Origin: Bdellovibrionales bacterium | GTDB lineage: Bacteria > Bdellovibrionota > Bdellovibrionia > Bdellovibrionales > UBA1609 | DNA: 64,000 nt | Assembly: GCA_023301025.1 (NCBI GenBank) | Contig: JALZUR010000005.1 | Span: 10,771 to 74,770 of the forward strand | Reading direction: 5' to 3' | Shown here: positions 1 through 64,000 of the stretch, piece after piece | Layout: the number at the start of each line of letters is the position of its first letter | Numbering within the stretch: the stretch's first letter is position 1 | Position numbers and translations under genes: made by a program | Notes under the pieces: generated by a model | What the model was told of the DNA's origin: nothing | The model's input: the letters and a program-made list of their open reading frames with translations, nothing else | Database searches by the model: none

Positions 1-2
1 GT

Positions 3-95
3 ATAAACTCTGATACAGGTCATGATCTGCCTGTAGATGACACACCTTGGACAACTAAAAAAATAAAGGACTTTGTTGGAGTTAAAAGCAGTTGA
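3..95 (+). CDS. 3' end of a gene entering from the left edge, possibly an alpha/beta hydrolase (partial)
   Basis: Hand translation of the frame starting at 3 gives INSDTGHDLPVDDTPWTTKKIKDFVGVKSS*. GHDLP resembles the catalytic His loop of alpha/beta hydrolases. Not in the ORF track. Confidence 0.4.
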   Translation: MNSDTGHDLPVDDTPWTTKKIKDFVGVKSS

Positions 96-96
96 G

Positions 97-2460
97 TTAA
101 ATATTGAGTAAAGATTTTTTTAAAGTGTTGTCTGGGCCAAAATTAAAGAAAAGATTTACACTGTAGCCAAGACCTCTATCAGCACTATTGTTGATTTCAA
201 ATAAATCAAGTTTCAACCCCCAGCAGTTGCCTCTTGGAGTAAATAAAAAGTGAGTCTCCCAACCTAAGTGTTCACGATTTAATAAAGAATAACCAATGCG
301 TCCTGAAAATTTAAAAACTGGAAATTCCCAGCTTAATGAAAAGTATAAATCCTGAGTTCTATTGTCTGTGAGTCTTCCTTCTTCATCCACAGTGAAAAAG
401 TCAGTGTAACCTACAGAGAAAAACTTCCCAGGCCTAATTTTAAACCTATTTCTTGTTGAAATATTTGTTTGGCCTGCACGGTAAAAGTATGAGGCTTGCG
501 TTAGATTTGTGTAGTATTTTGTTTTTAATTTAAAGGTTCCATCTAGATTTGACCAAGGATCTGGGGTGTCCGAAAGCCTGGCGTTTCTGAAATCATAGGA
601 CTGTTTTAATTTAAAGTAAAAAGGTTGGTCGTAATAAGTCACATCATCTTGTTCTTTTTTTTGAATGATGAGGTTTGTTAAATGAAGTTCTGCAACTTCA
701 GCTCTAAAGAATCTATCGTGGTAATCAAATTGAATACCATGTCTGAAATTAAAAAAATCAGTATCCGTCACAGGTTGAAATTGTCTATGATAGGGAAGTG
801 ATCCTTGAGAATCAAAAAACACATTGTCACTTCTATTAATATTAGTTCCAAGCTTTGTTATAAGTTTTGGAATAAACTTATGTTTATATTTGTCATTATA
901 AACAGCTGAAAATTCTGCTTCAAAAGTATTTGAAAATTGAAGGTATCTTGAAAACGCAAAGTTTGAAAAGTCTTGACCATTTTCGAGTTTTGAATCTGCA
1001 ATGTTGAATTTATAATAAGCGTCTCTGTAACTCACTTCTGGTGTGACTTTTAATAGCTGTTTGATCTTAAAAGGTGCAGAAATCAGAGCATTTAATCTTA
1101 GCCTGTGGCCAGATCTGAGTAAGTCAGTATTGGGGTCAAACCTGCCGTCTCCACCTTTGATCAATGAAAGCTTTGGTGCAAGAGAGCTATTAGTATCTTC
1201 AATAATGTCATCAAAAGATCTGCCATTTCTAAAAAAATTTGTATATTGAAGATCTGTTTGTGCCAAAAGACGATCTTTCCATAATGGTGTTTTTGAGATG
1301 GAGTAGCGAATGTCAGGAAGTTTTTGAATAGAAGAGTTGTCTGTTTCAAAAGGATCTTCAACCAGAAGGTTTGTGTGATGCACGATTTCTGCTGAAACAA
1401 ATTTATTTTTTTTAAATTTACTTATAGAAAATGAGTTCCTTAATGAGGGCTCTGCTTGTCCATTTGTTTCATTAATAAAATCATTTAAGTACTCTCGCTC
1501 TCTTAAAAGTGTGACTTCAGATTTTTGTACAAAGTCATTTGGAAGTTCAAAGTAATTTTTAAAATTAAAAAACCACCGTGAGGTAGAGAGTTTATCAGAG
1601 TTTATATTTAAGTAAGTTAGATCTTTCATTAATGCTGTTTTTACATTCATCCAACTTTTTGATGATAGCCATTGCCTGTACTCTAAGTGAAGCTTTGCTC
1701 CGTTAAAATCAATTATGTTCTCATCAAGTTCACTTCCTAAATAAACCATAGGACTTAAAGTTAAGTCACTATGTGGGTTTATAGCCCAGAAGTAGGGCTG
1801 CTGAATCTCTGTCCCTGTAGTACCTGTTGATCTTCCGATAGAGAAGGGTATTAAGCCAGTTTTTCTTCTTGTGTTTATGGGAAACTTTATATGAGGTATG
1901 GGTAAAACACTTTGATTTAATAACTGAAAAACCCCGCCTTTGATTTCAATATACTTTTGAATATTTGTTTTTATTTTTTTACCTTTGATTTTCCAAGCCG
2001 GAGGGCAAGTTATACATGTAGTAAACTGTGCGTTGTGAGCTAGAAAAGTTGTGTCATCAAGTTTATCTAAACTCTCAGCTTCAAGTAAAAGCTGACCCGA
2101 AGTAACTCTGACATTCTTGATATCACCTTTTTGTGTTTTGTAATTTAGATTCGCCTCTTCTGCTTGAATAAATATATCTTGGTTTTCAATTTGAACATTT
2201 CCCTTTAAATAGGCTGTGTTTTTTTTCTTAAACACAGTGGCCTCTTTTGCAGTGACTTCATAGTTGTTAAAAACAATTCTAACATTACCTTTAAGTTCCG
2301 CAGACTCCTCAATTAGATTTGCATTTATAAAATCTGCGCTGTAGTAGATGAGCTGATTTAAATCCTCTTTGTAGGGAAGTAGCTTTTTTTCAAGTGAAAA
2401 GGACTCTAAGCTGTAGAGTATTGAAAGTATATAAAAGAGTTTTAGGCTTATCTTTTGCAT
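97..2460 (-). CDS. lptD: LPS-assembly outer membrane protein LptD
   Basis: Signal peptide, OstA-like N-terminus (LKGNVRI, LKGNVQI), FTTCITCPPAW motif, GAKLHLEYRQ, beta-barrel-like C-terminus; 787 aa. Confidence 0.9.
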   Translation of the reverse strand: MQKISLKLFYILSILYSLESFSLEKKLLPYKEDLNQLIYYSADFINANLIEESAELKGNVRIVFNNYEVTAKEATVFKKKNTAYLKGNVQIENQDIFIQAEEANLNYKTQKGDIKNVRVTSGQLLLEAESLDKLDDTTFLAHNAQFTTCITCPPAWKIKGKKIKTNIQKYIEIKGGVFQLLNQSVLPIPHIKFPINTRRKTGLIPFSIGRSTGTTGTEIQQPYFWAINPHSDLTLSPMVYLGSELDENIIDFNGAKLHLEYRQWLSSKSWMNVKTALMKDLTYLNINSDKLSTSRWFFNFKNYFELPNDFVQKSEVTLLREREYLNDFINETNGQAEPSLRNSFSISKFKKNKFVSAEIVHHTNLLVEDPFETDNSSIQKLPDIRYSISKTPLWKDRLLAQTDLQYTNFFRNGRSFDDIIEDTNSSLAPKLSLIKGGDGRFDPNTDLLRSGHRLRLNALISAPFKIKQLLKVTPEVSYRDAYYKFNIADSKLENGQDFSNFAFSRYLQFSNTFEAEFSAVYNDKYKHKFIPKLITKLGTNINRSDNVFFDSQGSLPYHRQFQPVTDTDFFNFRHGIQFDYHDRFFRAEVAELHLTNLIIQKKEQDDVTYYDQPFYFKLKQSYDFRNARLSDTPDPWSNLDGTFKLKTKYYTNLTQASYFYRAGQTNISTRNRFKIRPGKFFSVGYTDFFTVDEEGRLTDNRTQDLYFSLSWEFPVFKFSGRIGYSLLNREHLGWETHFLFTPRGNCWGLKLDLFEINNSADRGLGYSVNLFFNFGPDNTLKKSLLNI

Positions 2461-2619
2461 GTTTTAAGTACAAAAGACTACCTGTCTTTAGTCTAAGTAT
2501 CAATTTTAAACCGAGCTATAAGTCTTAAAAAAGACCCGATTCTAGAGCTTTAACATTGTGCCTCTAAACGTGCATTTGATACTCTCTATAGAGGATTTGT
2601 ACTTAAGGGGAGAAGACTT

Positions 2620-3024
2620 ATGATTGCAAAAATAAGCTGGTATGGAGAAGTTATGATTGTCGCTCTTGAGGGGAATCTAAGTTTTGAAACAGTTTCTGAG
2701 TTTCAAAAAAAAGCAGCTAGGCACTTTTCACAAAACAAAGTGATTTTCTCCTTAAAAAATCTAGATTTTGTCGGCTCTACAGGAGTAAAAGATTTTGTAA
2801 ACTTTATGATGGAGCTTTCTAACAAAAATCCTTTTGGTCTAGGTGTGGCTGAGGCAAAAAGTGAATTTGAGATACTTTTAGCACCTCATACAGGGCACTC
2901 TCTTGTGCTTTTTAAAACGCTTGATATGGCTAAAAGGTTCTTTAGTCTAGGTCACCTTGAGTTTGAAGAGTCATTAGATGAGATTACGCCTACAAACCCA
3001 AATAATATCAAAATAATCAAATAG
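2620..3024 (+). CDS. STAS-domain protein (anti-sigma factor antagonist-like)
   Basis: VALEGNLSFETV and FSLKNLDFVGSTG match the STAS signature (L..l.fiDSsG); SD-like GGGGAG upstream. Confidence 0.7.
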   Translation: MIAKISWYGEVMIVALEGNLSFETVSEFQKKAARHFSQNKVIFSLKNLDFVGSTGVKDFVNFMMELSNKNPFGLGVAEAKSEFEILLAPHTGHSLVLFKTLDMAKRFFSLGHLEFEESLDEITPTNPNNIKIIK

Positions 3025-3090
3025 TCTTTTTTAGTCATATACAATTTTAATGCTCTTAAGTTGAGTTTTTAAGGCACCGAAAAATAGACT

Positions 3091-5025
3091 ATGAACACTT
3101 TAAATATCGTCTTAATTTTCTTATTTTCTGTAAATGTAAATGCGACTGAATTGGGAGATGGATCCAATTCACAATCTGAAACAAATGTGTCTTCGGACCT
3201 TTCAAATCTTCCTGTTAGAAAAGATATTAATAAATGTTCAGCTAAAGCTTTAGAGCAGAGGCAAAAAAAGCAAGATTTATGTTTCACTCGTTTTAAAGAG
3301 ATTGGTGTAGAGCAGGCTATTGAGCCTCACGAAATTATACAAGCACGGTCATGTGAAAAGATTGAAAAGACATCCGAATATTTAAGTGGTTGTGGAGACT
3401 TTATAAAAGCTATACCTGGTGAAACTTTAGAAGGAATACAGGCTATTTTTGGAATTGGAAAATTTGATGATGAGATAAAAAACAGTTGTGGTGAGAGGCC
3501 TAGATACCCTGCAGCTACACTTGGAAGAAGAAGAACAAGAGGCGGGTTAACAGCTAAGCAAAGAGCAGCTGTTTCTGAGTATCGAAGAAAGGACAACAGC
3601 TTTACAAGATGTAAGAATAAAATTATTAAAGAACAAACAGCTATTGAAGTTGCTAATGCAGATAAGATAAAAAGTTTTAAAAAAACATGTCAGTCACAAG
3701 TTAAAGGACGAGCTCAAAAAAGAAGATTAGCTAGAACAGGACTTCCACATATTATTGGACCTTGTATGATTAAGCTTGCTGAGTCATCTGGTTGTGATGC
3801 ATGTGTAAAAGAGCTTTCAAAAATTCCTTTTGGAACAGCTTTAATAGAAAGCACTCTAGAGTCGCTAAGAAAGTATAAAGGGTTTTCTTGTTACAATAAA
3901 AAAACTCAAGGTGAGATGGCTTGTGCTGCAATCGCAACAGCTGTAGGTATTCCTTTTGCAGGAGCTGGTGCTACTAAACTTGCAAGTTTAGCAAGTAAAA
4001 TTCCTAAAGCTTTTGATAAGGCTACAGATGTAGCTAGTGCACAAAAAAAAGCTACAGAAGGGCTTTCAAAAACAACAGAAAGCGTTTTAGGTAATAGTAT
4101 AGTTCAACAAAATATAAAACTTTCTGATCTTCCGGCTGTAAAAAATGGTAAAGTAACAGTTTATGAGCTTAAAGTTAATGGTGTTTTAGAAGATGTTGAA
4201 AGACTTGTAAGGGCTACTGATGAACTAAAAAAGATAGGAAAAGACACTCTTACTCCCGAACAAAGCAGTGCAGTCCTTAAAGCACATAATGTTGGGTCTA
4301 AAAGAGGTGCTGGTTTCGGTCAGTATACAAAAGCTGAAAGAACTGAGAAAAGAAACATTTTACGAAATGTTGGTTTTTCAAAAGATGAAGTTGATCTGCT
4401 TATGGACAAAGGTTATGCAGGCTTTTTAAGTACAGGAAATATAAGAAAACCTACTAAAGGCAGTAGAGGCTTTGTTAGACCGCAAGGTTATAAAAGTCAG
4501 TACACAGATTATGACATTGACGACAATTTGATTAGACTTAAAGGTTATGAAAAAACTTTAAAGAATGATCCAAAAACTCCAAACAATGCTCGATTGCTTG
4601 GTGAATCTATTGCAGTAGATAATTTAATGAAGAGCGGTAATGAGATCACCCCAGAAGTACAAAGTTTATTTAAAAGAGAACTTGATAATAATCTTGAACT
4701 TCTTGATAAGCCTATTAGTGAAACAAAGCTTCCGTACTCAGTGGATTCTAAAAATATCGTAGATGCGTATGTTGATTATGCTGCAACTTTACCAAATGGA
4801 GCTCAAAGACAGCAGCAAATTTCTAAAGCTTTAGAATATAAGCTAAAAGCAAGTAAAAGGTTGGATGCCACTGATTATGCTGAATATTTTAAGAGTCTTC
4901 GCTCATATCATGATAGTGCGAAGAGCACTTTCTCAAAAGAAAGGATAAAAGCCGAGCTTGAACTTATGCATGAAGTGGCTAAGTCTAATGGATGGGGTAT
5001 GAATTATTTTGGTCTACCAAGATAA
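3091..5025 (+). CDS. Secreted Cys-rich hypothetical protein with a central hydrophobic Ala/Gly segment
   Basis: 644-aa ORF, signal peptide (LIFLFSVNVNA), many Cys in the N-terminal half, ACAAIATAVGIPFAGAGA hydrophobic stretch. Confidence 0.8.
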   Translation: MNTLNIVLIFLFSVNVNATELGDGSNSQSETNVSSDLSNLPVRKDINKCSAKALEQRQKKQDLCFTRFKEIGVEQAIEPHEIIQARSCEKIEKTSEYLSGCGDFIKAIPGETLEGIQAIFGIGKFDDEIKNSCGERPRYPAATLGRRRTRGGLTAKQRAAVSEYRRKDNSFTRCKNKIIKEQTAIEVANADKIKSFKKTCQSQVKGRAQKRRLARTGLPHIIGPCMIKLAESSGCDACVKELSKIPFGTALIESTLESLRKYKGFSCYNKKTQGEMACAAIATAVGIPFAGAGATKLASLASKIPKAFDKATDVASAQKKATEGLSKTTESVLGNSIVQQNIKLSDLPAVKNGKVTVYELKVNGVLEDVERLVRATDELKKIGKDTLTPEQSSAVLKAHNVGSKRGAGFGQYTKAERTEKRNILRNVGFSKDEVDLLMDKGYAGFLSTGNIRKPTKGSRGFVRPQGYKSQYTDYDIDDNLIRLKGYEKTLKNDPKTPNNARLLGESIAVDNLMKSGNEITPEVQSLFKRELDNNLELLDKPISETKLPYSVDSKNIVDAYVDYAATLPNGAQRQQQISKALEYKLKASKRLDATDYAEYFKSLRSYHDSAKSTFSKERIKAELELMHEVAKSNGWGMNYFGLPR

Positions 5026-5083
5026 AACTTGATAAGAAGTAAATTTATACTGAAAATAGTAAGTATAGACCCATTATTAAAAG

Positions 5084-6304
5084 TTATAAATTATAATCAA
5101 AATCTGTAAAAGGCTCCACAGCTTTTTTGAAAGCTCTTTCTAAAGCATGTGTTGCTTTTTTGTCGCGGTCATTTTGCTTTTCAGTAATATTTGTAAGTTG
5201 CGTGAATAAAAACTTAAGACGTTGTTTAGTCTCTTCGTGCATTGTGGAAGTGTTTTTAAGTTTATTTTCCATCTCAGTAATTTGTGAGCTTAAACTGTCA
5301 TTGAGTTTTTCAATACCATCAGTCTTCTTTGTTTTTTCTTCCCAAAGGGCTCGAAGATTTAGTGCTTCTTCTTGAGCTGTGAGGTTTGCACTTTTAAAGT
5401 TTCTGAATTCAGCTTGAGTTTTTGACCACTGTTTTTTTATGTCGTGATTTTCCATTTTAATACGACTGCTTTCATTTTTTATGTGAGTGAGTTGAATTAA
5501 AATATCTTCTTTTTCTTCTTGCGCGTTTTTAAAAGAGAACTCTTTCTCTTTTTTTAAGTCTTCAATTCTATTTAAAAGTTCAGTTCTTTCGATTTGCTCT
5601 TTTCTAAGAATACGGTTTCTGTCAGACAAGACAATGTTTTCATTTTTAATATCTTCAAGCTTAAGTTCTAACTCTTTTTTTTGAGTTGCATGAGTGTCTT
5701 TTAGAGTTGTGATCTGTAGTTTAAAATCTTTTGCAAGAGCTTGAATATGTCTAGTTGCCTCTCCAAGTTTTGAAAGGACACTTCTCTTATCATTATTTTC
5801 TTGTTCTACTTTTTTCTTTTCTTCTAAGAGTTTTTGTGAAAGCAAGTCTCTTTCTGGAAGGTACTCTTCAGTAACTCTTTTTTTAATCTTTTTATATTCA
5901 ATACTCATTGCTTGAAGAGGCATAAGCTGGTCGCTTAGTTTCTGTATCTCTTCTTTGCTCTCTTTTCTTTCATAATCTAGATGAGCTCTTAAGCGAGTAA
6001 ATTTCTCGTTGTATGTTTTTATTTGTGTGATGGAGTGACGATCTTTTTCTCTGTAAATGGCAATTTGATCTTTTGCAGACTGAAATCTCTCTTCATAGTG
6101 AGAGTGAGCTTTTTTAAACCTGGCTATGGTTTTTTCTAAATCAATATTTTTTTTAAGGGATACGTGAAGTCTGGCTGAAAGATCTTGGTTGTGGTTTACG
6201 ACACTTTGAACACTTGAAGCACCGTTATGCTCTGAGAACTCTCTGCTTTCAGAATTGTAAGTGTTAGCGGTTGAATCTACTGATCTATTTTTATTTTTTT
6301 CCAC
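5084..6304 (-). CDS. Long coiled-coil hypothetical protein
   Basis: 406 aa, E/K/Q/L-rich heptad pattern; SD GGAG upstream. Confidence 0.75.
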   Translation of the reverse strand: MEKNKNRSVDSTANTYNSESREFSEHNGASSVQSVVNHNQDLSARLHVSLKKNIDLEKTIARFKKAHSHYEERFQSAKDQIAIYREKDRHSITQIKTYNEKFTRLRAHLDYERKESKEEIQKLSDQLMPLQAMSIEYKKIKKRVTEEYLPERDLLSQKLLEEKKKVEQENNDKRSVLSKLGEATRHIQALAKDFKLQITTLKDTHATQKKELELKLEDIKNENIVLSDRNRILRKEQIERTELLNRIEDLKKEKEFSFKNAQEEKEDILIQLTHIKNESSRIKMENHDIKKQWSKTQAEFRNFKSANLTAQEEALNLRALWEEKTKKTDGIEKLNDSLSSQITEMENKLKNTSTMHEETKQRLKFLFTQLTNITEKQNDRDKKATHALERAFKKAVEPFTDFDYNL

Positions 6305-6409
6305 ACCCTAAGTCTCCTATTACTAAGTCTGGGGGATAATGAGGCTTTGTGTCAAACCTTACTTAAGTGCTTTGAAAAACTTTATCTTTAAGCAGGTTTT
6401 ATGAGGTCA

Positions 6410-7603
6410 TTAAAGGCTTTCAACAGCTCTTTTGAGCAACATAAAGTTAGCTCCAGCAGGAAGCTTCTTATTGTTAAGATATATACTAGGAGTCCCTTGA
6501 ACTTTGGCTTTTTTGGCTAAAATAGAGGAGTCTAATAAAGTTTTTTCAGCTTCATCTGAAGAAACGCAGCTTTCAAGCTCTCCTGAATCTATTTTTAAAA
6601 ATTTTGCCATTCTTGAGACTAAGCCTGAGTTGTTGCCGCTTCGTGCTGTATTAATGTATGAGCCCTGATTTTCAAAAATTTCATCATGCATTTGCGCTGC
6701 AGAGTCTTTAAGTTTACCTGCACAGTAAACACCTTTTGCAAGTGTGCAGGTGAAGCCAGGTCCACTGTACTTCTTGTCCATTGAGGCATTGCAAGAAGCA
6801 TCTAGTGGGTAAACGTAGAAGGCAAATTCTACATCTTTAAAGTAGCTAAAAAAAGAGTTTAGGGTTTTGTGAGCGGCGGCACAGTGGGAGCACATAAAAT
6901 CTGCAAACTCCACAAGTTTATACTTTGCACCTTCATTAACTGTAAAGAGAGGTTTTGTTTTGTTGTAATCTTCAGTGTTTAAAAGAACTTCCCCTACCTT
7001 CCAATTGTTAAGAGCGTTTTCATAGGTTAATTCAAGCTTTTTTGGGCTGTACTCGTTTTTGATTAACTTATGAGAAAAAAGTGACAAGAGTGGTATGCTT
7101 ATTAAAAGACCTAAAAATGTTTTATCAAGAGCCAAGGCCTTAAGTGATAAGAGTGGAGTTTTGTAAAAAATAAATGTCAGGCCAAATATCAAAAGTGATA
7201 GTATGTAGAGGCTTGAACAGAAAATGCATATCTTTTTAACTATAAAAAATGAAACAAAAGCAAGTGATAAACTGGCTATCAGACTTAAAATCGAGCTTGT
7301 AAAAAAGAAGCCGTACCATCTATTTTTTCTAATATCTTCAACACTTGAGTTAAATGAAAAACCTAAAAGCCCAATAAGCATTATAAGGTTTAAGAACACA
7401 CCTAAAAGTGCATTAGGTATGCCTAAAGTTTTAGAGTATTTACTTAAGGCTACAGAATCGCAATTAAAAAGCTCATTGATGTTGCAGATAGATTCACCTA
7501 AACCAGCCCCGTAGTTCACAGAATAAAACTGTTTAGTTAAATAGGCTTGAATGCAAACTGAAATTATTAAAAATAAAGCTAATAAGTATATTTTTTTTGT
7601 CAT
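6410..7603 (-). CDS. VKOR-family membrane oxidoreductase fused to a DsbA/thioredoxin domain
   Basis: ICNINELFNC loop cysteines, TM helices, KICIFC CxxC; C-terminal EFADFMCSHC and VQGTPSIYLN (cis-Pro loop). Confidence 0.85.
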   Translation of the reverse strand: MTKKIYLLALFLIISVCIQAYLTKQFYSVNYGAGLGESICNINELFNCDSVALSKYSKTLGIPNALLGVFLNLIMLIGLLGFSFNSSVEDIRKNRWYGFFFTSSILSLIASLSLAFVSFFIVKKICIFCSSLYILSLLIFGLTFIFYKTPLLSLKALALDKTFLGLLISIPLLSLFSHKLIKNEYSPKKLELTYENALNNWKVGEVLLNTEDYNKTKPLFTVNEGAKYKLVEFADFMCSHCAAAHKTLNSFFSYFKDVEFAFYVYPLDASCNASMDKKYSGPGFTCTLAKGVYCAGKLKDSAAQMHDEIFENQGSYINTARSGNNSGLVSRMAKFLKIDSGELESCVSSDEAEKTLLDSSILAKKAKVQGTPSIYLNNKKLPAGANFMLLKRAVESL

Positions 7604-7674
7604 GCTTGTATGATAATTTTAAGTACGGGAATGATCAACCAAATGCTTTTAATTATGATCATTAAGTATAAATT

Positions 7675-9285
7675 ATGACAAAAAAGTGGTTAGAAACAAG
7701 GCGTTCATATCTTAAAAAATTAAAATCCCAAGTGGAACTTATGTCAGGTGCTGAGGATCCTAGTATTTTAAGCTATTCTAAGTCGAACAAAGATCTGTAC
7801 AAAAGAGTCTGGGACTCTTCTTCTGAAGATGATTTTTATAAAAGTTTATTAACATCTTCTATCGTTTTATGTGGAGACTTTCACAGTTCACCTTCGGTAA
7901 AAAGATTTTATATTCGTTTTTTTGAAAAACTTGTTCTAACAAAAAAACATCAAATTGTAGTTGCCTTAGAGTGTTTTAGACACGATCAACAAGAAAATTT
8001 AGATTTATGGCTTGGTGGTAGAATTGTTGAAGAGTCTTTTTTAGAAAGAGTGAACTGGCAGGAGACATGGGGCTTTGATTGGCAGGGCTATAAAGCTTTA
8101 ATTCTTAAGCTTCATCAGCTTGGGGTTAAACTTGTCTGTATCAATCACAGCGATGAAAATTTTAACGAAAGAGATCGTAAAATTGCAAAATCTCTTTTAG
8201 AAGTTAAAAATAGCTACGCACAAAAAAAGACACCAGATGTGACAAGTGAGACGCCTGATACTTTACTTTTTTGTTTGATTGGACAGCACCACTTGGGACC
8301 TGAAAACCTATTTAAAAGTATAAAGTCTTTTGAGTCTAAAGTGGGATTAATTACACTTCACCTTGACCCTGAAGATCTTTACTTTGATGTGGGTCATTTA
8401 ACACATCTTGAAGAGGTGCTTGTTCTGAATCATAAAGAGCATTTTTCATTTTTTAGTAGTCCCCCTTGGGTGCACCTTCAAAATCACTTGATGTTTCTAG
8501 AAGAGTATTTAGATGAATACGAAGAAGAAAGGGGTTTTCACCCTGATCTAACTAGAATCAGAGATTATGATTTGGTTGTTTATGATTACATAAAGTTAAT
8601 GTGTAAAGATTTAAGCATAAGTGTTGAGGATTTAAAGCGAGTTGAAGTGTCTTCAATTGATGAGTATCAAGTTGAAGGAGAGGACTGTCCTGACGATGAT
8701 AAGCTTTTAGAGTGGATGCAGCCTTTGCTAGATTCAGAAACCTCATTCTATTGGCCTGAGCAAAAAGAGGGTATCATGGTAGTGAGCTCCCTTAACCATG
8801 CTGCAAGTGTTGCAGGAAAAAGTATTCATGCTCAAATGATGGGTTTAACGAGTTTACCCTGGGGGGAGCTTGATTCTTTTAAAGTTTGGTCTTGGCTTGA
8901 AGCTATTGGTTATTTTTTGAGTAAATTTATAAACCCCAGAAGGTCTCCTGTTTCTAGCCAAAACCTTGCAGCCTTTTTAAAAGCACGTTTGGGGGCTGAG
9001 TCTTCTAGGAAAATCATGAACTTTTTGGTTCAGGGCAGGGTTGCTGAACTTAAAGGGCATAAGACTCAAAGCTCAGAAGACAGTTTGACGTGGAATGAGT
9101 TAATTTACGCGTCGCGTCTTAAAGGCTCTCTGGTAGGTGAAAGACTTTTTGAGTTATACTTAGAGGGTGATTTTAAGGCAGAGACTTTAAAGAACTATAT
9201 GTCACTGTCTGTAAGAGATAAAGAGTACTTTGAGCCTCTTTATGACTTAGTTTTAGAGCGATTGAACTTAAACTTAAAATCATAA
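7675..9285 (+). CDS. ChaN/Tiki-superfamily-like protein with a long C-terminal extension
   Basis: IVLCGDFH, VALECF, FLERVNWQETWGFDW, LIGQHH resemble the ChaN (haem-uptake-like) fold; no signal peptide seen. Confidence 0.6.
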   Translation: MTKKWLETRRSYLKKLKSQVELMSGAEDPSILSYSKSNKDLYKRVWDSSSEDDFYKSLLTSSIVLCGDFHSSPSVKRFYIRFFEKLVLTKKHQIVVALECFRHDQQENLDLWLGGRIVEESFLERVNWQETWGFDWQGYKALILKLHQLGVKLVCINHSDENFNERDRKIAKSLLEVKNSYAQKKTPDVTSETPDTLLFCLIGQHHLGPENLFKSIKSFESKVGLITLHLDPEDLYFDVGHLTHLEEVLVLNHKEHFSFFSSPPWVHLQNHLMFLEEYLDEYEEERGFHPDLTRIRDYDLVVYDYIKLMCKDLSISVEDLKRVEVSSIDEYQVEGEDCPDDDKLLEWMQPLLDSETSFYWPEQKEGIMVVSSLNHAASVAGKSIHAQMMGLTSLPWGELDSFKVWSWLEAIGYFLSKFINPRRSPVSSQNLAAFLKARLGAESSRKIMNFLVQGRVAELKGHKTQSSEDSLTWNELIYASRLKGSLVGERLFELYLEGDFKAETLKNYMSLSVRDKEYFEPLYDLVLERLNLNLKS

Positions 9286-9307
9286 CGAGTTTGAAGATTT
9301 AAGAAGG

Positions 9308-10441
9308 GTGATGATGAATAGATGGTACATTTCAGTTCAATCAAAGGCGAGAGGGCCTTTTTCTGATGGTCAGATTAGAAAAAAGATTCAAATAGGGGAG
9401 CTAGTACCTGAAACCCTGATTTATAGAGAGGGAGATTTAGATTGGCGCCCTCTTAGTCAGCAGAGTTTATGGAGCCCACTGCTAAATGAAGATTTTTTAC
9501 ATACATATGAACCTGAACAAAACTCTAAGATTTGGGTCTTACTTGTTGAAAATCCTTTAAAAAAATCAGACTTTCAGCAGCAGGGGCCTTTTAGACAGTC
9601 TGAAGTAGTTGAAATGTATGACTCTGGTGAAGTACAGCCTACAGATTATGTATGGCGACCGGGAATGGAGAAGTGGTTAGGTCTAAAAAATATGCCAGAG
9701 CTTGTTCTTTCAAGAAAGCCTGCCGTTAATTTTAATAGCAATAAGACAGCATCTACGGTTGAAGCAAAAGACTTAGAAGATAGATCTAGAACACTTTTAA
9801 ATAAAGGCGATAAGACTTCTAAAAAAGTACAATTTCACTATGAGTCCTCTTCAGATGTTCCTGTTTTTATTAGCACCTATAGCTTACCAGAAGTTGAAGA
9901 GCATACGATTGAGAGTCTGAAACCTCCTACAAGAAGCTATGAACCTGACGCTATCGGGATGCTTCCACTGATTTCTGTTAAAAAAGAAAAAAATAGAGAT
10001 CTAATGATCAAGCTTTCACTGGCGCTAGTCTTAGTATCATTTCTTCTTTTATTAGCTTTAGTCATTAGCAGGGTTGATTATAACAACTCTTCATTTTCGA
10101 CTTTAAAGACGAAGACACAAAGTCTTTTTAACTCTATGTTTACTCAAACATTTACTGGAAGCTATCTTATGATAAGCCCTTCACTTATTGATAAAAAACT
10201 TATTGGTTTTCAAACAGATGCAAGTGTTGGTAGTAAAGTTGAAGTGTCAGTGTTAAACTCAGATGGAAAAAAAATTCGCTTAAAGAACTCTTTAGACACA
10301 TCAGCTATTGTAGCAATTGATCCTAAGGGCAGGGCAATATTTGACATTAGTCGGTTTAGGTTAAAGGGCTTTCAAAAGTACACACTTTTTGCAAAAATGG
10401 GTGGACTAAAAGCTAAAAAAAGTGTTCTTTATGTTCCCTAA
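9308..10441 (+). CDS. Tandem GYF_2 (DUF4339) domain membrane protein
   Basis: Two copies of GPF...(I/V)W/Y(R)xG...W (GPFSDGQI..IYREGDLDW; GPFRQSEV..VWRPGMEKW), then a linker, one TM helix and a C-terminal domain. Confidence 0.75.
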   Translation: MMMNRWYISVQSKARGPFSDGQIRKKIQIGELVPETLIYREGDLDWRPLSQQSLWSPLLNEDFLHTYEPEQNSKIWVLLVENPLKKSDFQQQGPFRQSEVVEMYDSGEVQPTDYVWRPGMEKWLGLKNMPELVLSRKPAVNFNSNKTASTVEAKDLEDRSRTLLNKGDKTSKKVQFHYESSSDVPVFISTYSLPEVEEHTIESLKPPTRSYEPDAIGMLPLISVKKEKNRDLMIKLSLALVLVSFLLLLALVISRVDYNNSSFSTLKTKTQSLFNSMFTQTFTGSYLMISPSLIDKKLIGFQTDASVGSKVEVSVLNSDGKKIRLKNSLDTSAIVAIDPKGRAIFDISRFRLKGFQKYTLFAKMGGLKAKKSVLYVP

Positions 10442-10459
10442 CACTTAAGGTCTTTTAAA

Positions 10460-12163
10460 ATGCTAACTAAACATAAAGAAAATCTTGCTTTAAAAATTGC
10501 TCCACTGTTTCCAGACTCTTTTTCTAAAGAAACTGTTCTTGGTTTGTTTGAAAAGCCAAAAAGCAAGGATCATGGTCATCTTAGTCTCCCAGTATTTAGA
10601 CTCTCAAAAGAGCTAAAAAAAAACCCTGCAGAAATTTCAAAAGAGCTTTCTAATAAAATTTCTGATTTAAAAATTAAAGAGATTTTAAAAGTTGATTCTG
10701 TTTCGGGCTTTATAAACTTTACTTGGACTTCGGATTTTTTAAATGATGTTTTAAGATCGTTTATAGAACAAAAAAACTTGGGCTATTCAAGTAGGTACAA
10801 AGGTAAAAAGCTTATTATAGATTACTCAAGTCCTAACGTTGCTAAACCCATGCATGTGGGTCATTTAAGAGCAACTGTTATTGGGCAAGCTGTAAGAAAC
10901 TTAGCAGAGACTCAAGGCTATGAAGTCATTGGGTTAAATCACCTTGGTGATTGGGGCGTTCAGTATGGAAAGCTTGCTTGGGCTTACGGTGAGTGGGGTA
11001 AGAACTATGACTTTGAAAACAAAGCTTTTGAATCATTGTATGCTTTGTATGTAAAGTTTCATGTAGAAGTTGAAAAAAGACCTGAGATACTTGAGGAAGG
11101 ATCAAAAACGTTTAAAAGACTTGAAGAAGGGGATGAACATCTAAAAGACCTTTGGAAAATGTTTATTGATATCTCTTTAAAAGAGTATAATAAAACTTGG
11201 GCACGTCTTGGTGTAAAGCATGATCTAGTTAGGGGCGAGAGTTTTTACTCAGATCGTTTAGCTTCTGTAGTTGAAGAGCTTGATGAAAAAAAGCTTTTAA
11301 CTTTAAGTGAAGGAGCTAAAGTTGTAGAACTTGATGAAAAACGTCCACCCTGTTTAATCACTAAGAGTGATGGTGCTTCTTTGTATGCAACTAGAGATAT
11401 CGCCAGTGCTCAGTACAGAATGATTGAACTTGGCTGTGATGTTAACCTCTATGTTGTTGGGCAAGAGCAAAAACTACACTTTTCACAAGTGTTCTCAGTT
11501 TTAGAAAAGATGAACTACTCGTGGGCAAATGAGTGCCATCATATAGCATTCGGAATGTATAGATTTAAAAATCAAGGAAAAATGTCTTCTAGAAAAGGAC
11601 AGGTGATCTCATTAAATGAAGTTTTAAATCAAGCAGTTGAGATGGTTAAAAAAAGAATTGAAGAAAAAAATCCAGACTTAAAAGATAAAGACACTGTTGC
11701 TGAAACTGTTGGAGTTGGTGCTGTTGTGTTTAACGATCTATTAAATGATAGGGTTAAAGATGTCGAGTTTGATTGGGATAAGCTTACAGATTTTGAAGGA
11801 GATAGTGGTCCATACATTCAGTACAGTGCTGTGAGGTCAAAAAGTTTACTTAAAAAATCTGGTGCCAAAGGTTACAATGCTGTGGTTGATTTAACTGAGC
11901 CTAGTGAAATTGCTTTGATCAATCATCTTCTTGACTATGAAAATATTTTATCTCTTTCGTTTAAGAGTTTTAAGCCTAACTACCTTGCTAATTATTTATT
12001 GGATCTATCAAAATCCTTTTCAAGCTTTTACGGCAAGTGCCCAATTTTATCGGCTAAGACTGAAGAGCTAAAACAAACAAGACTCCACTTAGTGGAGTCT
12101 TACTTAAAGGTTTTAACTCTAGGACTTAGTGTTTTAAATATCAAAGTCCCTGATGAGATGTGA
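10460..12163 (+). CDS. argS: Arginine--tRNA ligase
   Basis: IDYSSPNVAKPMHVGHLR, NHLGDWG, KSDGASLYATRD, KMSSRKG, EGDSGPYIQY, VPDEM C-terminus. Confidence 0.97.
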   Translation: MLTKHKENLALKIAPLFPDSFSKETVLGLFEKPKSKDHGHLSLPVFRLSKELKKNPAEISKELSNKISDLKIKEILKVDSVSGFINFTWTSDFLNDVLRSFIEQKNLGYSSRYKGKKLIIDYSSPNVAKPMHVGHLRATVIGQAVRNLAETQGYEVIGLNHLGDWGVQYGKLAWAYGEWGKNYDFENKAFESLYALYVKFHVEVEKRPEILEEGSKTFKRLEEGDEHLKDLWKMFIDISLKEYNKTWARLGVKHDLVRGESFYSDRLASVVEELDEKKLLTLSEGAKVVELDEKRPPCLITKSDGASLYATRDIASAQYRMIELGCDVNLYVVGQEQKLHFSQVFSVLEKMNYSWANECHHIAFGMYRFKNQGKMSSRKGQVISLNEVLNQAVEMVKKRIEEKNPDLKDKDTVAETVGVGAVVFNDLLNDRVKDVEFDWDKLTDFEGDSGPYIQYSAVRSKSLLKKSGAKGYNAVVDLTEPSEIALINHLLDYENILSLSFKSFKPNYLANYLLDLSKSFSSFYGKCPILSAKTEELKQTRLHLVESYLKVLTLGLSVLNIKVPDEM

Positions 12164-12790
12164 CTAGTGATGAATTATATCGTGTACTACACCATTTGCA
12201 ATGGCGTTTATTAAAACTAAAGCAATGTTTTCTTCAAAAGATAGACCAGAAGAGTTTGAAGCATTTGAGTAGTCATAGTAAACAACACCATTTAGAGTGT
12301 ATAAGTTTCTGTCATTTCTATCGATACAAATAATTCTATATCCATTGTCTTCATAGTTACGGTTGTTTGATTCATACTGAACAGGGTTACTGTTGTATCT
12401 TCCTTGATCTCTAGCATTTAGTATATCATTGTTACCGTTGTGACAGTTAGCTCCACCAGTAGTTGAAACACATGTGTTTGTTGTAAGACTCCAACCAAAA
12501 CCACCTTCAAAATTTGATTGAGTACGAGTATTTACTTCTCTTGAACCATCTTGCCCAGCGATTCTTGCAGCCACTTGGCCTGATGGACAATTGTAATTTC
12601 CATTATTGAAATCAGGGTTGTTAACACTAGATTTACATTGTGTTCTGTTGTTAAGACTCAAGTACCACCTCTTATCCTCAAAGTCATAATATGAACCTTC
12701 AGTACAGGCTGGGTGAGTTGTTGCGCTTTTTTTATCTCCGCAAGCATTGAGAATTACTAAGCTTAAAAGTGCTAAAATAATTTTTTTCAT
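12164..12790 (-). CDS. Orphan lipoprotein, Asn/Gly/Cys-rich
   Basis: Lipobox ILNAC, SD GAGGT, 208 aa; abuts the argS stop with no gap. Confidence 0.8.
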   Translation of the reverse strand: MKKIILALLSLVILNACGDKKSATTHPACTEGSYYDFEDKRWYLSLNNRTQCKSSVNNPDFNNGNYNCPSGQVAARIAGQDGSREVNTRTQSNFEGGFGWSLTTNTCVSTTGGANCHNGNNDILNARDQGRYNSNPVQYESNNRNYEDNGYRIICIDRNDRNLYTLNGVVYYDYSNASNSSGLSFEENIALVLINAIANGVVHDIIHH

Positions 12791-12812
12791 AGTTTTTACC
12801 TCTACACTGATA

Positions 12813-12830
12813 AAGCAAGGGGCATGCCAA
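12813..12830 (-). promoter_or_regulatory. Sigma54 -24/-12 promoter for the 12790 lipoprotein gene
   Basis: Minus strand reads TTGGCATGCCCCTTGCTT = GG-N10-GC; predicted +1 near 12803, just upstream of the SD. Confidence 0.75.
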
Positions 12831-12960
12831 AAAAATAGTTTAATAAATTTTCTAATAGACTCTATAAAAGCAAAAATATGAACTACAACCAGCTGTATTG
12901 TGTTGTTTTAACAATTTTCGCTAAACCTGTGACAAAAACTGTCACCTCTGATTAAAGAAA

Positions 12961-12990
12961 AAAAAACCTGAGTCATTGTCTCAGGTTTTT
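12961..12990. terminator. Intrinsic terminator, symmetric (bidirectional-type)
   Basis: AAAAAACCTGAG-tcattgt-CTCAGGTTTTT, about 75 bp downstream of the 13065 stop. Confidence 0.75.
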
Positions 12991-13064
12991 AGTTAACGGT
13001 GCTTTATGATTTAAAAGCTTATAGATATAGGTGGGTGTAATTTGAAATTTGAATTGTTTAAAGC

Positions 13065-13478
13065 TTATTTAATGCTTTTTTTAACTTCATTATCTGTCTT
13101 CTTAACCTCTTCTGTCTTGGAATTTCCTAAAACAGCAGATGTAGCTTCAGTTAAATCGGCTACTAGTTTTTGGTACAAAGAACTTGTTATAAAGCCTTCA
13201 GAAAATGCAGCACATTTTATAGCTACATTGTCTTTCTTTTGAGTTTCAGTTAATTTTAGTTCTCCAGTTTCAGCGTAACCTTCAAAAGTTTTTGCAGTTT
13301 TGTAAGAAATTTCATAATTTTCAGTGTCAGATAAAGCAAACTCTATATAAGGCAAAATATTAAAGTGTGACTTACACGCTTCAATTCTTTTTTTCTGTAG
13401 TTCATTAAAATTAGTCGCATCAGCATTTGCAACTGAACTGAGTGATAGTAGAGTTATTAATAGTAAATTTATTTTCAT
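13065..13478 (-). CDS. Small secreted hypothetical protein
   Basis: Signal peptide ending SVANA, two Cys, SD AAGGCGG. Confidence 0.75.
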   Translation of the reverse strand: MKINLLLITLLSLSSVANADATNFNELQKKRIEACKSHFNILPYIEFALSDTENYEISYKTAKTFEGYAETGELKLTETQKKDNVAIKCAAFSEGFITSSLYQKLVADLTEATSAVLGNSKTEEVKKTDNEVKKSIK

Positions 13479-13533
13479 AATTCTTTTCCGCCTTAAAATT
13501 TAAGAATCAGTTCTAACTGATACTTAAGAGATA

Positions 13534-13551
13534 AAGCAAAAAATATGCCAA
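13534..13551 (-). promoter_or_regulatory. Sigma54 -24/-12 promoter for the 13478 gene
   Basis: Minus strand reads TTGGCATATTTTTTGCTT = GG-N10-GC. Confidence 0.75.
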
Positions 13552-13554
13552 AAA

Positions 13555-14589
13555 TTAGTGTTTTACAGTTAAGACAAGTTTACCTGTTGTTTGACGACTC
13601 TGTATGAGTCTATGTGCTTCTCCGACATTTTCAAAATCAACTTCTGTTACAGGAATAGGTTTAATTTTACCTTCTAAAAGTAGTGAGTTTAGTCCATCAA
13701 TACATTCTTTTATAAGATCTTTTTCATCTAAGAGGTAGCTGATGTTAAAGCCTACAACACCTTTATTAGTGGTTATAAAGTCCATTGGGTTAAACTTTGG
13801 AGTTTTAAAAAGTCCTAAAGCTGCTTTGAAGTAATTTAAGTTTCCTTTTTCTGATATAAAATCATGAGCACCGTAAACGATGAGTTTTCCGGTTGAACAT
13901 AGATGCTTGTAAGATTCAGACACTGTTTTATATCCATTAGCATCAAAGATGGCGTTATAGCCCTTTGGCGAAAACTCCTTAGCTTTTATCCATAGATCTT
14001 GTGTAGATTTGTCAATAATCTCATCAGGTGAAAACTGCTCAAGGTACTTTCTTTTATGACTAGAGCCTATAACACCAACTGTGTAAAAGCCTTTAGCTTT
14101 ACAAAGTTGAACAAGAGCAGAGCCCACGCCACCTGCGGCAGAATGAATTAGGACTCGAGATGATTTTGGTAAAAATACATGATGGTTTAGCGCATGAAAA
14201 GCTGTAAAAAAAACTGCTGCAAAGCCTGAAGCTTCGTTAATACTAAAGCCTTCAGGAATGGGCATGACTTGATCTTCAGGTACACAAACTTGTGTGGCGT
14301 AGGCGTTAAACCTAGTAAATGCTAAAACCTTTTGTCCAACTTTAAAGTTTTTAGTGCCTCCTCCAACTTTAATAACTTCACCTGAAACTTCAAAGCCAGG
14401 TGTTATAGGCCAACCAACGTATTTTTTAGCGCTTGAGTAAACACCAAGTCGTACACAAACGTCAGCAAAATTTACTCCAATAGCTTTAACTTTTATTAAA
14501 ACCTCTTGTTCAGATGGTTTAAGGTCAGGGAAGTCTTTAATTATCAATTTGTCAAAAGAGCCAGGCCCTTCAACTACAACTTTTTGCAT
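13555..14589 (-). CDS. MDR-family NAD(P)H:quinone oxidoreductase (VAT-1/zeta-crystallin-like)
   Basis: GVNFAD, TPGFEVSG, VLIHSAAGGVG, STGKLIVYG, TTGKLVL; no Zn-binding Cys cluster. Confidence 0.85.
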   Translation of the reverse strand: MQKVVVEGPGSFDKLIIKDFPDLKPSEQEVLIKVKAIGVNFADVCVRLGVYSSAKKYVGWPITPGFEVSGEVIKVGGGTKNFKVGQKVLAFTRFNAYATQVCVPEDQVMPIPEGFSINEASGFAAVFFTAFHALNHHVFLPKSSRVLIHSAAGGVGSALVQLCKAKGFYTVGVIGSSHKRKYLEQFSPDEIIDKSTQDLWIKAKEFSPKGYNAIFDANGYKTVSESYKHLCSTGKLIVYGAHDFISEKGNLNYFKAALGLFKTPKFNPMDFITTNKGVVGFNISYLLDEKDLIKECIDGLNSLLLEGKIKPIPVTEVDFENVGEAHRLIQSRQTTGKLVLTVKH

Positions 14590-14606
14590 TGCTCAATCCT
14601 TTTAAG

Positions 14607-17105
14607 CTATTGTTTTTGTAATGATTCAACAATACTGGCACAGCCGCCACAGCCAGATCCTGCTTTTTCAGATCCACTTGTTTCATTAAGGATCTGGCCC
14701 TTAGTGACTGACATGCATCTACAAATAATTTCATCAGCATCGACAACTTTTTCGGTTGTGTATTTAATATTTGATGTTTCTGTATCATCTACAGCTTGAA
14801 AGTGTTCTACAACAATTTGACTTCTATCTACTCCAAGTTTTTTTAAGTCTTCAGTTATAGATGATATCATCTTAGGTGGTGCTACTAAATAATAAACAGT
14901 ATCAGCTTTAGAGCTTTCAACAAGTCTTTCTAGATCTGAAAAACTAAGTCTATTTGATTTACTAAGATTTTTTTTGTTAGTGGTGTAGAACTCAACACTA
15001 AAAAAATCACTAAATTCTGAATGGATGTTTAGAAATTCGTCATAAAATAGAGGGCTTCCAGAAGTGCTTGATACTAGGTGTATAGGCCTTTTAAAAATTT
15101 TACTATCTGCATATTTTTGAATTACGCTTCTAATGGGTGTTATACCTACACCTCCAGCAATCATTACTGCAGGCTTATTGGCTCTAAAATTAAGACCAGC
15201 CGTCCCAGTTAATCTTTTCACTGAAATTGAAAAATCTGTACGATTCATAGAACTTAAGTAGTTTTTAAAAGCACTGTCAGATCTTCTATACACAAATTCT
15301 AAAAGTTGTGAATTAGGTCTGTTGGCTAAAGAAAACACGCGTGTTGCATTTTCAGGACTAAGCTCAGTATCTTGAAGTGTTAAAGATAGGGCATCTCCTG
15401 CCTCTAATGGGAAAAGATCTGGTCGCTCTAAAGTTAGTTTTATATATTCTGTGTTTTCTAAAGTTTCAATTGAATGAACCTTCATTAAAGCTTCAGTTTC
15501 TTTTGGTACTATATTAAATCCTTCTAAAGGACTTATAAAAAAGACTTTAAGAGACTCATTTCTAACTATGCTGTTGTTCATGATTTGATAGTCACGAAGA
15601 TTTTCTTTTAAAGATTTTTTTACTAAAACTAGATCTTTTTTATCAACTGCAAAACCAAAATTTGCATGAAGATCCACAACAGTAAGACCTTTTATGTCAG
15701 ATAAGATCTTATCACTTTCGGGTGTATCATAGGTTTCTGCACCTTTAAATAGATTATATTTTTTACGAATCAAGGTGTATAAAAATTTGTGATGTTTCAC
15801 TTCAAAGTCTTCTAACTCGAAGGCTTTATCTCTGTCTTTTTTAGTCCAATCACCTATGTTTTTACGAACACCTTCTCTTTCTTGAATAAGTTCAAACATG
15901 GCTTGTTTGTCGAAACCTTTAAAAGCAGGAGCTTCGTCTACATCTTGAAGAGCAATTTCAGTTTCATAAATTTTCCTTAAAGATTTTAGTGGAACACTTT
16001 TTAGATAGTCTCTAATGAGAATCTCATACTGCACATGAATGTAGGTGAACTCTAAAAAAGTTAAAACAAAAGAATCAGGTTTTGAATTTGAGCTTGTACT
16101 TTTATCTCCAATTTCTTCTTTCAGTTTTTGCAGCATGACCTTTAAACGGTGATTGTAGTTGTCACCTTTTAAGTATTTATATAGACCACCGAATATTGCC
16201 TGATGTTTTATCTCATCTTTGATGAGTTCTAACACCCAACGTTGAGCACTGCCTTTGGAGTGTATGAAGAGCCAAATATAGGCCGATGCTGCATGCCACT
16301 CTGTATCGCTTCTAGATATTAAATGAAAGTATGCATCTTTCATACTAAAGGGATCTAAACCTTCATAGGCTGTAAAATCTTCCTCTCTTGTATCAACTTG
16401 GCCATTTGGATCAATTCTATTTGCAAGTTTTTGTAATACGCCTTCATGACGTGCCTCTTCGTCACACCACGGGTTAGAACAGTATTCAGGTGTTGGAACC
16501 TCATCTATTAGTTCTTCAATCTCTTTTCTAGAAAAGCCATCTAAACTTTCACCTCTATCCATAATTTTTTGTATGGACTGGGTAAAAGTTTTCCCCATAA
16601 ATCTTGCAGCTTGAGGAGATAGGGCTTGAAGAGTGTGACCGCTATTATCAGAGTATGCTTTTATTGGGGCCTCAATTGCTTCAGCTAACCGAGCAACCTT
16701 AGCCCAGTCTTTAGGGCTAACTGCAACAATGTCATCGCTTGTTACAGATTCAAAATCACTTTTTTCTTCATCCCAACTTCTTAGAGACGATTCACTTAAT
16801 CCAAAACGTAAATGACCTAAAAGATCAAAAACATGTTTATCTAAATTTGAAGGTGTAATTAAATCGTTTAACTGTGAGCTTGCAATAGCAAGGGAGTGTC
16901 TAAGATTTTTAAGTTGTGATCTTTTGTTTTGTTTACTCTCAGTAAGAGGTTTAGCTTTACTTTCTGCTACTAATGAGACGGTATTTTTTGATCTTGCAAC
17001 AGTTTGAGACAGATACTCATTACATGTATTTGCGTATAAATTTTTAGTGGTAAACAGTAAACTTAAAAGGATTATTTTTTTTAAATAAGATTTATCAGTT
17101 AGCAT
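14607..17105 (-). CDS. Fusion of a ferritin-like diiron domain, an FNR-type FAD/NAD(P)H reductase and a BFD-like [2Fe-2S] domain, with an N-terminal signal-like peptide
   Basis: IEAPIKAY, WCDEEARH, TEWHAASAY, KDEIKH (diiron ligand pattern); RVFSL, IAGGVGITP, VEHF (FNR family); CRC...CGGC (BFD). Confidence 0.75.
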   Translation of the reverse strand: MLTDKSYLKKIILLSLLFTTKNLYANTCNEYLSQTVARSKNTVSLVAESKAKPLTESKQNKRSQLKNLRHSLAIASSQLNDLITPSNLDKHVFDLLGHLRFGLSESSLRSWDEEKSDFESVTSDDIVAVSPKDWAKVARLAEAIEAPIKAYSDNSGHTLQALSPQAARFMGKTFTQSIQKIMDRGESLDGFSRKEIEELIDEVPTPEYCSNPWCDEEARHEGVLQKLANRIDPNGQVDTREEDFTAYEGLDPFSMKDAYFHLISRSDTEWHAASAYIWLFIHSKGSAQRWVLELIKDEIKHQAIFGGLYKYLKGDNYNHRLKVMLQKLKEEIGDKSTSSNSKPDSFVLTFLEFTYIHVQYEILIRDYLKSVPLKSLRKIYETEIALQDVDEAPAFKGFDKQAMFELIQEREGVRKNIGDWTKKDRDKAFELEDFEVKHHKFLYTLIRKKYNLFKGAETYDTPESDKILSDIKGLTVVDLHANFGFAVDKKDLVLVKKSLKENLRDYQIMNNSIVRNESLKVFFISPLEGFNIVPKETEALMKVHSIETLENTEYIKLTLERPDLFPLEAGDALSLTLQDTELSPENATRVFSLANRPNSQLLEFVYRRSDSAFKNYLSSMNRTDFSISVKRLTGTAGLNFRANKPAVMIAGGVGITPIRSVIQKYADSKIFKRPIHLVSSTSGSPLFYDEFLNIHSEFSDFFSVEFYTTNKKNLSKSNRLSFSDLERLVESSKADTVYYLVAPPKMISSITEDLKKLGVDRSQIVVEHFQAVDDTETSNIKYTTEKVVDADEIICRCMSVTKGQILNETSGSEKAGSGCGGCASIVESLQKQ

Positions 17106-17311
17106 TCGTAGTGTCCCCCCGGATTAGAGCAAATTCTGATAGTTATTAAGTCTTGTCAAATAGCTTAGACTTAAGCTCAAAACAGCTTAGTTTTTTAGAT
17201 AAAAGCTATAAAGATTCTGAAAAATGATTGTTAAACAAGCTACAACTGTCATCTTTTTTGACAGTAAAGGCTTAAATCTTAGTCTCTTCTGCATGTCTAT
17301 GGTATTTGGTT

Positions 17312-17327
17312 TGGCAAGCTTTTTGTA
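17312..17327 (+). promoter_or_regulatory. Possible sigma54 promoter (GT variant at -12) for the 17339 lipoprotein gene
   Basis: TGGCAAGCTTTTTGTA = GG-N10-GT; one mismatch to consensus at -12. Confidence 0.45.
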
Positions 17328-17338
17328 TTGTATAGGAT

Positions 17339-18298
17339 ATGAAAAACCTAATTTTAACTGCCATTATTGTGCCTACGTTACTTATTCTTTCGGCCTGTTC
17401 TGATATTCAAGATCATAATCTTGTAGATAACAGTTCTGAGGTAGAGTTTTACGATCTTACTGGTGTCTATAGAACTGTGATTGAGCAAAATGCAGTAGTT
17501 CCTTCTGTGACTTCCATCCAGATCAACACTGGAATTAGTACAAATGATGCAAGTCTTCAGATGTTTAGAAATGGTTTAGGTTACAATGAGGTGCAGTTTT
17601 TTTCAGATCTTGATTTATTAGATTCGGCTGACTCAACATTTGGAAGAGAACTTAGCTTTACAGAACTCAGAGATGGTGAAATTAGTAAGAACAGTGTAAA
17701 CTCTGAAGGTGTTTCAGAGCTTGATCTTTGTACGACAAGTAAATCATTAAATGACCTGTTACTAGAGTTTTATCACTGTATAGAGATCACTAAAGAATTA
17801 GACAGTGACATTTTAGACGGTAGATTGATGCTTCATATTTTAGATCAAGGTGTAGAACTTGCTCCTGTTGAAATTGAATACTCTTTATTTGAAAAAGATA
17901 GGCTTTCTGTTGATTACTTTGGAAATTGGAGTGGTGAAGTTACAAAGCAGAGTAATTACTTTTATGATTTAGAGCTTTTCTCAGGTAATGATTTTTTAAT
18001 CACTTTTCAACCTGTAAATGTAGCAGATTATATTTTAAGACCCTATGATGTGAATCATACTGTTAAAATAGCAGATGAAACCTTTGTTTTTGAGCCTGTA
18101 AATCGTCCTTTATCTGAGCTTGAGCAAAATGCTAACCCCTTTGTAAACTTTGATTTTGTCTCAGAACAAGACGGCTCAAGGCGTATAAGATTTAATAGCA
18201 GTGTTGTAAGACTTGGTAGAATTGAGGGGAATATTCAATTAATTTTACCAAATGGAAGTACAGAGCTTTTGGCTACCTATTGGTTAGAAAAAAACTAG
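17339..18298 (+). CDS. Orphan lipoprotein, acidic and beta-rich
   Basis: Lipobox ILSAC; 319 aa. Confidence 0.8.
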   Translation: MKNLILTAIIVPTLLILSACSDIQDHNLVDNSSEVEFYDLTGVYRTVIEQNAVVPSVTSIQINTGISTNDASLQMFRNGLGYNEVQFFSDLDLLDSADSTFGRELSFTELRDGEISKNSVNSEGVSELDLCTTSKSLNDLLLEFYHCIEITKELDSDILDGRLMLHILDQGVELAPVEIEYSLFEKDRLSVDYFGNWSGEVTKQSNYFYDLELFSGNDFLITFQPVNVADYILRPYDVNHTVKIADETFVFEPVNRPLSELEQNANPFVNFDFVSEQDGSRRIRFNSSVVRLGRIEGNIQLILPNGSTELLATYWLEKN

Positions 18299-18334
18299 AT
18301 TTAATTAAATAAATCACCGATAATTACAATAGTA

Positions 18335-18577
18335 ATGAAGAAAAAAATGCCACTATTAATCTTTTGTTTAGTGACCCTTAGCTGTGGGCTAGTGTTTTCT
18401 ATGATAAGCTCTACGCAGTCTTCACAGGATAAGGTCCTAGAGAGCAGAATAGAAGTTATCAAATCAAAGTTGGGTAGAGCAAAAGCTCTTAAGAAGAAGG
18501 CTTTGATGAAAGAACTGGCAGAGCTTGAAAATAAGCTTACAGAAAGTTCTAGCGCAGATCGTAAAGATTCAAAGTAA
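18335..18577 (+). CDS. Small membrane-anchored or secreted hypothetical protein
   Basis: Hydrophobic N-terminus followed by a short coiled coil; fits the intergenic gap. Confidence 0.6.
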   Translation: MKKKMPLLIFCLVTLSCGLVFSMISSTQSSQDKVLESRIEVIKSKLGRAKALKKKALMKELAELENKLTESSSADRKDSK

Positions 18578-18595
18578 GTTATAAAGTCTTATAGG

Positions 18596-21103
18596 GTGCT
18601 TCTTATGACACCTAATAAGCTGACACCCAAAAAGCCAACGCCTTTAATGAAGCAGTATGCAGAGATAAAGCGTAACCACCCCAAAGATCTTTTACTGTTT
18701 AGAATGGGAGATTTTTATGAGCTTTTTGGTGATGATGCAAAAACAGCTTCTGATGTTTTGAATATTACACTTACTCAGAGAAATAAAAAATCAGGGGATG
18801 AAACATTGATGTGTGGATTTCCTCACCACTCAAAAGATGGGCCAATAAATAGGCTTTTAAGTGCTGGGTATTCCGTTGCTCTTTGTGATCAGCTTGAAGA
18901 TGCAAAAGATGTTGCAAAAGGGTCAATTGTAAAAAGAGGAGTAACTCTCATTCTTTCTCCTGGTGTTGTTTATGATCCCTTTGGTTTAGATAGAGCGCAA
19001 ACCCATGAAATTTTATGTTTTAACAGCAAAGAAGTTTCATGGCTTGAACCTTCTACTGGTCTTGCATTTTTTAAATCTGTTGAGTGCTTTACAGATATCT
19101 TGCAGATGGTTTTAAAGATAAATCCAAAAGAAATTGTAGTCTATGATGAAGAGCAAGCTTCAAAACTTAAAGATCTATATAAAGGCTCTATTGTTTTAGC
19201 AGCTGATCGTAGTTTCTTATCAACAGATTTTGAACCTAAAAACATGCTTATCAGTTATGTAAAAGGAATGCAGGGAGAGCATTCTCTTTTTGGTTTTGAA
19301 AACTGGGTAGAAGTTAAGACCACAGAATCTTTAAAGATGAATCTGCAATTTTTGAAACATCTTGAAGTTTTTGAGACAAATGAAGGCCACAAAGATAAAT
19401 GTATTTTTAATGTGATTAAAAAAACAAAAACACCTGGAGGCTCAAGACTACTTAGGCGAATGCTTTCAAATCCTATAAAAGATAAAGATGTTCTTACCAA
19501 GCGTCAAAAAAATATTAAAGAATGGTATGAAGGATCATTTTCAGAGCTTGAAGATTTTAGAAGATCTCTTCATGAAATTGGTGACTTTGAAAGACGAGCT
19601 ACTAGAGCGGGGCATTCTTTAGGTAAGCCCATTGATCTTTATCGACTAAAAAACTCACTTAAGGCTTTTGTGAATGCCTTTATGTGTGTACCAAGTAAAA
19701 ATGTAGAACTTTCTAAAGCACTTAGTAATCTTGTAAGTAAATTAGACTCTGCTTTAGTAGATGATATTTCTTTGCTAAATGACTCTAAAGTTGGTGGTAT
19801 TAAAAAAGCTTTTGATGAAAAGCTTGATGAATTTATTGATATATCTGTAGATTCTCAGAGGTTGGTTTTAGACCTTGAAGAAAGAGAGCGCTCGTTAACT
19901 GGCATAAACACTTTAAAAGTTCGTTTCAATTCTGTTTTTGGCTATTACATTGAAGTTACAAAGACTCACAAAGATAAAGTTCCTGAACGCTACATGAGAA
20001 AGCAAACTTTAACCAATGCTGAGAGGTACTCGACCGATGAGCTTTCAACGCTAGAAGAGAAAGTGATTAATGCAAAGTCAAAGCGTCTTCAGTTGGAAAA
20101 AGAGATATACAAACGATTAAAAGACTTGGTTCGATCTAATCTTGTTGAGTTGAAAAAATGTATTTTAATGTCTAATGAATCAGATCTTTACTCTTCAATG
20201 GCTTTTTTGATGCATGAAAAATCTTTTAGTCTTCCAAAGTTTTGTGATGAGAATCAACTTTTTATTAAAGCCGGATTTCACCCTGTTGTTTCTGATGACT
20301 TATCTTTAAAAGGTATAGGCTCTTTTGTTACCAATAATTTAAAAATTGATTCTGATAATAGACTTTTTTTAATAACGGGTCCTAATATGGCTGGTAAAAG
20401 TACGTTTATGCGAATGACTGTTCTTTGTGCTTACTTGGCTCAATGCGGACTTCCTGTACCGGCGGAAGAGGCTACACTTCCTATTTACAATGGACTTTTC
20501 ACAAGAATTGGAGCTTCTGATGTTTTATCTGAAGGGCTCTCAACTTTTATGGTTGAGATGAAAGAAACTGCTGAGATTTTAAATGAAGCTGATCAAAGAA
20601 GTTTAATTGTCATGGATGAGATTGGAAGGGGGACTAGCAGCAGAGATGGTGAAGCGCTTGCCGAGAGTTTATTAAAGCATATAAGTTTAAAATTAAAGTC
20701 TCATTGTCTGTTTGCGACACACTACCATGAGCTTACTGATAAAGTTGATAGCATTGAAGCTGTAAGAAACATTCATTTAGGTTATTTGAATAAAGAGGGT
20801 GAGATTATTTTTACGTATAAAATAAAAAAAGGTGCTTCTAAGAACTCTTATGGTATTGAGGTAGCAAAACAGGCAGGTCTTCCAAGTTCAGTTCTTGAGT
20901 ACGCTAAAAAAGCTGCAAGTTTTGAACTCAATTCTTGTGACATTCAAAAAAACACATCTAATGATGAATTTCGTCAGCTTGAGTTTTCATTGTCTTCTAA
21001 AGCTCCTTTTTGGATTGAAGAGTTAAAGACTTTAGACTTGAATCAGATGACACCAGTTGATGCACTTATTAAGCTAAGCAAATGGAAAGAAGTCTCTTCT
21101 TAA
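18596..21103 (+). CDS. mutS: DNA mismatch repair protein MutS
   Basis: TPLMKQY, FRMGDFYELF, ITGPNMAGKSTFMR, STFMVEM, DEIGRGT, FATHYHEL, SYGIEVA. Confidence 0.97.
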   Translation: MLLMTPNKLTPKKPTPLMKQYAEIKRNHPKDLLLFRMGDFYELFGDDAKTASDVLNITLTQRNKKSGDETLMCGFPHHSKDGPINRLLSAGYSVALCDQLEDAKDVAKGSIVKRGVTLILSPGVVYDPFGLDRAQTHEILCFNSKEVSWLEPSTGLAFFKSVECFTDILQMVLKINPKEIVVYDEEQASKLKDLYKGSIVLAADRSFLSTDFEPKNMLISYVKGMQGEHSLFGFENWVEVKTTESLKMNLQFLKHLEVFETNEGHKDKCIFNVIKKTKTPGGSRLLRRMLSNPIKDKDVLTKRQKNIKEWYEGSFSELEDFRRSLHEIGDFERRATRAGHSLGKPIDLYRLKNSLKAFVNAFMCVPSKNVELSKALSNLVSKLDSALVDDISLLNDSKVGGIKKAFDEKLDEFIDISVDSQRLVLDLEERERSLTGINTLKVRFNSVFGYYIEVTKTHKDKVPERYMRKQTLTNAERYSTDELSTLEEKVINAKSKRLQLEKEIYKRLKDLVRSNLVELKKCILMSNESDLYSSMAFLMHEKSFSLPKFCDENQLFIKAGFHPVVSDDLSLKGIGSFVTNNLKIDSDNRLFLITGPNMAGKSTFMRMTVLCAYLAQCGLPVPAEEATLPIYNGLFTRIGASDVLSEGLSTFMVEMKETAEILNEADQRSLIVMDEIGRGTSSRDGEALAESLLKHISLKLKSHCLFATHYHELTDKVDSIEAVRNIHLGYLNKEGEIIFTYKIKKGASKNSYGIEVAKQAGLPSSVLEYAKKAASFELNSCDIQKNTSNDEFRQLEFSLSSKAPFWIEELKTLDLNQMTPVDALIKLSKWKEVSS

Positions 21104-23139
21104 GCCAAGGCAAGCAAAAACGTGTAGAGAGCTATGGCCTCTCTATTACCAAAAGCTCCTTGGAAGAGTTTCAAGCTCTATTTTTTGAAAAAATTAAAGA
21201 AGAGGTCTTAGACTCGCTCTCAACTCTTAATAAAGAGTTAAAAGAAAAGCTTTATTTTTTAGGGTCTTTTGGACTTGGTCAGCCCTGTCTCTTTTCTGAT
21301 CTCGATCTATGTTTTATAGGAGAGCTTTCTGAAGAAAAAAAATCTCAATTAGAGTCTGTTTTAAGAAAGAACTTTAGGAAACATAGTTTACTTGTTGCAA
21401 GTAAAGTTGAAGAGTTAACTTCCATAACTAATTTTAAAACTCTTGTTTCTTTAAGATCTATTACGCCTTTATTTTCTACTCAAGAGTGCTTAAAAAAAAG
21501 GGTTGAAGAACTGGTAATCACACCAAAATTAGAGCATATAAAAAATTCTGTAAAACATGAAACTTTAAAAAGAAGATTGCGTTTTGGTGATGAAGCTGGA
21601 CGTCTTCTTTTTTCTTTTAAAACAGTTAGCGGTGGGATTTTAGATTTAAAAACACTTGATCTCTATAATCTAAAAGAGAGTAAAAAAGAATTTTTTTTCT
21701 ATAAAGTAAGAGCTTTAAATCAAATTCTTTACAAAAAAGATCAATTTCATGTGACTCATGCTTCAAAGCTTTCTCAGTTGATGAATAGCACTTCAGAGCT
21801 TGCATTTTTTGACGCCATCTACCTGAAGCTTAAAGAAACTAAAGTAAAAATTGATAAGGTTTTACTTAATAAAAACAATTGGTTAACAGAAGGTTTTAAG
21901 AGTTTAGGTTTAATTATTAGCAAGAGTGAATCCACTGAGTTTTTAAATAGAATTCACAGTCTTTGGTCTAGAGTAAACTCACCCAAATACCACACCTACA
22001 CAGTAGGGGAGCATTTAAAAGCCTGCTTTTTAGAGATGGTTTTGCTTATTGAAAAAGATGGGGAAACTCAAAATCTGACTAAAGAAGAAAAGGAAGTACT
22101 TTTGTGGGCGTCATTGTTTCATGACCTGGGAAAAGATCAAACAGAAGTTCCGCATTCTATTCAAGGAGCGGTTTATGCAGGAGAGTTTGGACGCTTATGT
22201 GGATGGACTGGGGCAAGAATTGCGTCGGTGTCTTGGCTTGTTAGAGAGCATTTAACTTTAGCAAGACATGCATTTAAAATGGACCCTTTTAACCCAAAAC
22301 TTATAGAAAGGCTTTCTTTGAAGGGTGTTTCTGGAAGGAGAGCTGTAAAACTTTACTTTTTAACCGTGGCAGACACTAAGGCTACAAATCCTAAATCCTG
22401 GTCTGAATTTAAGAAAGATATTTTATCAGCTGTTCTAAAGCAGATTTTAGGTTTTGAAGATAAATTCAAGAGTGAGCTTATGTCTTTAGTTGATCCAAAG
22501 TTAGGGTTTTTAGTTGAGTCTTTAGGGTTAAAAGAAATCTCACTTATTCCCCATGAGTTTTTACTAAAAGACCTGAAGGAGGATTTAGAAGAGGGTTTCA
22601 AAGTCTACCAAAAGAAAAATGAAGATACTTTAAACCAAGATTTTTGGCTTAGGTTCTACTGCACTAATGATCATATTGGTCTTGCTTCTGAGATCTTAAC
22701 TTCTTTAAAACCCTTAGGAGTGTATGTAGATTTGGCCTTGTTTTCTTCTGGTTTTAAAACGCCTGTTGTCTACAACTGGTTAAAAATTGAATCAAGTTTA
22801 TCAATCAAAGCTTTGGAAAAAAGGTTAGCTTTATTGTCAAAAACTAAGAATACGGGTCTAGAACGAGCTAAATCTATGTTGATAGATTCTGTAAAAAACA
22901 AGGAGCAGAGTGATAAAGTATTTAAATCCATACAAGTGCGTTATAAAACAAGCAATTATGCTGTCATTTCTTTTAAAGGTGGGGATCAAAGTGGTCTACT
23001 CTTAGCCGCAGTTGTAATGCTTGCTGAGGCTTCTATGTCGATATTGTGGGGGCATGCAGTGACCTGGGGAAGAGATGCTGAAGATGTTTTTGGGGTCTCT
23101 TACAATGAAGAATCTGATTGGGATTTTTTAAAGGTCTAG
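21082..23139 (+). CDS. GlnD-like nucleotidyltransferase/HD-domain protein (divergent)
   Basis: LGSFG...SDLDL NTase motif, YHTYTVGEH, LFHDLGK, HSIQGA, WLVREHL, LTVAD; degenerate ACT-like tail (DQSGLL, AEDVF). Confidence 0.7.
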   Translation: MERSLFLSQGKQKRVESYGLSITKSSLEEFQALFFEKIKEEVLDSLSTLNKELKEKLYFLGSFGLGQPCLFSDLDLCFIGELSEEKKSQLESVLRKNFRKHSLLVASKVEELTSITNFKTLVSLRSITPLFSTQECLKKRVEELVITPKLEHIKNSVKHETLKRRLRFGDEAGRLLFSFKTVSGGILDLKTLDLYNLKESKKEFFFYKVRALNQILYKKDQFHVTHASKLSQLMNSTSELAFFDAIYLKLKETKVKIDKVLLNKNNWLTEGFKSLGLIISKSESTEFLNRIHSLWSRVNSPKYHTYTVGEHLKACFLEMVLLIEKDGETQNLTKEEKEVLLWASLFHDLGKDQTEVPHSIQGAVYAGEFGRLCGWTGARIASVSWLVREHLTLARHAFKMDPFNPKLIERLSLKGVSGRRAVKLYFLTVADTKATNPKSWSEFKKDILSAVLKQILGFEDKFKSELMSLVDPKLGFLVESLGLKEISLIPHEFLLKDLKEDLEEGFKVYQKKNEDTLNQDFWLRFYCTNDHIGLASEILTSLKPLGVYVDLALFSSGFKTPVVYNWLKIESSLSIKALEKRLALLSKTKNTGLERAKSMLIDSVKNKEQSDKVFKSIQVRYKTSNYAVISFKGGDQSGLLLAAVVMLAEASMSILWGHAVTWGRDAEDVFGVSYNEESDWDFLKV

Positions 23140-23257
23140 TTGTGCGTCTAGTTTTTGCTATATGTAAGATATAGGTCCTTGCGTCCAGACTTAATTACTG
23201 TGTAAAATTTTAGTAAGCCCAAAGGTTGGGACTTTAGAAAATATAAGGAGAGCAAGG

Positions 23258-23629
23258 ATGCTTAGAGAAGTTTTAATTAAAGAGGGTTTGTCAAATCGTG
23301 AGGCTGAAGTTGCTGAGTTAGTAACTCAAGGTCTTTCTAATAAAGAAGTTGCATCAAGACTTTTTGTAACTGAAAAAACTGTAAAATTTCACCTTACTAA
23401 CATTTATAAAAAAATGAATGTAAAATCTAGAGCCCAGCTTATCGTATGGTGTCTGCCAAACATGACATTCATAGAAAGAGGCGGAGATAAAAGAAACACA
23501 GATAATACTAATGGTTTTTCTAATGGAATTCCTACAGGTCACTCTCCAGTTTCTTCACAGAACACAGAAGCAAACACTGCAGAGACTCAAACAATTCTTC
23601 CAGGTTCTTACAATAAAGTTAAGTTCTAG
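23258..23629 (+). CDS. Stand-alone LuxR-type HTH transcriptional regulator
   Basis: LSNREAEVAELVTQGLSNKEVASRLFVTEKTVKFHLTNIYKKM; SD AAGGAG. Confidence 0.9.
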   Translation: MLREVLIKEGLSNREAEVAELVTQGLSNKEVASRLFVTEKTVKFHLTNIYKKMNVKSRAQLIVWCLPNMTFIERGGDKRNTDNTNGFSNGIPTGHSPVSSQNTEANTAETQTILPGSYNKVKF

Positions 23630-23649
23630 AAGAATAGGTTTTTATTAAA

Positions 23650-24141
23650 ATGAATTTTATAGAAGGCAGCCCCCAAGCCTCTGAGGTCACAATGACTCAG
23701 TTGGTTCTGCCTTCACACACCAACAACCTTGATACGGTTTTTGGTGGAACTATTATGTCTTGGGTTGATATTGCGGCCGCAATCTGTGCAGGTCGCCACT
23801 GTAAAAAAGATGTAGTCACAGCTAGTATTGATGCTCTTCACTTTTTAGCACCTATTCACAAAGGCTGGGTCGTTGAAATCAAAGCTCGCGTAAATTTTGT
23901 ATCAAATAAGTCTTTAGAGATTGGTGTAATTGTTGATGGCTTTGAACCAAGAACAAATATAAAGCACCATACAGCCTCAGCTCTTTTAACTTTTGTGGCT
24001 TTAAACGAAGACAAAACAACTTCTTCTGTACCACCGCTAGTTATTGATTCTGATGAAGACAAACGTATTTGTGATGAGGCTTTAAAAAGAAAAGCTTATC
24101 GCCTGACACAAAAGAAAAATCTTTTAAAAAGTAGATCATAA
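23650..24141 (+). CDS. Acyl-CoA thioesterase (hotdog fold, YciA-like)
   Basis: HTNNLDTVFGGTIMSWVDIAA, VVTASID, FLAPI, FVAL. Confidence 0.9.
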   Translation: MNFIEGSPQASEVTMTQLVLPSHTNNLDTVFGGTIMSWVDIAAAICAGRHCKKDVVTASIDALHFLAPIHKGWVVEIKARVNFVSNKSLEIGVIVDGFEPRTNIKHHTASALLTFVALNEDKTTSSVPPLVIDSDEDKRICDEALKRKAYRLTQKKNLLKSRS

Positions 24142-24222
24142 AATTATAAATTCTTTAGAGTGTTCTTTTAAAAGGCACAATCACTGTAGTGGTTTATTTT
24201 TGGTGCACAGCTAGACATTACT

Positions 24223-24251
24223 TTTACATTACTGTCGGTATTTGCTACTCT
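24223..24251 (+). promoter_or_regulatory. Sigma70-like promoter with extended -10
   Basis: TTTACA (24223-24228), 17-nt spacer ending TGC, TACTCT (24246-24251). Confidence 0.55.
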
Positions 24252-24289
24252 GTATATGACATTCTTATGTCAAAAAGGAGGTGGTGCCC

Positions 24290-24343
24290 ATGAATCAATG
24301 TGAAATACCGGGCGCCCTATCCAGCGAGGTAGGGCGTTCATAG
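24290..24343 (+). CDS. Candidate 17-aa peptide MNQCEIPGALSSEVGRS
   Basis: ATG preceded by AAAAGGAGGTGGT, a near-perfect anti-SD complement; TAG stop; below the ORF-track size cutoff. Confidence 0.45.
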   Translation: MNQCEIPGALSSEVGRS

Positions 24344-24351
24344 AAACGTTG

Positions 24352-24378
24352 AGGCGGTCCAAATGGGCCGCCTTTTTT
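24352..24378 (+). terminator. Intrinsic terminator
   Basis: AGGCGGTCC-aaat-GGGCCGCC followed by T6. Confidence 0.85.
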
Positions 24379-25459
24379 ATATTTTGGGGGACTCTTTAGT
24401 GATATTAATACTTTGGGTAGGAAAGGCTAGCTCAAACCCTTTTTTGTTAAATTCCTCAAGTATTAATAAATTTGTTTGGTTCTGCGTTTTAAAGATGTCA
24501 GCTTCTTTTTTGATATAGTAAATAAAGGTGATATCCATTGAGTAACTGTTAAAGCCTGTAAATGCAGTAACACACTCTTTTTCATGGCCATAAACTTTAC
24601 TTGAGATGTCTTTTAAAGTGTCCATAGCTTCTTTTAATTCTTCAGGTTTTGTAGCGTAGGTAAGGCCTAGGATTAAAGTGATTTTTCTTGATTCTTCTGA
24701 CGAGACATTTTCTACCGAGTTTCCAATGAATTTAGAATTTGGAAGTGTTACAGTCCTGCCATCTAATTTTGTAACTTTAGTACTTCTAATTCCAATGCTT
24801 TTTACAACACCATCTGTGTTTTCAATTATTATTCTATCTTTAACACAAAAAGGTTTATCCATAAAAATTGTTAAGCCGCCAAAAATATTTGAAAGAGTGT
24901 CTTTTGCAGCAAGTGCAAAAGCTAACCCCCCTAAGCCTAAACCTGCTATGAGAGAAGCAATATTGTAGCCCGCATTGTCCAAAGCTAAAACCAAGGCCAC
25001 AAACCAAATGAAATAAGTTCCAAAATTTTCAATTAAAGGAAGAATTTGGTTGTCAAATTTCGACTCCGTTTCATTGACTCTAGGCCAGATAAAATAATCT
25101 ATAAATGTTTTTAAAATACGAACTAAAACCCAAGCAATAGACATGGTTAAAGCAAAAAAGAAAATTTTACTTTTAATTAAAGCTTGTGGTTCCGTAAAGT
25201 CTAAAAAATCTAAGCTTATATGAACACTAAAAATTAGAAGTATAGTTAAAAGTGGTTTCTCTAAAATCTTTAGAACTTTATCATCGTATTCTGTTTTAGT
25301 TTTTTTAGCACATTTTGATACAAGAGTGATCAAGATCCAGATAATAAGTTTTGCAATAAAATAAAGTGCTACTAAAGAGCCTGCAAAAAATATCCACTCC
25401 TTAAAATATGCTGGAAGGCTTGTTCTTTCATATAAGTTATTTAGGGTAGAAGTATACAT
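24377..25459 (-). CDS. MscS-family mechanosensitive channel
   Basis: SLIAGLGLGGLAFALAAKDTLSNIFGG, PFCVKD, IGIRST, LPNSKF, LAFPTQ. Confidence 0.92.
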   Translation of the reverse strand: MYTSTLNNLYERTSLPAYFKEWIFFAGSLVALYFIAKLIIWILITLVSKCAKKTKTEYDDKVLKILEKPLLTILLIFSVHISLDFLDFTEPQALIKSKIFFFALTMSIAWVLVRILKTFIDYFIWPRVNETESKFDNQILPLIENFGTYFIWFVALVLALDNAGYNIASLIAGLGLGGLAFALAAKDTLSNIFGGLTIFMDKPFCVKDRIIIENTDGVVKSIGIRSTKVTKLDGRTVTLPNSKFIGNSVENVSSEESRKITLILGLTYATKPEELKEAMDTLKDISSKVYGHEKECVTAFTGFNSYSMDITFIYYIKKEADIFKTQNQTNLLILEEFNKKGFELAFPTQSINITKESPKI

Positions 25460-25631
25460 AGGTTTTATTACTCTATAAAGAACACACTAACAAGACCTGT
25501 AAAAAACTCATAGTTTCATACGTAAATGTATAAGATCTCATGAATAAAGCTTCAGACTTAAGAGATTTTGCTTGAGCCTTGTCTTTAACATCATGCTCTG
25601 TTTAGATTGTTTTAATAGGTTTTAACGTCGT

Positions 25632-26840
25632 ATGGGAGAGAAAAATACTATGGATATTTATCTTAAAAGAAGTCTAAGAAAGTCCATTAAACGGGGACAC
25701 CCATGGGTTTATAAAGAAGCTTTAGAGATCCCTAAGTCTTTAAAAAAATTGTCTGACTTCGTACTTTTAAAAGACAATAAAGGCTTTGTTGCTATGGGTA
25801 TATATGATTCTAAGGGAGCTATAGCTTTTAGGAGTCTAGATTTTAATCCTCTAAAGTTAAGTGAACTTAAACCTCATTTATTAAGTGTGATTACAAAAAG
25901 AAACAGGTTAAACACGTCTTTGACCAGTGGTTTTCGGTTAATCAATGGAGAGGGTGATGGGTTTTCTGGTTTAGTTTGTGATGTATACAAGCATGTTTGT
26001 GTTGTGCAGTTTGATGGTCCTGGGATGAAAGATTTTTGGTTGAAAACAAAAGTTTTTGAACTTATAGCTGCACATTTTGAGAATATAAAAACAGTGGTTT
26101 ACAAACCACGATGTGATGAAGATTTGGTTCATCTACATGGGGAAGCTCTGGATTCGAAAATCATCTCCTTTAAAGAAAATGGTCTTCAATTTGAGTCTGA
26201 TATTTTAAATGGTCAAAAAACGGGTTTCTTTTTTGATCAAAGAGATAATCGTGAATATTTAAAAAATTTTTTAAAAGAAAACATAACAGAACCTTTAAAA
26301 AGTATTAAGAAAAGAACTGTTCTTAACGCTTTTTCTTACACAGGAGGTTTTTCTGTTTATGCAGGAGCTTCTGAATCGGTTTCAGAGGTTGTAAGTTTGG
26401 ACTTTTCAAAAGGTGCTGTTGCTGATGCGCAAAAAAATTGGGAGCTTAATGCTTTTGATTTGCGTATTCATAAAACACTACAGATAGATGCTTTTGAGTA
26501 TTTTAAAAATAAGAAAGATGCTAAGCGCTTTGATGTTGTTTTGGTAGATCCTCCCTCGATGAGTTCATCTTTAGAGACAAAACAAAAAGCAATACATAAA
26601 TACATAGAGCTTTTTTCAGATGCGGCCGCTCATGTTGTTAAAGGTGGGGACCTTTTTTTAAGTTCATGTTCTAGTCAAATTAGCTTTGAAGATTTTAATA
26701 AAATAGTAATCGAAGCTTTGTCTTTGGCTAATAAAAAAGCAAAAGTTCACAGATTTTCTGGTCAGGGCTTTGATCACCCCTATCCGCACTTTTGCCCTGA
26801 ACTGAGGTATTTAAAGTTTATACATTTGAGTCTTGATTAA
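25632..26840 (+). CDS. RlmI/RlmK-like class I SAM-dependent rRNA methyltransferase (PUA + MTase)
   Basis: RGHPWVY, NGEGDGFSGL, GQKTGFFFDQRDNR, LNAFSYTGGFSV, VDPPS, DHP...PELRYLK. Confidence 0.85.
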   Translation: MGEKNTMDIYLKRSLRKSIKRGHPWVYKEALEIPKSLKKLSDFVLLKDNKGFVAMGIYDSKGAIAFRSLDFNPLKLSELKPHLLSVITKRNRLNTSLTSGFRLINGEGDGFSGLVCDVYKHVCVVQFDGPGMKDFWLKTKVFELIAAHFENIKTVVYKPRCDEDLVHLHGEALDSKIISFKENGLQFESDILNGQKTGFFFDQRDNREYLKNFLKENITEPLKSIKKRTVLNAFSYTGGFSVYAGASESVSEVVSLDFSKGAVADAQKNWELNAFDLRIHKTLQIDAFEYFKNKKDAKRFDVVLVDPPSMSSSLETKQKAIHKYIELFSDAAAHVVKGGDLFLSSCSSQISFEDFNKIVIEALSLANKKAKVHRFSGQGFDHPYPHFCPELRYLKFIHLSLD

Positions 26841-26952
26841 GTGAGAACCTTTCTTATATAGCTCTCTTTTTACCGATTCATTTTAAGACAAACATCTAAT
26901 AATTTGTTACAAAAAGAGGCATAAAAATCACTTAGTCCAGTTATGGACGAGC

Positions 26953-26973
26953 TGTGACAAATTTGTGACAAAT
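26953..26973. promoter_or_regulatory. Tandem direct repeat with 11-bp period (OmpR/PhoB-type operator candidate)
   Basis: TGTGACAAAT-T-TGTGACAAAT, 28 bp upstream of the hemA start. Confidence 0.6.
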
Positions 26974-27001
26974 GAGAACTAATAGATATTAGTATAATTA
27001 T

Positions 27002-27889
27002 ATGATTTCTTTAGTTATATTAAACCTTTGCAACTCGTCATCTGATGATTCTACGGGAGTTGAACCTTTCTTAGAAAAGGGCTTAGAGCTAAAAACATGT
27101 CTAAGAAGAATGATTATAGTTGATCAAAGAGACTTTAACTTACTGAATGTTGGATCATCTGTGAAAGTATATCGTGGTTATGATGCCTTAAATTACGCTA
27201 TTAAAGTTATGTCGGGTTTAGAGTCACCTGTTTTAGGGGAGACTGAAATTTTTGGCCAGTTTAAAAAACAGGTTCTTCCGCAGCTAAATAAAGCTCATAA
27301 TAAAAAGTTTAATAAGCCTATTCAGTTTATTATTTCAATGGTTAAGCAAATAAGATCAAAACACTTTGTTGGACAAGGTGCTCAAACATACGGCGGGCTT
27401 GTTAGAAAGATCTTGAAATCAGAAGACAACGTTCTCTTTATTGGTGCTGGTAGTTTTGCTGAGTCTATATATCCTTGGGTAAAACCTCATAAAAATATTT
27501 TCTTTTCTGTGCGTACTCCTGAAAAGTACGGCGATCATGAGGTGTTTAAAGATGATGTTTTTTTTGATATAAATAAAGCCTTAACAACTCAAAACCCAAT
27601 AAGTTTGATTGTATGTGCTCCAATTTCTGCTGAGTTAATAGCAAATCATTTAAAAGGCACAAGCGTTACAACAATTATTGACTTAAGAGACAGCTCTGAT
27701 TCTGATCCTCTAGTGATTGAATCTGCACAAATTTACACCTTAGGTGAAGTCTTTAAAAAGATTTCCGATAATTTAGACAAAAAAATTGAAATCAAACGCA
27801 ATGTTGAACTTGATATTAAAGACCGTCTTAACAAAAAGCTTGAAAAATCTCGTCCTATCAGTTGGGATGAGACATGCACATTAAACTAG
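27002..27889 (+). CDS. hemA: Glutamyl-tRNA reductase (short form)
   Basis: KTCLR (catalytic Cys), SGLESPVLGETEIFGQFK, FIGAGS; first gene of the haem operon. Confidence 0.75.
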   Translation: MISLVILNLCNSSSDDSTGVEPFLEKGLELKTCLRRMIIVDQRDFNLLNVGSSVKVYRGYDALNYAIKVMSGLESPVLGETEIFGQFKKQVLPQLNKAHNKKFNKPIQFIISMVKQIRSKHFVGQGAQTYGGLVRKILKSEDNVLFIGAGSFAESIYPWVKPHKNIFFSVRTPEKYGDHEVFKDDVFFDINKALTTQNPISLIVCAPISAELIANHLKGTSVTTIIDLRDSSDSDPLVIESAQIYTLGEVFKKISDNLDKKIEIKRNVELDIKDRLNKKLEKSRPISWDETCTLN

Positions 27890-29430
27890 GTTCAAGACAA
27901 AGTCACTTAGCTCAAAAGCAGGCCTACATGGTCAAAGCTCTTTTAGAAGAAAAGGGTCATTCTGTTGAGTTGTATCTTAAGCCTTCTTTTGGAGATCTCA
28001 ATCTCGATATTGATCTTAGTAAAACAGAAGAGAAAGGTGTCTTCACTAGCGATTTCACTAAGCTCTTGCACGATAAAAAGGTGGACTGTGTGGTTCACTC
28101 GTGGAAAGACTTACCGATTGAGCTTAGTGGAGCCACAGATGTTGTGGCGACTCTAAAAAGAGAAGATTCTAGAGATCTTTTTATAGTTAAAAAGACTGCA
28201 CTTCAAAAAAAAGACTGGTGTCTTTTAACCTCAAGTCCAAGAAGAGAATTTCATATAAAAAAGTTTTTTGACTACCTTCAGTCCAGTGAAGTAGAGGCGT
28301 CTGATAAAAGTGAAGAGTGTGATACCTCTTTTGCTTTTGCAAAAAAAAAATTAAATATCAGCTTTAAAGCTATTCGTGGAAATATTCCAACCCGGTTTAA
28401 AAAATTTTTAGAAGATAATGAAGCTGATGGTTTTTGTGTGGCTCTTGCTGCTGTAAAGAGATTAGTAAATGATAAAAGTTTTAATTCTGATTACCCTGGT
28501 CTTTGGTTGAAGCTTTTAAAAACTTGTGAGTGGTGTGTTCTTCCTGAAAGTTTATGCCCATCAGCTGCTGCACAAGGGGCTCTAGCTTTAGAGGTTTTAA
28601 CTGATAGAAAAGATTTGATAAAAGCTTTACAAGAGATCAATCATGAATCTGACAAGCAATCAGTAATTGAAGAACGTGTTATGCTTAAAAAATACGGTGG
28701 AGGCTGCCACTTAGCCATTGGCACACAAGTTTTTAAGTTAAAACGTGGCGACTTAAAAATAAACTCAGGCTATCACAATGGTGAAAGTTTTCATGATATT
28801 GAGTTTGTACCACCCATGCCTTATCCAAAAAAAATTGAAAAAGATAAACTTTGGATTTCAACTAAAAATGTTAAAGCTGTGCGAACTAAAGATTATCAAA
28901 AGTTAGAATCTAAGAATTCGTCTATCCTGGTTACACGAAAAGAGTCTTATTCTTCTGTAAAAGACCAAGAGTATTCAGAACTATTCACTTCAGGAGTTAA
29001 AACCTGGAGAGCTCTGTTTAAAAAAGGTACCTGGGTCAATGGTTGTCTCGATTCTTTAGGTGCAGACTATTATCCAAAAGATATATTTTCAAAAGGGATT
29101 GATACACATTATTGGTTAACTAGAAGTGGTGTTGAAGGTCCTATAGGTTTTGAGACTCTATCAACTTATGATTTGTCTTGTAGTGTTAAAACTTCAAGTT
29201 TTGATGGCTGTGAGTACTTTGTGTGGATGAGTGGAGAACTTCTTTTAGACAGTCTCAAAAAATACCCAGAATTGAGAAATAAAATTCATTTTCTTGGACT
29301 CGGCAGATCTTTTGATAAAGTAGAGTACATAATTAATAAGGGTGATGAGGATACTTTTCTTAAAAAAGGAGTGAACCTTTTTGCCTTTTACAATATAAAA
29401 CAAATCACAAAATCACTTTTAAAAGGATAA
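27874..29430 (+). CDS. hemC: Hydroxymethylbilane synthase with a ~200-aa C-terminal extension
   Basis: LGSRQSHLA, KGVFT, VHSWKDLP, TSSPRR, IRGNIPTR, AAAQGAL, GGCHLAIG. Confidence 0.9.
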   Translation: MHIKLGSRQSHLAQKQAYMVKALLEEKGHSVELYLKPSFGDLNLDIDLSKTEEKGVFTSDFTKLLHDKKVDCVVHSWKDLPIELSGATDVVATLKREDSRDLFIVKKTALQKKDWCLLTSSPRREFHIKKFFDYLQSSEVEASDKSEECDTSFAFAKKKLNISFKAIRGNIPTRFKKFLEDNEADGFCVALAAVKRLVNDKSFNSDYPGLWLKLLKTCEWCVLPESLCPSAAAQGALALEVLTDRKDLIKALQEINHESDKQSVIEERVMLKKYGGGCHLAIGTQVFKLKRGDLKINSGYHNGESFHDIEFVPPMPYPKKIEKDKLWISTKNVKAVRTKDYQKLESKNSSILVTRKESYSSVKDQEYSELFTSGVKTWRALFKKGTWVNGCLDSLGADYYPKDIFSKGIDTHYWLTRSGVEGPIGFETLSTYDLSCSVKTSSFDGCEYFVWMSGELLLDSLKKYPELRNKIHFLGLGRSFDKVEYIINKGDEDTFLKKGVNLFAFYNIKQITKSLLKG

Positions 29431-29436
29431 TTAAAT

Positions 29437-30723
29437 ATGTCTCTTTCAGAAGAATATTACAAAAGATCACTGAACGTTTGCCCGGGTGGGGTTCATTCGC
29501 CTGTTCGCTCATATAAGGCTGTTGGCGGAACACCTGTATTTTTTAAAGAAGGAAGAGGTGCTCACCTTACTTCAGTAGAAAATGAAAGTTATATAGATTT
29601 TTGCCAAAGTTTTGGGCCTTTAATACTTGGCCATAGAGACCCAGAAGTTGAAGAGGCAGTGCTCAGTCAAATTGGTTCTCTATGGACAAGTGGGACCTGT
29701 GAAGCCTATTCATTAGAGCTTGGTGAGTGGATCATTGAGCATGTTCCAGCTGTCGAGAAGTTAAGATTTGTTAGTTCTGGAACTGAGGCTGTAATGAGTG
29801 CTTTAAGAGTGGCAAGAGCTGTTACAAAACGTGATAAGGTTTTAAAATTTGAGGGTTGCTATCACGGCCATGTAGACTCTTTACTCGTTGAAGCTGGAAG
29901 TGGTTTAGCAGGTGTGAGTGCATCAAGTTCAGCTGGTGTAAGTTCGATTCAAGCCTCGCAAACATTAGTCTGTCCTCTTAATGATAAAGAGGCATATTTA
30001 AAAATTTTAGAAGAAAACAAAGACGATATTGCTGCTGTTATCATAGAGCCCCTTCCTGCAAATTTTGGTTTGATTGAGCTTGATCATGAGTATTTAAAAT
30101 TTGTAGTGGATGAAGCTCAGAAGCGATGTGCTCTAGTTATTTTTGATGAAGTTATTTCAGGCTTTAGAGCCGCCCTTGGTGGAATGGCAGAAGTTTTAAA
30201 CATTAAACCAGATCTAGTCACATACGGTAAAGTTATGGGTGGTGGTTTTCCTGTAGGGTGTTATGGAGGGCGAAAAGAGTTTATGGATTTAGTAGCTCCT
30301 GTTGGTCCTGTGTATCAAGCAGGAACCTTAAGTGCAAACCCTGTGGGTATGGTTGCTGGCCTTACTACATTAAAAAAAGCAAAGCGTGAAAACATTTGGA
30401 AGACTTTTACTGAAAGATCCAAGATGATGAGTGAAGACTTTAACTCGTGGTCTAAATCCGAAGGCCTTAAAAAAAGAATGCACACTTTTGGTTCTTTATT
30501 TTGGATTTGTGAAACAGAGATTGGCAAGCTTAACTCCATTAAAGACATTCCTAAAGACCATGGTGAAAAGTTTAAATCTTTTTTTAAAAGTTTGTTAGAC
30601 CAAAAGCTCTACCTTGCACCTAATGGTTATGAAGTGGGATTTCTGGGTTTAGCTCACACAGAAGAGGTTTTAAAAGAGTCTTTAGATATTTTCAAAAAAG
30701 CCTGTAAAGAAACAAGCTCTTAA
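29437..30723 (+). CDS. hemL: Glutamate-1-semialdehyde 2,1-aminomutase
   Basis: PGGVHSPVR, RFVSSGTEA, GCYHGH, FDEVISGFR, YGKVMGGGFPVG, QAGTLSANP. Confidence 0.96.
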   Translation: MSLSEEYYKRSLNVCPGGVHSPVRSYKAVGGTPVFFKEGRGAHLTSVENESYIDFCQSFGPLILGHRDPEVEEAVLSQIGSLWTSGTCEAYSLELGEWIIEHVPAVEKLRFVSSGTEAVMSALRVARAVTKRDKVLKFEGCYHGHVDSLLVEAGSGLAGVSASSSAGVSSIQASQTLVCPLNDKEAYLKILEENKDDIAAVIIEPLPANFGLIELDHEYLKFVVDEAQKRCALVIFDEVISGFRAALGGMAEVLNIKPDLVTYGKVMGGGFPVGCYGGRKEFMDLVAPVGPVYQAGTLSANPVGMVAGLTTLKKAKRENIWKTFTERSKMMSEDFNSWSKSEGLKKRMHTFGSLFWICETEIGKLNSIKDIPKDHGEKFKSFFKSLLDQKLYLAPNGYEVGFLGLAHTEEVLKESLDIFKKACKETSS

Positions 30724-30736
30724 GGTTTTTTTAAGT

Positions 30737-31657
30737 ATGAAGCTTTTCGTTCATTTTTTAAAAAAGTATATATCAGGTCTTTTGGTGGGCTTATGGGCAG
30801 TCTTTACGTTAGCTCTTTTGATTTGGTGGGTTGTTTTCAGTTTAAAACAGTTTGAAAGTATTAAAACTCTATCTCTTCAAGAAAACACACTGATTTTAAA
30901 AAACCAAACTATGTTGATTTATGAAGGCATCACACTTTTTATATGTATGCTCATGGGGTCAACGGCTTTGATTTATTTTGTCTACCGTGAAAACTTAAGA
31001 TTAAAAGAAAGAAAAGATTTTTTATCAGTCTTCACCCATGATTTAAAAACAACACTCACTTCTTTAAGCCTTAGGTTTCAACGCATAACAAATCAAGATA
31101 AACCTGAGAAAATAAAATCTGATGTTAAAGAGATGCAAAAGATTGGCTTGCGTTTAAATCAGCAGCTTCAAAATGCTTTGCAATTTTCTTATTTTGAATT
31201 CAATAAAGCTTTTATTGAAACTATGAATTTAAATAAAGAGCTTAAATTTATTTGTCTTTTGTGGCCAGACTTAGAAGTTGATATAGATAAAGAGCCGATG
31301 TGGATCAAAGCTGATGCTTCACTTGTTCGGGGAGTGGTGAGCAACCTTATTCAAAATGCCTATGATCACTCTAATTCAAGGAATCTTAAAATTTTTGTAA
31401 AATTTAAAAAATCGAACAGTAAAAATTTAGAAGTTGTTTTTGAACCCCTTGATGGTGACCCTTACAAAGGAAGGTTAAATCTTTTTAAAGCTGATTATAA
31501 TTATGAAAAAGCAAAGGACAGCTCTGGTTTGGGACTTCATCTGTCTAAAAAAATTATGAAAAAATTTGGCGGTTATTTAGACTTTTCACTAAATCAGAAA
31601 AATTTCTTAGTGTCTCATTTGGTCTTTATTAAAAGTACTGATTTTGGTGAGGTATAG
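30737..31657 (+). CDS. Membrane sensor histidine kinase
   Basis: Two TM helices, H-box THDLKT, N-box NLIQNA, G2 SSGLGL. Confidence 0.85.
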   Translation: MKLFVHFLKKYISGLLVGLWAVFTLALLIWWVVFSLKQFESIKTLSLQENTLILKNQTMLIYEGITLFICMLMGSTALIYFVYRENLRLKERKDFLSVFTHDLKTTLTSLSLRFQRITNQDKPEKIKSDVKEMQKIGLRLNQQLQNALQFSYFEFNKAFIETMNLNKELKFICLLWPDLEVDIDKEPMWIKADASLVRGVVSNLIQNAYDHSNSRNLKIFVKFKKSNSKNLEVVFEPLDGDPYKGRLNLFKADYNYEKAKDSSGLGLHLSKKIMKKFGGYLDFSLNQKNFLVSHLVFIKSTDFGEV

Positions 31658-31660
31658 AAT

Positions 31661-32362
31661 ATGAAAGGGCTCTATGTTGAAGATGATCTTGAGCTTTCTA
31701 AAGTTGTTATAGAAAGTTTAGAAGAAAGAGGTGTTTCTGTTAAATGGACACGTTCTGTTAAAGACTCTATTGAAGCTTTAAAAAATGAAACATTTAGTTT
31801 CTATATTCTCGACCTTGGGCTCATCGACGGCGAAGGTTTTTCAGTCGCTGACTTTATAAAACAAAATAATCTTAGAGGTCCGCTTATTTTTTTAACAGCA
31901 CGCTCGGAGGCAAAAGATAGGCTTAAAGGTTATGAATTTGGTGCTTGTGAGTACATACCAAAGCCTTTTTTGTTTGAAGAGCTTTGGATAAGACTTGATC
32001 ACGCTTTGAGTGAGCACGGAGAACCTGATGTCTTTAGACTAGCGAAAGATCTTGTTTTTGATTTTAAAGCCCAACAGCTTAATTTTGAAGAGACTACAGA
32101 CAAAAACTCGGACTTTTTTGGAGCTGTTAAATTGAGTTTAAAAGAATCTTTGTTTTTAAAACAAATTATTGAAGAAAGTCCCAAAGCTGTGAGACGATCA
32201 GAAGTGTTAGATAAAGTTTGGGGAAATGGAAAGTATCCGACAGAAAGAACTGTTGATAATTTAGTTTTGAAACTTAGACAAAAGTTAGGCGCTTCAGGTT
32301 CTAGAGTTGAATCTATAAGGGGTGTTGGTTACAAATGGAGCGAGGATAAATATGAACACTAA
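31661..32362 (+). CDS. OmpR-family response regulator
   Basis: VEDD, ILDLGL, FLTA, KPF receiver motifs; winged helix VDNLVLKLRQKL...SIRGVGY. Confidence 0.92.
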   Translation: MKGLYVEDDLELSKVVIESLEERGVSVKWTRSVKDSIEALKNETFSFYILDLGLIDGEGFSVADFIKQNNLRGPLIFLTARSEAKDRLKGYEFGACEYIPKPFLFEELWIRLDHALSEHGEPDVFRLAKDLVFDFKAQQLNFEETTDKNSDFFGAVKLSLKESLFLKQIIEESPKAVRRSEVLDKVWGNGKYPTERTVDNLVLKLRQKLGASGSRVESIRGVGYKWSEDKYEH

Positions 32363-33383
32363 ATTTCAAAATGCATTAAACTTAGAAGAACAAAGAGTTC
32401 CTCCTATTTGGATGATGAGACAGGCGGGGCGTTACCAAAAAACTTACAGAGCTCTAAGAGAAAAACACAGTTTTGAGAGACTTTGCAAAGAGCCAGAACT
32501 TTCTGCAAAAGTGGGTTTAAATGCTATTTTAGAGTTTGATTTTGATCTATGTATTTTATTTTCTGATATTCTATTTCCACTTGAAGCTCTAGGTATGGGT
32601 CTGTCTTATGATCCAGCGCCAAACCTTTCGTGGAAACTTGATACAAAAGATGATTTTAAAAAATTTAAGGATGCTGACGAGGCTCTAAATTTTATGAGTT
32701 TTCAATCTGATGCTTTGAAAGCCACAAGATCTGTTCTTCCAAAGGATAAAAGTCTTATTGGTTTTGTAGGTGGGTATTGGACGTTATTTGGATATGCTGT
32801 AGAAGGAAGTCACAAAGGAAGCATGTTAGAAACAAAAAAAAGAAGAGATCTTTTTTCTGATTTTACAAAAGACTATATGCATCCGTTAATTAAAAAAAAT
32901 ATTGAGCTTCAGCTTAATTCAGGTGCTGAACTCGTAATGGTCTTTGACACAGCCTTAGGTGAAGTAGATGTATCTTTTTATAGAAAAGAAATATTTCCTT
33001 TTATTAAAGACCTGGCAAAAAGTTTTCCTAATAAACTTGGGTACTACACAAAGGGAACAACGAGTGATTATTTTTTTGATGATTTCTATGAATTACCTTT
33101 TTTAGGTATGGGTTGGGATCACAGGTGGGATCTTACGAAAGTTTTAAAACAAAAAAAATATAAAGGATTTGTACAAGGAAACTTTGACCAAGCGTTGCTC
33201 CATCAAAAGCCCGCTGATTTTAAATTGAGTCTTGAAAACTATTTAGATCAGTTTAAAGATTTAAGTTCAGAGCATTTAAAAGGTTTAGTTCTTGGTCTTG
33301 GTCATGGTGTTCTTCCAAAGACTCCTGAAGACAATGTAAAAGCTTTTATGGACATTGCTAGAGACAGTTTTGACAAGAGATAA
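32322..33383 (+). CDS. hemE: Uroporphyrinogen decarboxylase (start probably the ATG at 32352)
   Basis: PIWMMRQAGRY, ILFSDIL, LIGFVGG, LGLGHGVLPKTP. Confidence 0.95.
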   Translation: MLVTNGARINMNTKFQNALNLEEQRVPPIWMMRQAGRYQKTYRALREKHSFERLCKEPELSAKVGLNAILEFDFDLCILFSDILFPLEALGMGLSYDPAPNLSWKLDTKDDFKKFKDADEALNFMSFQSDALKATRSVLPKDKSLIGFVGGYWTLFGYAVEGSHKGSMLETKKRRDLFSDFTKDYMHPLIKKNIELQLNSGAELVMVFDTALGEVDVSFYRKEIFPFIKDLAKSFPNKLGYYTKGTTSDYFFDDFYELPFLGMGWDHRWDLTKVLKQKKYKGFVQGNFDQALLHQKPADFKLSLENYLDQFKDLSSEHLKGLVLGLGHGVLPKTPEDNVKAFMDIARDSFDKR

Positions 33384-34563
33384 AACTGAAGTCTTTGTTT
33401 ACGGCGCTGGTGTTAGTGGACTTATTGCGGCTTATTATTTAAATAAAAAAAAATTAAAGGTTTCAATTGTAGATCCTTTTAATGAGCCTGTTTTACAAAC
33501 ACATATAAAGAAAGAAGGTCTAATTGAGTGGGCTGCAAACTCGCTTTTAATGAACCTTGAATCAAAAGAACTCTTAGATAATATTGGTTTAGAGTATATC
33601 AATTACAGTGAAGCTGGCAAAAAAAAGTTCTTTTATAGAAGTGGTGAACTTTGTAGATGGCCTTTAAACTTTATTGAGAGTTTACAGTTAATTCCCTTTT
33701 TCTTTAAAATTTTATTTTTTAAAAAATATTTAAAGCCTAAACAGAATGTAACTTTAAAAAACTGGTCTTTAAAACATCTGCCAGAAGCTTTTTATGAAAG
33801 AGTTTTCAAAAGAGGACTTCAAGGCGTTTACGGACCTAATATAGATAAACTTTCATCCAATTTAGTTTTAAAACCTTTTTTAGATCAAAGAAAATCAAAA
33901 TCTTTAGGGAGTGTTAGTTTTAAAAGTGGTATGCAAGAACTTCCAAAAAAACTTAAAGACTACTTAACCAAAAATGGTGTTATTTTTTTAAAACAAGAAC
34001 CTGTAGGAAAAAAAGCTATTAGAGTTGTTTCTACTCCGGCACATTCTTTGCCCTCTTGTGTAGACAATAAAGCAAAAGAGATTTTAGAAAAAGTTATGTA
34101 TCATAATATTTCAATTGTTACCTTTTTTGTTAATGAAGATTCTAAAATGCCTTTCTCTGGTTTTGGTGCTGTTTTTGAAGATGAGCCAGGTGTTTTAGGT
34201 TTGATTTTAAATTCTGAGCTTTTTGAAAACAGAGCAAGTGAAGGCTTATCATCTGAGACCTGGATTGTTGATGGAACCATTTTAAAAGATGAATCTAATG
34301 CGATAGACTCAATTCAGGCCTTAAGACATAAAATGATTGGAAAAGAGTCAGATGTTACTGCACATTATTATAAAAATTGGGAGAGAGCTTTTCCGGTTTA
34401 TGACATTAAACTTGAAAATGCTTTAAAAGAATTAGAAGTTTCCAAAGATCTTTTTTATTTTGCTAACTGGACAGGTTCTTTAGGTATTGGAAAACTTATA
34501 GCCAAAGGCAAAAGCTTTTCAGAAGAGGTTTGTCGATCAAATAATATTAGCGTAAATGAGTAA
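33355..34563 (+). CDS. hemY: HemY-type FAD-dependent (proto/copro)porphyrinogen oxidase
   Basis: GAGVSGL dinucleotide motif, FKSGMQELP, FSGFG, LGLILNSELFENRA, WERAFPVY; position in the haem operon. Confidence 0.8.
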   Translation: MLETVLTRDKTEVFVYGAGVSGLIAAYYLNKKKLKVSIVDPFNEPVLQTHIKKEGLIEWAANSLLMNLESKELLDNIGLEYINYSEAGKKKFFYRSGELCRWPLNFIESLQLIPFFFKILFFKKYLKPKQNVTLKNWSLKHLPEAFYERVFKRGLQGVYGPNIDKLSSNLVLKPFLDQRKSKSLGSVSFKSGMQELPKKLKDYLTKNGVIFLKQEPVGKKAIRVVSTPAHSLPSCVDNKAKEILEKVMYHNISIVTFFVNEDSKMPFSGFGAVFEDEPGVLGLILNSELFENRASEGLSSETWIVDGTILKDESNAIDSIQALRHKMIGKESDVTAHYYKNWERAFPVYDIKLENALKELEVSKDLFYFANWTGSLGIGKLIAKGKSFSEEVCRSNNISVNE

Positions 34564-34612
34564 GTGCTTTACGTATTAGATCTAGATTTAAAAAAATTAA
34601 TTTAAAAAGTGA

Positions 34613-35629
34613 GTGTTAAAAGTGGCGAAAAAAGGTTTAGTTTTTATTAATATTGGAACACCTGAAGATTTAAGTGTAGAGGCTGTAAAAAAGTATTTAA
34701 AACTTTTTTTAATGGATAAGTACGTTATCGATCTTCCTTTTCCTATAAGATGGGTTTTAGTAAATATGATTATTGCACCATTTAGGGCAAAAAAAAGCTA
34801 TGAAGCCTATAAAGAGATTTGGTCTGATAAAGGGTCTCCTCTTGAAGTGTACACTAAAGAACTTGTAGAAGACGCCACAAAGTCTTTAAATGACAGTTGG
34901 CATGTTGAATATGCCATGAGTTATTCAAATCCTTTTATTAGTGATGTCTTAGATACTCTAAACAAAAAAGGTGTAGAAGAGATTTATATTCTTCCTATGT
35001 ATCCCCAGTATGCCGAATCAACCTCAAGAAGTACTATCGAAGCTGCCTTAGAGTGGGGTGAAAAACATTCATCTGTTAAGATCAAAACCTTAGAATACTT
35101 TTTTGATCATATATCTTTTGTAAAATCCTCTAAAGATAAAATTAGTCAGCAAATTCAGACTTTAGATGATGATACGCACTATTTGTTTAGCTATCATGGT
35201 CTTCCTTTTAGGCATGTAAAAAAACTTCACCCTAAACATTGTAAGAATGATAAGTCTTGTTGTAGCACACTTGATGAAAAAAATGAGTTTTGTTACAGGG
35301 CTCAATGCCACCACACCACAGAAATCTTAGCTAAAGAGCTTGGTTTAAAAGACTATTCGTATTCATTTCAAAGTAGACTTGGAAAAGACCAGTGGCTGCT
35401 CCCTTATACAGTTAATCACGTTGCAGAGCTTGCAAAGTCTAATAAAAAGAAGATTGCTGTTCTTCCATATGCATTTACAATAGACTGTTTAGAAACAGAA
35501 GAAGAGATAGAGGCCGAAGTTCAAGAAGCTTTTAAAGAAGCCGGAGGAGAGCACTTTCATAGAGTCGAGTGTTTAAATAGGGATTTTTCAAAAGTTTTAG
35601 ATGATAAGTTTTTCGAATCATTTTCTTAA
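34613..35629 (+). CDS. hemH: Ferrochelatase
   Basis: INIGTP, GSPL, PMYPQYAEST, FSYHGLP, FQSRLG, WLLPYT, DCLETEEEI. Confidence 0.95.
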   Translation: MLKVAKKGLVFINIGTPEDLSVEAVKKYLKLFLMDKYVIDLPFPIRWVLVNMIIAPFRAKKSYEAYKEIWSDKGSPLEVYTKELVEDATKSLNDSWHVEYAMSYSNPFISDVLDTLNKKGVEEIYILPMYPQYAESTSRSTIEAALEWGEKHSSVKIKTLEYFFDHISFVKSSKDKISQQIQTLDDDTHYLFSYHGLPFRHVKKLHPKHCKNDKSCCSTLDEKNEFCYRAQCHHTTEILAKELGLKDYSYSFQSRLGKDQWLLPYTVNHVAELAKSNKKKIAVLPYAFTIDCLETEEEIEAEVQEAFKEAGGEHFHRVECLNRDFSKVLDDKFFESFS

Positions 35630-35731
35630 AAAACTATATTAGTAATGTGACATTTTTTGTTTACAATTTATAGAATCGTTTAATAGTTCTACATTATAGC
35701 TGTCTGAGTTAGAAAAAATAACATTTCATAG

Positions 35732-35747
35732 TGGTAAGGTTTTTGCT
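35732..35747 (+). promoter_or_regulatory. Sigma54 -24/-12 promoter for the 35762 gene
   Basis: TGGTAAGGTTTTTGCT = GG-N10-GC. Confidence 0.65.
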
Positions 35748-35761
35748 TCATAACAAATGTT

Positions 35762-37420
35762 ATGAAAAGTTTAAATTTAAAAATCTTAGTTCTCAATTTT
35801 TTGATACTCTCATTTATTGGGCAGTTAGCTTCTGCTAATCTCTGTGTGGATATACTGTCTAAAAAGAGTGATAAGGCTATCGATACATTAATGTCTACAG
35901 ACCCTGAGATTTTTACAGATTCGAGAGTTATTTCAAAAACTGCTGCACAAAGAGATCTAGATCTTTTAAATGCTGAAGCTGAAATTTATGATGAATTGCT
36001 TGCTAAAGGGCAAATAAGAGAAAAAAATAGAGACAGTAAGCTTTATGACTCTTTAATTGTTCCAGTGATTTCAGAACAAGTGTTTTACTTTTACTTAGAA
36101 CTTATGCTTGTAAAGAAAGGTTATTCTAATGATGAGATAAAACTCTTAGAGTCGGATTTTCACAATTTACATTTTCAAAAGCAGTTGGAGTTTGTTCATG
36201 AGCTTGTAGATTATATGGCGTATAACTTGCCAACATATACAGACGTTAGTGATTTAGCAAAATTCAAAGAAGCGGCTGAAGTTTTACAGATTTCAACAGA
36301 CGCTTTGGGTAATTTCATAAGTAAGTGGAATCTTATGGTTTTAGCTGAGCCCAGCTCTTTGTACTGGCTTGTAGATAGTGTACTTTATGAAAGATCAAAA
36401 AGTACATCTACACATAGAGCTGATGGTTCTCTTATGAATAAAGCTCTTAGTTTTTTTAAAGATAAGTTTTCAAAGTCTAAAGAAAGTGTTGATATGATTT
36501 CAGTTGAACCTCCAGAGGTCTCTAAAGAGATTAGTCTTCGTAATCTTATAAATGGAAAGTCAATATTTTATAGTGATCATAGTAAATACTTTGAAATATT
36601 TATTAGATTTACTGAAAAGTTAACACCTGTTGGATTGTTTTATTTTATAAAGAAATATATGAAATTTTTTAATTTCACAGAAAGTAAATTTTTAATGGAA
36701 ACACTTGAGAGGTTAGAGCTTTTAGAAAGTCTTGATAAAGAAACTTACGAATACTTCACAAAACGTCATAATTTACTAATAAAGCTTTATCAACTTCCAG
36801 AAAACAACAACAAAGTCACTCAAACCACTATTGATAATTTGGATCAAAAGATAAGAAGACTAGAAAATAAAAAAACTAACCAGAATTACAATACTGAAAT
36901 GAATAAAGACGAATTTTCACGTATATTACTTTTAGTAGAAGAACTAAAAGAGTCTAGAACTCACGATGAAGTAAAAATAGACTTAGATCAGATCTTTAAA
37001 CTAATGAATTCTTCAGCGTCACCTAAGCAGGCATATACTGTTTTTGAAAAGATTGTTGTAAATTTAGATAAATTTAAAGGTAAAAAACCTGTGCTAAAAC
37101 ACTATTTGAAGTTATTAAAACATCAAAAAAAGCACCCTCTAACAAAAACACTTTTGAATAAGTTGATTGGTCAAATTACATCAATCACTTCTTCTTGGGG
37201 AGACAGTAGTAATTTTGACGATAAGTATAAACTGCTAGACACCTCAAAATGGACTGTTGGTAGTTCTGTAGCAGAAATTGATTTAGAGCTTCAAGCTGAA
37301 ATCGATGCTTCAAAAGAAAAGAGAAAGGCTTATTTAAGTGATTTTGATAGCATAATTAAATCAAATGAAGACTTAGGTAAGACACGTGAGAGTATAATTC
37401 AAAAGCTTATCAATTTATAA
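35762..37420 (+). CDS. Secreted helical orphan protein
   Basis: Signal peptide ending LASA followed by NLCVDIL; 552 aa; no recognised domain. Confidence 0.8.
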   Translation: MKSLNLKILVLNFLILSFIGQLASANLCVDILSKKSDKAIDTLMSTDPEIFTDSRVISKTAAQRDLDLLNAEAEIYDELLAKGQIREKNRDSKLYDSLIVPVISEQVFYFYLELMLVKKGYSNDEIKLLESDFHNLHFQKQLEFVHELVDYMAYNLPTYTDVSDLAKFKEAAEVLQISTDALGNFISKWNLMVLAEPSSLYWLVDSVLYERSKSTSTHRADGSLMNKALSFFKDKFSKSKESVDMISVEPPEVSKEISLRNLINGKSIFYSDHSKYFEIFIRFTEKLTPVGLFYFIKKYMKFFNFTESKFLMETLERLELLESLDKETYEYFTKRHNLLIKLYQLPENNNKVTQTTIDNLDQKIRRLENKKTNQNYNTEMNKDEFSRILLLVEELKESRTHDEVKIDLDQIFKLMNSSASPKQAYTVFEKIVVNLDKFKGKKPVLKHYLKLLKHQKKHPLTKTLLNKLIGQITSITSSWGDSSNFDDKYKLLDTSKWTVGSSVAEIDLELQAEIDASKEKRKAYLSDFDSIIKSNEDLGKTRESIIQKLINL

Positions 37421-37512
37421 TTAAACTCTTTGTATCACTTTGAGACTGTTGCTTAAATGTTATTAAGGTGTAAAGAAAATTATCACTCAAATCAAACCTC
37501 ATAGGTTTAGTT

Positions 37513-37528
37513 TGGTCCCTTATTTGCA
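37513..37528 (+). promoter_or_regulatory. Sigma54 -24/-12 promoter for the 37541 lipoprotein gene
   Basis: TGGTCCCTTATTTGCA = GG-N10-GC. Confidence 0.65.
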
Positions 37529-37540
37529 GCAATAGGCTAT

Positions 37541-38314
37541 ATGGGGGATCAGATGAAAAAACTAATCTTAACAATTGCACTGCCTTTATTTTTAGTAGCT
37601 TGTGGTAGTGGTGGTAACGGTAGAAGTGGTAAAACTGCTTCTAGAAACAACAATGATTCAAGAACATTTCGTGGTAATGTTGATACATCAGCACTTCAAA
37701 GTCAAAGCAGTAACATCTATTGGGGTCAGATTTTTGATTATAATCATGGTTTTTCTGGTGTTCAGAGTTTTCAAGAAAGAGCAGAAGATTTTTTATTTCC
37801 ACAGCTTGATGCAAAAGATATTGGTAGCATTAGTGGAGTACGAGGCAGTACAAATACAGGCATATTCTTTTATGGTTCTGGTATTAGCTTTATTGGTGAG
37901 CCTTCAGTTGATCAAAATGGTTTTATTAGAAGAGAAAATGCTTTTGACACAAAAACTTCTGAGCTAAGAATTGAAATCGAAGATTTGTTTAACAACAATA
38001 GAGGCATTATTCCTATACACTTTAATGAAGATAAAAATGGTTTAGGTCAACTTACTGGATCTTTAATTGAAGGAAACTTTGTGCAGCTTATTTTTGAAGA
38101 TGAACTTGGAAAGGTAAGTTTTGAAGGTGTTCTTCAGTCTAGCACCAATGCAATGCTTTTTGTTGGTGACGTTTATTATAGAAATTTAAATTATGTAAGA
38201 ATTGACGGTGATATCCAAAGCCTTAATGAAGATAGTAAGTTTTTAGGTGGCTTTGTAACAGATGCTTGTAGGTTCTTTAACACTGATAAAATCTTTAATC
38301 ATACTTGCAACTAA
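37541..38314 (+). CDS. Orphan lipoprotein (true start probably 37553, MKKLILT)
   Basis: Lipobox LVAC; GGGGGA SD before the second ATG; beta-rich body. Confidence 0.8.
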   Translation: MGDQMKKLILTIALPLFLVACGSGGNGRSGKTASRNNNDSRTFRGNVDTSALQSQSSNIYWGQIFDYNHGFSGVQSFQERAEDFLFPQLDAKDIGSISGVRGSTNTGIFFYGSGISFIGEPSVDQNGFIRRENAFDTKTSELRIEIEDLFNNNRGIIPIHFNEDKNGLGQLTGSLIEGNFVQLIFEDELGKVSFEGVLQSSTNAMLFVGDVYYRNLNYVRIDGDIQSLNEDSKFLGGFVTDACRFFNTDKIFNHTCN

Positions 38315-38362
38315 GATTTTAAACATACAAAAGACTTCGTGTCTTTATATCTTGCCAGCCTG

Positions 38363-38387
38363 AAAGCCAGTCGTTAGACTGGCTTTT
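38363..38387 (+). terminator. Strong hairpin / intrinsic terminator
   Basis: AAAGCCAGTC-gtta-GACTGGCTTT(T). Confidence 0.65.
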
Positions 38388-38392
38388 GTGTT

Positions 38393-39502
38393 ATGAAGAC
38401 GACTGTAAATGATCCCATATTAGAAGTTGTACTAGGCTCTAGATACACTATTGATCTTCCTGCTATGAATATTAAAAGCAGAGAAGAAGCCCTGCAGTTT
38501 ATATTTACATATGGCTATGACATATCACACTATAAAGAGTCTGAGCTCTTGTGGAGAATACATAGAAATTCAATTGAAATACTTGAAGAAGAGATTCTTG
38601 ATTTTGATGAACACCTACCAGAAGAAGTTAGAAATAGAGAAGAGCTTCAAGACATTACAAGTTTACTCATAGCAGCAAGTCAGAAAGATAGATTAGATGT
38701 TCAAAAGTATGCCTGCGCAATATTAAGAGTTATGCATATTATCATTCAGTTAGAAAACGATCTATTCACCTCTTTTACAGATGATATCAAATACCAAATT
38801 CTTAGACCTATACAAGAGCACGTATTTAAAGGTGAAAAAGACAGTTATTACCTTGGTGAAGATAAAGAGATTGAGCTTTATGATTTTTCTATAAAACCTT
38901 TAAAGCAAACAAAATCTGGAGTTATAAAACTTTTAGCTAAAGATGATGTTCTTGCGATGACTTTACTAGATAGGGTAGGAATTAGAATTATAACAAAATC
39001 AGTTTATGATATTTTTAAAGTTGTGACGTACCTTATAGAAAACAATGTTATCAGTTTCCCACATACTCTTGGTGGTACTGTTAAGAATATGATCTGCCCT
39101 GTTGAAATATACAATATGGTTAGGAAACAAGTTGATTTTACTTCACCTAAAGATGAAGTTGAAGAGAAAATCAACAGACTCTTAGATAATAAAACTCTTG
39201 AATGGCAAAATGAAGGTGGAGAGTTTAAAACAAAAAATAAATTTACATCTAAAAACTTTAAATTTCTTAAGTTTATAAGCCGTCGTTTTTTAAAGATTGA
39301 TCGAGGAACAAATAAAGACTCTCTTAACTTTTTTTATCCCTTTGAAGTTCAAATTTTAGATCATGATACGCACTCAAAAAATGAAGAGTCTCAAGCAAGC
39401 CATTCAGCTTATAAAGAAAGACAAAGAAGAGCTGCAAGAAGAAGAGTTTTAGGCTTTTACAAAAAAGATGATGAACTAAAAGTTAAAAAAAGCGATAAAT
39501 AA
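38393..39502 (+). CDS. RelA/SpoT-like nucleotidyltransferase-fold protein (TIGR04552-like)
   Basis: KQTKSGVIKL, DRVGIRII, PFEVQI, SHSAYK align by eye with RelA/SpoT synthetase motifs; family name from recall, not searched. Confidence 0.65.
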   Translation: MKTTVNDPILEVVLGSRYTIDLPAMNIKSREEALQFIFTYGYDISHYKESELLWRIHRNSIEILEEEILDFDEHLPEEVRNREELQDITSLLIAASQKDRLDVQKYACAILRVMHIIIQLENDLFTSFTDDIKYQILRPIQEHVFKGEKDSYYLGEDKEIELYDFSIKPLKQTKSGVIKLLAKDDVLAMTLLDRVGIRIITKSVYDIFKVVTYLIENNVISFPHTLGGTVKNMICPVEIYNMVRKQVDFTSPKDEVEEKINRLLDNKTLEWQNEGGEFKTKNKFTSKNFKFLKFISRRFLKIDRGTNKDSLNFFYPFEVQILDHDTHSKNEESQASHSAYKERQRRAARRRVLGFYKKDDELKVKKSDK

Positions 39503-39575
39503 ACTTTAAGTTAAAGTTTTTAAAAAATATAAAATTAATACTTAACAACAAACCTGCACTATAAAAGATATAAAT

Positions 39576-40334
39576 ATGAAGATTATAAGATACATACTTT
39601 TACCATTTAGGTTGTTTTTTATTGTTACTTTTACTTTTTTTTTAGGTCTTATTTTTATTGCCTCAGTACTTGTAGTTGGTAAGAGGGCTTCATACAAATA
39701 TACTCGCATACCTTACGTCTGGGGGACTCTATTCAGTTTTTTAACAGGTTCTAGAGTTAAAGTTTTTGGTAAAGAAAATATTCCAAAAGATAAGGGTGTT
39801 GTGTATTTGTTTTCGCATGCTAGTTTTTTAGATATTCCACTTCTTTTTACGGCATTAAAATCTTTTTATAATTTTGCGGCAAAAAGTTATGTGTTTAATA
39901 TTCCTATTATAGGCCAAATTGGCCGAGTTATGGGCACTATTGAAATTAAAAATGATTTAAATGAGTCTATTAAAGAGTACAAACGAGCTGAGTCTCTTAT
40001 CAAAGACGGTGAATCTTTTATGATAGCCCCTGAAGGGAAAAGAAGTGATTCAGAGTGTATTGATCCTTTTAAATCTGGTCCGTTTATCTTTGCATTAAAT
40101 GCTAAAGCCGATCTTGTACCTGTTGTTATTTATGGGGCTACAAAAATTTGGTCTAATAAAGAAACTGTCCCAAATTTAAAAAGTTTTGGTGGCACAGTGT
40201 ACATAAGTGTTTTGCCTTTAGTTGAAATTAAAGACTTTGATGCTGAAAACAGAAAGCTTAAAGCTGAAGTGATAAGACAAGACATGATTTTAGAATTAAA
40301 AAGACTTAAAAAAATTGCATCTGAAGCTGCCTAA
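39576..40334 (+). CDS. plsC: 1-acyl-sn-glycerol-3-phosphate acyltransferase
   Basis: SHASFLD (HxxxxD), FAAK, APEGKRS, FKSG. Confidence 0.85.
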   Translation: MKIIRYILLPFRLFFIVTFTFFLGLIFIASVLVVGKRASYKYTRIPYVWGTLFSFLTGSRVKVFGKENIPKDKGVVYLFSHASFLDIPLLFTALKSFYNFAAKSYVFNIPIIGQIGRVMGTIEIKNDLNESIKEYKRAESLIKDGESFMIAPEGKRSDSECIDPFKSGPFIFALNAKADLVPVVIYGATKIWSNKETVPNLKSFGGTVYISVLPLVEIKDFDAENRKLKAEVIRQDMILELKRLKKIASEAA

Positions 40335-40495
40335 AATTAAATAAGTATTTAAGGCCCGTGTAGTTTTAATAAATTTTGTAACATAAGATTTATGTTTTGT
40401 TAATTCTTATGGGCAGATAAATAAACAATGAGTGACATAAATTTAAAATCAAATACATTATTAGGTAAATATACATACATATAAAGGGGTCTAAG

Positions 40496-41344
40496 ATGAT
40501 TAAAAAAGTTGGAGTGGTAGGCGCTGGTCAAATGGGTAGCGGAATAGCTCATGTTGCTGCACAATCTAAGTATGAGGTTTTTTTATATGATGTTTCGAAA
40601 AGCTCCTTAGATAAAGCTTTAGCCGTTATTTCAAAGAGTTGCGACAGACTTATTAAAAAAGAAAAGATCTTAGAAGAAGATAAGCAAAACATCTTAAATT
40701 CAATTCATTGCTCTATTGATATTGATAGTCTTAGTGATTGTGATGTTGTTGTAGAAGCTGCCACTGAAAACTTAAATTTAAAATTAAAAATATTTGAGTC
40801 TTTAGATAAAACTGTAAAAAAAGAAGCTTATCTTTTTACAAACACCTCATCTATTTCTGTAACAAAAATTGCTTCGATCACCAGTAGACCTGAAAAGGTA
40901 TGTGGCGTTCACTTTATGAATCCAGTGCCAATCATGACTCTAGTTGAAGGCATTAAAGGGCTTCAAACAAGTGATGAGACTTTTAAAGTTGCAAAAGATT
41001 TTTCTGAGTCTTTAAATAAAACCTTTGTAGAAGCAAAAGATTTTCCGGGCTTTATTGTAAATAGAGTTTTAATGCCAATGATCAATGAAGCGTGCTACAC
41101 CCTTTATGAAGGTATAGGCTCTGCGCGTGACATCGATGAGGCCATGAAGAGAGGTACAAATCAACCTATGGGGCCACTTACTTTAGCTGACTTTATTGGT
41201 TTAGACACATGTTTAGCTATTATGAATGTTCTTCATGAAGGCTTAGGGGACAGTAAGTATAGGCCTTGTCCTTTATTGGTTAAGCACGTTGAAGCAGGGT
41301 GGTTGGGAAGAAAATCTGGTCGTGGTTTTTATACGTATGACTAA
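40496..41344 (+). CDS. hbd: 3-hydroxybutyryl-CoA dehydrogenase
   Basis: GAGQMGSGIA, VEAATE, TNTSSIS, GVHFMNPVP, GFIVNR, PMGPL, GRKSGRGFY. Confidence 0.93.
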   Translation: MIKKVGVVGAGQMGSGIAHVAAQSKYEVFLYDVSKSSLDKALAVISKSCDRLIKKEKILEEDKQNILNSIHCSIDIDSLSDCDVVVEAATENLNLKLKIFESLDKTVKKEAYLFTNTSSISVTKIASITSRPEKVCGVHFMNPVPIMTLVEGIKGLQTSDETFKVAKDFSESLNKTFVEAKDFPGFIVNRVLMPMINEACYTLYEGIGSARDIDEAMKRGTNQPMGPLTLADFIGLDTCLAIMNVLHEGLGDSKYRPCPLLVKHVEAGWLGRKSGRGFYTYD

Positions 41345-41355
41345 AAGAGGTAAGT

Positions 41356-42144
41356 ATGAATTTTGTTAAAGTTGAAACAATAGAAGATCATGTTCAAAAA
41401 ATTACAATTGATAAAGAGAAATCCTTAAACGCTCTTAACACAGAAGTTTTAGATGAGTTAAAGGTTTTACTCGAATCTGAAGATGTTAAAAACGCAAGAC
41501 TAGTCTTTATTGACAGTGCAGGGGATAAAGCATTTGTAGCAGGGGCTGATATTGCTGAAATGAAAGCTTTTACCTCAGCTCAAGCTGCAAGTTTTAGTAA
41601 GCTTGGGCATTATGTTTTTTCTCTTTTTGAACATTTAAGTGCTGTTACTATTTCTTTGGTTGATGGCTACACTTTAGGTGGTGGTTTTGAACTGGCCCTA
41701 TCAACTGATATTATACTTGCAACAGAGAAGTCTATGTTTGGTTTACCTGAAGTAAGCTTAGGTTTAATCCCTGGTTTTGGGGGGACTCAAAGACTCTCAC
41801 GTTCTTTAGGGCTTCATTTGGCAAAGTATTTAACTCTTACGGGTGAAATGCTAAGCGCAAATGATCTTTGTGAAAAAGGTCTTGTAGCAAAAGTTTTCAA
41901 GACCAAAGAAGACTTGATAAAGTATTCAGATAAATTGAAAGACAAAGTTCTCTTAAAAGGTCCTTATGCAGTTAAAGTTGCAAAACAAACTATTCATAAA
42001 GGTTTTAGTTTAGAGTTTAAAGACTCTTTAGAGTTAGAAAAACAAGAGTTCTCACTTTTATTTGGTACTAAAGAGAATCAAGAAGGTGTGAGTGCATTTT
42101 TAGAAAAAAGAAAGCCTAACTTTGCTAAAAGTGAGACAAAATAA
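41356..42144 (+). CDS. Enoyl-CoA hydratase (crotonase family)
   Basis: [50 protein letters not shown]. Confidence 0.92.
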
Positions 42145-45100
42145 TGTACGCGCCTAAAAATCCAATTCGTGTTGTCACCTCAGCAGCTCTTTTTGACGGG
42201 CACGATGCTGCTATAAATATAATGAGAAGAATACTTCAAGATATGGGTGTTGAGGTTATTCATTTAGGCCACAATAGATCTGTTGCCGATGTCGTAAAAA
42301 CAGTGCTTCAAGAAGGTGCCCAGGGTGTTGCTATAAGCTCCTATCAAGGTGGGCATATGGAGTACTTTAAATACATGAGAGACCTTTTAGATGCCCAAGG
42401 TGCTGAGTATATAAAGATTTTTGGTGGTGGTGGTGGTGTTATAATCCACGATGAAAAAAAAGAGTTAGAGGCTTATGGGATTACTCAAATCTTTCACCCA
42501 GATGATGGAAGACGTCTTGGGCTAGAGGGAATGATTGAATCTATAGTTAAAGCCTGTGACTTTGATCTTTCTGAAGTGGCTAAGCCTCTTAGTGCAGTTA
42601 AAAAAGATATGTATAAACTTGGGCGACTTCCCCACAGAGATTTAGGTCTATTGGTAAATGATGTTGAACTTAAGTTAGATAAAACTAATTGGACTGATGA
42701 AATCAAAACAAAGTGGAAGAATGAAAAACAGATTAAAGATAAACAAAACAAAGAGTCAAAACCACTTGTTTTAGGAATGACTGGAACCGGCGGGGCCGGA
42801 AAGTCTAGTTTGATTGATGAACTTCTTAGTCGCTTTTTAAATAGCTATGATGATATCTCCATTGCCGTTGTTTGTGTTGATCCTTCTAAAAAAAAAACAG
42901 GCGGCAGTCTCTTAGGAGATCGGATAAGAATGAACTCTTTAAAAAGACCTGGTGTTTATATGAGGTCTTTAGCATCAAGAGGTTCAGGCAATGAAATCTC
43001 TGAAAGTCTTTCTTCAGTTGTAGATTCTTTAAAAAATTTAGAATTTGATCTGATCATTGCTGAAAGTTCAGGGATTGGTCAGGCGAGCTCTGCTATAACT
43101 CAAGTAAGTGATCTAAGTCTTTATGTAATGACCTCAGATTTTGGAGCTCAAAGCCAATTAGAAAAAATTGATATGATAGATTTTGCAAACTTTATTGCAA
43201 TCAATAAAGCTGATCGCAGGGGTTCAGAAGATGCCCTAAGAGATGTAAAAAAACAGTATCAACGATCAAGAAAGCTTTTTGAAGAGGATGAAAAAAGTTT
43301 TCCAGTATTTTTAACTCAGGCCTCTCAGTTTAATGATCATGGGGTTAATAAACTCTTTTACTCTTTGATTGAAGAGCTTAAAGTAAAAGATAAAAATTCT
43401 ATTTGGCAAAAAGAGAACAAACTTATAAACGGTGAAGTAAAAAAGTCTTTGATCTCACCCCACAGACAAAACTATTTGTCAGAAATTTCAAAAACTGTTT
43501 TTGATTATCATGATGAAACAAAAAAAATTAAAGAAGAGCTTTCATTTTTGGGAGCTGTTAATAAGGTCTCTTCTTTTACAAAAGATGAAACCTTGCTCTC
43601 AAAAAAAGAAGAGATTTTATCGAAGCACTCAAAAAAAACAATATCAAGTGTAAGAGATTGGGATAATTTTACAAAAGGCTACTTTAAAGATGAGTTTATT
43701 TACGAAGTCCGAGGAAAAGAGATTAAGCAGCCTCTAAATTCAAACTCGTTAAGTGGGACTAAAGTTCCAAGAGTTGTTCCGCCTTTAAACTTATCCGATT
43801 GGGGAGATCGTTACTCTTTTTTAAGAAAAGAAAACATGCCAGGCTCTTTTCCGTACACTTCTGGAGTTTTTCCTTTAAAAAGAAAAGGGGAGGATCCTAC
43901 TCGGCAGTTTGCAGGTGAAGGACCACCTGAACGTACTAATAAAAGATTTCATTATCTCTCTAAAGGGCAACCTGCAAAGAGGCTATCTACGGCTTTTGAT
44001 AGTGTTACCCTTTACGGTGAAGACCCTCATGAAAGACCTGATATCTATGGTAAGGTTGGTGAAAGTGGTGTAAGCATCGCAAGCTTAGATGATATGAAAA
44101 GACTTTATGAAGGTTTTGACCTTTGTGACCCTGCAACTAGTGTGAGTATGACAATCAATGGTCCTGCACCCATGATTCTGGCTTTTTTTATGAACACAGC
44201 TATTGATCAAAAAGTTCAAGCTAAAGAAAAAGAAAAAGGCAGCAAACTAAATACTGAAGAGTTAGAAGAAGCAAAACTTGAGGCTTTACAAGAAGTAAGG
44301 GGTACAGTTCAGGCTGATATTTTAAAAGAAGATCAAGGGCAAAACACTTGTATCTTTAGTATAGATTTTGCTTTAAAGATGATGGGGGACATTCAAGAGT
44401 ATTTTATTCAAAATAAAGTTAAAAACTTTTACTCTGTTAGTATCTCTGGTTATCACATTGCTGAAGCTGGAGCTAACCCTATCACTCAATTAGCTTTAAC
44501 ACTTTCTAATGCGTTTACTTATGTAGAATACTATCTACAACGAGGTATGAGTGTTGATGATTTTGCACCAAACCTTTCATTCTTCTTTAGCAACGGTTTA
44601 GATCCCGAGTATTCAGTTATTGGTCGAGTTGCTAGGCGAATTTGGGCTATTGCAATGAAAGAACGCTATAAAGCTTCGGATAGATCACAAAAGCTTAAGT
44701 ACCACATACAAACTAGCGGTAGATCACTTCATGCTCAGGAGATACAGTTTAACGATATAAGAACAACCCTTCAGGCTTTAATGGCCATCAATGATAATTG
44801 CAACTCTTTACATACAAACGCATATGATGAGGCCATTACTACACCTACAGAAGAGTCTGTAAGACGTGCTCAAGCTATTCAAATGATTATAAATAAAGAG
44901 CTGGGATCTACTAAAAATGAAAATAGTCTTCAAGGCTCTTACTACTATGACTGGCTAACTGATGAAGTTGAAACAGCTGTTTTAAAGGAGTTTGAACGTA
45001 TCAATGACAGAGGTGGTGTTTTAGGTGCTATGGAGACTCAGTATCAAAGAGGAAAAATTCAAGAAGAGTCCATGCACTATGAGCATTTAAAACATAGCGG

Positions 45101-45407
45101 TGATTTACCTGTAGTTGGAGTTAACACTTACATTGACCCAAAAACTTTAGAAGCTGGTTTTGTTCCTGAAAGTATTGAAATGGCCAGAGCTACAACAAAA
45201 GAAAAAGATCTTCAGCTTAATAGAACTATAGACTATAAGAAAACGAACGCTGAGAGTTCAGAAAAAATGCTTAAAAAACTTAAAGAGGACTGTTTAAGTG
45301 GTGAAAATATTTTTAAAAGTCTTATGGAAGTCTCAAAATTCTGCTCTCTTCACCAGATTACTCAAACACTTTACGAAGTCGGCGGGGAGTACAGAAGAAA
45401 TCTGTAA
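42144..45407 (+). CDS. icmF: Fused isobutyryl-CoA mutase / MeaB-like GTPase (B12-dependent)
   Basis: N-terminal B12 domain [12 protein letters not shown]; GTPase [17 protein letters not shown]; mutase [36 protein letters not shown]; 1087 aa. Confidence 0.95.
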
Positions 45408-46713
45408 AGTAATCTTCTGTTCTTTACTTTTTTTTGGGTGTTCTAAAAAAGCTGAAATTAAGAATAATAAAAGCATCAAGCCACGAATAGAACACCTAAA
45501 GATCGCTCTTCAGACAAAACTTATGTCACTAGATCCTTTGAGTGTTAACTCTTTGGGTGAAAATCTTATTTTAGATTTAATCTCTCCAAAAATTTTTTAT
45601 AAAGAAAAAGAGACTTTTAAAAGTAAGCTTGGTGAGTTCAGGTTTGATGGTAAATCTTTAAAATTTAAAAGCTTAAAGTCTCAAGAGGTTTTTGGTCAGT
45701 CCTTTTTAAAGGCCTCTCAATCGAGTTTATGGAAGGTTTTGTTTAAAGACTTTATATTCACACCAAAAAAAGGTGTGGTTTGTGTTAAGGAACAAGGCTG
45801 TTTGTTAGGATTTGTAAACATGCTTGGAGTTTTAAGATCCAAAGAACTTTCAACTTATGTAGTGAAAGATTTTAAAAAAGGTCATTATGTTGTTTTAAAA
45901 TCTAATTTAGTAAACAATCATACTCTTCTTAAAAAGATAAAATTTATATCCATACAGAACGAAAGTGATGGATTTAAATTATTGTTAACAAAAAAAATAG
46001 ATCTTTTTTTTCCAGAATCTTTTAGTTTATCATTAGATCCTAAATTTGATTATGTTTTTAAAAAAGGTCAGAGTAAGCGTATTAGTTTTTACTTTAAAAA
46101 CAATTCTTTACCAGATAAAACATTTGTTAAACTTATTTGTGAGTCCGTTGAAGAGATCAAAAAGAGCTTTTCCATTTGGGATTTGACCGAAAACATGTGT
46201 AAAAACAGTAACATAATATTTAAGAATAAAAAAAATATTAAATTAAAAGAAAAAATAACAATTGTTGGAAACTCTAAAAACACAATTAAAATTGTTGATC
46301 TTCTATATAGTAAGAAACCAGATTATATTAACTTAGATTACAGAAATTTAAAATCTTATAAACTTACTAAAGTTCTAAAAAGTGGTGATTTTGATTTTTA
46401 TATTGATGAAGAGCTTTATGACAAAAGCTATCCATTTTTAAAAGAAGCCTATCATTCAGATGGATTGTTTAACACTTTAAAATATAAAAACAAAAATATG
46501 GACTCAATCTTTGATAATTTAGAATCAAAGACTGATTTTAAAGACTTTTTTGAAAGCCAAACACAACTAAATAAAATTTTAAAAAAAGAAGAGTCTATTA
46601 TTTTGAGACTAAATAGAAAAATACCTTTTTCTATTTTTCTAAAAAGTAGTCCAAAAAAAGAGACCTGCAATTTATTTTTGAAAAATTTAAAATTATCCTC
46701 AAAAGCTTTTTAA
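45298..46713 (+). CDS. Divergent ABC-type substrate-binding lipoprotein (family 5-like); start uncertain
   Basis: LFFGC lipobox-like motif, [34 protein letters not shown] pattern; overlaps the icmF end by 110 bp. Confidence 0.55.
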
Positions 46714-48271
46714 AAGCCCGTTGCATGTCATTGAAGTTTTAGAAAAAGACTCTTCTGGTTTAAATTGAGCTTCTTGAACTTGAGCTTCAATAGCAGCACT
46801 CATGTTGGTCATCAGATAGTTTGTTACTTCTTTAGTTAAAAGATTGGCAAATTGCTCTGGTTCAACAAAGTTTTCTTTAGCTAGTGTAATAAGGCCCTTT
46901 AGAGCGTAAGGTAAAAATCCATCTCGCAGTTCAATGCCTTCACGAAGAACTATCTTAATAGATTCTATTAACCTCTCAGCTGGAGTCCGGTTAGTCTGAA
47001 TCACTCGCTCAAGAGATTCAAAAATCTCAAGACTCTTGATCGCCTCTGGTCGGTTCGTTGTTACAGACTCTAGTGCCATAACTACTTGTTTGGTGTTTTT
47101 AGCTCCAATTCCGTAAAGCATTTGCGCTAAGCCTTTGACTTCGTCCTCGGTGAGTTCTGTTACTTGACCAAAATCTATTGGGTCATTGGGCACTTTTTCA
47201 AGAGTTGTGAAAAGAAAATGAAACATGTGTAGCTTTTCTAAATTTTCTTTACTCACTGTTTTTAAATTATCTACAGGGTTCGAATCTGTATCAGTGTTCA
47301 AGGTTACAATTTCATTTCGTAATTTTTCTTGACGTTTCTCTAGACCAATTTCTGTAATTTCTGTCTCTACTGTTTTAAGTAGAGCTTCAAGCTGAATAAC
47401 AGCTTTTTTGTAAGACAGGCTCTTAACACCAAGTTCAGAAATTTTAAAGGCTACGCGATTTTCATTTTTGTCAGGTGATTCAGATTTATAGGGGCTACTT
47501 TTATAGCTTTCAAGTTCTGAGATTAAAGCCTTTCTTGAAATATCATCTTCAGGAGGAGTTTTTACCTCGCCATTGAAAAAACTTGAAAAGGTTGTTGCAA
47601 TACGCAATACCGATTCACGAAGTAGATCATTGGGGTGAGTAGAAAAAGTCTGTTGTTTTATGTTCTCGCTAAAAGTTTTAACATCTTCATTATTATCAGG
47701 TTTTTTCGCATTTAAAGCCCAATTAAGGCCGCGAAACACTGCTTCTGAAGGAATGCCTGACTCTAAAGAAAGCTCAACAGCTCTAGTGTCAGTGAGAAGC
47801 TCAATTTTTTGACTCGAAAGGAATCTGTAAGTATTTTTTGCTAATGAATTGGTTTTGAGGCACTGTTATCAATGGGGTGAGCCATTTCATGTGCTATGAT
47901 TCCTCTAAGTCTTAAAGTTGACAACTCAAACTGTCCTACATCATCAGAGGCGAGCGCTTCAGTAAAAAGAGATTCAATGAGCCCTCTTGTGACATAGAGA
48001 TTGACGTGCAGTTCTCCTTTCTTCACTTGGCTCTTTACATAAGCGTTTATACCCTCAAAATTTGTAATTTCAGTAACAGTTTGAACAGCAGTAACTGGTT
48101 TAGTTCGAAGAGAGTTGAGTCTTTTAAGCAAAGCGGGCTCAAAATTCTCGGCTATTTGCTGCACCATTGATTCAAACACAGGGGATTCTAAGTTGCTCGC
48201 CTTGCAGGGCAGGGGGAAAGTAAGCACCAAAACATTAAATAATACAAATTTTTACCAGGAAAAGACTTCAT
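46699..48271 (-). pseudogene. M48-like zinc metallopeptidase gene interrupted by two -1 frameshifts
   Basis: SD GAGGT plus ATG at 48271 (MKSFPGK...). The next frame carries IIAHEMAH (track ORF 47841-48230); a third frame carries SQKIELLTDTRAVELSLESGIP and continues into track ORF 46699-47739. Confidence 0.7.
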
Positions 48272-48451
48272 TAATACCTCAAATTTATAGGTATCCTATG
48301 TTTTGAATTGACTCCACATTACAGACTGAACGTTATATTTTTTACTAAACGTTATTTCATCTGTAAAAAGATTAGGCACTATAAGAGTGCTCTTCTTTTA
48401 TTAGTCTTTAATCCAGTCCTGTTTTGATTAATTCTCACCGATAAAAAGATA

Positions 48452-49390
48452 ATGTTACAGATGACGCTATTTAATGATTTTTACTTTAATTTTATGTTTA
48501 AAGGTTTTGTTTTACTTCAGCCTTTAACTAATATTTTAAGTTACCCCATTGTAAGTGTAGATGGAAAACCTATTACTTTTGGTAAGATTATTGTAGGTCT
48601 TTTGTTTTTATTTGGTGGGATTTATGTTTCAAAAGTTGTAATCAATCTTATTAGCAGAAAAATACTTACACGTTTTATAGACAGTCACTACGCTATTCAC
48701 TCTATAGAAAATTTTACTTTTTATTTCTTTATCTTCTTTTTTGCGATTGTTTCATTAGAGGTTGCAAATATACCTGCAACAGCTCTTAGTTTACTTGGTG
48801 GTGCCTTCATTGTCGCTGTCGGTTTTGGTGCAAAAAACGTGATGAATGATTTTATCAGTGGTTTAATTATTTTAATTGAGCGTCCAGTAAAAATTGGTGA
48901 TATTGTTTTTGTAGATAATATGTACGGTGTAATTGAAGACATTGGGATGAGATCTACACGAATCAACACCTATCAGAACAAGCACATTATTGTTCCTAAT
49001 AATAAATTAGTTGAGAACAGTGTAAACAACCTTACACACTCATCAAAACGTGTTCGCTCAGAAATTAAAGTTGGAGTTCACTATAAATCAGATGTCACAA
49101 CTGTTAGACAGTGCTTGGTTGAGGCAGCTCGTGAAAACCCTAAGACACTTAAAGGCAGAGAGCCTTTAGTTATTTTTAATAACTTTGGAGAAAGTGCTTT
49201 AGAATTTATTTTGGCCTATGATATAAAGATCGTAAGACCCATAGATGAAAGGCTCTCAAACTCTTTTGTTCGAGAAAACATTATGAAAAAATTTAAAGAT
49301 GCGGGTGTTGTAATTGCATATCCTCAACAAGATGTTCATTTGTTTACAGGGGATAAAAAAATCTTAGAGACTTATAAAAAACAAGCCTGA
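48452..49390 (+). CDS. MscS-family mechanosensitive channel (second paralogue)
   Basis: VAVGFGAKNVMNDFISGLIILIERPVKIGD, IGMRST, VPNNKL, IAYPQQDVH. Confidence 0.92.
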   Translation: MLQMTLFNDFYFNFMFKGFVLLQPLTNILSYPIVSVDGKPITFGKIIVGLLFLFGGIYVSKVVINLISRKILTRFIDSHYAIHSIENFTFYFFIFFFAIVSLEVANIPATALSLLGGAFIVAVGFGAKNVMNDFISGLIILIERPVKIGDIVFVDNMYGVIEDIGMRSTRINTYQNKHIIVPNNKLVENSVNNLTHSSKRVRSEIKVGVHYKSDVTTVRQCLVEAARENPKTLKGREPLVIFNNFGESALEFILAYDIKIVRPIDERLSNSFVRENIMKKFKDAGVVIAYPQQDVHLFTGDKKILETYKKQA

Positions 49391-49438
49391 ATTGTAAAAA
49401 ATTTTGATTTAGTGCACTAACTTAATAAGTTAAAACTT

Positions 49439-49942
49439 TTATTTTTTTGTTTTAAAATTTTTGAGACCTTCAAAAGGTGAGTTGATCTTGGTTTTCTCAC
49501 CTTCTAAGATCACTCTTACATCTACAGGTTTACAATCAGACTTACATAATTCTTGATAAGGAGCCTCAAGTTCTAATGTTTGTCTTAAAAACTCTGCCCA
49601 CATCCAATGTTTAGAGTTTTCAACTAAATGAAAGCCTTGCTCCTCTCCTTCAGACAGTGAGGTAGATAAATACTCTTTATGGGTTTGAGTAACAACTTTT
49701 GAAAACTCTTGCCCGCACCTAGAGCATTGTCTTTCGCATTTCAACCTGTAATTGAACTCTATTTCATAGTGAGGGCCATCGATAGGTCTGATGAAAAAAC
49801 GAACCGTATTGTTTTCATCTTTGATTAAAAGTTCACCAAGCTCATGCAGCTTTTGCAGCTCTGAGGACAAAAAGCTAAACTCTTCACCACTTGTTGCTAT
49901 TAAATTTAAATCAATTTCATTTTTTTTCATTTTTAACCACAA
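49439..49942 (-). CDS. YceD/DUF177 family metal-binding protein
   Basis: CSRCG, LELEAPYQELCKSDCK, SPFEGLK tail. Confidence 0.75.
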   Translation of the reverse strand: MWLKMKKNEIDLNLIATSGEEFSFLSSELQKLHELGELLIKDENNTVRFFIRPIDGPHYEIEFNYRLKCERQCSRCGQEFSKVVTQTHKEYLSTSLSEGEEQGFHLVENSKHWMWAEFLRQTLELEAPYQELCKSDCKPVDVRVILEGEKTKINSPFEGLKNFKTKK

Positions 49943-50095
49943 GCTTTAAGTAAAATTAAGATTAGAATTATTTATGTTAATAAAACAAAGTTCAGGATTA
50001 GGTCAAATTTAGAACAAGTGCTTTGACGGTCCTTGTTTTATTGAATTACATTTTTTGTATCATGTTTATATGCTAGATCAAAGGACTGACCATAT

Positions 50096-51547
50096 ATGAA
50101 ATTTTTACTCATCTTGATGCTCATTTTTATTGGTTCTAACTCCTATTCAGAAGAGGCGCCGAACCTCACTAATGTTCCTGTAAGTAATGTTCTAGATCAG
50201 TCACTTTTAAAAACAGATAAAAAATTTAGTTTAGAGCTTTTTAGCTTTGAAGATTTTATTTACTCGGGCTCACGAAAAATGGAGCTTGGAGATCAAGTCA
50301 GATTAACAACACGTTTTAGATACCAAATTACTGAGAATGCATGGGCCTCTCTGGGTTTTCGAACTGATCCTAACCAAGATCGCTTTGATAATAAAACTTC
50401 GGATTTTGAACTCCGCACAGGTTACATTTATGAAAACTTTGTAGCTCAAGCTGATTTTTCATTTAACACAAATGATCCTGATGGTGGTATTTCAATTGGT
50501 TTTGATTTAGATTCAGAAAATACGTTTTTACGTTATAAAATAAAAGATAAGTTTCAACTGACATTTTTCCCATTTAACTTTGACGGTGAAGTAGGGGTTG
50601 ATTTTGATACTGGTGATATAACTAGGATTTATTTTATTGAGGGGAGTCCTACAAACATTCCAATAGATATTGCGACAGCCACAGTGCCTATCAGGGTTGC
50701 GCAAAAAACTCTACCGGGTTTGGTTTTAAGATACACAAATGCTGAAGACAGTCTAAACATGGAAAGCTTTTATGTCGGTATTTCTGGGGCTAGTTACGAA
50801 CGCCCTAACGATCCAAACTTTAATATCATAGACGATAGCACTAGTGTGTCTTGGTCTAGAAAAACTATGCTTGGATACAAAGCGGGACTCTTTTTTAGAC
50901 GACCAAAAACATTTACAAGTCTTCAGTACATTGGACAAACTAAGGATGATGAAACGGGGGCTTTAATCAACTCTGCTCTTTCTTTATATTCTTTATCAAG
51001 AGTTTTTGGTTTGATGACTGAATTTGAAATGACGGCAACAAAAGGTGGAGAGCTCCCGTGGAGAGTTTCAAGAGATGGTGGGTCTTTTGGAAGTTTAGAT
51101 TTAGCAACAACCACCTTAGCTTCTAATAGAGTTTATGCGGATAGAACAGGAGAGCTGCAAAACTGGACAGGAAATTGGGGTGTAGGTACGAGTCTAAAAG
51201 TTGGAACTACAAGCAACAGCTACAGACCTTATCTGTCATACAGATATTTAACAGATGATTTTGTATATAGCTCAAGAATCTCAGCTCACAACCTAAGGAC
51301 AAATGACCTTTCAAACTCTCATGGAGGACTTCATGGTTTAGGCGGTGGAGCGTTTGTATACAAAGGCAATTTTATTATCAACCCTAGATTTGAATATCTA
51401 TCTGCAAAGAATAATGTTTTTGGCGACAGTGACGACTTAAGAGAAACTCTTCAAGACAGAAACCTTATTGATTCAGATTTTAGTTTTTATATAAATGTCT
51501 CTTACTTTTTCAATTCAAGAACTGGTCCAAGAACATTTAGATTGTAG
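50096..51547 (+). CDS. Predicted outer-membrane beta-barrel protein, unknown family
   Basis: Signal peptide; many amphipathic aromatic-rich strands; terminal strand FSFYINVSYFF. Confidence 0.65.
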   Translation: MKFLLILMLIFIGSNSYSEEAPNLTNVPVSNVLDQSLLKTDKKFSLELFSFEDFIYSGSRKMELGDQVRLTTRFRYQITENAWASLGFRTDPNQDRFDNKTSDFELRTGYIYENFVAQADFSFNTNDPDGGISIGFDLDSENTFLRYKIKDKFQLTFFPFNFDGEVGVDFDTGDITRIYFIEGSPTNIPIDIATATVPIRVAQKTLPGLVLRYTNAEDSLNMESFYVGISGASYERPNDPNFNIIDDSTSVSWSRKTMLGYKAGLFFRRPKTFTSLQYIGQTKDDETGALINSALSLYSLSRVFGLMTEFEMTATKGGELPWRVSRDGGSFGSLDLATTTLASNRVYADRTGELQNWTGNWGVGTSLKVGTTSNSYRPYLSYRYLTDDFVYSSRISAHNLRTNDLSNSHGGLHGLGGGAFVYKGNFIINPRFEYLSAKNNVFGDSDDLRETLQDRNLIDSDFSFYINVSYFFNSRTGPRTFRL

Positions 51548-51561
51548 GGGGATTAAAAAAA

Positions 51562-53562
51562 ATGATTCGACAGATCTTAAACACTTTTATAAAACTTAAA
51601 GTTTTAGTATTTCTATGTTTTTTTCTGTCATCTTGTGAATCAGACAATAAAAAAAATTTGGATTCTCTTCCGTCAACATTTTCAGTTGATGGGGTCGATG
51701 AAACAAGTAAACTTCTAAAAAAACTAAACGAAGACTTTGCTTTAGGACTAGTTTTTAGTAGTCAGCCTGATGATACTAAAAGTCTTATTGAAAACTCTTT
51801 AAAAAGATCAATTGCTGGAATAAATATTTTAAAAACAAATAACGGCGATATTAAACGCGTTGAGCTTGCTTATTATGAGCTAGGATCCTCATTGTATCTT
51901 ATGGAGCAAGCAAGGCTTATTGAAATAAATGAAGAGCTTACCTTTGATGTTTTCAATCAAGTAAGTATCATTGTCTCAAAACTAGCAAGAGCCTTGAATA
52001 AAGATGAAACCTCAAGAGTTATTTACAAGTACAATTTTGGAGATGGTATTGACCCCGATTTTTTAGCCTTAAAAGGTAAAGATCAGTTTGGTGATATAAA
52101 GTGGGCTACTAATTTTCAAATAGATTTGCCTAAGGCAAAGATACAAGGCCGTCAGGGGCATGCCTGGATGGTTTCTAAAGCTTTTGATCTAAGTGAAGTG
52201 TCAGAGCCTAGTTTTACTTATCATTCAGCTCTGTTGGTCTCTAGTAGGGATGCTGAGCTTAGTTTGTATGAAGTGGTTAAAAGGGTTTTTAAAACTTATG
52301 TTCTGCTTGATCTAAAGCCAGGTGAGTCTGTTGAAGATCTTCCAAAAGAGCGAAAGATATTGATAGAGTATTCAGCTGATGAGGTGCCAAAAGCTAGGGA
52401 TTTTCATGATACGTGGTTACCTGAGAGGTCTTTAAAAGCCTTTAAAGGTCATAAGGTTTCTATAGGCTTTTTGTTTGATACCAGAGACATTGAATTTACA
52501 CAGTACTATGTTTGGGATATTTATGATTTTGAAATCAGAGGCTCTGGAAAGCTTAATATAGATCCCTACTTTTTAAGTCCATTTTTATCTGAAGATCTTG
52601 GTGGCTATCAAACTTTATCACAAGTTTTTTCAGGACCAGAGTGGAAGAGCGGTAGTGACGGAGTATATATAAACTCAAGCACTGAACGCACAGACAGTAT
52701 ACTTATGTCACCTTTAATAGTTACTGAGGATCTTCCTTTTAACAAAGACAAAAAGCTTAGGCTTGAAGTGATTGAAGAGGTGAATGCTCTTAGTAAAGAT
52801 CAAGCAGAGGTTTTAATCTCAACAGACTATACGCCAGGTAAAGCATTTGATGAAAAAAATCAAACATGGATATCTTTAGAGCGTTTTAAGCGTGGATCAA
52901 AACAAGTTTTTGATTTAACAGATTTTCAAGATACAGATTTTGTTTTAGCTTTTAGGTTTAGATCAGAGATTTTTGGAGAAAGTTGGGACATAAACGACAT
53001 CTTTATTGAGGCTGTTGGTCAAAGACTTTTTAGTCTGCCATTTTTGTCAAAAGATCAAAATGATATGGCTAACATAACTACAAGCTTTAATTTTGCAGAA
53101 GACTCTACAAAAAGTTATTTAGTAGAACAGGATGATGATTCACCTACTTGGACTAAAAAACCAGGTGGGATCAATATCTCTGCTCACCGAGGTAACAACG
53201 CACCCGCTTTTAGTGGTGGATCAAGACTCTACTTTTCTTCTTTGGAATTAAAAGAAAACCAACGAAACTTTTTACGGTTAAAGCACACCGTTGGATTTAT
53301 AAGAGGAAAGGGACCTTTAAAAGTTCAAGTTAGAGTACACTGTAAAGAAAGTGATGAAGTTTGTAACCCTTGGGAGGATGTTGGCTTTTCTGATGCTGTG
53401 CTAAATTCAAGAATTGATGAGATGACGTTTTCTAATTGGCAATTAATAGATAAAAAGTTTTATGGACAAGAGATTGATCTTTCTTTTTACTACAAAGCCT
53501 TTGATGGTAACACTCCTAACTGGACCATTGAGCGTTTTGAGGTGTCTTCTGTTAAAGATTAA
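51562..53562 (+). CDS. Lipoprotein with repeated jelly-roll-like (DUF5017/cleaved-adhesin-like) domains
   Basis: Lipobox FLSSC; three repeats of an (L/M)xSxxxxL...L-x-F-type core and W-x-I-x-x-(F/I) ends (WDIYDF, WDINDI, WTIERF). Confidence 0.6.
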   Translation: MIRQILNTFIKLKVLVFLCFFLSSCESDNKKNLDSLPSTFSVDGVDETSKLLKKLNEDFALGLVFSSQPDDTKSLIENSLKRSIAGINILKTNNGDIKRVELAYYELGSSLYLMEQARLIEINEELTFDVFNQVSIIVSKLARALNKDETSRVIYKYNFGDGIDPDFLALKGKDQFGDIKWATNFQIDLPKAKIQGRQGHAWMVSKAFDLSEVSEPSFTYHSALLVSSRDAELSLYEVVKRVFKTYVLLDLKPGESVEDLPKERKILIEYSADEVPKARDFHDTWLPERSLKAFKGHKVSIGFLFDTRDIEFTQYYVWDIYDFEIRGSGKLNIDPYFLSPFLSEDLGGYQTLSQVFSGPEWKSGSDGVYINSSTERTDSILMSPLIVTEDLPFNKDKKLRLEVIEEVNALSKDQAEVLISTDYTPGKAFDEKNQTWISLERFKRGSKQVFDLTDFQDTDFVLAFRFRSEIFGESWDINDIFIEAVGQRLFSLPFLSKDQNDMANITTSFNFAEDSTKSYLVEQDDDSPTWTKKPGGINISAHRGNNAPAFSGGSRLYFSSLELKENQRNFLRLKHTVGFIRGKGPLKVQVRVHCKESDEVCNPWEDVGFSDAVLNSRIDEMTFSNWQLIDKKFYGQEIDLSFYYKAFDGNTPNWTIERFEVSSVKD

Positions 53563-56113
53563 CTTTAAAAACGCTTTACTTCTTATACCTGTGTTGTTTT
53601 TTCTATTCTTAGGATGTGAATCTACTAATGAAGAGACTGAAAATAATGTTACACTCTTGAGTGCAAGTTCTACTCTTAAAACTTCTACTGAAGCCGGTAA
53701 TTTTGTTACAACAGCACTTAGAAGATCTTTAGAAGTTGATTTTGCATTTTTACCTTCAAGGTATTTTTTAGATGAACGTACGGTTCTTGATATTCATAAA
53801 GATATGACAGACTTTGAAATAGAAGAGGTTTTAAATAACTTTAAAATAGGTCCGAAGGATCAGATTTTAGTTGGCTCTATGAAAGGTCGTCACATTAAAG
53901 AGTTTGTAATTCAACGCTCTCAAGAAGCTTACAATTTAGATTTAGAGACTGCTGGTTTATGGTACAGGCTTACATTTAAGGGAGGGTTTTTATCTGCTTC
54001 TGACTTTAAAGTGGATGGTCGTTATGATGTTGATGATGATAGAACCTACCGAATTGCCATTAGTGATGACTTTTTCTTTGGGTCGGCTTTTCCAGGTTAT
54101 AGATATAGAAATGGTTTTAACTTTAGATTCAGAAGAGAGCGCTATCAAAGATCAATTCATGAATCTGTAAAAAGCTATTTGAAAGATCAAAAATTTGCTT
54201 ATCCTAATTGGTCTGCCATAAGAGCAGAGGTTAAAAACTTAACCTTTAAAGATCTAGGTTTAACTGAAATACATGACATTCAAGGTCCAGCGCACACAAG
54301 CCCTATTCTTTCACATACTGTTACAACTCGTGGTGTAGTTACAGCTGTTGGCTCTGACAATTGGTACCCTTTTGACCTAGACATTTATATTCAAAGTCAA
54401 AATCCTGATTCTGATCCAAGGACGTCTGAAGGGATTCACATTACATCTCTTAATAACTCTGTTGGTGTTGAAATTGGTCAACTTATTGAAGTTGAAGGCT
54501 TAGTAATGGAAGAGGCTAGATCTAATGGTATGGGTGAGACAACTTTAAGAGTTGTAAAAGACATTAAAGTTTTAAAAGAGTCAGTTGATCTTCCTGAGCC
54601 TATGAGTTTAGCAAGAGTTCCAATTGATAAAATTTCTAGCCACTCCGGAGGCCCTCTTATGTCTAAGGCTTTTTTAGATTTAGGAGACGGGATTGATTTT
54701 TGGGAAAGTTTAGAAGGTATGCGAGTTGTAACTAGAGATTTAGTTGTTTCCGGTTTTAGAGGAGGAGGGGAGGACCTAGTTGAAATTTCTGATAGGTTTT
54801 ATCTAAATCTTTATGTTTTTTCAAAAGAGTCTTACAGTTCAGAGCTTATTACTAAAAGCGGTGGCCTAAGGGTTGATTATGATTCTGAAGATTACAACCC
54901 GGAGCTTTTTGTTCTTACAACAAATCATCTGTCCAAAGGCATACAGGTTCAAAAGTCTAATGGTGATTACTATTACTATAATATTGGTGATGAGTTTAAG
55001 GGGGATATAGTTGGAGTGCTTACATACCCTAAAAATATTTTTGGAGGCGGGGAGTATGCGCTGGTTACCCCAGTAGCGCAAGAGTCTCTAGAGTATAAAA
55101 ATATAGATTCAAAAGGTTTTGTGCCTTTAAATCAAAGACCAAAATCTAAGTTTGATGTCACTCTAAGTCCAAATGAAATTACTGTTGCAACTTTTAACTT
55201 AGAAAATTTGGGTGGAAACAGACAGGACCGTATTGATGTTTTTTCAAATATAGTAAAAACAAACTTAAATTGCCCCGACGTCTTAAACTTAGTTGAGATT
55301 CAAGATAACAATGGTGTTTCTTTTAGAGGTGGGGCTGATGCTAAGATGACTCTAAAAAAGATTAAGTTGGCTGTAGGACAACAGTGTGAAGATTCAAACT
55401 ATGAGTTTATTAATATAGATCCTTTTGAGCTTTCTGAAGGCGGGCAGCCCGGTGGAAATATAAGAACATCGGTGCTTTACAACAAAGATAAGCTTGATTT
55501 TAACTACACCAGTGAAAATAATAATGAGTCTTACGGAGGGCATAGCTTGCCTACAAAAGGTGGCGATTTAAGTGTTAACCCTGGTCGAGTTTTTCCTTTA
55601 GATGTAGCTTTTAGACGTTCTAGGCGAAGCCCTGTGATGCAGTTTAGCCTTAAAGACTCACCTAAAAAAAGACTCTACCTTATTGGTGCTCACTTAAACT
55701 CTAAGATTGGAGACATTGATTTTTGGGGAAACAGACAACCTCCAGTACAGCTGTCTGATGACCGTAGATCTGCAATGGCAAAAAAACTCAATGAGTTTGT
55801 TAGATTGATTGAAAAAGAAAATTCTAAAGCACATATAATTGTTCTAGGGGATTTCAATTCTCTTGCTGAAGAAAATTCGATGAAAGTGCTGACAGAAAAC
55901 GAAACAAGGCTTAAAAATACAATCTTTACAAAATCTAAAGATGCACAGTACACAACAAATCATAATGGTAACTCTCAAGCCTTAGATTATATTTTTGTAA
56001 ACAAAAATATTTATAAAAATCCATGTACTGAATCAGAATATCTAAATTTGAATTCTGATTTTATGGGTCGTTTTTCTGATCACGATCCTGTTGTTTTAAA
56101 AATGTGCATGTGA
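53462..56113 (+). CDS. Lipoprotein nuclease: 5'-nucleotidase C-terminal-like domain, OB fold and endonuclease/exonuclease/phosphatase domain (start probably the TTG at 53528 or 53537)
   Basis: FLGC lipobox; EAGNFVTTALR...AGLWY...YRIAISDDF; IHDIQG..SP, RGVVTA, TSEGI; WESLEGMRV, TFNLENL, VEIQD, HLNSK, GDFN, LDYI, SDHDP. Confidence 0.85.
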   Translation: MDKRLIFLFTTKPLMVTLLTGPLSVLRCLLLKINFKNALLLIPVLFFLFLGCESTNEETENNVTLLSASSTLKTSTEAGNFVTTALRRSLEVDFAFLPSRYFLDERTVLDIHKDMTDFEIEEVLNNFKIGPKDQILVGSMKGRHIKEFVIQRSQEAYNLDLETAGLWYRLTFKGGFLSASDFKVDGRYDVDDDRTYRIAISDDFFFGSAFPGYRYRNGFNFRFRRERYQRSIHESVKSYLKDQKFAYPNWSAIRAEVKNLTFKDLGLTEIHDIQGPAHTSPILSHTVTTRGVVTAVGSDNWYPFDLDIYIQSQNPDSDPRTSEGIHITSLNNSVGVEIGQLIEVEGLVMEEARSNGMGETTLRVVKDIKVLKESVDLPEPMSLARVPIDKISSHSGGPLMSKAFLDLGDGIDFWESLEGMRVVTRDLVVSGFRGGGEDLVEISDRFYLNLYVFSKESYSSELITKSGGLRVDYDSEDYNPELFVLTTNHLSKGIQVQKSNGDYYYYNIGDEFKGDIVGVLTYPKNIFGGGEYALVTPVAQESLEYKNIDSKGFVPLNQRPKSKFDVTLSPNEITVATFNLENLGGNRQDRIDVFSNIVKTNLNCPDVLNLVEIQDNNGVSFRGGADAKMTLKKIKLAVGQQCEDSNYEFINIDPFELSEGGQPGGNIRTSVLYNKDKLDFNYTSENNNESYGGHSLPTKGGDLSVNPGRVFPLDVAFRRSRRSPVMQFSLKDSPKKRLYLIGAHLNSKIGDIDFWGNRQPPVQLSDDRRSAMAKKLNEFVRLIEKENSKAHIIVLGDFNSLAEENSMKVLTENETRLKNTIFTKSKDAQYTTNHNGNSQALDYIFVNKNIYKNPCTESEYLNLNSDFMGRFSDHDPVVLKMCM

Positions 56114-56231
56114 GTTTTTATTTACGAATAAAAACTTCACCAAAGTAGAGGCCTTTAAAATCTGATCTAAAAGTTTGATGAATTACAGTACATACTTAAG
56201 ATGTAACAAAATGATTTATTAGGAGTTATTA

Positions 56232-56726
56232 ATGAGTGTGTTTATTAGAGTGATTTTTATTGGTTTTTTTATGATGTTTGTAAGTGCGTGCTCTGATGAT
56301 GACAAAGGCATAACAAAACCTGAAAACGGAACTTACCTTAGTCAGTGTGTAAGCCCTGATGGAGTATCAAGTGCAAATGTTGAATATATCTTTGATGATG
56401 AAAGTGTATCAATTCGTGATTATATGTATGACAATCCTGATTGTACTGGTAACGGTGGCGGTGATCTAGCTGTTACAAGTTTGTTTGAGCATTCTGATGT
56501 AGATTTAGGTTCTGGTGTTTCATATGTAAGGGTAGAGTCAGAAGGTGGAGAAATCAGTCAGGTCGTTTTCTTTGTAAGTGATTCAAAAGTTTATATTCCA
56601 AACTTTCCAGAAACAGAGCCACAAGGTGATGAAACACCTAATGAGCTTGAGGCTTTATATAGCTTTTTTATTGAAGACCCAACGAATGAAGAAAACTATG
56701 GACTTTTACTGACTAGAAGTGAGTAA
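56232..56726 (+). CDS. Small acidic orphan lipoprotein
   Basis: Lipobox VSAC, SD AGGAG, GTYLSQC...DCTG motif. Confidence 0.75.
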   Translation: MSVFIRVIFIGFFMMFVSACSDDDKGITKPENGTYLSQCVSPDGVSSANVEYIFDDESVSIRDYMYDNPDCTGNGGGDLAVTSLFEHSDVDLGSGVSYVRVESEGGEISQVVFFVSDSKVYIPNFPETEPQGDETPNELEALYSFFIEDPTNEENYGLLLTRSE

Positions 56727-56917
56727 GGAACAAGTTATACGCCTGAAACAAGCATAGTACTTTTTTAAATTGACTCCTTTTCAAAGCCTTTAAAATTAAC
56801 GATTTAAGGTCTTTCTTCACTCTTTTTTGTGCGCCAGGTTACATGGATTTAAGAAATATTGACCAAAATACGCAACTAGCCAATCATCAAAGAGCAATAA
56901 AAATATAAGGAGATATA

Positions 56918-57436
56918 ATGAAAAAAATTATACTATCATTAATTGTTTTAGGTTTCACATCTGCAGCGTCTGCAACATTAGAAATTCACCTCAGTTCTGG
57001 TGCAGCTTTTCCAGGTGTCGCAACGTCAACTGGTGCAGGATTTTTTATTCCTGATGAAGGTGATACAGTTTGGGGATTAAGTACTGAAGTCTACAAATCA
57101 ATTAATGAAAACATTCAGGCTGGTGGTGTTTTAAATTTCATTAATTTTGGTGATGAAACTTTTTATACACTTGGTGCAAGAGTTAGATACAACTTAGATT
57201 CAGATCTTAGAGATTCTATGTGGCTTGGCGGAGGTCTTTCATATTCAAACGTTTCTGGTGATGGTGACAACTCAAGAATTGCTTTAAATCTTCAATTTGG
57301 TAAAAGATACGCGCTATCTGATAGCTTAACATACACTCCAAATGTTAGTTTTGATCTTAACATTGGTGGTGATATCGATGATGGTCACCTTATAGGTGTT
57401 AACCTAATTTCATTTTCTGGTTTCATGAATATGTAA
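56918..57436 (+). CDS. Small outer-membrane beta-barrel protein
   Basis: Signal peptide, about 8 amphipathic strands (LGARVRYN, FGKRY, YTPNV), SD AAGGAG. Confidence 0.75.
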   Translation: MKKIILSLIVLGFTSAASATLEIHLSSGAAFPGVATSTGAGFFIPDEGDTVWGLSTEVYKSINENIQAGGVLNFINFGDETFYTLGARVRYNLDSDLRDSMWLGGGLSYSNVSGDGDNSRIALNLQFGKRYALSDSLTYTPNVSFDLNIGGDIDDGHLIGVNLISFSGFMNM

Positions 57437-57460
57437 TTAGTATCTGTTCTTTAATGAATA

Positions 57461-57496
57461 TAAAAAAAGACCCTACAAATGCAGAGTCTTTTTTTA
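57461..57496. terminator. Bidirectional terminator between convergent genes
   Basis: TAAAAAAAGAC ... GTCTTTTTTTA inverted repeat. Confidence 0.6.
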
Positions 57497-57527
57497 TATT
57501 TATGCAAGAAAAATGATCTAATTCTAT

Positions 57528-58742
57528 TTAGAAAGAATCATTTGTTTTATCTGTAAGATTTCTCTTTGCAGAAGTATGTTGTTCTTCTTTAAACTTTTCA
57601 ACTTCAGACTCATCCAGTATTTTCTCATCAAGTTCTTTGATGGCATTTATAATTGGGGCAACCAATCCTTGATAATTAACAGATCTGTATTCATTTGCAT
57701 CACCTGGGTTATGAATTTTAATCAAGAGTGGAAACTGCAGTTCAACTTCTTGAGCTATAACACCTATAGCTCTCTGGCCAGCTCGACCTCTAGATTTTTC
57801 ACTCCAGACATACTCATAGCCGTTAAGTTTTTTTAACTTTTCTAATGAGTTTTTAATCAAAACTTTTTCGTCTTTAAACTTGATATCCGAAGCTGTGGTA
57901 AAGTTATTTGCTAACACATCTCCATCAACCTCTAATTTAGTAGAAGGGTTTAGAACACCGATACCAACATCACCATCACTTTTAATAACCATTCTAGGTA
58001 CAGCATCGTTTGAACCTGCAGGAGAAGTTCCAAAAACTAATCGTGTCGGCATATTGTCGTTGCCAATCGGTCCATCGACTGAAGCTCTAAAGTAGGCATG
58101 TCTAGTAGAGTCATTTACCCCCCCCCCTAAATCATATGGAGTAACTCCATCACTTCCTATAAAGCTCACTTGTCCAAGCAGGTCATCTTCTTGAACAGCA
58201 GCTCCATTTCTACTTCTTCTAAACTCAAGATCGGCTTTACAAGTCGCACATGTATCGTTGTTGCTTTCTAAAATTATATCTTTATTGTCTCCTAAAACAT
58301 GAAATATCTTTTCAGGGTTGGTAGTTCCAATTCCAACGTAGCCACTGTCATCAACATAAATTCCAGCTGAGCCGTCTTCGCCAACCAGTTGATAAGCACC
58401 TAAGTTTAAATTTTGAGTGGCAGTGTGGTTACCAAGATTATCACTAAGAACTGAGGCCCCTGCGGATTGATCTATACATGTCCATGTGCTTCCATTCCAT
58501 TGGAGCATTTGATCTAAAGAACAGCCTGAGCCATTAAAAGGTGCAGGAAGCTGGTTTATATTTTCTATATTAACTCCAGTTTGTAAAACACCTGGTAAAA
58601 TATAAGCTGCAGGCACACCCGCTGGTTGAAATTCAACATCATTGGTACTGCTTACATTCTCTAAACAGGCTGTGCCGCTTAATGCGATAGCTAGCAACAT
58701 TATATACTTACTTATTCTTAATTGTTTTAATGCTTGACCCAT
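57528..58742 (-). CDS. Fibre-like surface protein with a C-terminal peptidase S74 chaperone domain
   Basis: Lipobox-like SGTAC; GYVGIGTTNP and GDVGIGVLNPSTKLEVDG fibre repeats; SDIKFKD...LKKLNGYEYVW...IGVIAQEV...VNYQGLVAPIINAIKEL. Confidence 0.85.
   Translation of the reverse strand: MGQALKQLRISKYIMLLAIALSGTACLENVSSTNDVEFQPAGVPAAYILPGVLQTGVNIENINQLPAPFNGSGCSLDQMLQWNGSTWTCIDQSAGASVLSDNLGNHTATQNLNLGAYQLVGEDGSAGIYVDDSGYVGIGTTNPEKIFHVLGDNKDIILESNNDTCATCKADLEFRRSRNGAAVQEDDLLGQVSFIGSDGVTPYDLGGGVNDSTRHAYFRASVDGPIGNDNMPTRLVFGTSPAGSNDAVPRMVIKSDGDVGIGVLNPSTKLEVDGDVLANNFTTASDIKFKDEKVLIKNSLEKLKKLNGYEYVWSEKSRGRAGQRAIGVIAQEVELQFPLLIKIHNPGDANEYRSVNYQGLVAPIINAIKELDEKILDESEVEKFKEEQHTSAKRNLTDKTNDSF
58118..58127 (-). 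repeat. Homopolymer G10 (C10 on + strand) inside the fibre gene
   Basis: tcattta-CCCCCCCCCC-taa; encodes L-G-G-G-V in frame. Confidence 0.9.
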
Positions 58743-59052
58743 AGATACTATTTGGAACTTTTAACGTAAAGTGCAACAGGTAGTTGGTTAAATAAGTCTC
58801 TTATTTAACCATAAAACTTTTTGAACAATTAATTGGAATATAGCTACTAATAGTAAGCTAAAGGTTAGCCTTAACATTTTTATAATCTCAGAATGTAGCA
58901 CTTCTAAGTTAAATTTTACTCTAACTGACTGTTATAAAAAGAACCTCTAATAGAAACTAATACTAATATGATTTGTAACATAATATAACTTATCAGAAGA
59001 GTTATGTGTTGCACAAAACAACTTTAAAAACTTAAGCTAACATCATATAAAT

Positions 59053-59526
59053 TTAAAAAGGACCATTGTAATAGTCATCATATGAGTCAGTATCACCTAA
59101 TTGAGCTTTGTCTGAGCCTGAAATTCTCGAACTCGATTTAAAGTACCTATTTGTAATTTCTTTGTCTTTTTGATGAGATGTAGATAAGTGTGGAAAAAGT
59201 GTCTCATCCATAATTGATAAAGTTATAATTGCATCAGTGATATTTTCTAAGCCTTCAGTGCCGTCCAAAAATAGACCAATAAGAAGTTCATAACTTTTTA
59301 TAATTGTAGGACCGCCCTGCATTTTTAATGCAGTTACAAAAACACTAGAATTTAAAAAGATTTTTGATTTGATCAACTGAGTTTCTAAGTCTTCGTAGAA
59401 TTCTTCAACTCTTTCATAGTCTACTGTAAGAAGAGCAGAACATGTAGATGTTTGGGAGTGAGCATTAAAACTAATAAACATAATAAATAATGTAAACAAG
59501 ATACTTTTCATAAGAATACGGCACAA
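59053..59526 (-). CDS. Small secreted hypothetical protein
   Basis: Signal peptide ending AHS, then QTSTCSALL. Confidence 0.7.
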   Translation of the reverse strand: MCRILMKSILFTLFIMFISFNAHSQTSTCSALLTVDYERVEEFYEDLETQLIKSKIFLNSSVFVTALKMQGGPTIIKSYELLIGLFLDGTEGLENITDAIITLSIMDETLFPHLSTSHQKDKEITNRYFKSSSRISGSDKAQLGDTDSYDDYYNGPF

Positions 59527-59586
59527 CTTTTATGAATTTAAGTAAAGTTAATTTAGATTTTTTAAAATTAGATTATAAATTTTTCA

Positions 59587-60852
59587 TTAAAAGCGAGCTT
59601 CAGTATCACCTACTTCAAATGCAAATGAGAGTGCAATTTTTGCAAATCTTAAGGCGTGAGAAAAGTCTAAACGCTCATCCACAACATCATTTTTTGTGTG
59701 AATTTTTTTGTTAATAGTTTTAGCTGTGGCTTCAAAAGGATAGGCTGTCTTAAAGCCATTTCTAAACCATGAGGCGTGATCACTGCAGCCATAGCCACAC
59801 TTATATCTCTCAACTGGAAGTCTTAAGTGCTCAGTTACTATGGACTCTAAAAAGAGCGTTAAACCAGCGTCAGTAAAGTCTTCTGTTAAGCCTATAACAT
59901 CGCCGTTTCCAGGGAAAAGCACCATATCAAGCTGCATAACAGCTATAACGTCTACTCCCCTATCTTTATAAGATTTTGCTATTTCTTTAGAGCCGACCAA
60001 ACCAACCTCTTCAGCACCATACCAGAAAAAATCAAGGCTTCTCTTTGGTTTAGTACCTGATTTTAAAAAGGCTTTTAGTGTTTCATAAACTACGGCAGAG
60101 CCTGAGGCATTGTCATCAGCACCAGGGGCATTTTTAGAAAAAAGTGCATTAGTAGTTGAATCTATATGCCCACCGATTACTACAACCTCTTCAGGACGCT
60201 CAGAACCTTCAATATGAACATGTATGGACCCTTGGTTTGTCTTTTCATGCTCTATAAGCTCTAAACTAAACTGCTCTTTATAATTTTTTAGTTCATCTTC
60301 AATTTTACTCATAAATTCTAATAAGGCTTTGTTTGGATCTTTAGATTTAGAAGAACGTGTTTTATAACTTGAAAGAAGCTCGACACTGGCCTTTAGGCTT
60401 TCAATGCTCAAAAACTCAAAGGCCTTTTTAGACTCTAAAGTTCTTAACAATGCTACAGGCTTCTTATCAAACTTTAGTTCTTTTTCTAGAGTTTTATCTA
60501 AAACTTCTGAAAAAGATAAAATCTCTTCATCTGTATCTTCTGTGTAGCCTCCACACCTACCCATAAAATGACTAAGTTTGTGAAGTTCTTCTTTGATCAA
60601 CTCAGCTTCTATTTCAGAAGAAGGCGTCACCTTAACAAAATGATTTTTAACCTCTGCATTCAGGCTTAGTGTTTTAGAAAGTTCAAGATAAAGGTCTTTT
60701 GCTACAACTATTTTTGTTTCTTCACTTTGAGTGCATGAAATTAAAAATACAGACATAATAAAAACACTTTTTTTAAGATCTTTGCTAGAAAAGAAAGTAA
60801 GTAGAGTATCTAAAAAATAATCAAACCGAGTTTTAAAAAGTTTTAAATGCAT
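59587..60852 (-). CDS. M28-family leucyl aminopeptidase (secreted or lipoprotein)
   Basis: GGHIDS, APGADDNASG, GAEEVGLVGS, QLDM, SDHASW, IHT. Confidence 0.9.
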   Translation of the reverse strand: MHLKLFKTRFDYFLDTLLTFFSSKDLKKSVFIMSVFLISCTQSEETKIVVAKDLYLELSKTLSLNAEVKNHFVKVTPSSEIEAELIKEELHKLSHFMGRCGGYTEDTDEEILSFSEVLDKTLEKELKFDKKPVALLRTLESKKAFEFLSIESLKASVELLSSYKTRSSKSKDPNKALLEFMSKIEDELKNYKEQFSLELIEHEKTNQGSIHVHIEGSERPEEVVVIGGHIDSTTNALFSKNAPGADDNASGSAVVYETLKAFLKSGTKPKRSLDFFWYGAEEVGLVGSKEIAKSYKDRGVDVIAVMQLDMVLFPGNGDVIGLTEDFTDAGLTLFLESIVTEHLRLPVERYKCGYGCSDHASWFRNGFKTAYPFEATAKTINKKIHTKNDVVDERLDFSHALRFAKIALSFAFEVGDTEARF

Positions 60853-61012
60853 TAATATATGTTCAATGCAGTTTTGATAAATAGCAGTAGGCTTAAACTC
60901 TAACTAGACTACAAATAATTTTATAGGCTTAAAAAAACTTCTAAATCTACAAAGGATAAACCTCATAAGCACTTAATATTTAAAGTAAATTTAAAAAAAT
61001 AAATAAAGCTGT

Positions 61013-61411
61013 TTAGAAGTCCCACTTCTTAAAGCCAAGAGCTTCAGCAAGACTTAGGTCCTTTTTTTTAATCTTATACACATTGGCATAACCAGATAAA
61101 GCTCCGCAAACTTGAATGCGAACCTGACCGTCACTCTTTTTTTGTGAAGAGTAGATCGTAATTTCAGAAAGCTCTTTTGACATCTCGGTTTTAGATATGC
61201 CTGACTGTGGTTCACACTGTCTAGAGCCGTCGTATTTAAAAATAAAAACCTTTAGCTGATCGTTTGGTATATTGGGTTTGCCATGCTTGTTACAATGGCC
61301 AGAGGCACAACCAGACAGTGCCGCCATTAAAAGACTTATAAGTGATGTCTTAAAAGTGTGAGAGAAATTTGTGTGTGATAACAGAAAAGATAAAATTTGT
61401 TGAAATTTCAT
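61013..61411 (-). CDS. Small lipoprotein-like hypothetical protein (start may be internal)
   Basis: LSGC lipobox-like motif, DGSRQC and VCGA motifs. Confidence 0.65.
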   Translation of the reverse strand: MKFQQILSFLLSHTNFSHTFKTSLISLLMAALSGCASGHCNKHGKPNIPNDQLKVFIFKYDGSRQCEPQSGISKTEMSKELSEITIYSSQKKSDGQVRIQVCGALSGYANVYKIKKKDLSLAEALGFKKWDF

Positions 61412-62502
61412 TGTTTCACCGCAGCCATCTTAAATAAGTAGCTTTTATCAGAAAATAAAAATATTTCATTTTTGCTTGAGTTAAGAGTCATTGGAGCTGA
61501 GATGTTATGAAGAAACTCATACAAAGATTTAACTTTAAAGGTCTCTTTGTGAATTTTATAAACAGGACCCTTAGAGTCTACTACAATTAAACTGTCATCT
61601 AAAACTAAAGGTGTACCGCCAACACCTTTAAAAGCTTTAACTTTTTTTATCTGTGTACCTGTTGTTTGCTTAAGCTTTATAAGCTCCCCGTTAGATGATG
61701 AAAAGTATAAGCTGGAGCTATCAAATGAGATATCACTGACAGGTTTATCAAAAGCCTGCCACTCAACTTGGCCCGTGATGATATTAATTTTATAGAGTGC
61801 TTCATCAAAAACACCTGCAAATAAAGAACTATTACTAGGACTGAGTTTAAGGTACTGGATATCAGAAAACTTTTTACCACCAGGCAGTAGTTTTTGCCAT
61901 AGGGGTTTGCCAGTCTTTTGATTAAAACTTACTAAGCTTCCGTTGCTAAAGCCTGCAATAACCTGGGTTCCAAAAATTATAGGTTTGGGATCACCAAAAA
62001 CACTAAGTTCTTTAGTGGTCTTAAAAAAGGTTTTCCATTCTACTGTTCCATCAGAAGCTTTTAAAGCATACATAGCCCCAGACTCTGTCTGGGCAAACAA
62101 AAGCCCATCTGAAATATCAGAGATAGAGGTTGGAGCTGTATCAAGCTTTACTCTCCATAAAACTTTTTTATTTTCAAGGTTTAAAGCTATTAATGATTTG
62201 TTTTGAAGTCCTAAAAATACAAAGTTACTTTTAATAGAGAAAGCACCTGATAAACCGTGCTCAGAGTTAAAAAGCTCTTTTTTTCTACCAAAAGTGTCTA
62301 TTAAATATAGACCCCCATGACTCGAGCCTTGAAGCACTCTGCCATCCTCTAAAAGATGTGGTTTGAAGTTTTGAAAAACTGCAGGGTCTTGCAGTTGTGA
62401 CTCTTTAATAAGTTTTCTGGACCAGCTTCTTTTAAGACTTAAATCATCAAAAGAAGCATTTGCATCTATACTTGAAAGCAGTAAAAGAAAAAAGAAGATC
62501 AT
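61408..62502 (-). CDS. PQQ-type beta-propeller protein (BamB-like)
   Basis: Repeated L.aL....G...W blades (IALNLENKKVLW, YALKASDGTVEW, NQKTGKPLW); lies downstream of a YfgM-like gene. Confidence 0.8.
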   Translation of the reverse strand: MIFFFLLLLSSIDANASFDDLSLKRSWSRKLIKESQLQDPAVFQNFKPHLLEDGRVLQGSSHGGLYLIDTFGRKKELFNSEHGLSGAFSIKSNFVFLGLQNKSLIALNLENKKVLWRVKLDTAPTSISDISDGLLFAQTESGAMYALKASDGTVEWKTFFKTTKELSVFGDPKPIIFGTQVIAGFSNGSLVSFNQKTGKPLWQKLLPGGKKFSDIQYLKLSPSNSSLFAGVFDEALYKINIITGQVEWQAFDKPVSDISFDSSSLYFSSSNGELIKLKQTTGTQIKKVKAFKGVGGTPLVLDDSLIVVDSKGPVYKIHKETFKVKSLYEFLHNISAPMTLNSSKNEIFLFSDKSYLFKMAAVKQ

Positions 62503-63248
62503 CCGTTGCTTCCACTTAAATCTTTAGTGCTTTTTTCGTACATAATAAGTCTTAAATATTTATCAGCATCATCATAAAAGGCGCCTGTTTTGTTAAGAGT
62601 CTTTGCCTTTTCTAAGCTCATTTCTGCCGATTCAAAATCCCCAGAATTTTTTTGCAAAAGAGCTCTTTGTATGAGTGCTTCAGCATGAAAGCTGCGCCAG
62701 TTGTCAGAATTTATAACCTCGTTATAGGTGTCTAGAGCTTTATCATTTGAACCTTCTTCATTTAGAAGTCTAGCTTTTAAAAGAAGTAAAACTCCAGAAA
62801 GCTTTCGATCAGTAGAAGGTTTAGCCGATTTTAAAAGTTCAAGGGCTTTAGTTTTTTGATCTTGTGACTCTAAAAAGCCTGCCATTCTAATAAGGGTTAA
62901 ATCAGTTAAGGATTCTGAAGGGAACTTTGTCATAAGCTCTTTAACTTTAGAATTTAAATCTGTAATTTCAGCATTTAGCTTCTCTTTGTACTCTGGACTT
63001 TCAGGGTCTTTTGCTTTTTCAATTGCAGTTTGCAACAGATCAACTCTTCTTGTTATTATTCCAGAAAGTTTAGCAACTGACTTTGTCTTTTGACTGTTAA
63101 ACAAAGAGTAGGACCAAAAAGCTCCAATCCCAATGACAAGGGCAAAAAAAGCAAGGATAAAAATTTTAGAATTTTTATCAATCCAATTGCTAGCCTTCTC
63201 CATATAATCAACAGCATCCATAGTTTCATTTTTATTTTTCTTTGCCAT
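62499..63248 (-). CDS. YfgM-like membrane-anchored TPR protein
   Basis: N-terminal TM helix followed by TPR-like helices; upstream of the BamB-like gene. Confidence 0.7.
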   Translation of the reverse strand: MAKKNKNETMDAVDYMEKASNWIDKNSKIFILAFFALVIGIGAFWSYSLFNSQKTKSVAKLSGIITRRVDLLQTAIEKAKDPESPEYKEKLNAEITDLNSKVKELMTKFPSESLTDLTLIRMAGFLESQDQKTKALELLKSAKPSTDRKLSGVLLLLKARLLNEEGSNDKALDTYNEVINSDNWRSFHAEALIQRALLQKNSGDFESAEMSLEKAKTLNKTGAFYDDADKYLRLIMYEKSTKDLSGSNG

Positions 63249-63263
63249 AATATTCGTTGCTCC

Positions 63264-64000
63264 CTATAAGCTTGATTGTCTTTCTAAAACTTGTCTTAAG
63301 CTTGAAAATGGTCTTGCGTGACGTCCCTGATGGTGCTGTCTTAGCCTTCCAATAACTTCAACTCTTCTTTTTGCTAAAATTTGTGCAGCTTTGTAGGTAG
63401 GTACATTTTCTTTTTCTGCAATTTCAAAGACTTCCATAATGTTGTCGTAAACAGCTTCAACCTTCTGCATAGCTCTATCTTTACTGTAACCTTCAAGCTC
63501 AACATAAACGTTCATAAGGCCACCAGAGTTTCCAACAAAATCAGGTGCGTATAAGATACCTTTTTCACGTAAAATATCACCATGTCTGTATTCTGCTAAA
63601 ACGTTATTAGCTCCACCTGCTATGATGTTGCATTTTAAGTTGTGGATGCTTTCATCGTTTATAACAGCACCCAAAGCACAAGGGGCAAAAACATCACACT
63701 TCATAGAAACTATATCATCTGGTCCAATTTTCTCTACGCTTTTGTAGACTGCGCACATTTGATCAACACGCGCTTCATCTATGTCAGCGATAGTAATCTT
63801 AGCCCCTTCTTCATCTAAGAATTTAACCAAGTTTCTACCAACATTTCCCATTCCCTGAACCGCTACATGAACCCCGTTTAAATCATCTTTGTTTAGTTTC
63901 TTTTTAACAGAAGCTTTTATGCTCATTAAAACACCGTAAGCTGTATAAGGGCTTGGGTCTCCAGATCCTCCTAAGGATTCAGGAATACCAGTTACAAAAG
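63264..64000 (-). CDS. Glu/Leu/Phe/Val dehydrogenase, leucine dehydrogenase-like (5' part beyond the window)
   Basis: The frame stays open to the edge (FVTGIPESLGGSGDPSPYTAYGV); VQGMGNVG, APCALG, GGANN, PDFVGNSGG. Confidence 0.9.
   Translation of the reverse strand, partial: FVTGIPESLGGSGDPSPYTAYGVLMSIKASVKKKLNKDDLNGVHVAVQGMGNVGRNLVKFLDEEGAKITIADIDEARVDQMCAVYKSVEKIGPDDIVSMKCDVFAPCALGAVINDESIHNLKCNIIAGGANNVLAEYRHGDILREKGILYAPDFVGNSGGLMNVYVELEGYSKDRAMQKVEAVYDNIMEVFEIAEKENVPTYKAAQILAKRRVEVIGRLRQHHQGRHARPFSSLRQVLERQSSL

What the first reader, a model, noticed from the sequence alone, without database searches (positions are those of the whole stretch)
12813..37528. Sigma54 promoters mark orphan secreted and lipoprotein genes
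Seen: exact GG-N10-GC elements immediately upstream of four orphan exported genes (12813-12830 minus, 13534-13551 minus, 35732-35747, 37513-37528) and a GG-N10-GT variant at 17312-17327. I noticed no comparable element before the housekeeping genes. Established: this is the RpoN consensus. Inference: these unrelated orphans form one stage-specific RpoN regulon, possibly of predation effectors.
Basis: partly seen in the sequence, partly recalled or inferred. Interest (0 to 1): 0.62.

Follow-up and report, generated by a model that had tools for sequence, protein, structure and literature searches.

The report
Sigma-54 promoters drive exported orphan proteins
In this small Bdellovibrio-related genome the alternative sigma factor RpoN (sigma-54) has about 30 promoters, and nearly all of them, including the five in this window, sit in front of unrelated exported proteins of unknown function, so sigma-54 here looks like a tight on/off switch for the cell's secreted and surface proteins.

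Summary
Two of them (12814-12829 and 13535-13550, minus strand) match TGGCAY-N5-TTGCW perfectly. The other three match 9 of 11 core positions, which by count alone is near chance. Conservation in front of orthologous genes rescues them, so I judge all five real.

- **Genome-wide:** perfect-core sites number 18. Sixteen lie upstream of a gene and point towards it (13 seen in strictly intergenic upstream DNA, 0.1 expected).
- **Machinery:** the genome has a complete rpoN and seven intact enhancer-binding activators.
- **Targets:** 22 of 26 strong-site targets have a signal peptide or lipobox, against 24% of all genes (p = 8e-11). 17 of 22 have no Pfam hit. They are mutually unrelated.
- **Relatives:** the same bias holds in seven related genomes from five families of the order.
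- **New here:** a candidate enhancer, GTGACA-N5-TGTCAC, lies 56-108 nt upstream of about ten promoters (site 1, probably site 4). A class of promoters has the ATG exactly at the predicted start, suggesting leaderless mRNA (site 3, probably site 4).

The "RpoN promoters before exported orphans" reading is supported. "One stage-specific regulon" and "predation effectors" are not shown: there are seven activators and at least two enhancer classes. No transcription data could be obtained. Earlier notes of this scan report sigma-54 promoters before exported proteins in other phyla too.

The parts
12814..12829 (-). Site 1: sigma-54 promoter TGGCATGCCCCTTGCT (11/11 core). GG at 12828-12827, GC at 12816-12815, predicted +1 about 12803, directly before SD GAGG (12802-12799) and ATG 12790.
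12929..12945 (.). Candidate enhancer (UAS): perfect 17-bp palindrome GTGACAGTTTTTGTCAC. Its centre is 108 nt upstream of the TGG of site 1.
   Evidence: A related dyad is kept upstream of a 42%-identical homologue.
12962..12990 (-). Intrinsic terminator after the 137-aa gene. It separates the two transcription units, so the 208-aa gene needs its own promoter.
12164..12790 (-). Target of site 1: 208-aa Cys/Asn-rich lipoprotein (MKKIILALLSLVILNAC...). No family hit. No homologue in 12 relatives. Two homologues besides itself among 5.8 billion proteins.
13535..13550 (-). Site 2: sigma-54 promoter TGGCATATTTTTTGCT (11/11 core). Predicted +1 about 13524, giving a 46-nt leader with a 5' hairpin. The motif starts 4 nt after the stop of the upstream zinc-type dehydrogenase gene.
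13065..13478 (-). Target of site 2: 137-aa secreted protein (signal peptide ...SSVANA|DA). No family hit. Distant homologues in two relatives.
17312..17327 (+). Site 3: variant sigma-54 promoter TGGCAAGCTTTTTGTA (-12 GT). Predicted +1 at 17338, one nt before ATG 17339, which places it in the leaderless class (d = 12).
17245..17265 (.). Palindrome ACTGTCA-TCTTTTT-TGACAGT, 57 nt upstream of site 3. It uses the same half-sites as the UAS in the opposite order and is the only intergenic instance in the genome.
17339..18298 (+). Target of site 3: 319-aa lipoprotein (…LLILSAC). No family hit. Orthologues in three genomes of the same genus.
35732..35747 (+). Site 4: sigma-54 promoter TGGTAAGGTTTTTGCT (9/11). 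Predicted +1 about 35758, ATG at 35762, no SD (near-leaderless, d = 15).
35647..35663 (.). UAS-like dyad GTGACATTTTTTGTTTA (9/12), centred 77 nt upstream of site 4. The left half and the T-tract are conserved in the BBAY81 relative.
35762..37420 (+). Target of site 4: 552-aa secreted protein (signal peptide …GQLASA|N). A true orphan: no homologue in 12 relatives, and only one other species among 5.8 billion proteins.
37513..37528 (+). Site 5: sigma-54 promoter TGGTCCCTTATTTGCA (9/11). Predicted +1 about 37539, then SD GGGGGA (37543-37548) and the likely true ATG at 37553.
37553..38314 (+). Target of site 5: lipoprotein of about 253 aa (MKKLILTIALPLFLVAC...). It belongs to a small lineage-restricted family (22 cluster representatives among 1.84 billion).

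Best explanation
The five elements are genuine sigma-54 (RpoN) -24/-12 promoters.

**Mechanism (inferred from the textbook system).** RNA polymerase carrying sigma-54 binds them as a closed complex. That complex stays silent until an enhancer-binding AAA+ activator, bound further upstream, hydrolyses ATP and opens the DNA. Each gene is therefore fully off until its activator is switched on.

**Regulon content.** In this genome, and across the order, sigma-54 promoters are used mainly for fast-evolving exported proteins: lipoproteins, secreted proteins and secreted proteases.

**Enhancer.** One activator circuit is marked by a 17-bp palindromic enhancer, GTGACA-N5-TGTCAC. It lies 56-108 nt upstream of about ten promoters, including site 1 and probably site 4. 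The other promoters must use other activators.

**Leaderless class.** Part of the set, including site 3 and probably site 4, has the ATG at the predicted start site. These would be translated as leaderless mRNA.

**Shown:** motif quality, position, enrichment, conservation, presence of the machinery, and the link to exported targets.

**Inferred:** actual RpoN dependence, start sites, which activator binds the palindrome, and what the proteins do.
For: **Machinery**
- rpoN has its activator-interacting, core-binding and DNA-binding domains and a canonical RpoN box.
- Seven activators have an intact G(A/S)F(T/S)GA loop. The six that were domain-scanned also have a C-terminal HTH_8. Three carry a receiver domain, one an FHA domain, one a PocR-like domain, and one has no sensor.

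**Motif statistics**
- TGGCAY-N5-TTGCW occurs 18 times. Sixteen are upstream of and co-oriented with a gene.
- In upstream regions: 13 observed against 0.10 expected for 11/11, and 9 against 0.93 for 10/11.
- In all 12 relatives the motif far exceeds its reversed control, for example 20:0 and 37:2.

**Targets**
- 22/26 strong-site targets are exported, against 438/1831 genome-wide (p = 7.9e-11).
- 17/22 lack any Pfam hit, against 7/20 random exported controls (p = 0.0066).
- In relatives, 67/98 ORFs downstream of a site look exported, against 57/167 other ORFs in the same loci (p = 6e-8).

**Conservation**
- Sites 3 and 5 are kept before orthologues of 29-39% identity.
- Sites 4 and 5 are kept in a syntenic metagenome contig. 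There site 5 reads TGGCCC, closer to the consensus.
- A 42%-identical homologue of the site 1 target keeps TGGCACAGTAATTGCC together with a TGACAATTTTTGTAAC dyad.

**Enhancer**
- Matches of at least 10/12 to the palindrome: 13 of 50 are intergenic (p = 4e-4).
- 7 of those 13 have a sigma-54-like promoter 56-108 nt away, against 2/37 of the coding hits (p = 5e-4).
- 8/26 strong promoters have a match of at least 9/12 upstream, against 92/1780 controls (p = 4.6e-5).
- Spacing is phased at about 10.5 bp (R = 0.68, p = 0.007, n = 10).

**Geometry**
- The distance from motif end to ATG is bimodal: 12-15 nt or at least 21 nt, with none at 16-20.
- No sigma-70-like promoter was found in the gap before the site 1 gene, which follows a terminator.
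Against: - There are no transcript data.
- Sites 3-5 are only 9/11 matches, and that class is not enriched by count. Site 4 rests on one close relative whose intergenic DNA is still alignable.
- No enhancer was found for site 2 or site 5 in this genome.
- Genome-wide counts of the palindrome do not exceed its reversed control here (7 against 8). Its support comes from position and pairing only.
- Gene calls and signal-peptide calls are my own heuristics, and some calls are false positives.
- The phasing test has n = 10 and was scanned over several periods.
Confidence: 0.8

Rival explanations
1. All of the genome's sigma-54 promoters, the five here included, form one co-regulated, stage-specific regulon of predation effectors. 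A single activator switches it on. In its sharpest form the activator is the sensor-less one at C10:46332-47396, which also activates its own gene and so acts as a commitment switch.
For: - The lineage falls among Bdellovibrionales.
- Targets include secreted M10 and S8 proteases and many exported orphans.
- The sensor-less activator has a 10/12 palindrome (TTTACAAAAAATGTCAC) 156 nt upstream of a 9/11 sigma-54-like site before its own gene.
- Sites 1 and 4 carry the same kind of palindrome.
Against: - There are seven intact activators with four kinds of input domain.
- Only 8/26 strong promoters carry the palindrome. Sites 2 and 5 lack it here.
- The activator's own sigma-54-like site overlaps the arm of a terminator-like palindrome and may be coincidental.
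- There is no evidence on lifestyle or timing.
- k-mer and dyad searches found no element shared by all promoters.
Confidence: 0.2
2. Only sites 1 and 2 are real. Sites 3, 4 and 5 are chance GG-N10-G(C/T) matches in AT-rich intergenic DNA, and those genes are transcribed from sigma-70-type promoters.
For: - The 9/11 class is not significantly enriched in upstream regions: 10 against 6.2 (sd 2.5), and the GT variant 4 against 1.6.
- Fifteen 9/11 matches lie inside coding sequence in this window alone.
Against: - The motifs are kept, at the same position, before orthologues whose proteins are only 29-39% identical and whose flanking DNA has diverged.
- Chance gives a match of this quality in roughly 0.7% of upstream regions.
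- The TGGTAA variant of site 4 recurs in the conserved site-5-type promoters of two relatives.
- A GT variant with a 10/11 core is paired with an 11/12 palindrome at C36:27269.
Confidence: 0.12
3. The link to exported proteins is an artefact. Genes for exported proteins have longer, more AT-rich upstream regions, or their starts are miscalled, so any motif scan would land there.
For: - Many strong promoters have long upstream gaps of 150-290 nt.
- My gene and signal-peptide calls are heuristic, and two of 20 'exported' controls were clearly cytoplasmic enzymes.
Against: - Chance gives 0.1-0.9 strong sites in all upstream DNA together, against 22 observed. Region length therefore cannot create them.
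- The motif is followed by an SD, an ATG and then the signal peptide, so it lies outside the coding sequence.
- The same bias appears against neighbouring ORFs of the same loci in other genomes.
- The classifier's errors dilute the contrast rather than create it.
Confidence: 0.03

Closest known systems
Canonical sigma-54 promoter plus NtrC-type enhancer (e.g. E. coli glnAp2 with its 17-bp NtrC dyads; PspF-pspA)
   Same: - -24 TGGCAC and -12 TTGCW with exact spacing.
- AAA+ activators with a GAFTGA loop and a Fis-type HTH.
- A 17-bp dyad enhancer of 6-N5-6 geometry upstream of the promoter, the same geometry as the NtrC site as I recall it (from memory, not tested).
- Spacing to the promoter that respects the helical repeat.
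   Different: - The enhancer sequence (GTGACA-N5-TGTCAC) is not that of any activator I know.
- The targets are exported orphans, not nitrogen, stress or flagellar genes.
- Several promoters of the palindrome subset tolerate T, G or A in place of the -12 C.
- A subset appears to give leaderless mRNA.
Sigma-54 as 'central controller of the bacterial exterior' (Francke et al. 2011, PMC3162934)
   Same: The general theme: sigma-54 regulons are biased towards the cell surface, including lipoproteins, flagella, EPS and LPS.
   Different: - That study concerns biosynthesis and transport pathways with known functions, and it does not mention Bdellovibrio.
- Here the targets are the exported proteins themselves. 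Most have no recognisable domain and no homologues outside the lineage.
- This genome has no flagellar rod genes at all.
Chlamydia trachomatis sigma-54 regulon (CtcB/CtcC; Soules et al. 2020, PMC7482065)
   Same: - A small genome in which sigma-54 drives a set of membrane and secreted proteins.
- Many of those proteins have unknown function and are tied to a life-cycle transition.
   Different: - Chlamydia has a single activator, which as I recall lacks a DNA-binding domain, and its secreted targets use type III secretion.
- Here there are seven activators; all six scanned have an HTH_8 domain.
- Here there is a palindromic enhancer, and the targets carry Sec or lipoprotein signals.
Borrelia burgdorferi Rrp2-RpoN-RpoS pathway controlling surface lipoproteins (PMC1976401, PMC6719511)
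   Same: Sigma-54 ultimately controls a large set of lineage-specific lipoproteins in response to a life-cycle signal.
   Different: - In Borrelia, as I recall, RpoN acts at essentially one promoter (rpoS) and RpoS transcribes the lipoprotein genes.
- Here each exported-protein gene has its own -24/-12 promoter.
Bdellovibrio bacteriovorus attack-phase promoters (FliA/sigma-28; Karunker et al. 2013, as cited in PMC11209729)
   Same: An alternative sigma factor is used for a large block of lifestyle-specific genes in a related organism.
   Different: - It is a different sigma factor.
- For B. bacteriovorus the papers searched only list an RpoN-like gene, bd0843. None describes its regulon.

Membership tests
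sigma-54 (RpoN) dependent -24/-12 promoter | GG and GC exactly 10 nt apart within TGGCAC-N5-TTGCW | tested here: met
   - Sites 1 and 2 match 11/11 core positions.
- Sites 4 and 5 match 9/11 with GG and GC intact.
- Site 3 matches 9/11 with GT at -12, and that GT is conserved in two orthologous promoters.
sigma-54 (RpoN) dependent -24/-12 promoter | The genome encodes RpoN with a DNA-binding domain and RpoN box | tested here: met
   The 500-aa protein at C16:7948-9450 has Sigma54_AID, CBD and DBD domains and ...ARRTVAKYR....
sigma-54 (RpoN) dependent -24/-12 promoter | The genome encodes enhancer-binding AAA+ activators with a GAFTGA-type loop | tested here: met
   - Seven have an intact loop; six were domain-scanned and all six have HTH_8.
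- An eighth (C20:39662) has a degenerate loop.
sigma-54 (RpoN) dependent -24/-12 promoter | Motif occurs upstream of and co-oriented with genes far more often than chance | tested here: met
   - 16/18 perfect sites are upstream-sense.
- 13 against 0.10 and 9 against 0.93 expected in shuffles.
- The motif exceeds its reversed control in 12/12 relatives.
sigma-54 (RpoN) dependent -24/-12 promoter | Upstream activator-binding site (enhancer) | tested here: inconclusive
   - Met for site 1: a perfect palindrome 108 nt upstream.
- Probable for site 4 (9/12) and site 3 (a related palindrome).
- None found for sites 2 and 5.
- Binding itself is untested.
sigma-54 (RpoN) dependent -24/-12 promoter | Transcription starts about 12 nt downstream of the -12 GC and depends on RpoN and an activator | not testable with these tools
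No experiment was possible.
   - The palindrome is present upstream of 8/26 strong promoters.
- k-mer and dyad searches found no element common to all.
Chlamydia-type sigma-54 regulon (activator without DNA-binding domain) | The activator lacks an HTH and acts from solution | tested here: not met
   All six activators scanned carry HTH_8.
leaderless mRNA | Transcript 5' end coincides with the start codon, and there is no Shine-Dalgarno | tested here: inconclusive
   - The geometry fits. The ATG lies 12 nt after the motif at site 3 and at four strong promoters, and 15 nt after it at site 4.
- Across genomes the distance is bimodal, with an empty 16-20 nt zone.
- There are no 5'-end data.

The most novel reading that the evidence does not exclude
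In this non-flagellate Bdellovibrionales lineage, and to a lesser degree across the whole order, sigma-54 has been taken over as a dedicated 'secretome' sigma factor.

- About 30 promoters are almost all in front of fast-evolving, lineage-specific exported proteins.
- Part of them are transcribed as leaderless mRNAs.
- A core subset is driven through a new palindromic enhancer by a sensor-less activator that may feed back on its own gene. That would give an all-or-none switch tied to a life-cycle step such as attack on prey.
Probability: 0.3. Interest if true: 0.7.

Novelty: new member of a known kind. Interest (0 to 1): 0.55.

Why it matters
- **Gap in knowledge.** In the papers searched, Bdellovibrio and its relatives are known to carry rpoN, but no role has been described for it.
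- **A concrete regulon.** This analysis gives a testable one: about 30 promoters, a candidate enhancer and a short list of activators. It points at a set of exported proteins that sequence comparison cannot annotate.
- **A way to prioritise.** If these proteins are the tools the cell uses on its surroundings or its prey, the sigma-54 promoter is a cheap marker for picking them out of any genome of the order.
- **A rare combination.** The apparent leaderless class would also be an unusual pairing: a sigma-54 promoter with leaderless translation.

Tried and rejected
- **Shared upstream element.** k-mer enrichment and perfect-dyad searches found nothing common to all 26 strong promoters. [AT]AACAC looked enriched by eye but was not: 4/29 against 11% background.
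- **Palindrome counts.** Genome-wide counts against the reversed control are uninformative here and in most relatives, because coding hits dominate. They are clearly in excess only in G003 (17 against 4).
- **Structure of the site 5 target.** An AlphaFold2 run on a 4-sequence alignment gave pLDDT 54. The Foldseek PDB search gave no match below E = 0.07, only generic small beta-barrels. No function is assigned.
- **Activator autoregulation.** The sensor-less activator's own 9/11 site overlaps a terminator-like palindrome, so this is kept only as a lead.
- **L226.** The upstream region of this 972-nt contig with a partial homologue of the site 1 target has a 10/12 palindrome but only a 7/11 promoter match. 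The contig is too short to interpret.
- **Sigma-70 scan.** Around sites 1 and 2 it gave chance-level hits only: 7 against 5.8 expected.

Full report
**What is there**

The window is contig C5:10771-74770 of a genome of 2.03 Mb, 34.6% G+C and 97.5% completeness. Its MutS is closest, at 52% identity, to uncultured Bdellovibrionales.

| Site | Sequence | Position | Core match |
|---|---|---|---|
| 1 | TGGCATGCCCCTTGCT | 12829->12814, minus | 11/11 |
| 2 | TGGCATATTTTTTGCT | 13550->13535, minus | 11/11 |
| 3 | TGGCAAGCTTTTTGTA | 17312-17327 | 9/11 (GT at -12) |
| 4 | TGGTAAGGTTTTTGCT | 35732-35747 | 9/11 |
| 5 | TGGTCCCTTATTTGCA | 37513-37528 | 9/11 |

The core is TGGCAY-N5-TTGCW. Every downstream ORF begins with a signal peptide or a lipobox. 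None has a Pfam or NCBIfam hit.

**Is it more than chance?**

Bare GG-N10-GC occurs 5254 times in the genome and means nothing. The extended core is another matter.

- It occurs 18 times, and 16 of those lie upstream of a gene and point towards it, although only 9% of the genome is non-coding.
- In the 1240 upstream intergenic stretches, dinucleotide shuffles expect 0.10 perfect and 0.93 one-off matches. The observed numbers are 13 and 9.
- The 9/11 class, to which sites 3-5 belong, is not enriched by count: 10 against 6.2, and the GT variant 4 against 1.6. Those three sites need other evidence.

**Evidence for the weak sites**

Site 5. Its target has orthologues of 33-35% identity in three genomes of the same genus. 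All carry TGGTAAAGCTTTTGCA or TGGCAAGCCTCTTGCA at the same place before a GGGGGA Shine-Dalgarno, while the flanks have diverged.

Site 3. Its target has three orthologues. Two keep (T/A)GG(T/C)ATGCTTTTTGTA, including the unusual GT. The third has a canonical TGGAATAAGTCTTGCT.

Site 4. Its target is a true orphan, absent from 12 relatives. One other species among 5.8 billion proteins has it, at 75% identity. That syntenic contig keeps TGGTAAGTTTTTTGCT, while the neighbouring bases differ. On the same contig site 5 reads TGGCCC, closer to the consensus.

Chance gives a match of this quality in about 0.7% of upstream regions. I therefore take all five as real, with site 4 the least certain.

**The machinery is present**

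rpoN encodes all three sigma-54 domains and a canonical RpoN box. Seven activators have an intact G(A/S)F(T/S)GA loop. Six were domain-scanned, and all six have a Fis-type HTH:
- three with receiver domains,
- one with an FHA domain,
- one with a PocR-like domain,
- one with no sensor domain.

The seventh (C6:37750) was not scanned.

**The regulon**

I listed the gene behind every strong site, meaning 11/11 or 10/11.

- By a fixed heuristic, 22 of 26 are exported, against 438 of 1831 genes overall (p = 7.9e-11). By eye two more are exported.
- Of 22 scanned, 17 have no Pfam hit. The rest are an M10 metalloprotease lipoprotein, an S8 subtilase, a SurA/PpiD-like chaperone, a zinc-ribbon/TPR membrane protein and one sub-threshold DUF.
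- Of 20 random exported controls, 7 had no hit (p = 0.0066).
- The targets are unrelated to one another apart from one paralogue pair.
- Classical sigma-54 targets are missing. The genome has no flagellar rod domain at all.

**It is not peculiar to this genome**

In 12 relatives spanning five families, the motif exceeds its reversed control everywhere, for example 20:0, 37:2 and 22:2. I fetched 108 loci from these relatives, mostly from seven of them. ORFs downstream of a site look exported in 67 of 98 cases, against 57 of 167 other ORFs in the same loci (p = 6e-8). Some promoters are conserved with their genes, namely the M10 lipoprotein and the zinc-ribbon/TPR protein. Flagellate relatives also have the expected site before flgF/G.

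**An enhancer**

Upstream of site 1, just after the terminator of the preceding gene, lies a perfect palindrome, GTGACAGTTTTTGTCAC (12929-12945).

- Genome-wide, 50 sequences match GTGACA-N5-TGTCAC at 10/12 or better. Thirteen are intergenic (p = 4e-4).
- Seven of those 13 have a sigma-54-like promoter 56-108 nt away that points away from the palindrome, against 2 of the 37 coding hits (p = 5e-4).
- All the targets that could be read are again exported proteins.
- Several of these partner promoters have T, G or A at the -12 C position, which makes the GT of site 3 less odd.
- Matches of 9/12 or better occur upstream of 8 of 26 strong promoters, against 92 of 1780 controls (p = 4.6e-5).
- Site 4 has GTGACATTTTTTGTTTA, 77 nt upstream. 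Site 3 has a unique palindrome with the same half-sites in the reverse order.
- A 42%-identical homologue of the site 1 protein, in a distant metagenome contig, keeps both TGGCACAGTAATTGCC and a TGTCAC...TGACAATTTTTGTAAC element.
- Palindrome-promoter pairs also occur in two relatives.
- The spacings cluster at 65-69 nt, and the others differ by roughly whole helical turns (R = 0.68 at 10.5 bp, p = 0.007, n = 10).

This is what an enhancer for one activator looks like. Which activator binds it is unknown. The sensor-less one has a 10/12 copy upstream of its own gene, but the promoter-like site there overlaps a terminator-like palindrome.

**Leaderless class**

For exported targets in this genome and its relatives, the distance from motif end to ATG is either 12-15 nt (11 cases) or at least 21 nt. 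None falls at 16-20.

A distance of 12 puts the ATG at the predicted start site, with no room for a Shine-Dalgarno. Four strong promoters here and site 3 have exactly 12. Site 4 has 15 and no Shine-Dalgarno. Sites 1, 2 and 5 have normal leaders containing GAGG, AAGG or GGGGGA.

**What I conclude**

The five elements are sigma-54 promoters (confidence 0.8). They are part of a sigma-54 promoter set that, in this order of bacteria, is used mainly for lineage-specific exported proteins.

The reading 'one stage-specific regulon of predation effectors' goes beyond the evidence. With seven activators and at least two enhancer classes, there are several circuits. Nothing here speaks to timing or to predation.

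**What is known already**

- The idea that sigma-54 governs the cell exterior is established (PMC3162934).
- Chlamydia offers a close analogue (PMC7482065).
- For Bdellovibrio the papers searched only list the rpoN gene.
- Earlier notes of this scan report sigma-54 promoters before exported proteins in several other phyla.

I therefore file this as a new member of a known kind. The enhancer sequence, the leaderless class and the near-exclusive use for orphan exported proteins are its new points.

**Limits**

- Gene calls and signal-peptide calls are my own heuristics.
- The relatives are not independent of one another.
- The enhancer and phasing statistics rest on about ten sites.

Noticed in passing
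window 13500-13526 (minus strand): The predicted 46-nt leader of the site 2 transcript starts with a hairpin, UAAGUAUCAGUU-AGA-ACUGAUUCUUA (-7.9 kcal/mol, z = -2.0). As DNA the same sequence is a palindrome, so it could instead be a protein-binding site.
   Followed up: partly
window 53382-53397 (+): A sixth sigma-54-like site, TGGCTTTTCTGATGCT (9/11), lies 65 nt upstream of an 883-aa ORF. The product has an internal-start lipoprotein signal (...LFFLFLGC).
   Followed up: no
window 27863-27878 (+): TGGGATGAGACATGCA (9/11) overlaps the start codon of a 518-aa gene in the haem-gene stretch. It is the only 'housekeeping' hit in the window and is probably chance.
   Followed up: no
G000:C5:77482-77570 (about 2.7 kb beyond the window's end): A complete module on the same contig: palindrome CTGACAAAAAATGTCAC, then 65 nt, then TGGCTCATGTTTTGCA, then an ATG 12 nt later (leaderless geometry). 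The gene encodes a 399-aa lipoprotein.
   Followed up: partly
G000:C10:46121-46300, before the sensor-less activator gene C10:46332-47396: TTTACAAAAAATGTCAC (10/12 to the enhancer) lies 156 nt upstream of TGGTCTGAGATTTGCA (9/11). That site overlaps the outer arm of a strong terminator-like hairpin (GGGGGATAAAAAGC...GCTTTTATCCCCC T9). This could be autoregulation or coincidence.
   Followed up: partly
whole genome G000: No flagellar rod domain (PF00460) was found in a 97.5%-complete genome. Three relatives (G005, G009, G012) have perfect sigma-54 promoters before flgF/G. This lineage seems to have lost flagella but kept sigma-54.
   Followed up: partly
G000:C20:14114-14838: The palindrome-driven sigma-54 promoter at C20:14189 precedes an 81-aa secreted protein. 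An Flp-type pilin gene (…GQSLTEYLILVALVAV…) follows directly, so Tad/Flp pilus genes may be co-transcribed from it.
   Followed up: no
G000:C6:12444-13448 and C20:10979-11989: These are the only paralogous targets (34% identity, about 335 aa). Both lie behind near-identical promoters, AGGCACTCTT(C/T)TTGCTA. They have His and GVSGS/SVSGS motifs that recall chymotrypsin-fold serine proteases, but no Pfam hit.
   Followed up: no
L113-L115 (G001, G002, G004), upstream of the site 5 orthologues: In the relatives the gene is divergent from another exported-protein gene that has its own perfect sigma-54 promoter (e.g. TGGCATAAGCCTTGCT). Conserved blocks lie between the two, including GTGACAGTTTACGGCTGTAAAAACTTTTAACAC. 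This is a shared bidirectional enhancer region that the window's genome lacks.
   Followed up: partly
window 24257-24272: TGACATTCTTATGTCA lies in the gap between two convergent genes. It has the same half-sites as the enhancer but a 6-nt spacer, and no sigma-54-like site is nearby.
   Followed up: no
window 35675-35696 (alignment A1): Between the UAS-like dyad and site 4, a 15-nt block (AATAGTTCTACATTA) is perfectly conserved in the BBAY81 relative while its flanks vary. It could be a bending-protein or second regulator site, but it does not fit the IHF consensus.
   Followed up: no

What the first reader, a model, noticed from the sequence alone, without database searches (positions are those of the whole stretch)
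14607..17105. Apparently self-sufficient diiron enzyme: desaturase-like domain fused to a reductase and a ferredoxin
Seen: the ligand pattern IEAPIKAY / WCDEEARH (16446-16469) / TEWHAASAY / KDEIKH (16203-16217), then an FNR-type FAD/NAD module (RVFSL, GGVGITP, VEHF) and a terminal CRC...CGGC cluster. Established: E, ExxH, E, ExxH is the ferritin-like diiron site of soluble acyl-ACP desaturases and related oxygenases, which normally draw electrons from separate ferredoxin and reductase proteins. Inference: the whole electron chain NAD(P)H to FAD to [2Fe-2S] to diiron is in one polypeptide, an architecture I do not recognise. The usual CG before PP in the NAD domain is replaced (YLVAPP), hinting at altered pyridine nucleotide handling.
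Basis: partly seen in the sequence, partly recalled or inferred. Interest (0 to 1): 0.85.

Follow-up and report, generated by a model that had tools for sequence, protein, structure and literature searches.

The report
Diiron enzyme fused to its reductase
This gene from a predatory-bacterium lineage joins a previously undescribed ferritin-like two-iron domain to a flavin reductase and a small iron-sulfur domain, so one protein probably carries electrons from NAD(P)H to an oxygen-activating metal site, but its substrate is unknown.

Summary

- **N-terminal domain (residues 80-535):** no Pfam, NCBIfam or PDB sequence match reaches significance. About 90 relatives exist, all from Bdellovibrionota MAGs or metagenomes. 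E145, E216/E217-x-R-H220, E269 and D297/E298-x-x-H301 are invariant and make up 8 of the 16 invariant columns.
- **Structure:** a 54-sequence AlphaFold model (pLDDT 93.5) places the motifs on four long helices. The weak fold and profile hits are almost all ferritin-like dimetal proteins, mainly acyl-ACP desaturases and aldehyde-deformylating oxygenase.
- **Electron-transfer domains:** the FNR module is solid. The BFD-type 2Fe-2S domain is sub-threshold here but clear in relatives.
- **Architectures:** relatives occur as N only, N+BFD, N+FNR and N+FNR+BFD, with repeated fusion or loss. This argues that the N-domain needs electrons.
- **New findings:** a VAT-1-like NADPH quinone reductase gene lies directly next to it in 8 of 9 contexts (downstream on the same strand in 7). 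Most members carry a Sec-like leader followed by a Cys, which is hard to reconcile with FAD, Fe-S and NAD(P)H.

The domain is not a member of the desaturase family by any test. The substrate is unknown; a lipid or quinone is my inference. I rate it a new variant of a known kind, interest about 0.6.

The parts
14607..17105 (-). Whole ORF, 832 aa (P0001): leader + ferritin-like N-domain + FNR module + BFD-type 2Fe-2S domain
17031..17105 (-). Sec-signal-like leader (residues 1-25: basic n-region, h-region IILLSLLF, LYA), followed by conserved Cys28 (17022-17024)
   Evidence: Read from the sequence. About 52 of 67 complete family members have such a leader, and 34 have a Cys within 12 residues after it. 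There is no twin-arginine motif and no lipobox.
15501..16868 (-). N-domain (residues 80-535), a family without a Pfam, NCBIfam or PDB sequence match. AlphaFold2 model pLDDT 93.5, pTM 0.93, almost entirely helical.
16167..16715 (-). Ferritin-like core (residues 131-313): the four ligand-bearing helices
   Evidence: Helices 52-66, 133-152, 176-202 and 206-234 of the model. Weak Foldseek hits are mostly ferritin-like dimetal proteins.
16653..16676 (-). Motif 1, IEAPIKAY: E145 invariant, E143 conserved in at least 90%, Y151 invariant
16446..16484 (-). Motif 2, YCSNPWCDEEARH: invariant C209, W213, C214, E216, E217, R219, H220. Same spacing as AWTAEENRH of castor stearoyl-ACP desaturase.
16278..16304 (-). 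Motif 3, TEWHAASAY: E269 and Y276 invariant. Aligns with EAFAISAY of aldehyde-deformylating oxygenase.
16203..16220 (-). Motif 4, KDEIKH: D297, E298 and H301 invariant
15501..16166 (-). Conserved helical extension of the N-domain (residues 314-535; PLKSLRKIYETE, LRDYQIMNN), present also in relatives that lack a reductase
14793..15494 (-). FNR-type FAD/NAD(P)H module (residues ~538-771): RVFS, GGVGITP, YLVAPP, VEHF
14625..14729 (-). BFD-type [2Fe-2S] domain (residues 793-827): C795-x-C797...C819-x-x-C822. The loop between the Cys pairs is about 10 residues shorter than in P0004.
13555..14589 (-). Downstream gene, probably co-transcribed (17-nt gap, AAGGA ribosome-binding site): VAT-1-like MDR NADPH quinone/enone reductase, 344 aa, with no leader. 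A conserved partner of the family.

Best explanation
The gene encodes a multidomain oxygen-activating redox enzyme. An FNR-type module takes a hydride from NAD(P)H onto FAD. The FAD passes single electrons to a C-terminal BFD-type [2Fe-2S] cluster. That cluster reduces a carboxylate-bridged dimetal (most likely diiron) site held by E145, E217/H220, E269 and E298/H301 in a new, highly divergent ferritin-like domain. The reduced site activates O2 to oxidise (desaturate, hydroxylate or cleave) a hydrophobic substrate. It works together with the co-transcribed VAT-1-like NADPH quinone/enone reductase. Shown: the domain composition, the invariance of the ligand set, its placement on four long helices, the repeated fusion of the domain to BFD and/or FNR modules, and the conserved gene pair. 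Inferred: the metal identity, the order of electron flow, O2 as co-substrate, and a lipid or quinone as substrate.
For: Domains: FNR; BFD, four aligned Cys. Family: about 90 cluster representatives carry the N-domain. 8 of the 16 invariant columns are the E/EExRH/E/DExxH residues. The model has pLDDT 93.5, with the motifs on helices 52-66, 133-152, 176-202 and 206-234; E269 and E298 lie at matching heights of a helical hairpin. About half of the top 50 Foldseek hits are ferritin-like dimetal proteins: Mn catalase, ADO, the rubrerythrin-like 2fzf (TMt 0.58), R2, stearoyl-ACP desaturase, bacterioferritin and R2lox. 8 of the 12 PDB profile hits are acyl-ACP desaturases aligned on the ligand motif, plus ADO. 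Architectures found are N, N+BFD, N+FNR and N+FNR+BFD; fused forms fall in one clade with SH-aLRT 100 and also at two other places (P0024, P0022). N+BFD without FNR (P0025, P0036) suggests the 2Fe-2S domain is the direct donor. Partner: an orthologous MDR gene (47-64% identical) is adjacent in 8 of 9 contexts. Its nearest solved relatives are VAT-1 (E 5e-45), an NADPH o-quinone reductase implicated in phospholipid transport (PMC7822847).
Against: No fold or sequence match of the N-domain to any known diiron enzyme is significant. Ligand convergence was not measured. Most family members have no fused reductase and no reductase gene nearby apart from the MDR. The Sec-like leader predicts export, and there is no known way to obtain FAD, Fe-S clusters or NAD(P)H outside the cytoplasm. 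The BFD domain of this copy is shortened and sub-threshold. No experimental or expression data could be obtained.
Confidence: 0.68

Rival explanations
1. The dimetal domain has no organic substrate. The protein is an NAD(P)H:O2 or NAD(P)H:H2O2 oxidoreductase, comparable to rubrerythrin, alternative oxidase or Mn catalase, and serves oxygen or peroxide detoxification. The VAT-1-like reductase would feed it through a quinol in the forms that lack a reductase.
For: Rubrerythrin is the most frequent weak Pfam hit (10 of 47 members, best E 0.0014). The top Foldseek hits are Mn catalase and the rubrerythrin-like 2fzf. Fusing an electron-transfer domain to the four-helix bundle is the rubrerythrin design (own knowledge). 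The partner's relatives reduce quinones (PMC7822847), and alternative oxidase is a quinol-oxidising diiron protein (own knowledge).
Against: All hits are below every threshold. The domain is about 450 aa, with a large conserved helical extension (PLKSLRKIYETE, RDYQIxNN) that a simple O2 or H2O2 reductase would not need. The ligand-motif context (WxxEExRH, DEx[KR]H, ExxAxSxY) matches fatty-acyl-handling enzymes rather than rubrerythrin.
Confidence: 0.15
2. The protein is truly exported through Sec and acts outside the cytoplasm, in the periplasm, the envelope or the prey. The N-domain would then work with a different electron source, and the FNR/BFD modules would have an unconventional role.
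For: A Sec-like leader (basic n-region, 10-20-residue h-region, small residues at -3 and -1) occurs in about 52 of 67 complete members, fused forms included. A conserved Cys follows it, and two invariant Cys (C209, C214) could form a disulfide. The lineage consists of predatory bacteria that export many enzymes (own knowledge). First-stage note e1-5261341 raised the same paradox independently.
Against: There is no twin-arginine motif. FAD, 2Fe-2S assembly and NAD(P)H are cytoplasmic. The operon partner has no leader. A subset of relatives lacks the leader altogether.
Confidence: 0.1
3. The conserved Glu/His set does not form a catalytic dimetal site. The N-domain would be a structural, sensing or iron-handling helical domain, and the FNR/BFD part would be the only catalytic unit.
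For: No significant similarity to any diiron enzyme. BFD domains are known partners of the iron-storage protein bacterioferritin (own knowledge).
Against: The canonical six-ligand pattern is invariant across about 20%-identical sequences and lies on four long helices. Independent fusions to electron donors were found.
Confidence: 0.07

Closest known systems
Soluble acyl-ACP desaturases (Pfam PF03405; castor delta-9 desaturase, PDB 1oq4/1afr)
   Same: Six-ligand E/ExxH/E/ExxH pattern. Identical local spacing W-x-x-E-E-x-R-H and D-E-x-[KR]-H. An E-x-x-x-P kink after the first ligand helix. A spacing of 53 residues between the second and third ligand Glu (read from the sequence). A need for 2Fe-2S ferredoxin and an FNR-type reductase (own knowledge). 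These are the best, though non-significant, PDB profile hits.
   Different: Pfam match only in 4 of 47 members at E >= 0.018. hhalign probability 8.8%. Foldseek E 2.7, TM 0.15-0.18. About 100 residues larger, with a different C-terminal helical extension. Reductase and ferredoxin are fused here. The iron-sulfur domain is BFD-type, not plant-type. A leader peptide is present.
Cyanobacterial aldehyde-deformylating oxygenase (ADO; PDB 2oc5, 4kvq, 5k52)
   Same: Ferritin-like diiron enzyme acting on fatty-acyl chains. The helix 3-4 motif E-x-x-A-x-S-x-Y ... D-E-x-x-H-L aligns (E 0.33). Among the top Foldseek hits. Needs ferredoxin/FNR electrons and works with an NADPH-dependent partner reductase (own knowledge).
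   Different: ADO is about 230 aa and stand-alone. The similarity is not significant. Its partner (AAR) is not an MDR protein.
Reductase components of bacterial multicomponent diiron monooxygenases (MmoC, T4moF, BenC-type)
   Same: The FNR-type FAD/NAD module is homologous (E 6e-15 to MmoC; PDB 1tvc E 8e-11; 4wqm). It feeds a ferritin-like diiron hydroxylase through a 2Fe-2S cluster.
   Different: In those systems the reductase is a separate protein with an N-terminal plant-type 2Fe-2S domain. Here it is fused to the C-terminus of the diiron domain, and the cluster is a C-terminal BFD-type domain.
Self-sufficient cytochromes P450 of the CYP116B / P450-RhF type (PDB 6laa, 6kbh)
   Same: One polypeptide contains the oxygenase, an FNR-like flavin reductase and a 2Fe-2S domain. 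The reductase part is a structural hit (ranks 9 and 32).
   Different: The oxygenase there is a haem P450, not a dimetal four-helix bundle, and its flavin is FMN (own knowledge).
Rubrerythrin, and the bacterioferritin-Bfd pair
   Same: A ferritin-like dimetal bundle served by a small fused or bound iron-sulfur electron carrier. Bfd is the founding BFD-type 2Fe-2S protein and docks on a ferritin-like protein (own knowledge). There are weak Pfam Rubrerythrin hits.
   Different: Below the Pfam threshold (15.6 against 22.8 bits). No rubredoxin domain. Much larger, with a conserved extra helical domain.
VAT-1 / zeta-crystallin-type MDR quinone reductases (for the partner gene 13555-14589)
   Same: E 5e-45 to human and rat VAT-1 structures over the full length. 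AAGGVG NADPH motif, and no catalytic zinc GHE motif (read from the sequence). VAT-1 reduces o-quinones with NADPH and is implicated in phospholipid transport (PMC7822847).
   Different: Below the TIGR02824 cut-off (193 against 297 bits). No bacterial VAT-1-like protein has been characterised, to my knowledge.

Membership tests
Ferritin-like dimetal-carboxylate superfamily | Two E ... ExxH repeats supplying six ligands | tested here: met
   E145, E217-x-x-H220, E269 and E298-x-x-H301 are invariant in 54 sequences at 20% mean identity. The motif pair is 77-81 residues apart in all 60-odd members that retain both motifs.
Ferritin-like dimetal-carboxylate superfamily | Four-helix bundle with one ligand motif per helix, converging on one site | tested here: inconclusive
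   The motifs lie on four long helices of a pLDDT-93.5 model. Foldseek hits are enriched in ferritin-like proteins, but all have E >= 0.76 and the best TMt is 0.58.
Ferritin-like dimetal-carboxylate superfamily | Binds two Fe (or Mn/Fe) ions | not testable with these tools
   Needs metal analysis and spectroscopy.
Soluble acyl-ACP desaturase (PF03405 FA_desaturase_2) | Match to the family model at its gathering score | tested here: not met
   No hit for this protein. 4 of 47 relatives hit at E 0.018-1. hhalign against castor desaturase gives probability 8.8%.
Soluble acyl-ACP desaturase (PF03405 FA_desaturase_2) | Shared fold beyond the core bundle | tested here: not met
   Foldseek 2xz1_B: E 2.7, TMq 0.15, TMt 0.18.
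Soluble acyl-ACP desaturase (PF03405 FA_desaturase_2) | Local ligand motifs WxxEExRH and DEx[KR]H | tested here: met
   aWCaEErRHg aligned with AWTAEENRHG. The castor sequence was verified as identical to 1oq4.
Soluble acyl-ACP desaturase (PF03405 FA_desaturase_2) | Acts on acyl-ACP | not testable with these tools
   No ACP or fatty-acid-synthesis genes are conserved nearby.
FNR-type flavoprotein reductase (FAD_binding_6 + NAD_binding_1) | NAD-binding domain model at its gathering score; GGxGxxP motif | tested here: met
   PF00175 scores 28.3 bits against 22. GGVGITP aligns with GGTGLAP of MmoC.
FNR-type flavoprotein reductase (FAD_binding_6 + NAD_binding_1) | FAD-binding beta-barrel with R-x-[YF]-S | tested here: met
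   Pfam FAD_binding_6 is not detected. NCBIfam and PDB alignments do span residues 540-771, with RVFS aligned to RSYS. The model shows a beta-barrel at 519-631. Foldseek E is 2e-11 to 1e-9 to FNR-family structures.
BFD-like [2Fe-2S] domain (PF04324) | Family model at its gathering score | tested here: not met
   13.8 bits against 26 for this protein. Relatives score E 3e-10 to 9e-13.
BFD-like [2Fe-2S] domain (PF04324) | C-x-C ... C-x-x-C ligand set | tested here: met
   C795, C797, C819 and C822 align with the Cys of the relatives. The loop is about 10 residues shorter here than in P0004.
Rubrerythrin (PF02915) | Family model at its gathering score; rubredoxin-type partner domain | tested here: not met
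   15.6 bits against 22.8. No rubredoxin domain is present.
VAT-1-like MDR quinone oxidoreductase (partner gene) | Full-length similarity to VAT-1; NADPH motif; no catalytic zinc site | tested here: met
   E 5e-45 over residues 4-340. AAGGVG is present and GHE is absent (sequence). The score is below the TIGR02824 subfamily cut-off.

The most novel reading that the evidence does not exclude
A family confined to predatory Bdellovibrionota in which a complete NAD(P)H-FAD-[2Fe-2S]-diiron oxygenase carries a functional export leader. It would then be delivered to the envelope or into prey, where, together with a VAT-1-like reductase, it remodels a membrane lipid or quinone. This would be an extracytoplasmic or prey-directed cofactor-rich oxygenase with no known export precedent.
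Probability: 0.1. Interest if true: 0.85.

Novelty: new variant of a known kind. Interest (0 to 1): 0.6.

Why it matters
Ferritin-like diiron oxygenases such as desaturases, ADO, methane and toluene monooxygenases and the recently described BioE (PMC12704756) normally depend on separate ferredoxin and reductase proteins. That dependence limits their use in vitro and in engineered hosts. A natural single-chain version, the diiron counterpart of self-sufficient P450s, would be a useful biocatalyst scaffold. It would also be a clean system for studying electron delivery to a diiron site.

The N-domain is a family that no library describes. Its strict pairing with a bacterial VAT-1 homologue could help define the still unclear biochemical role of VAT-1-type proteins.

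The conserved Sec-like leader on a protein that needs FAD, Fe-S and NAD(P)H is a real puzzle about topology or export in predatory bacteria.

Tried and rejected
1. The profile A2, meant to cover only the N-domain, kept the FNR columns (895 positions). Roughly 40% of the 150 listed representatives were therefore plain FNR proteins. It still returned about 80 N-domain proteins; about 90 were counted once the word-index hits were added.
2. The first AlphaFold run, on the whole protein with 6 sequences, gave pLDDT below 50 over the diiron region. I used it only for the FNR part. The second run, with 54 sequences, was good.
3. PDB sequence and profile searches of the N-domain found nothing significant.
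4. hhalign against castor desaturase gave probability 8.8%, and it aligned motif 2 with the desaturase's second ExxH, which reflects the internal pseudo-symmetry.
5. Foldseek of the good model found no hit at E <= 1e-3.
6. Word-index homologue searches returned few proteins (6, 18 and 5). The genome and metagenome contig scans gave only 1 and 2 loci.
7. I rejected a lipoprotein reading of the conserved Cys because no lipobox precedes it. I rejected a Tat reading because there is no twin arginine.
8. The MDR gene 2.3 kb from P0158 in L012 is only 27% identical, so I did not count it as the partner.
9. Literature searches found no precedent. BioE is a different ferritin-like family.
Paralogues, quinone and lipid pathway content of the genome, the organism's name and transcription could therefore not be checked.
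11. The Rfam and tRNA scans of the window were empty.
Full report
**Observation**

The minus-strand ORF 14607..17105 encodes 832 residues. WCDEEARH is exactly at 16446-16469.

**Electron-transfer domains**

Residues ~538-771 form an FNR-type FAD/NAD(P)H module.
- Pfam NAD_binding_1 scores 28.3 bits against a gathering score of 22.
- NCBIfam models for flavohaemoprotein, MmoC and BenC match residues 540-771 at E 2e-16 to 3e-12.
- The MmoC FAD/NAD domain, PDB 1tvc, matches at E 8e-11. RVFS aligns with RSYS, GGVGITP with GGTGLAP, YLVAPPKMI with YLCGPPGMI, and VEHF with FEKF.
- Even the low-quality whole-protein model returns 267 Foldseek hits at E <= 1e-3; the 50 listed are all FNR-family structures, and they include self-sufficient CYP116B P450s.

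The last ~40 residues carry C795-x-C797 ... C819-x-x-C822. Pfam Fer2_BFD is sub-threshold here (13.8 bits against 26). The four Cys nevertheless align with relatives whose BFD domains score E 3e-10 to 9e-13. This copy has a shorter loop between the two Cys pairs.

**The N-domain is a new family**

Residues 80-535 match nothing in Pfam or NCBIfam above threshold. There is only a weak Rubrerythrin hit at E 0.02. PDB searches by sequence or profile also find nothing significant.

A full HMMER scan of 1.84 billion representatives found about 80 clusters with this domain, and later searches raised the count to about 90. Those that carry a source name come from Bacteriovoracaceae, Bacteriovorax, Oligoflexia or Pseudobdellovibrionaceae MAGs. 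They are annotated only as hypothetical, '(2Fe-2S)-binding' or 'ferredoxin-NADP reductase'.

In a 54-sequence alignment with 20% mean column identity, 16 columns are invariant (P0001 numbering): E145, Y151, G171, C209, W213, C214, E216, E217, R219, H220, E269, Y276, D297, E298, H301 and G314.

**Structure**

With this alignment AlphaFold2 gives a confident, almost entirely helical model (pLDDT 93.5, pTM 0.93). The motifs sit on helices 52-66, 133-152, 176-202 and 206-234 in N-domain numbering. The last two helices form a hairpin in which E269 and E298 lie at the same height.

Foldseek finds no significant PDB neighbour. About half of the top 50 weak hits are ferritin-like dimetal proteins:
- Mn catalase KatB
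- aldehyde-deformylating oxygenase (ADO)
- the rubrerythrin-like 2fzf (TMt 0.58)
- R2
- stearoyl-ACP desaturase
- nigerythrin
- bacterioferritins
- R2lox

In the PDB profile search, 8 of 12 weak hits are acyl-ACP desaturases aligned on the ligand motif (aWCaEErRHg against AWTAEENRHG). One is ADO (EwnAsSaY..DEiKHl against EAFAISAY..DEYLHL). A direct hhalign against castor desaturase gives a probability of only 8.8%.

My reading is a very divergent new family of the ferritin-like superfamily. Its ligand-motif context resembles the fatty-acyl-handling members, but it is not a member of PF03405. I could not measure ligand convergence because model coordinates are not exposed.

**Architecture across the family**

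Among 67 near-complete members there are about 45 N-only, 12 N+FNR+BFD, 8 N+FNR (counting P0022, confirmed by Pfam) and 2 N+BFD forms.
- Most fused forms lie in one clade (SH-aLRT 100), intermixed with N-only forms.
- P0024 and P0022 are fused forms elsewhere in the tree.
- Fusion and loss therefore happened repeatedly.
- The N+BFD forms suggest that the 2Fe-2S domain is the immediate electron donor.
- Fusions seen in many independent assemblies rule out an assembly artefact.

Repeated capture of electron-transfer modules is the strongest indirect evidence that the N-domain is a redox centre needing external electrons.

**Conserved partner gene**

Directly downstream in the window (13555-14589, 17-nt gap, good ribosome-binding site) lies a 344-aa MDR protein. 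An ortholog 47-64% identical is adjacent in 8 of 9 contexts examined. These include a distant N-only member (P0033, N-domain 28% identical), while all other neighbours differ.

Its nearest solved relatives are VAT-1 proteins (E 5e-45). VAT-1 is an NADPH-dependent o-quinone reductase implicated in phospholipid transport (PMC7822847). The partner has no leader and no catalytic-zinc motif.

This pairing is new information. It points to a hydrophobic quinone- or lipid-type substrate, or to quinol-mediated electron supply in the forms that lack a reductase. That is inference.

**The leader paradox**

Residues 1-25 look like a Sec signal peptide, followed by Cys28. A comparable leader occurs in about 52 of 67 complete members, fused forms included. 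A Cys follows within 12 residues in 34 of them.

There is no twin-arginine motif and no lipobox. Export through Sec is hard to reconcile with FAD, 2Fe-2S and NAD(P)H. First-stage note e1-5261341 raised the same paradox independently. I cannot resolve it; topology experiments are needed.

The YLVAPP 'altered pyridine-nucleotide handling' idea is not supported. This position varies within the family (VAPE, VAPD, VGPP, VGSP). The PDB flavin reductase chain 1qfj has YIAGRFEM at the aligned position.

**Verdict**

The most likely reading (about 0.68) is a single-chain NAD(P)H -> FAD -> [2Fe-2S] -> diiron oxygenase or oxidase built on a new ferritin-like family. It acts with a VAT-1-like reductase on an unknown hydrophobic substrate.

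Rivals:
- an O2 or H2O2 reductase with no organic substrate (0.15)
- a truly exported enzyme with unconventional electron supply (0.10)
- a non-catalytic Glu/His set (0.07)

I found no literature precedent for the architecture.

Genome-wide context, organism identity and transcription could not be examined.

Noticed in passing
window 17022-17105 (-): A Sec-like leader followed by a conserved Cys on a protein that needs FAD, Fe-S and NAD(P)H. The leader is conserved in about 52 of 67 complete family members, and the Cys in 34. There is no Tat motif and no lipobox.
   Followed up: partly
window 16464-16484 (-): Two invariant cysteines (C209, C214) frame the first ExxH motif as C-x3-W-C-x-E-E-x-R-H. 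They could form a disulfide, act as a redox relay or bind an extra metal. Known desaturases have Thr at the second position.
   Followed up: no
L001 6001-8983; L002; L007: In the lineages of P0005 and P0006, the diiron gene and its VAT-1-like partner are inserted into the cell-division cluster, after murB; in L001 and L002 the POTRA (ftsQ-like) gene, ftsA and ftsZ follow.
   Followed up: no
P0015 (1502 aa, Bacteriovorax sp. MAG): A family member with a 630-residue N-terminal extension that matches no Pfam family. Another member (P0083) carries a PDZ domain after a truncated N-domain.
   Followed up: partly
window 12164-12790 (-), 13065-13478 (-), 17339-18298 (+), 18335-18577 (+): Four small genes with signal-peptide-like N-termini flank the operon. 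Three were scanned against NCBIfam and matched nothing. The 208-aa one is rich in Asn, Gly and Cys.
   Followed up: partly
window 14506-14799 (+): A 97-codon ORF antisense to the 3' end of the diiron gene and the start of the MDR gene. It is most likely spurious.
   Followed up: no
window 1-64000: There is no tRNA gene and no Rfam family at gathering score in the whole 64 kb.
   Followed up: yes

What the first reader, a model, noticed from the sequence alone, without database searches (positions are those of the whole stretch)
24223..24378. Unannotated ~120-nt transcription unit with a very strong SD and a 17-codon ORF
Seen: -35 and extended -10 elements, a 5' hairpin (24257-24272), AAAAGGAGGTGGT (the strongest anti-SD complement I saw in the window), ORF 24290-24343 (MNQCEIPGALSSEVGRS), an internal GC-rich hairpin and a terminator, all in a GC-rich island between convergent genes. 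Inference: a highly expressed micropeptide mRNA, a dual-function sRNA, or an RNA that binds or sequesters 30S subunits.
Basis: partly seen in the sequence, partly recalled or inferred. Interest (0 to 1): 0.7.

Follow-up and report, generated by a model that had tools for sequence, protein, structure and literature searches.

The report
Ribosome-gripping mini-ORF small RNA (APsRNA2 family)
This is a real, self-contained ~123-nt gene for a folded small RNA carrying the genome's best ribosome-docking site and a 17-codon reading frame; it is the counterpart of an uncharacterised attack-phase RNA of Bdellovibrio and occurs across the predatory phylum Bdellovibrionota, with signals for being translated conserved but the peptide not.

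Summary
The element is not a chance feature and not a 3' UTR.

- **Family:** a covariance model built from it finds one copy per genome in at least 156 of 384 genomes of the order, and in other classes of Bdellovibrionota. No Rfam family matches.
- **Expression:** the copy in a 3,782,950-bp genome lies at 535,188-535,324 (+). This coincides with APsRNA2 of B. bacteriovorus HD100 (mapped start site, 134 nt, 43-fold up in attack phase, function unknown).
- **Translation signals:** in 135 distinct members the conserved parts are a covarying 5' hairpin, a 10-12-nt complement of the 16S tail, and a start codon (AUG 121, GUG 13, UUG 1) 7-8 nt later. The frame stays open for 14-19 codons in 131 of them. 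A second GGAGG lies near the stop.
- **Peptide:** it is not conserved. Glu is GAG 71 times and GAA twice, and the frame of GGAGG differs between lineages.
- **Structure:** covarying helices occlude the start codon and pair the second SD with an anti-SD-like segment.

My best reading is a translated, structure-gated regulatory RNA whose function lies in engaging ribosomes. The mechanism is inferred.

The parts
24223..24251 (+). Promoter: -35 TTTACA (24223-24228), 17-nt spacer, extended -10 TGcTACTCT (24243-24251); predicted start about 24254-24257
   Evidence: Read from the sequence. The consensus scan did not call it. A -10-like hexamer lies at -13..-10 from the 5' hairpin in 67 of 96 family members. 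The HD100 homologue has a mapped TSS at the base of the hairpin (PMC3627812 Table 2).
24257..24272 (+). P1: 5'-terminal hairpin UGACA-UUCUUA-UGUCA
   Evidence: Folds. Covariation on 96 sequences: 91.3% of cells paired against 60% in shuffles, 149 cells changed on both sides, score 0.84 against 0.25, slid controls at most 0.075.
24274..24285 (+). SD1: AAAGGAGGUGGU, a 12-nt complement of the 16S rRNA 3' tail (GGAGG core 24277-24281)
   Evidence: 16S tail read from the genome. Duplex -19.0 kcal/mol, top ~5 of 14,003 sites. AGGAGGUG is invariant in the 25-sequence seed alignment, and the next position is A or G, both of which pair with U of the 16S tail.
24290..24343 (+). 17-codon ORF MNQCEIPGALSSEVGRS, start AUG 8 nt after GGAGG, stop UAG 24341-24343
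   Evidence: Family: start AUG 121, GUG 13, UUG 1; ORF of 14-19 codons in 131 of 135. Frame 0 is open for at least 12 codons in 100 of 100, against 10% and 4% for the other frames.
24283..24316 (+). P2 (alternative helix): GGUGCCC (24283-24289) with GGGCGCC (24310-24316); it closes the spacer next to the start codon and, when extended, the SD core
   Evidence: Predicted for nascent transcripts ending at 24317-24330; the forced structure is only 4.9 kcal/mol above the MFE. Family: cognate spacer/start to ORF-interior duplex -11.3 against non-cognate -8.7 kcal/mol, Wilcoxon 3e-16, better in 25 of 25 classes; the start codon lies inside the helix in 87 of 103.
24310..24339 (+). P3: 12-bp hairpin GGGCGCCCUAUC / GGUAGGGCGUUC. 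The 5' arm is CU-rich (anti-SD-like). The 3' arm and loop carry the degenerate second SD (GAGGU 24326-24330).
   Evidence: -18.8 kcal/mol. The arms covary in relatives: CACCCUUUC/GGAAGGGUG, CACUCUUCUG/CAGGAGAGUG, CACCCUUC/GAAGGGUG. In most of the family, GGAGG(U) pairs instead with a downstream anti-SD-like segment, with the stop codon inside the hairpin (88 of 93).
24351..24378 (+). Intrinsic terminator GAGGCGGUCC-AAAU-GGGCCGCCUU plus U-run; it overlaps the 3' end of the convergent MscS-like gene
   Evidence: (10 pairs, 7 G-C). 81 of 103 family members have a detectable terminator within 200 nt of the stop.

Best explanation
Window 24254-24378 (+) is an independent gene for a ~123-nt structured small RNA. 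It is the minimal-length member of a family found across the phylum Bdellovibrionota. The B. bacteriovorus HD100 member is the attack-phase-specific transcript APsRNA2.

Shown:
- The RNA begins with a protective 5' hairpin.
- It presents the longest complement of the 16S tail in the genome.
- It carries a 14-19-codon frame whose start codon, spacing and openness are under selection. Ribosomes therefore almost certainly load and translate it.
- The peptide itself is not conserved.

Inferred mechanism: the functional output is the ribosome-RNA encounter, gated by a three-part toggle.
- One CU-rich anti-SD-like segment (here the 5' arm of P3) can pair with the second SD-like element near the end of the frame (P3). 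This leaves SD1 free, the ON state.
- Alternatively it can pair with the SD1 flank and start region (P2), the OFF state.
- In this RNA the nascent transcript is predicted to fold OFF. It switches ON only when the 3' arm of P3 has been made.
- A translating ribosome must melt P3, which lets P2 re-form behind it. Loading would then be limited to one ribosome at a time. The anti-SD-like segment or the second SD would be exposed only while a ribosome is on the RNA.

I propose that the RNA acts as a translation-status-dependent regulatory RNA of the non-growing (attack) phase, not as a peptide gene. What it regulates is unknown.
For: Identity and reality
- BLAST found related sequences in same-genus, same-family and same-order genomes.
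- A strict pattern matched 30 of 384 genomes with 0 matches to the reversed control.
- Model R1 found exactly one hit in each of 156 of 384 genomes, in all 13 families of the order.
- Model R2 hit 116 of 401 genomes sampled across the phylum, including other classes.
- No Rfam family matches.
- The homologue in a 3,782,950-bp single-contig genome lies at 535,188-535,324 (+). This coincides with APsRNA2: 535,188-535,321, +, 134 nt, TSS-mapped, 8,869 RPKM in attack phase against 204 in growth phase (PMC3627812).
- Gene neighbours differ between lineages.

Translation
- Start codons are AUG 121, GUG 13 and UUG 1, at 7-8 nt from GGAGG in 131 of 135 members.
- Frame 0 is open for 12-22 codons in 100 of 100, against 10% and 4% for the other two frames.

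Peptide not selected
- Codons 3-5 vary freely.
- GAG outnumbers GAA 71 to 2, although GAG is only 34% of Glu codons genome-wide.
- GGAGG sits in two different frames in different lineages, and the stop codon position moves with it.

Structure
- P1 covaries.
- The start-occluding helix P2 covaries.
- The SD2 hairpin covaries and holds the stop codon in 88 of 93 members.
- The OFF-to-ON folding order in the G000 RNA is predicted.
Against: - No expression data exist for this genome.
- Translation is inferred from comparative signals only. There are no Ribo-seq or peptide data.
- The toggle rests on thermodynamic predictions. In G000, P3 is about 5 kcal/mol more stable than the P2 state. The G000 second SD is degenerate (GCGAGGU).
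- Across the family, SD1 is not more complementary to the rest of the RNA than to shuffled sequence (median z = -0.7).
- The arrangement differs between lineages: the anti-SD-like arm lies upstream of SD2 in G000's genus and in family f2, and downstream elsewhere.
- No trans target or output has been identified.
- The element is missing from two species of the same genus and from several reduced genomes, so it is dispensable.
Confidence: 0.5

Rival explanations
1. Micropeptide gene: the 14-19-residue peptide (here MNQCEIPGALSSEVGRS) is the functional product, and the RNA structure only tunes its synthesis.
For: The ORF is always open and has a valid start codon and optimal SD spacing. Recurrent residues exist (C-D/E near the middle; x-E-V-x-x-S at the end in most lineages).
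Against: The recurrent residues are explained by RNA motifs: UGUGA, CAUAAC (the strand that pairs with the start codon) and GGAGGU. The Glu codon is GAG 71 times against GAA 2. Family f2 reads the same GGAGG as Gly-Gly and ends with different residues. Codons 3-5 change non-synonymously even within one genus. One close relative truncates the frame to 12 codons. There is no signal peptide, no hydrophobic segment and no linked modifying or export genes.
Confidence: 0.15
2. CsrA-binding RNA: the two conserved GGA-containing elements, about 45-50 nt apart, bind one CsrA dimer. The RNA would then titrate, or be repressed by, the FliW-type CsrA of these flagellated predators in the motile attack phase.
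For: CsrA is encoded in G000 and in 39 of 41 relatives. B. bacteriovorus CsrA is a functional hag-type repressor, and its RNA partners are unknown (PMC13443453). There are two GGA motifs at a spacing that, from my own knowledge of CsrA, is compatible with dimer bridging. Expression is attack-phase specific.
Against: Conservation extends well beyond GGA, to the full 16S-tail complement GGAGGUGRU. The start codon, the spacing and the open frame are conserved, which a CsrA sponge does not need. There are only two GGA motifs, and in the predicted ensembles the second GGAGG is almost always paired (median P(unpaired) 0.01), whereas known sponges present many GGA motifs in loops (own knowledge). In G000 the second site has no GGA at all (GCGAGGU).
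Confidence: 0.12
3. 30S/70S decoy or parking RNA: the maximal SD, and the second SD placed 8 nt before the last sense codon, hold ribosomes non-productively during the non-growing phase.
For: There is a 12-nt 16S-tail complement, the best in the genome. A second GGAGG lies 7-11 nt before the stop in 95 of 97 members. The start codon is occluded. Expression is attack-phase specific.
Against: Abundance in HD100 is far too low to titrate ribosomes. It is 8,869 RPKM, whereas merRNA is 2,038,479 RPKM and is described as 2-fold above tmRNA and 6-fold above SRP RNA. In predicted ensembles, SD2 is almost always paired (median P(unpaired) 0.01).
Confidence: 0.1
4. Cis-acting leader-peptide attenuator, or merely the 3' UTR of the thioesterase gene.
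For: The element has a short ORF followed by a terminator 7 nt after the stop codon. In families f2 and f12 a co-oriented gene for a ~175-residue protein follows; I judge it YceD/DUF177-like from its N-terminal sequence only, without a family search.
Against: In G000 the downstream gene is convergent. Neighbours differ between lineages. In f2 a separate TTGACA-type promoter lies between the terminator and the downstream gene. The element has its own conserved -10 box and, in HD100, its own mapped TSS. There are no runs of a regulatory codon.
Confidence: 0.03

Closest known systems
APsRNA2 of Bdellovibrio bacteriovorus HD100 (Karunker et al. 2013, PLoS One, PMC3627812)
   Same: It is homologous. 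The covariance models built from the G000-type sequences hit the HD100 locus (E = 8.4e-13) at exactly the published coordinates. The anatomy is the same: 5' hairpin at the mapped TSS, GGAGGUGAUGCUUAUG, a 15-codon ORF (MVKNVDITKAEVTSS), a second GGAGGU and a terminator.
   Different: The paper lists it only as one of eight attack-phase sRNAs. It gives no function and no mention of an ORF, and it states that no homologues exist outside B. bacteriovorus. The G000 RNA is shorter (123 against 134 nt), has its anti-SD-like arm upstream of the second SD rather than downstream, and has a degenerate second SD.
Dual-function (ORF-bearing) sRNAs: SgrS/SgrT, RNAIII/delta-haemolysin, SR1/SR1P, Spot 42/SpfP (own knowledge)
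   Same: It is a small, independently transcribed, structured RNA that also carries a translated short ORF.
   Different: In those RNAs the peptide is conserved and functional, and a separate base-pairing seed has known targets. Here the peptide is not conserved, no seed or target is known, and the only universally conserved sequences are ribosome-binding signals.
Leader-peptide and ribosome-mediated attenuators (trp/his leaders; ermC, cat-86 and antibiotic-responsive leaders; own knowledge)
   Same: It has a short ORF whose translation, not its product, matters. It has alternative hairpins that depend on ribosome position, and a terminator close to the stop codon.
   Different: There is no regulated downstream gene (convergent gene in G000, variable neighbours elsewhere) and no regulatory codons. 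The RNA is a stand-alone gene kept in single copy across a phylum.
hok-type type I toxin mRNAs with metastable and fold-back structures (own knowledge; compare PMC6733600 for AapA1)
   Same: A metastable nascent fold is predicted to keep the SD closed during transcription. A rearrangement in the finished RNA would then control ribosome access to a very short ORF.
   Different: The peptide is short, hydrophilic and unconserved, so it is not a membrane toxin. No antisense RNA is known.
Mini-genes with a perfect 16S-tail complement noted earlier in this scan (Acidobacteria e1-3020696; Chloroflexota e1-3522361)
   Same: The theme is the same: own promoter, a 13-16-nt anti-SD complement, a ~13-codon ORF, a structured tail and a terminator, with function unknown.
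   Different: They are in different phyla and I found no sequence relationship (one search found no look-alikes). These are unchecked AI notes and I use them only as a lead.

Membership tests
APsRNA2 sRNA family (B. bacteriovorus HD100) | Sequence and structure homology to HD100 535,188-535,321 (+) | tested here: met
   R2, built from 96 family members, scores G000 at E = 9.3e-13 and the HD100-sized genome G050 at 535,185-535,270 with E = 8.4e-13. BLAST within the genus places the match at 535,188-535,324. The contig length is 3,782,950 bp.
APsRNA2 sRNA family (B. bacteriovorus HD100) | Independent transcript with its own TSS at the 5' hairpin | not testable with these tools
   The TSS is mapped only in HD100.
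APsRNA2 sRNA family (B. bacteriovorus HD100) | Attack-phase-specific expression | not testable with these tools
   Known for HD100 only: 8,869 against 204 RPKM.
Dual-function sRNAs | Translated small ORF | tested here: met
   The evidence is comparative only: start AUG/GUG/UUG, fixed SD spacing, and frame 0 uniquely open.
Dual-function sRNAs | Conserved functional peptide | tested here: not met
   The peptide varies. Conserved residues track RNA motifs, and GAG outnumbers GAA 71 to 2.
Dual-function sRNAs | Base-pairing seed with mRNA targets | not tested
   No target search was done. The only phylum-wide conserved sequences are SD-like.
Leader-peptide transcription attenuators | Co-oriented downstream gene under control of the terminator | tested here: not met
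   The downstream gene is convergent in G000 and neighbours vary.
CsrA/RsmA-sequestering sRNAs (CsrB, RsmY/Z) | Many GGA motifs presented in hairpin loops | tested here: not met
   There are two GGA-type motifs at most, and only one true GGA in G000. SD2 is predicted to be paired (P(unpaired) median 0.01).
CsrA/RsmA-sequestering sRNAs (CsrB, RsmY/Z) | CsrA encoded in the genome | tested here: met
   PF02599 is over its cut-off in G000 and in 39 of 41 relatives.
Any Rfam 15 family | Match at gathering score | tested here: not met
   There were 0 matches in the window and 0 in six homologous loci including HD100. Only weak, terminator-driven hits appear at E of 0.05 or worse.

The most novel reading that the evidence does not exclude
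Bdellovibrionota keep a single-copy 'ribosome-gated' RNA. It has one 16S-tail mimic and two Shine-Dalgarno elements arranged around a 15-codon frame. A ribosome that loads on the maximal SD and runs to the stop codon strips the mimic from the second SD by strand exchange with its own anti-SD. The RNA thereby reports active translation, admits one ribosome at a time, and exposes an anti-SD seed only while it is being translated. This would be a new class of translation-activated riboregulator, tied to the switch between the dormant attack phase and growth.
Probability: 0.2. Interest if true: 0.85.

Novelty: new variant of a known kind. Interest (0 to 1): 0.62.

Why it matters
The only prior record of this RNA is one line in a 2013 table of attack-phase sRNAs of B. 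bacteriovorus. That paper gave no function and stated that no homologues exist outside the species.

This analysis shows that it is a single-copy gene kept across the phylum. Its conserved features are ribosome-loading signals, a peptide-indifferent 15-codon frame, and covarying helices that gate the start codon and a second SD.

This turns an orphan transcript into a defined, testable RNA family. It suggests that predatory bacteria use an unusual translation-coupled RNA device in their non-growing phase. Together with similar mini-genes flagged in other phyla, it hints at a wider, undescribed class of 'maximal-SD mini-ORF' RNAs. It also supplies a covariance model that could be submitted to Rfam.

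Tried and rejected
- **Rfam:** gathering and E-value modes gave no family, only terminator-driven noise (suhB/mmgR at E = 0.054, MicX).
- **RNAalifold on the first six sequences** proposed SD1 pairing with the terminator 3' arm and U-tail. I do not adopt this as a general feature. It competes with the strong terminator hairpin. Across 81 full-length members, SD1 is not more complementary to the rest of the RNA than to shuffles (median z = -0.7).
- **Conserved synteny:** a ~175-residue protein that looks YceD/DUF177-like by eye follows the element in f2 and f12. It does not follow it in G000, G002, G003, G023 or HD100. I therefore reject a functional link with that operon.
- **Microcin-C-like heptapeptide or RiPP precursor** (C-terminal Asn in some f2 members): the C-terminus is variable and there are no linked enzymes.
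- **Double-glycine leader:** the 'GG' is simply GGAGG read in one frame.
- **Literature:** searches for a described function (APsRNA2; Bdellovibrio sRNA, Ribo-seq or small proteins; anti-SD sponge) found only the 2013 paper.
- **Earlier-scan look-up by sequence:** no look-alikes.

Full report
**Observation**

- A -35-like TTTACA (24223-24228) and an extended -10 TGcTACTCT (24243-24251) precede the hairpin UGACA-UUCUUA-UGUCA (24257-24272).
- Next come an A-run and AAAGGAGGUGGU (24274-24285).
- AUG at 24290 opens a 17-codon frame ending at UAG 24341-24343 (MNQCEIPGALSSEVGRS).
- A 12-bp G+C-rich hairpin lies inside the frame (24310-24321 with 24328-24339).
- An intrinsic terminator follows (stem 24351-24374 plus U-run).
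- The stretch is a G+C island of 47-52% in about 30% flanks. It lies between a thioesterase-like gene on the + strand and a convergent MscS-like gene.
- The + strand folds with z = -4.9 against dinucleotide shuffles.
- The genome's own 16S gene ends ...GGAUCACCUCCUUUCU. The SD therefore pairs over 12 contiguous positions with one G.U.
- Its duplex energy (-19.0 kcal/mol) is among the best five of 14,003 GGAG/GAGG-containing sites in the 2.03-Mb genome. The best of all is the antisense of the rRNA gene itself.
- The promoter is weak by consensus and the scan tool does not call it.

**It is a conserved gene, not chance and not a UTR**

- BLAST of 201 nt found related sequences in two species of the same genus, in another genus of the family and in two other families of the order. 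All show the same order of parts.
- A strict pattern (UUCU-N10-AGGAGGUGRUGCCMAUG, at most 1 mismatch) matched 30 of 384 genomes of the order. The reversed control pattern matched none.
- A covariance model from 25 sequences (R1) found one hit per genome in 155 of the 156 matching genomes (of 384; the fragmented assembly G248 has two). The hits fall in 66 of 121 genera and all 13 families, under the stricter filter setting, so this is a lower bound.
- I fetched 60 of the weaker hits and read them. All have the same anatomy.
- A second model from 96 members (R2) hit 116 of 401 genomes sampled evenly across the phylum. The hits include families in other classes. Of the 20 I fetched, 16 clearly showed the anatomy.
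- The element is absent (E > 0.05) from two species of G000's own genus and from several small genomes. It is therefore widespread but dispensable.
- Flanking genes differ between lineages, which excludes a 3' UTR or a leader of a particular gene.
- No Rfam 15 family matches the window or six homologous loci.

**Link to an experimentally detected RNA**

- Within one genus, 38 of 44 genomes carry the element by BLAST.
- One of these genomes is a single contig of 3,782,950 bp. From my own knowledge, that is the size of the B. bacteriovorus HD100 chromosome. Its match lies at 535,188-535,324 on the + strand.
- Table 2 of Karunker et al. 2013 lists APsRNA2 at 535,188-535,321, +, 134 nt. Its start site was mapped by TAP+/- sequencing. 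Its expression is 8,869 RPKM in attack phase against 204 in growth phase, a 43-fold difference. It has no FliA promoter and no assigned function.
- The paper states that these sRNAs have no significant homology outside B. bacteriovorus.
- No other paper in the library mentions APsRNA2.
- The mapped start is the first base of the 5' hairpin region.
- In the family, a -10-like hexamer lies at -13..-10 from the hairpin in 67 of 96 members. The G000 promoter call is therefore supported by position.

**The frame is kept for translation**

- Among 135 distinct members, the start codon is AUG in 121, GUG in 13 and UUG in 1. It always sits at the same place: 8 nt (94 members) or 7 nt (37 members) after GGAGG.
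- The frame runs 14-19 codons in 131 of them.
- In a set of 100 members, frame 0 is open for at least 12 codons in every one. The +1 and +2 frames reach 12 codons in only 10% and 4%, with median first stops at 0 and 3 codons.
- Exchange among the three bacterial start codons, together with a uniquely open frame across very diverged sequences, is what selection for translation predicts.

**The peptide is not what is conserved**

- Codons 3-5 change non-synonymously even within one genus.
- The residues that recur are encoded by RNA-level motifs:
  - Cys-Asp/Glu from UGUGA;
  - Asp-Ile-Thr from GACAUAAC, whose CAU pairs with the start codon;
  - x-Glu-Val from GGAGGU.
- At the Glu position the codon is GAG 71 times and GAA twice. 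GAG is only 34% of Glu codons in long ORFs of this genome.
- In family f2 and some other lineages the same GGAGG is read as Gly-Gly (21 of 97 members). The stop then follows after 7-10 nt instead of 11.
- One close relative has the frame cut to 12 codons by a stop in the hairpin loop.

**Conserved structure**

- P1, the 5' hairpin, covaries strongly. 91.3% of cells are paired against 60% in shuffles. 149 cells are changed on both sides. The score is 0.84 against 0.25, and slid controls reach at most 0.075.
- A helix forms between the SD-start spacer plus start codon and the interior of the frame. Its register shifts between lineages, but the partners covary:
  - GCUUAUG:CAUAAGC
  - GUUAUG:CAUAAC
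  - GCCCAUG:CAUGGGC
  - GCCAAUG:CAUUGGC
  - GGUGAUGC:GCAUCACC
  - here GGUGCCC:GGGCGCC
- Cognate duplexes average -11.3 kcal/mol against -8.7 for non-cognate pairings (Wilcoxon 3e-16). Cognate is better in 25 of 25 sequence classes. The start codon lies inside the helix in 87 of 103 members.
- The second SD-like element (GGAGG(U), 7-11 nt before the stop in 95 of 97 members) is paired with a CU-rich, 16S-tail-like segment.
  - In most lineages this segment lies after the stop codon, for example GGCGGAGGU with ACCUCCGCC or ACCUUCGCC. The stop codon then sits inside the hairpin in 88 of 93 members.
  - The flanks covary (GGCG/CGCC, GCCG/CGGC, CACGGU/ACCGUG). Cognate against non-cognate gives p = 2e-8, and p = 2e-4 with one sequence per class.
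  - In G000's genus and in family f2 the CU-rich arm instead lies upstream of the second SD (P3 here). That hairpin also covaries.
- In predicted ensembles of 81 full-length RNAs, the second SD is almost always paired (median P(unpaired) 0.01). The start codon is mostly paired (0.22).

**How it most likely works (inferred)**

- For the G000 RNA, prefix folding predicts that transcripts ending at 24317-24330 form P2. P2 extends into the SD core, so the ribosome site is closed.
- Once the 3' arm of P3 (24328-24339) is made, P3 (-18.8 kcal/mol) takes the shared strand GGGCGCC and the SD core becomes single-stranded.
- The P2-forced structure is only 4.9 kcal/mol above the optimum.
- A ribosome translating the frame must melt P3, which should let P2 re-form behind it.
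- At the stop codon, the second SD lies at initiation-like spacing from the last sense codon in most members (8 nt). It could therefore pair with the ribosome's own anti-SD instead of with the internal mimic.
- I therefore read the RNA as a translation-gated switch: one anti-SD-like strand with two alternative SD partners, one ribosome at a time, and a conformation that reports whether it is being translated.
- What the switch controls is unknown.
- The universal conservation of only ribosome-binding signals points to the ribosome encounter itself as the function. P1 loop sequences differ between classes.
- Attack-phase expression in HD100 suggests a role in the non-growing state.

**Rivals**

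- *Functional micropeptide:* disfavoured by the codon evidence above.
- *Bulk 30S sponge:* disfavoured by abundance. APsRNA2 is 8,869 RPKM. merRNA is 2,038,479 RPKM, which the paper describes as 2-fold above tmRNA and 6-fold above SRP RNA.
- *CsrA partner:* cannot be excluded.
  - In favour: CsrA is present in 39 of 41 relatives, and its RNA partners in Bdellovibrio are unknown.
  - Against: conservation of the full 16S complement, of the start codon and of the frame is not explained by CsrA binding, and G000's second site lacks GGA.
  - One reconciling possibility is a CsrA-repressed mini-ORF.
- *Attenuator or 3' UTR:* excluded here by the convergent downstream gene and by the variable context.

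**Novelty**

The transcript was seen once, in 2013, in one species, and was thought to be species-specific. The following are new as far as the held literature and Rfam show:
- the family itself;
- its phylum-wide distribution;
- its selected but peptide-indifferent mini-ORF;
- the maximal SD;
- the start-occluding helix;
- the SD2/anti-SD hairpin around the stop codon.

Earlier notes of this scan describe similar maximal-SD mini-genes in Acidobacteria and Chloroflexota. I found no sequence link to them and treat them only as a hint that the design may be more general.

Noticed in passing
L018-L022 (genus g96 of family f2), about 60-160 nt after the start codon: The ~31-nt hairpin module holding the second SD (AGGUUCCUCC-loop-GGAGGAAUCCUUUAAC) is repeated in tandem two to four times after the stop codon. 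This suggests that the SD2/anti-SD hairpin is a functional unit that can be multiplied.
   Followed up: partly
L005-L017 (family f2) and L023-L026 (family f12), downstream of the element: A co-oriented gene for a ~175-residue protein follows the element. I judge it YceD/DUF177-like by eye from its N-terminus (MLIDLKSIDE.../MRINLNEIP...); no family search was run. In f2 a conserved TTGACAC -35 box lies between the element's terminator and that gene. This synteny is absent in G000 and HD100.
   Followed up: partly
window 24351-24378 and 24377-25459 (-): The 3' end of the MscS-like gene overlaps the U-run of the sRNA terminator by 2 nt. The hairpin may therefore serve as a shared terminator for both convergent units, although the minus-strand side has only a weak T-run.
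   Followed up: no
L161, L167, L174-L177 (family f16, another class of the phylum): These members use GUG (one uses UUG) as the start codon. They carry an extra G+C-rich hairpin between a conserved TAGACGCTATAC promoter-like block and P1.
   Followed up: no
L002 (G002, same genus), ORF interior: The anti-SD-like arm reads GCAUCACCCUUUCUU, nearly a copy of the 16S tail GGAUCACCUCCUUUCU. It can pair either with SD1 plus its flank (GGAGGUGAUGC) or with the degenerate second SD (GGAAGGGUGAU). Its frame is cut to 12 codons by UAA-UAG in the hairpin loop.
   Followed up: partly
window 23258-23629 (+): A 123-residue ORF has what looks by eye like a LuxR/FixJ-type HTH at its N-terminus and a low-complexity Asn/Thr/Ser/Gln-rich tail. 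It lies between a GlnD-like 685-residue gene and the thioesterase. The domain order is unusual for this family. I did not analyse it, and no family search was run.
   Followed up: no
HD100-like loci L065, L084, L103, upstream of the element (-55 to -25): A conserved CTGGACC-N10-TGGCRAA block lies upstream of the -10 box in the Bdellovibrio genus. It may be the site that confers attack-phase expression, since the paper found no FliA motif for APsRNA2.
   Followed up: no
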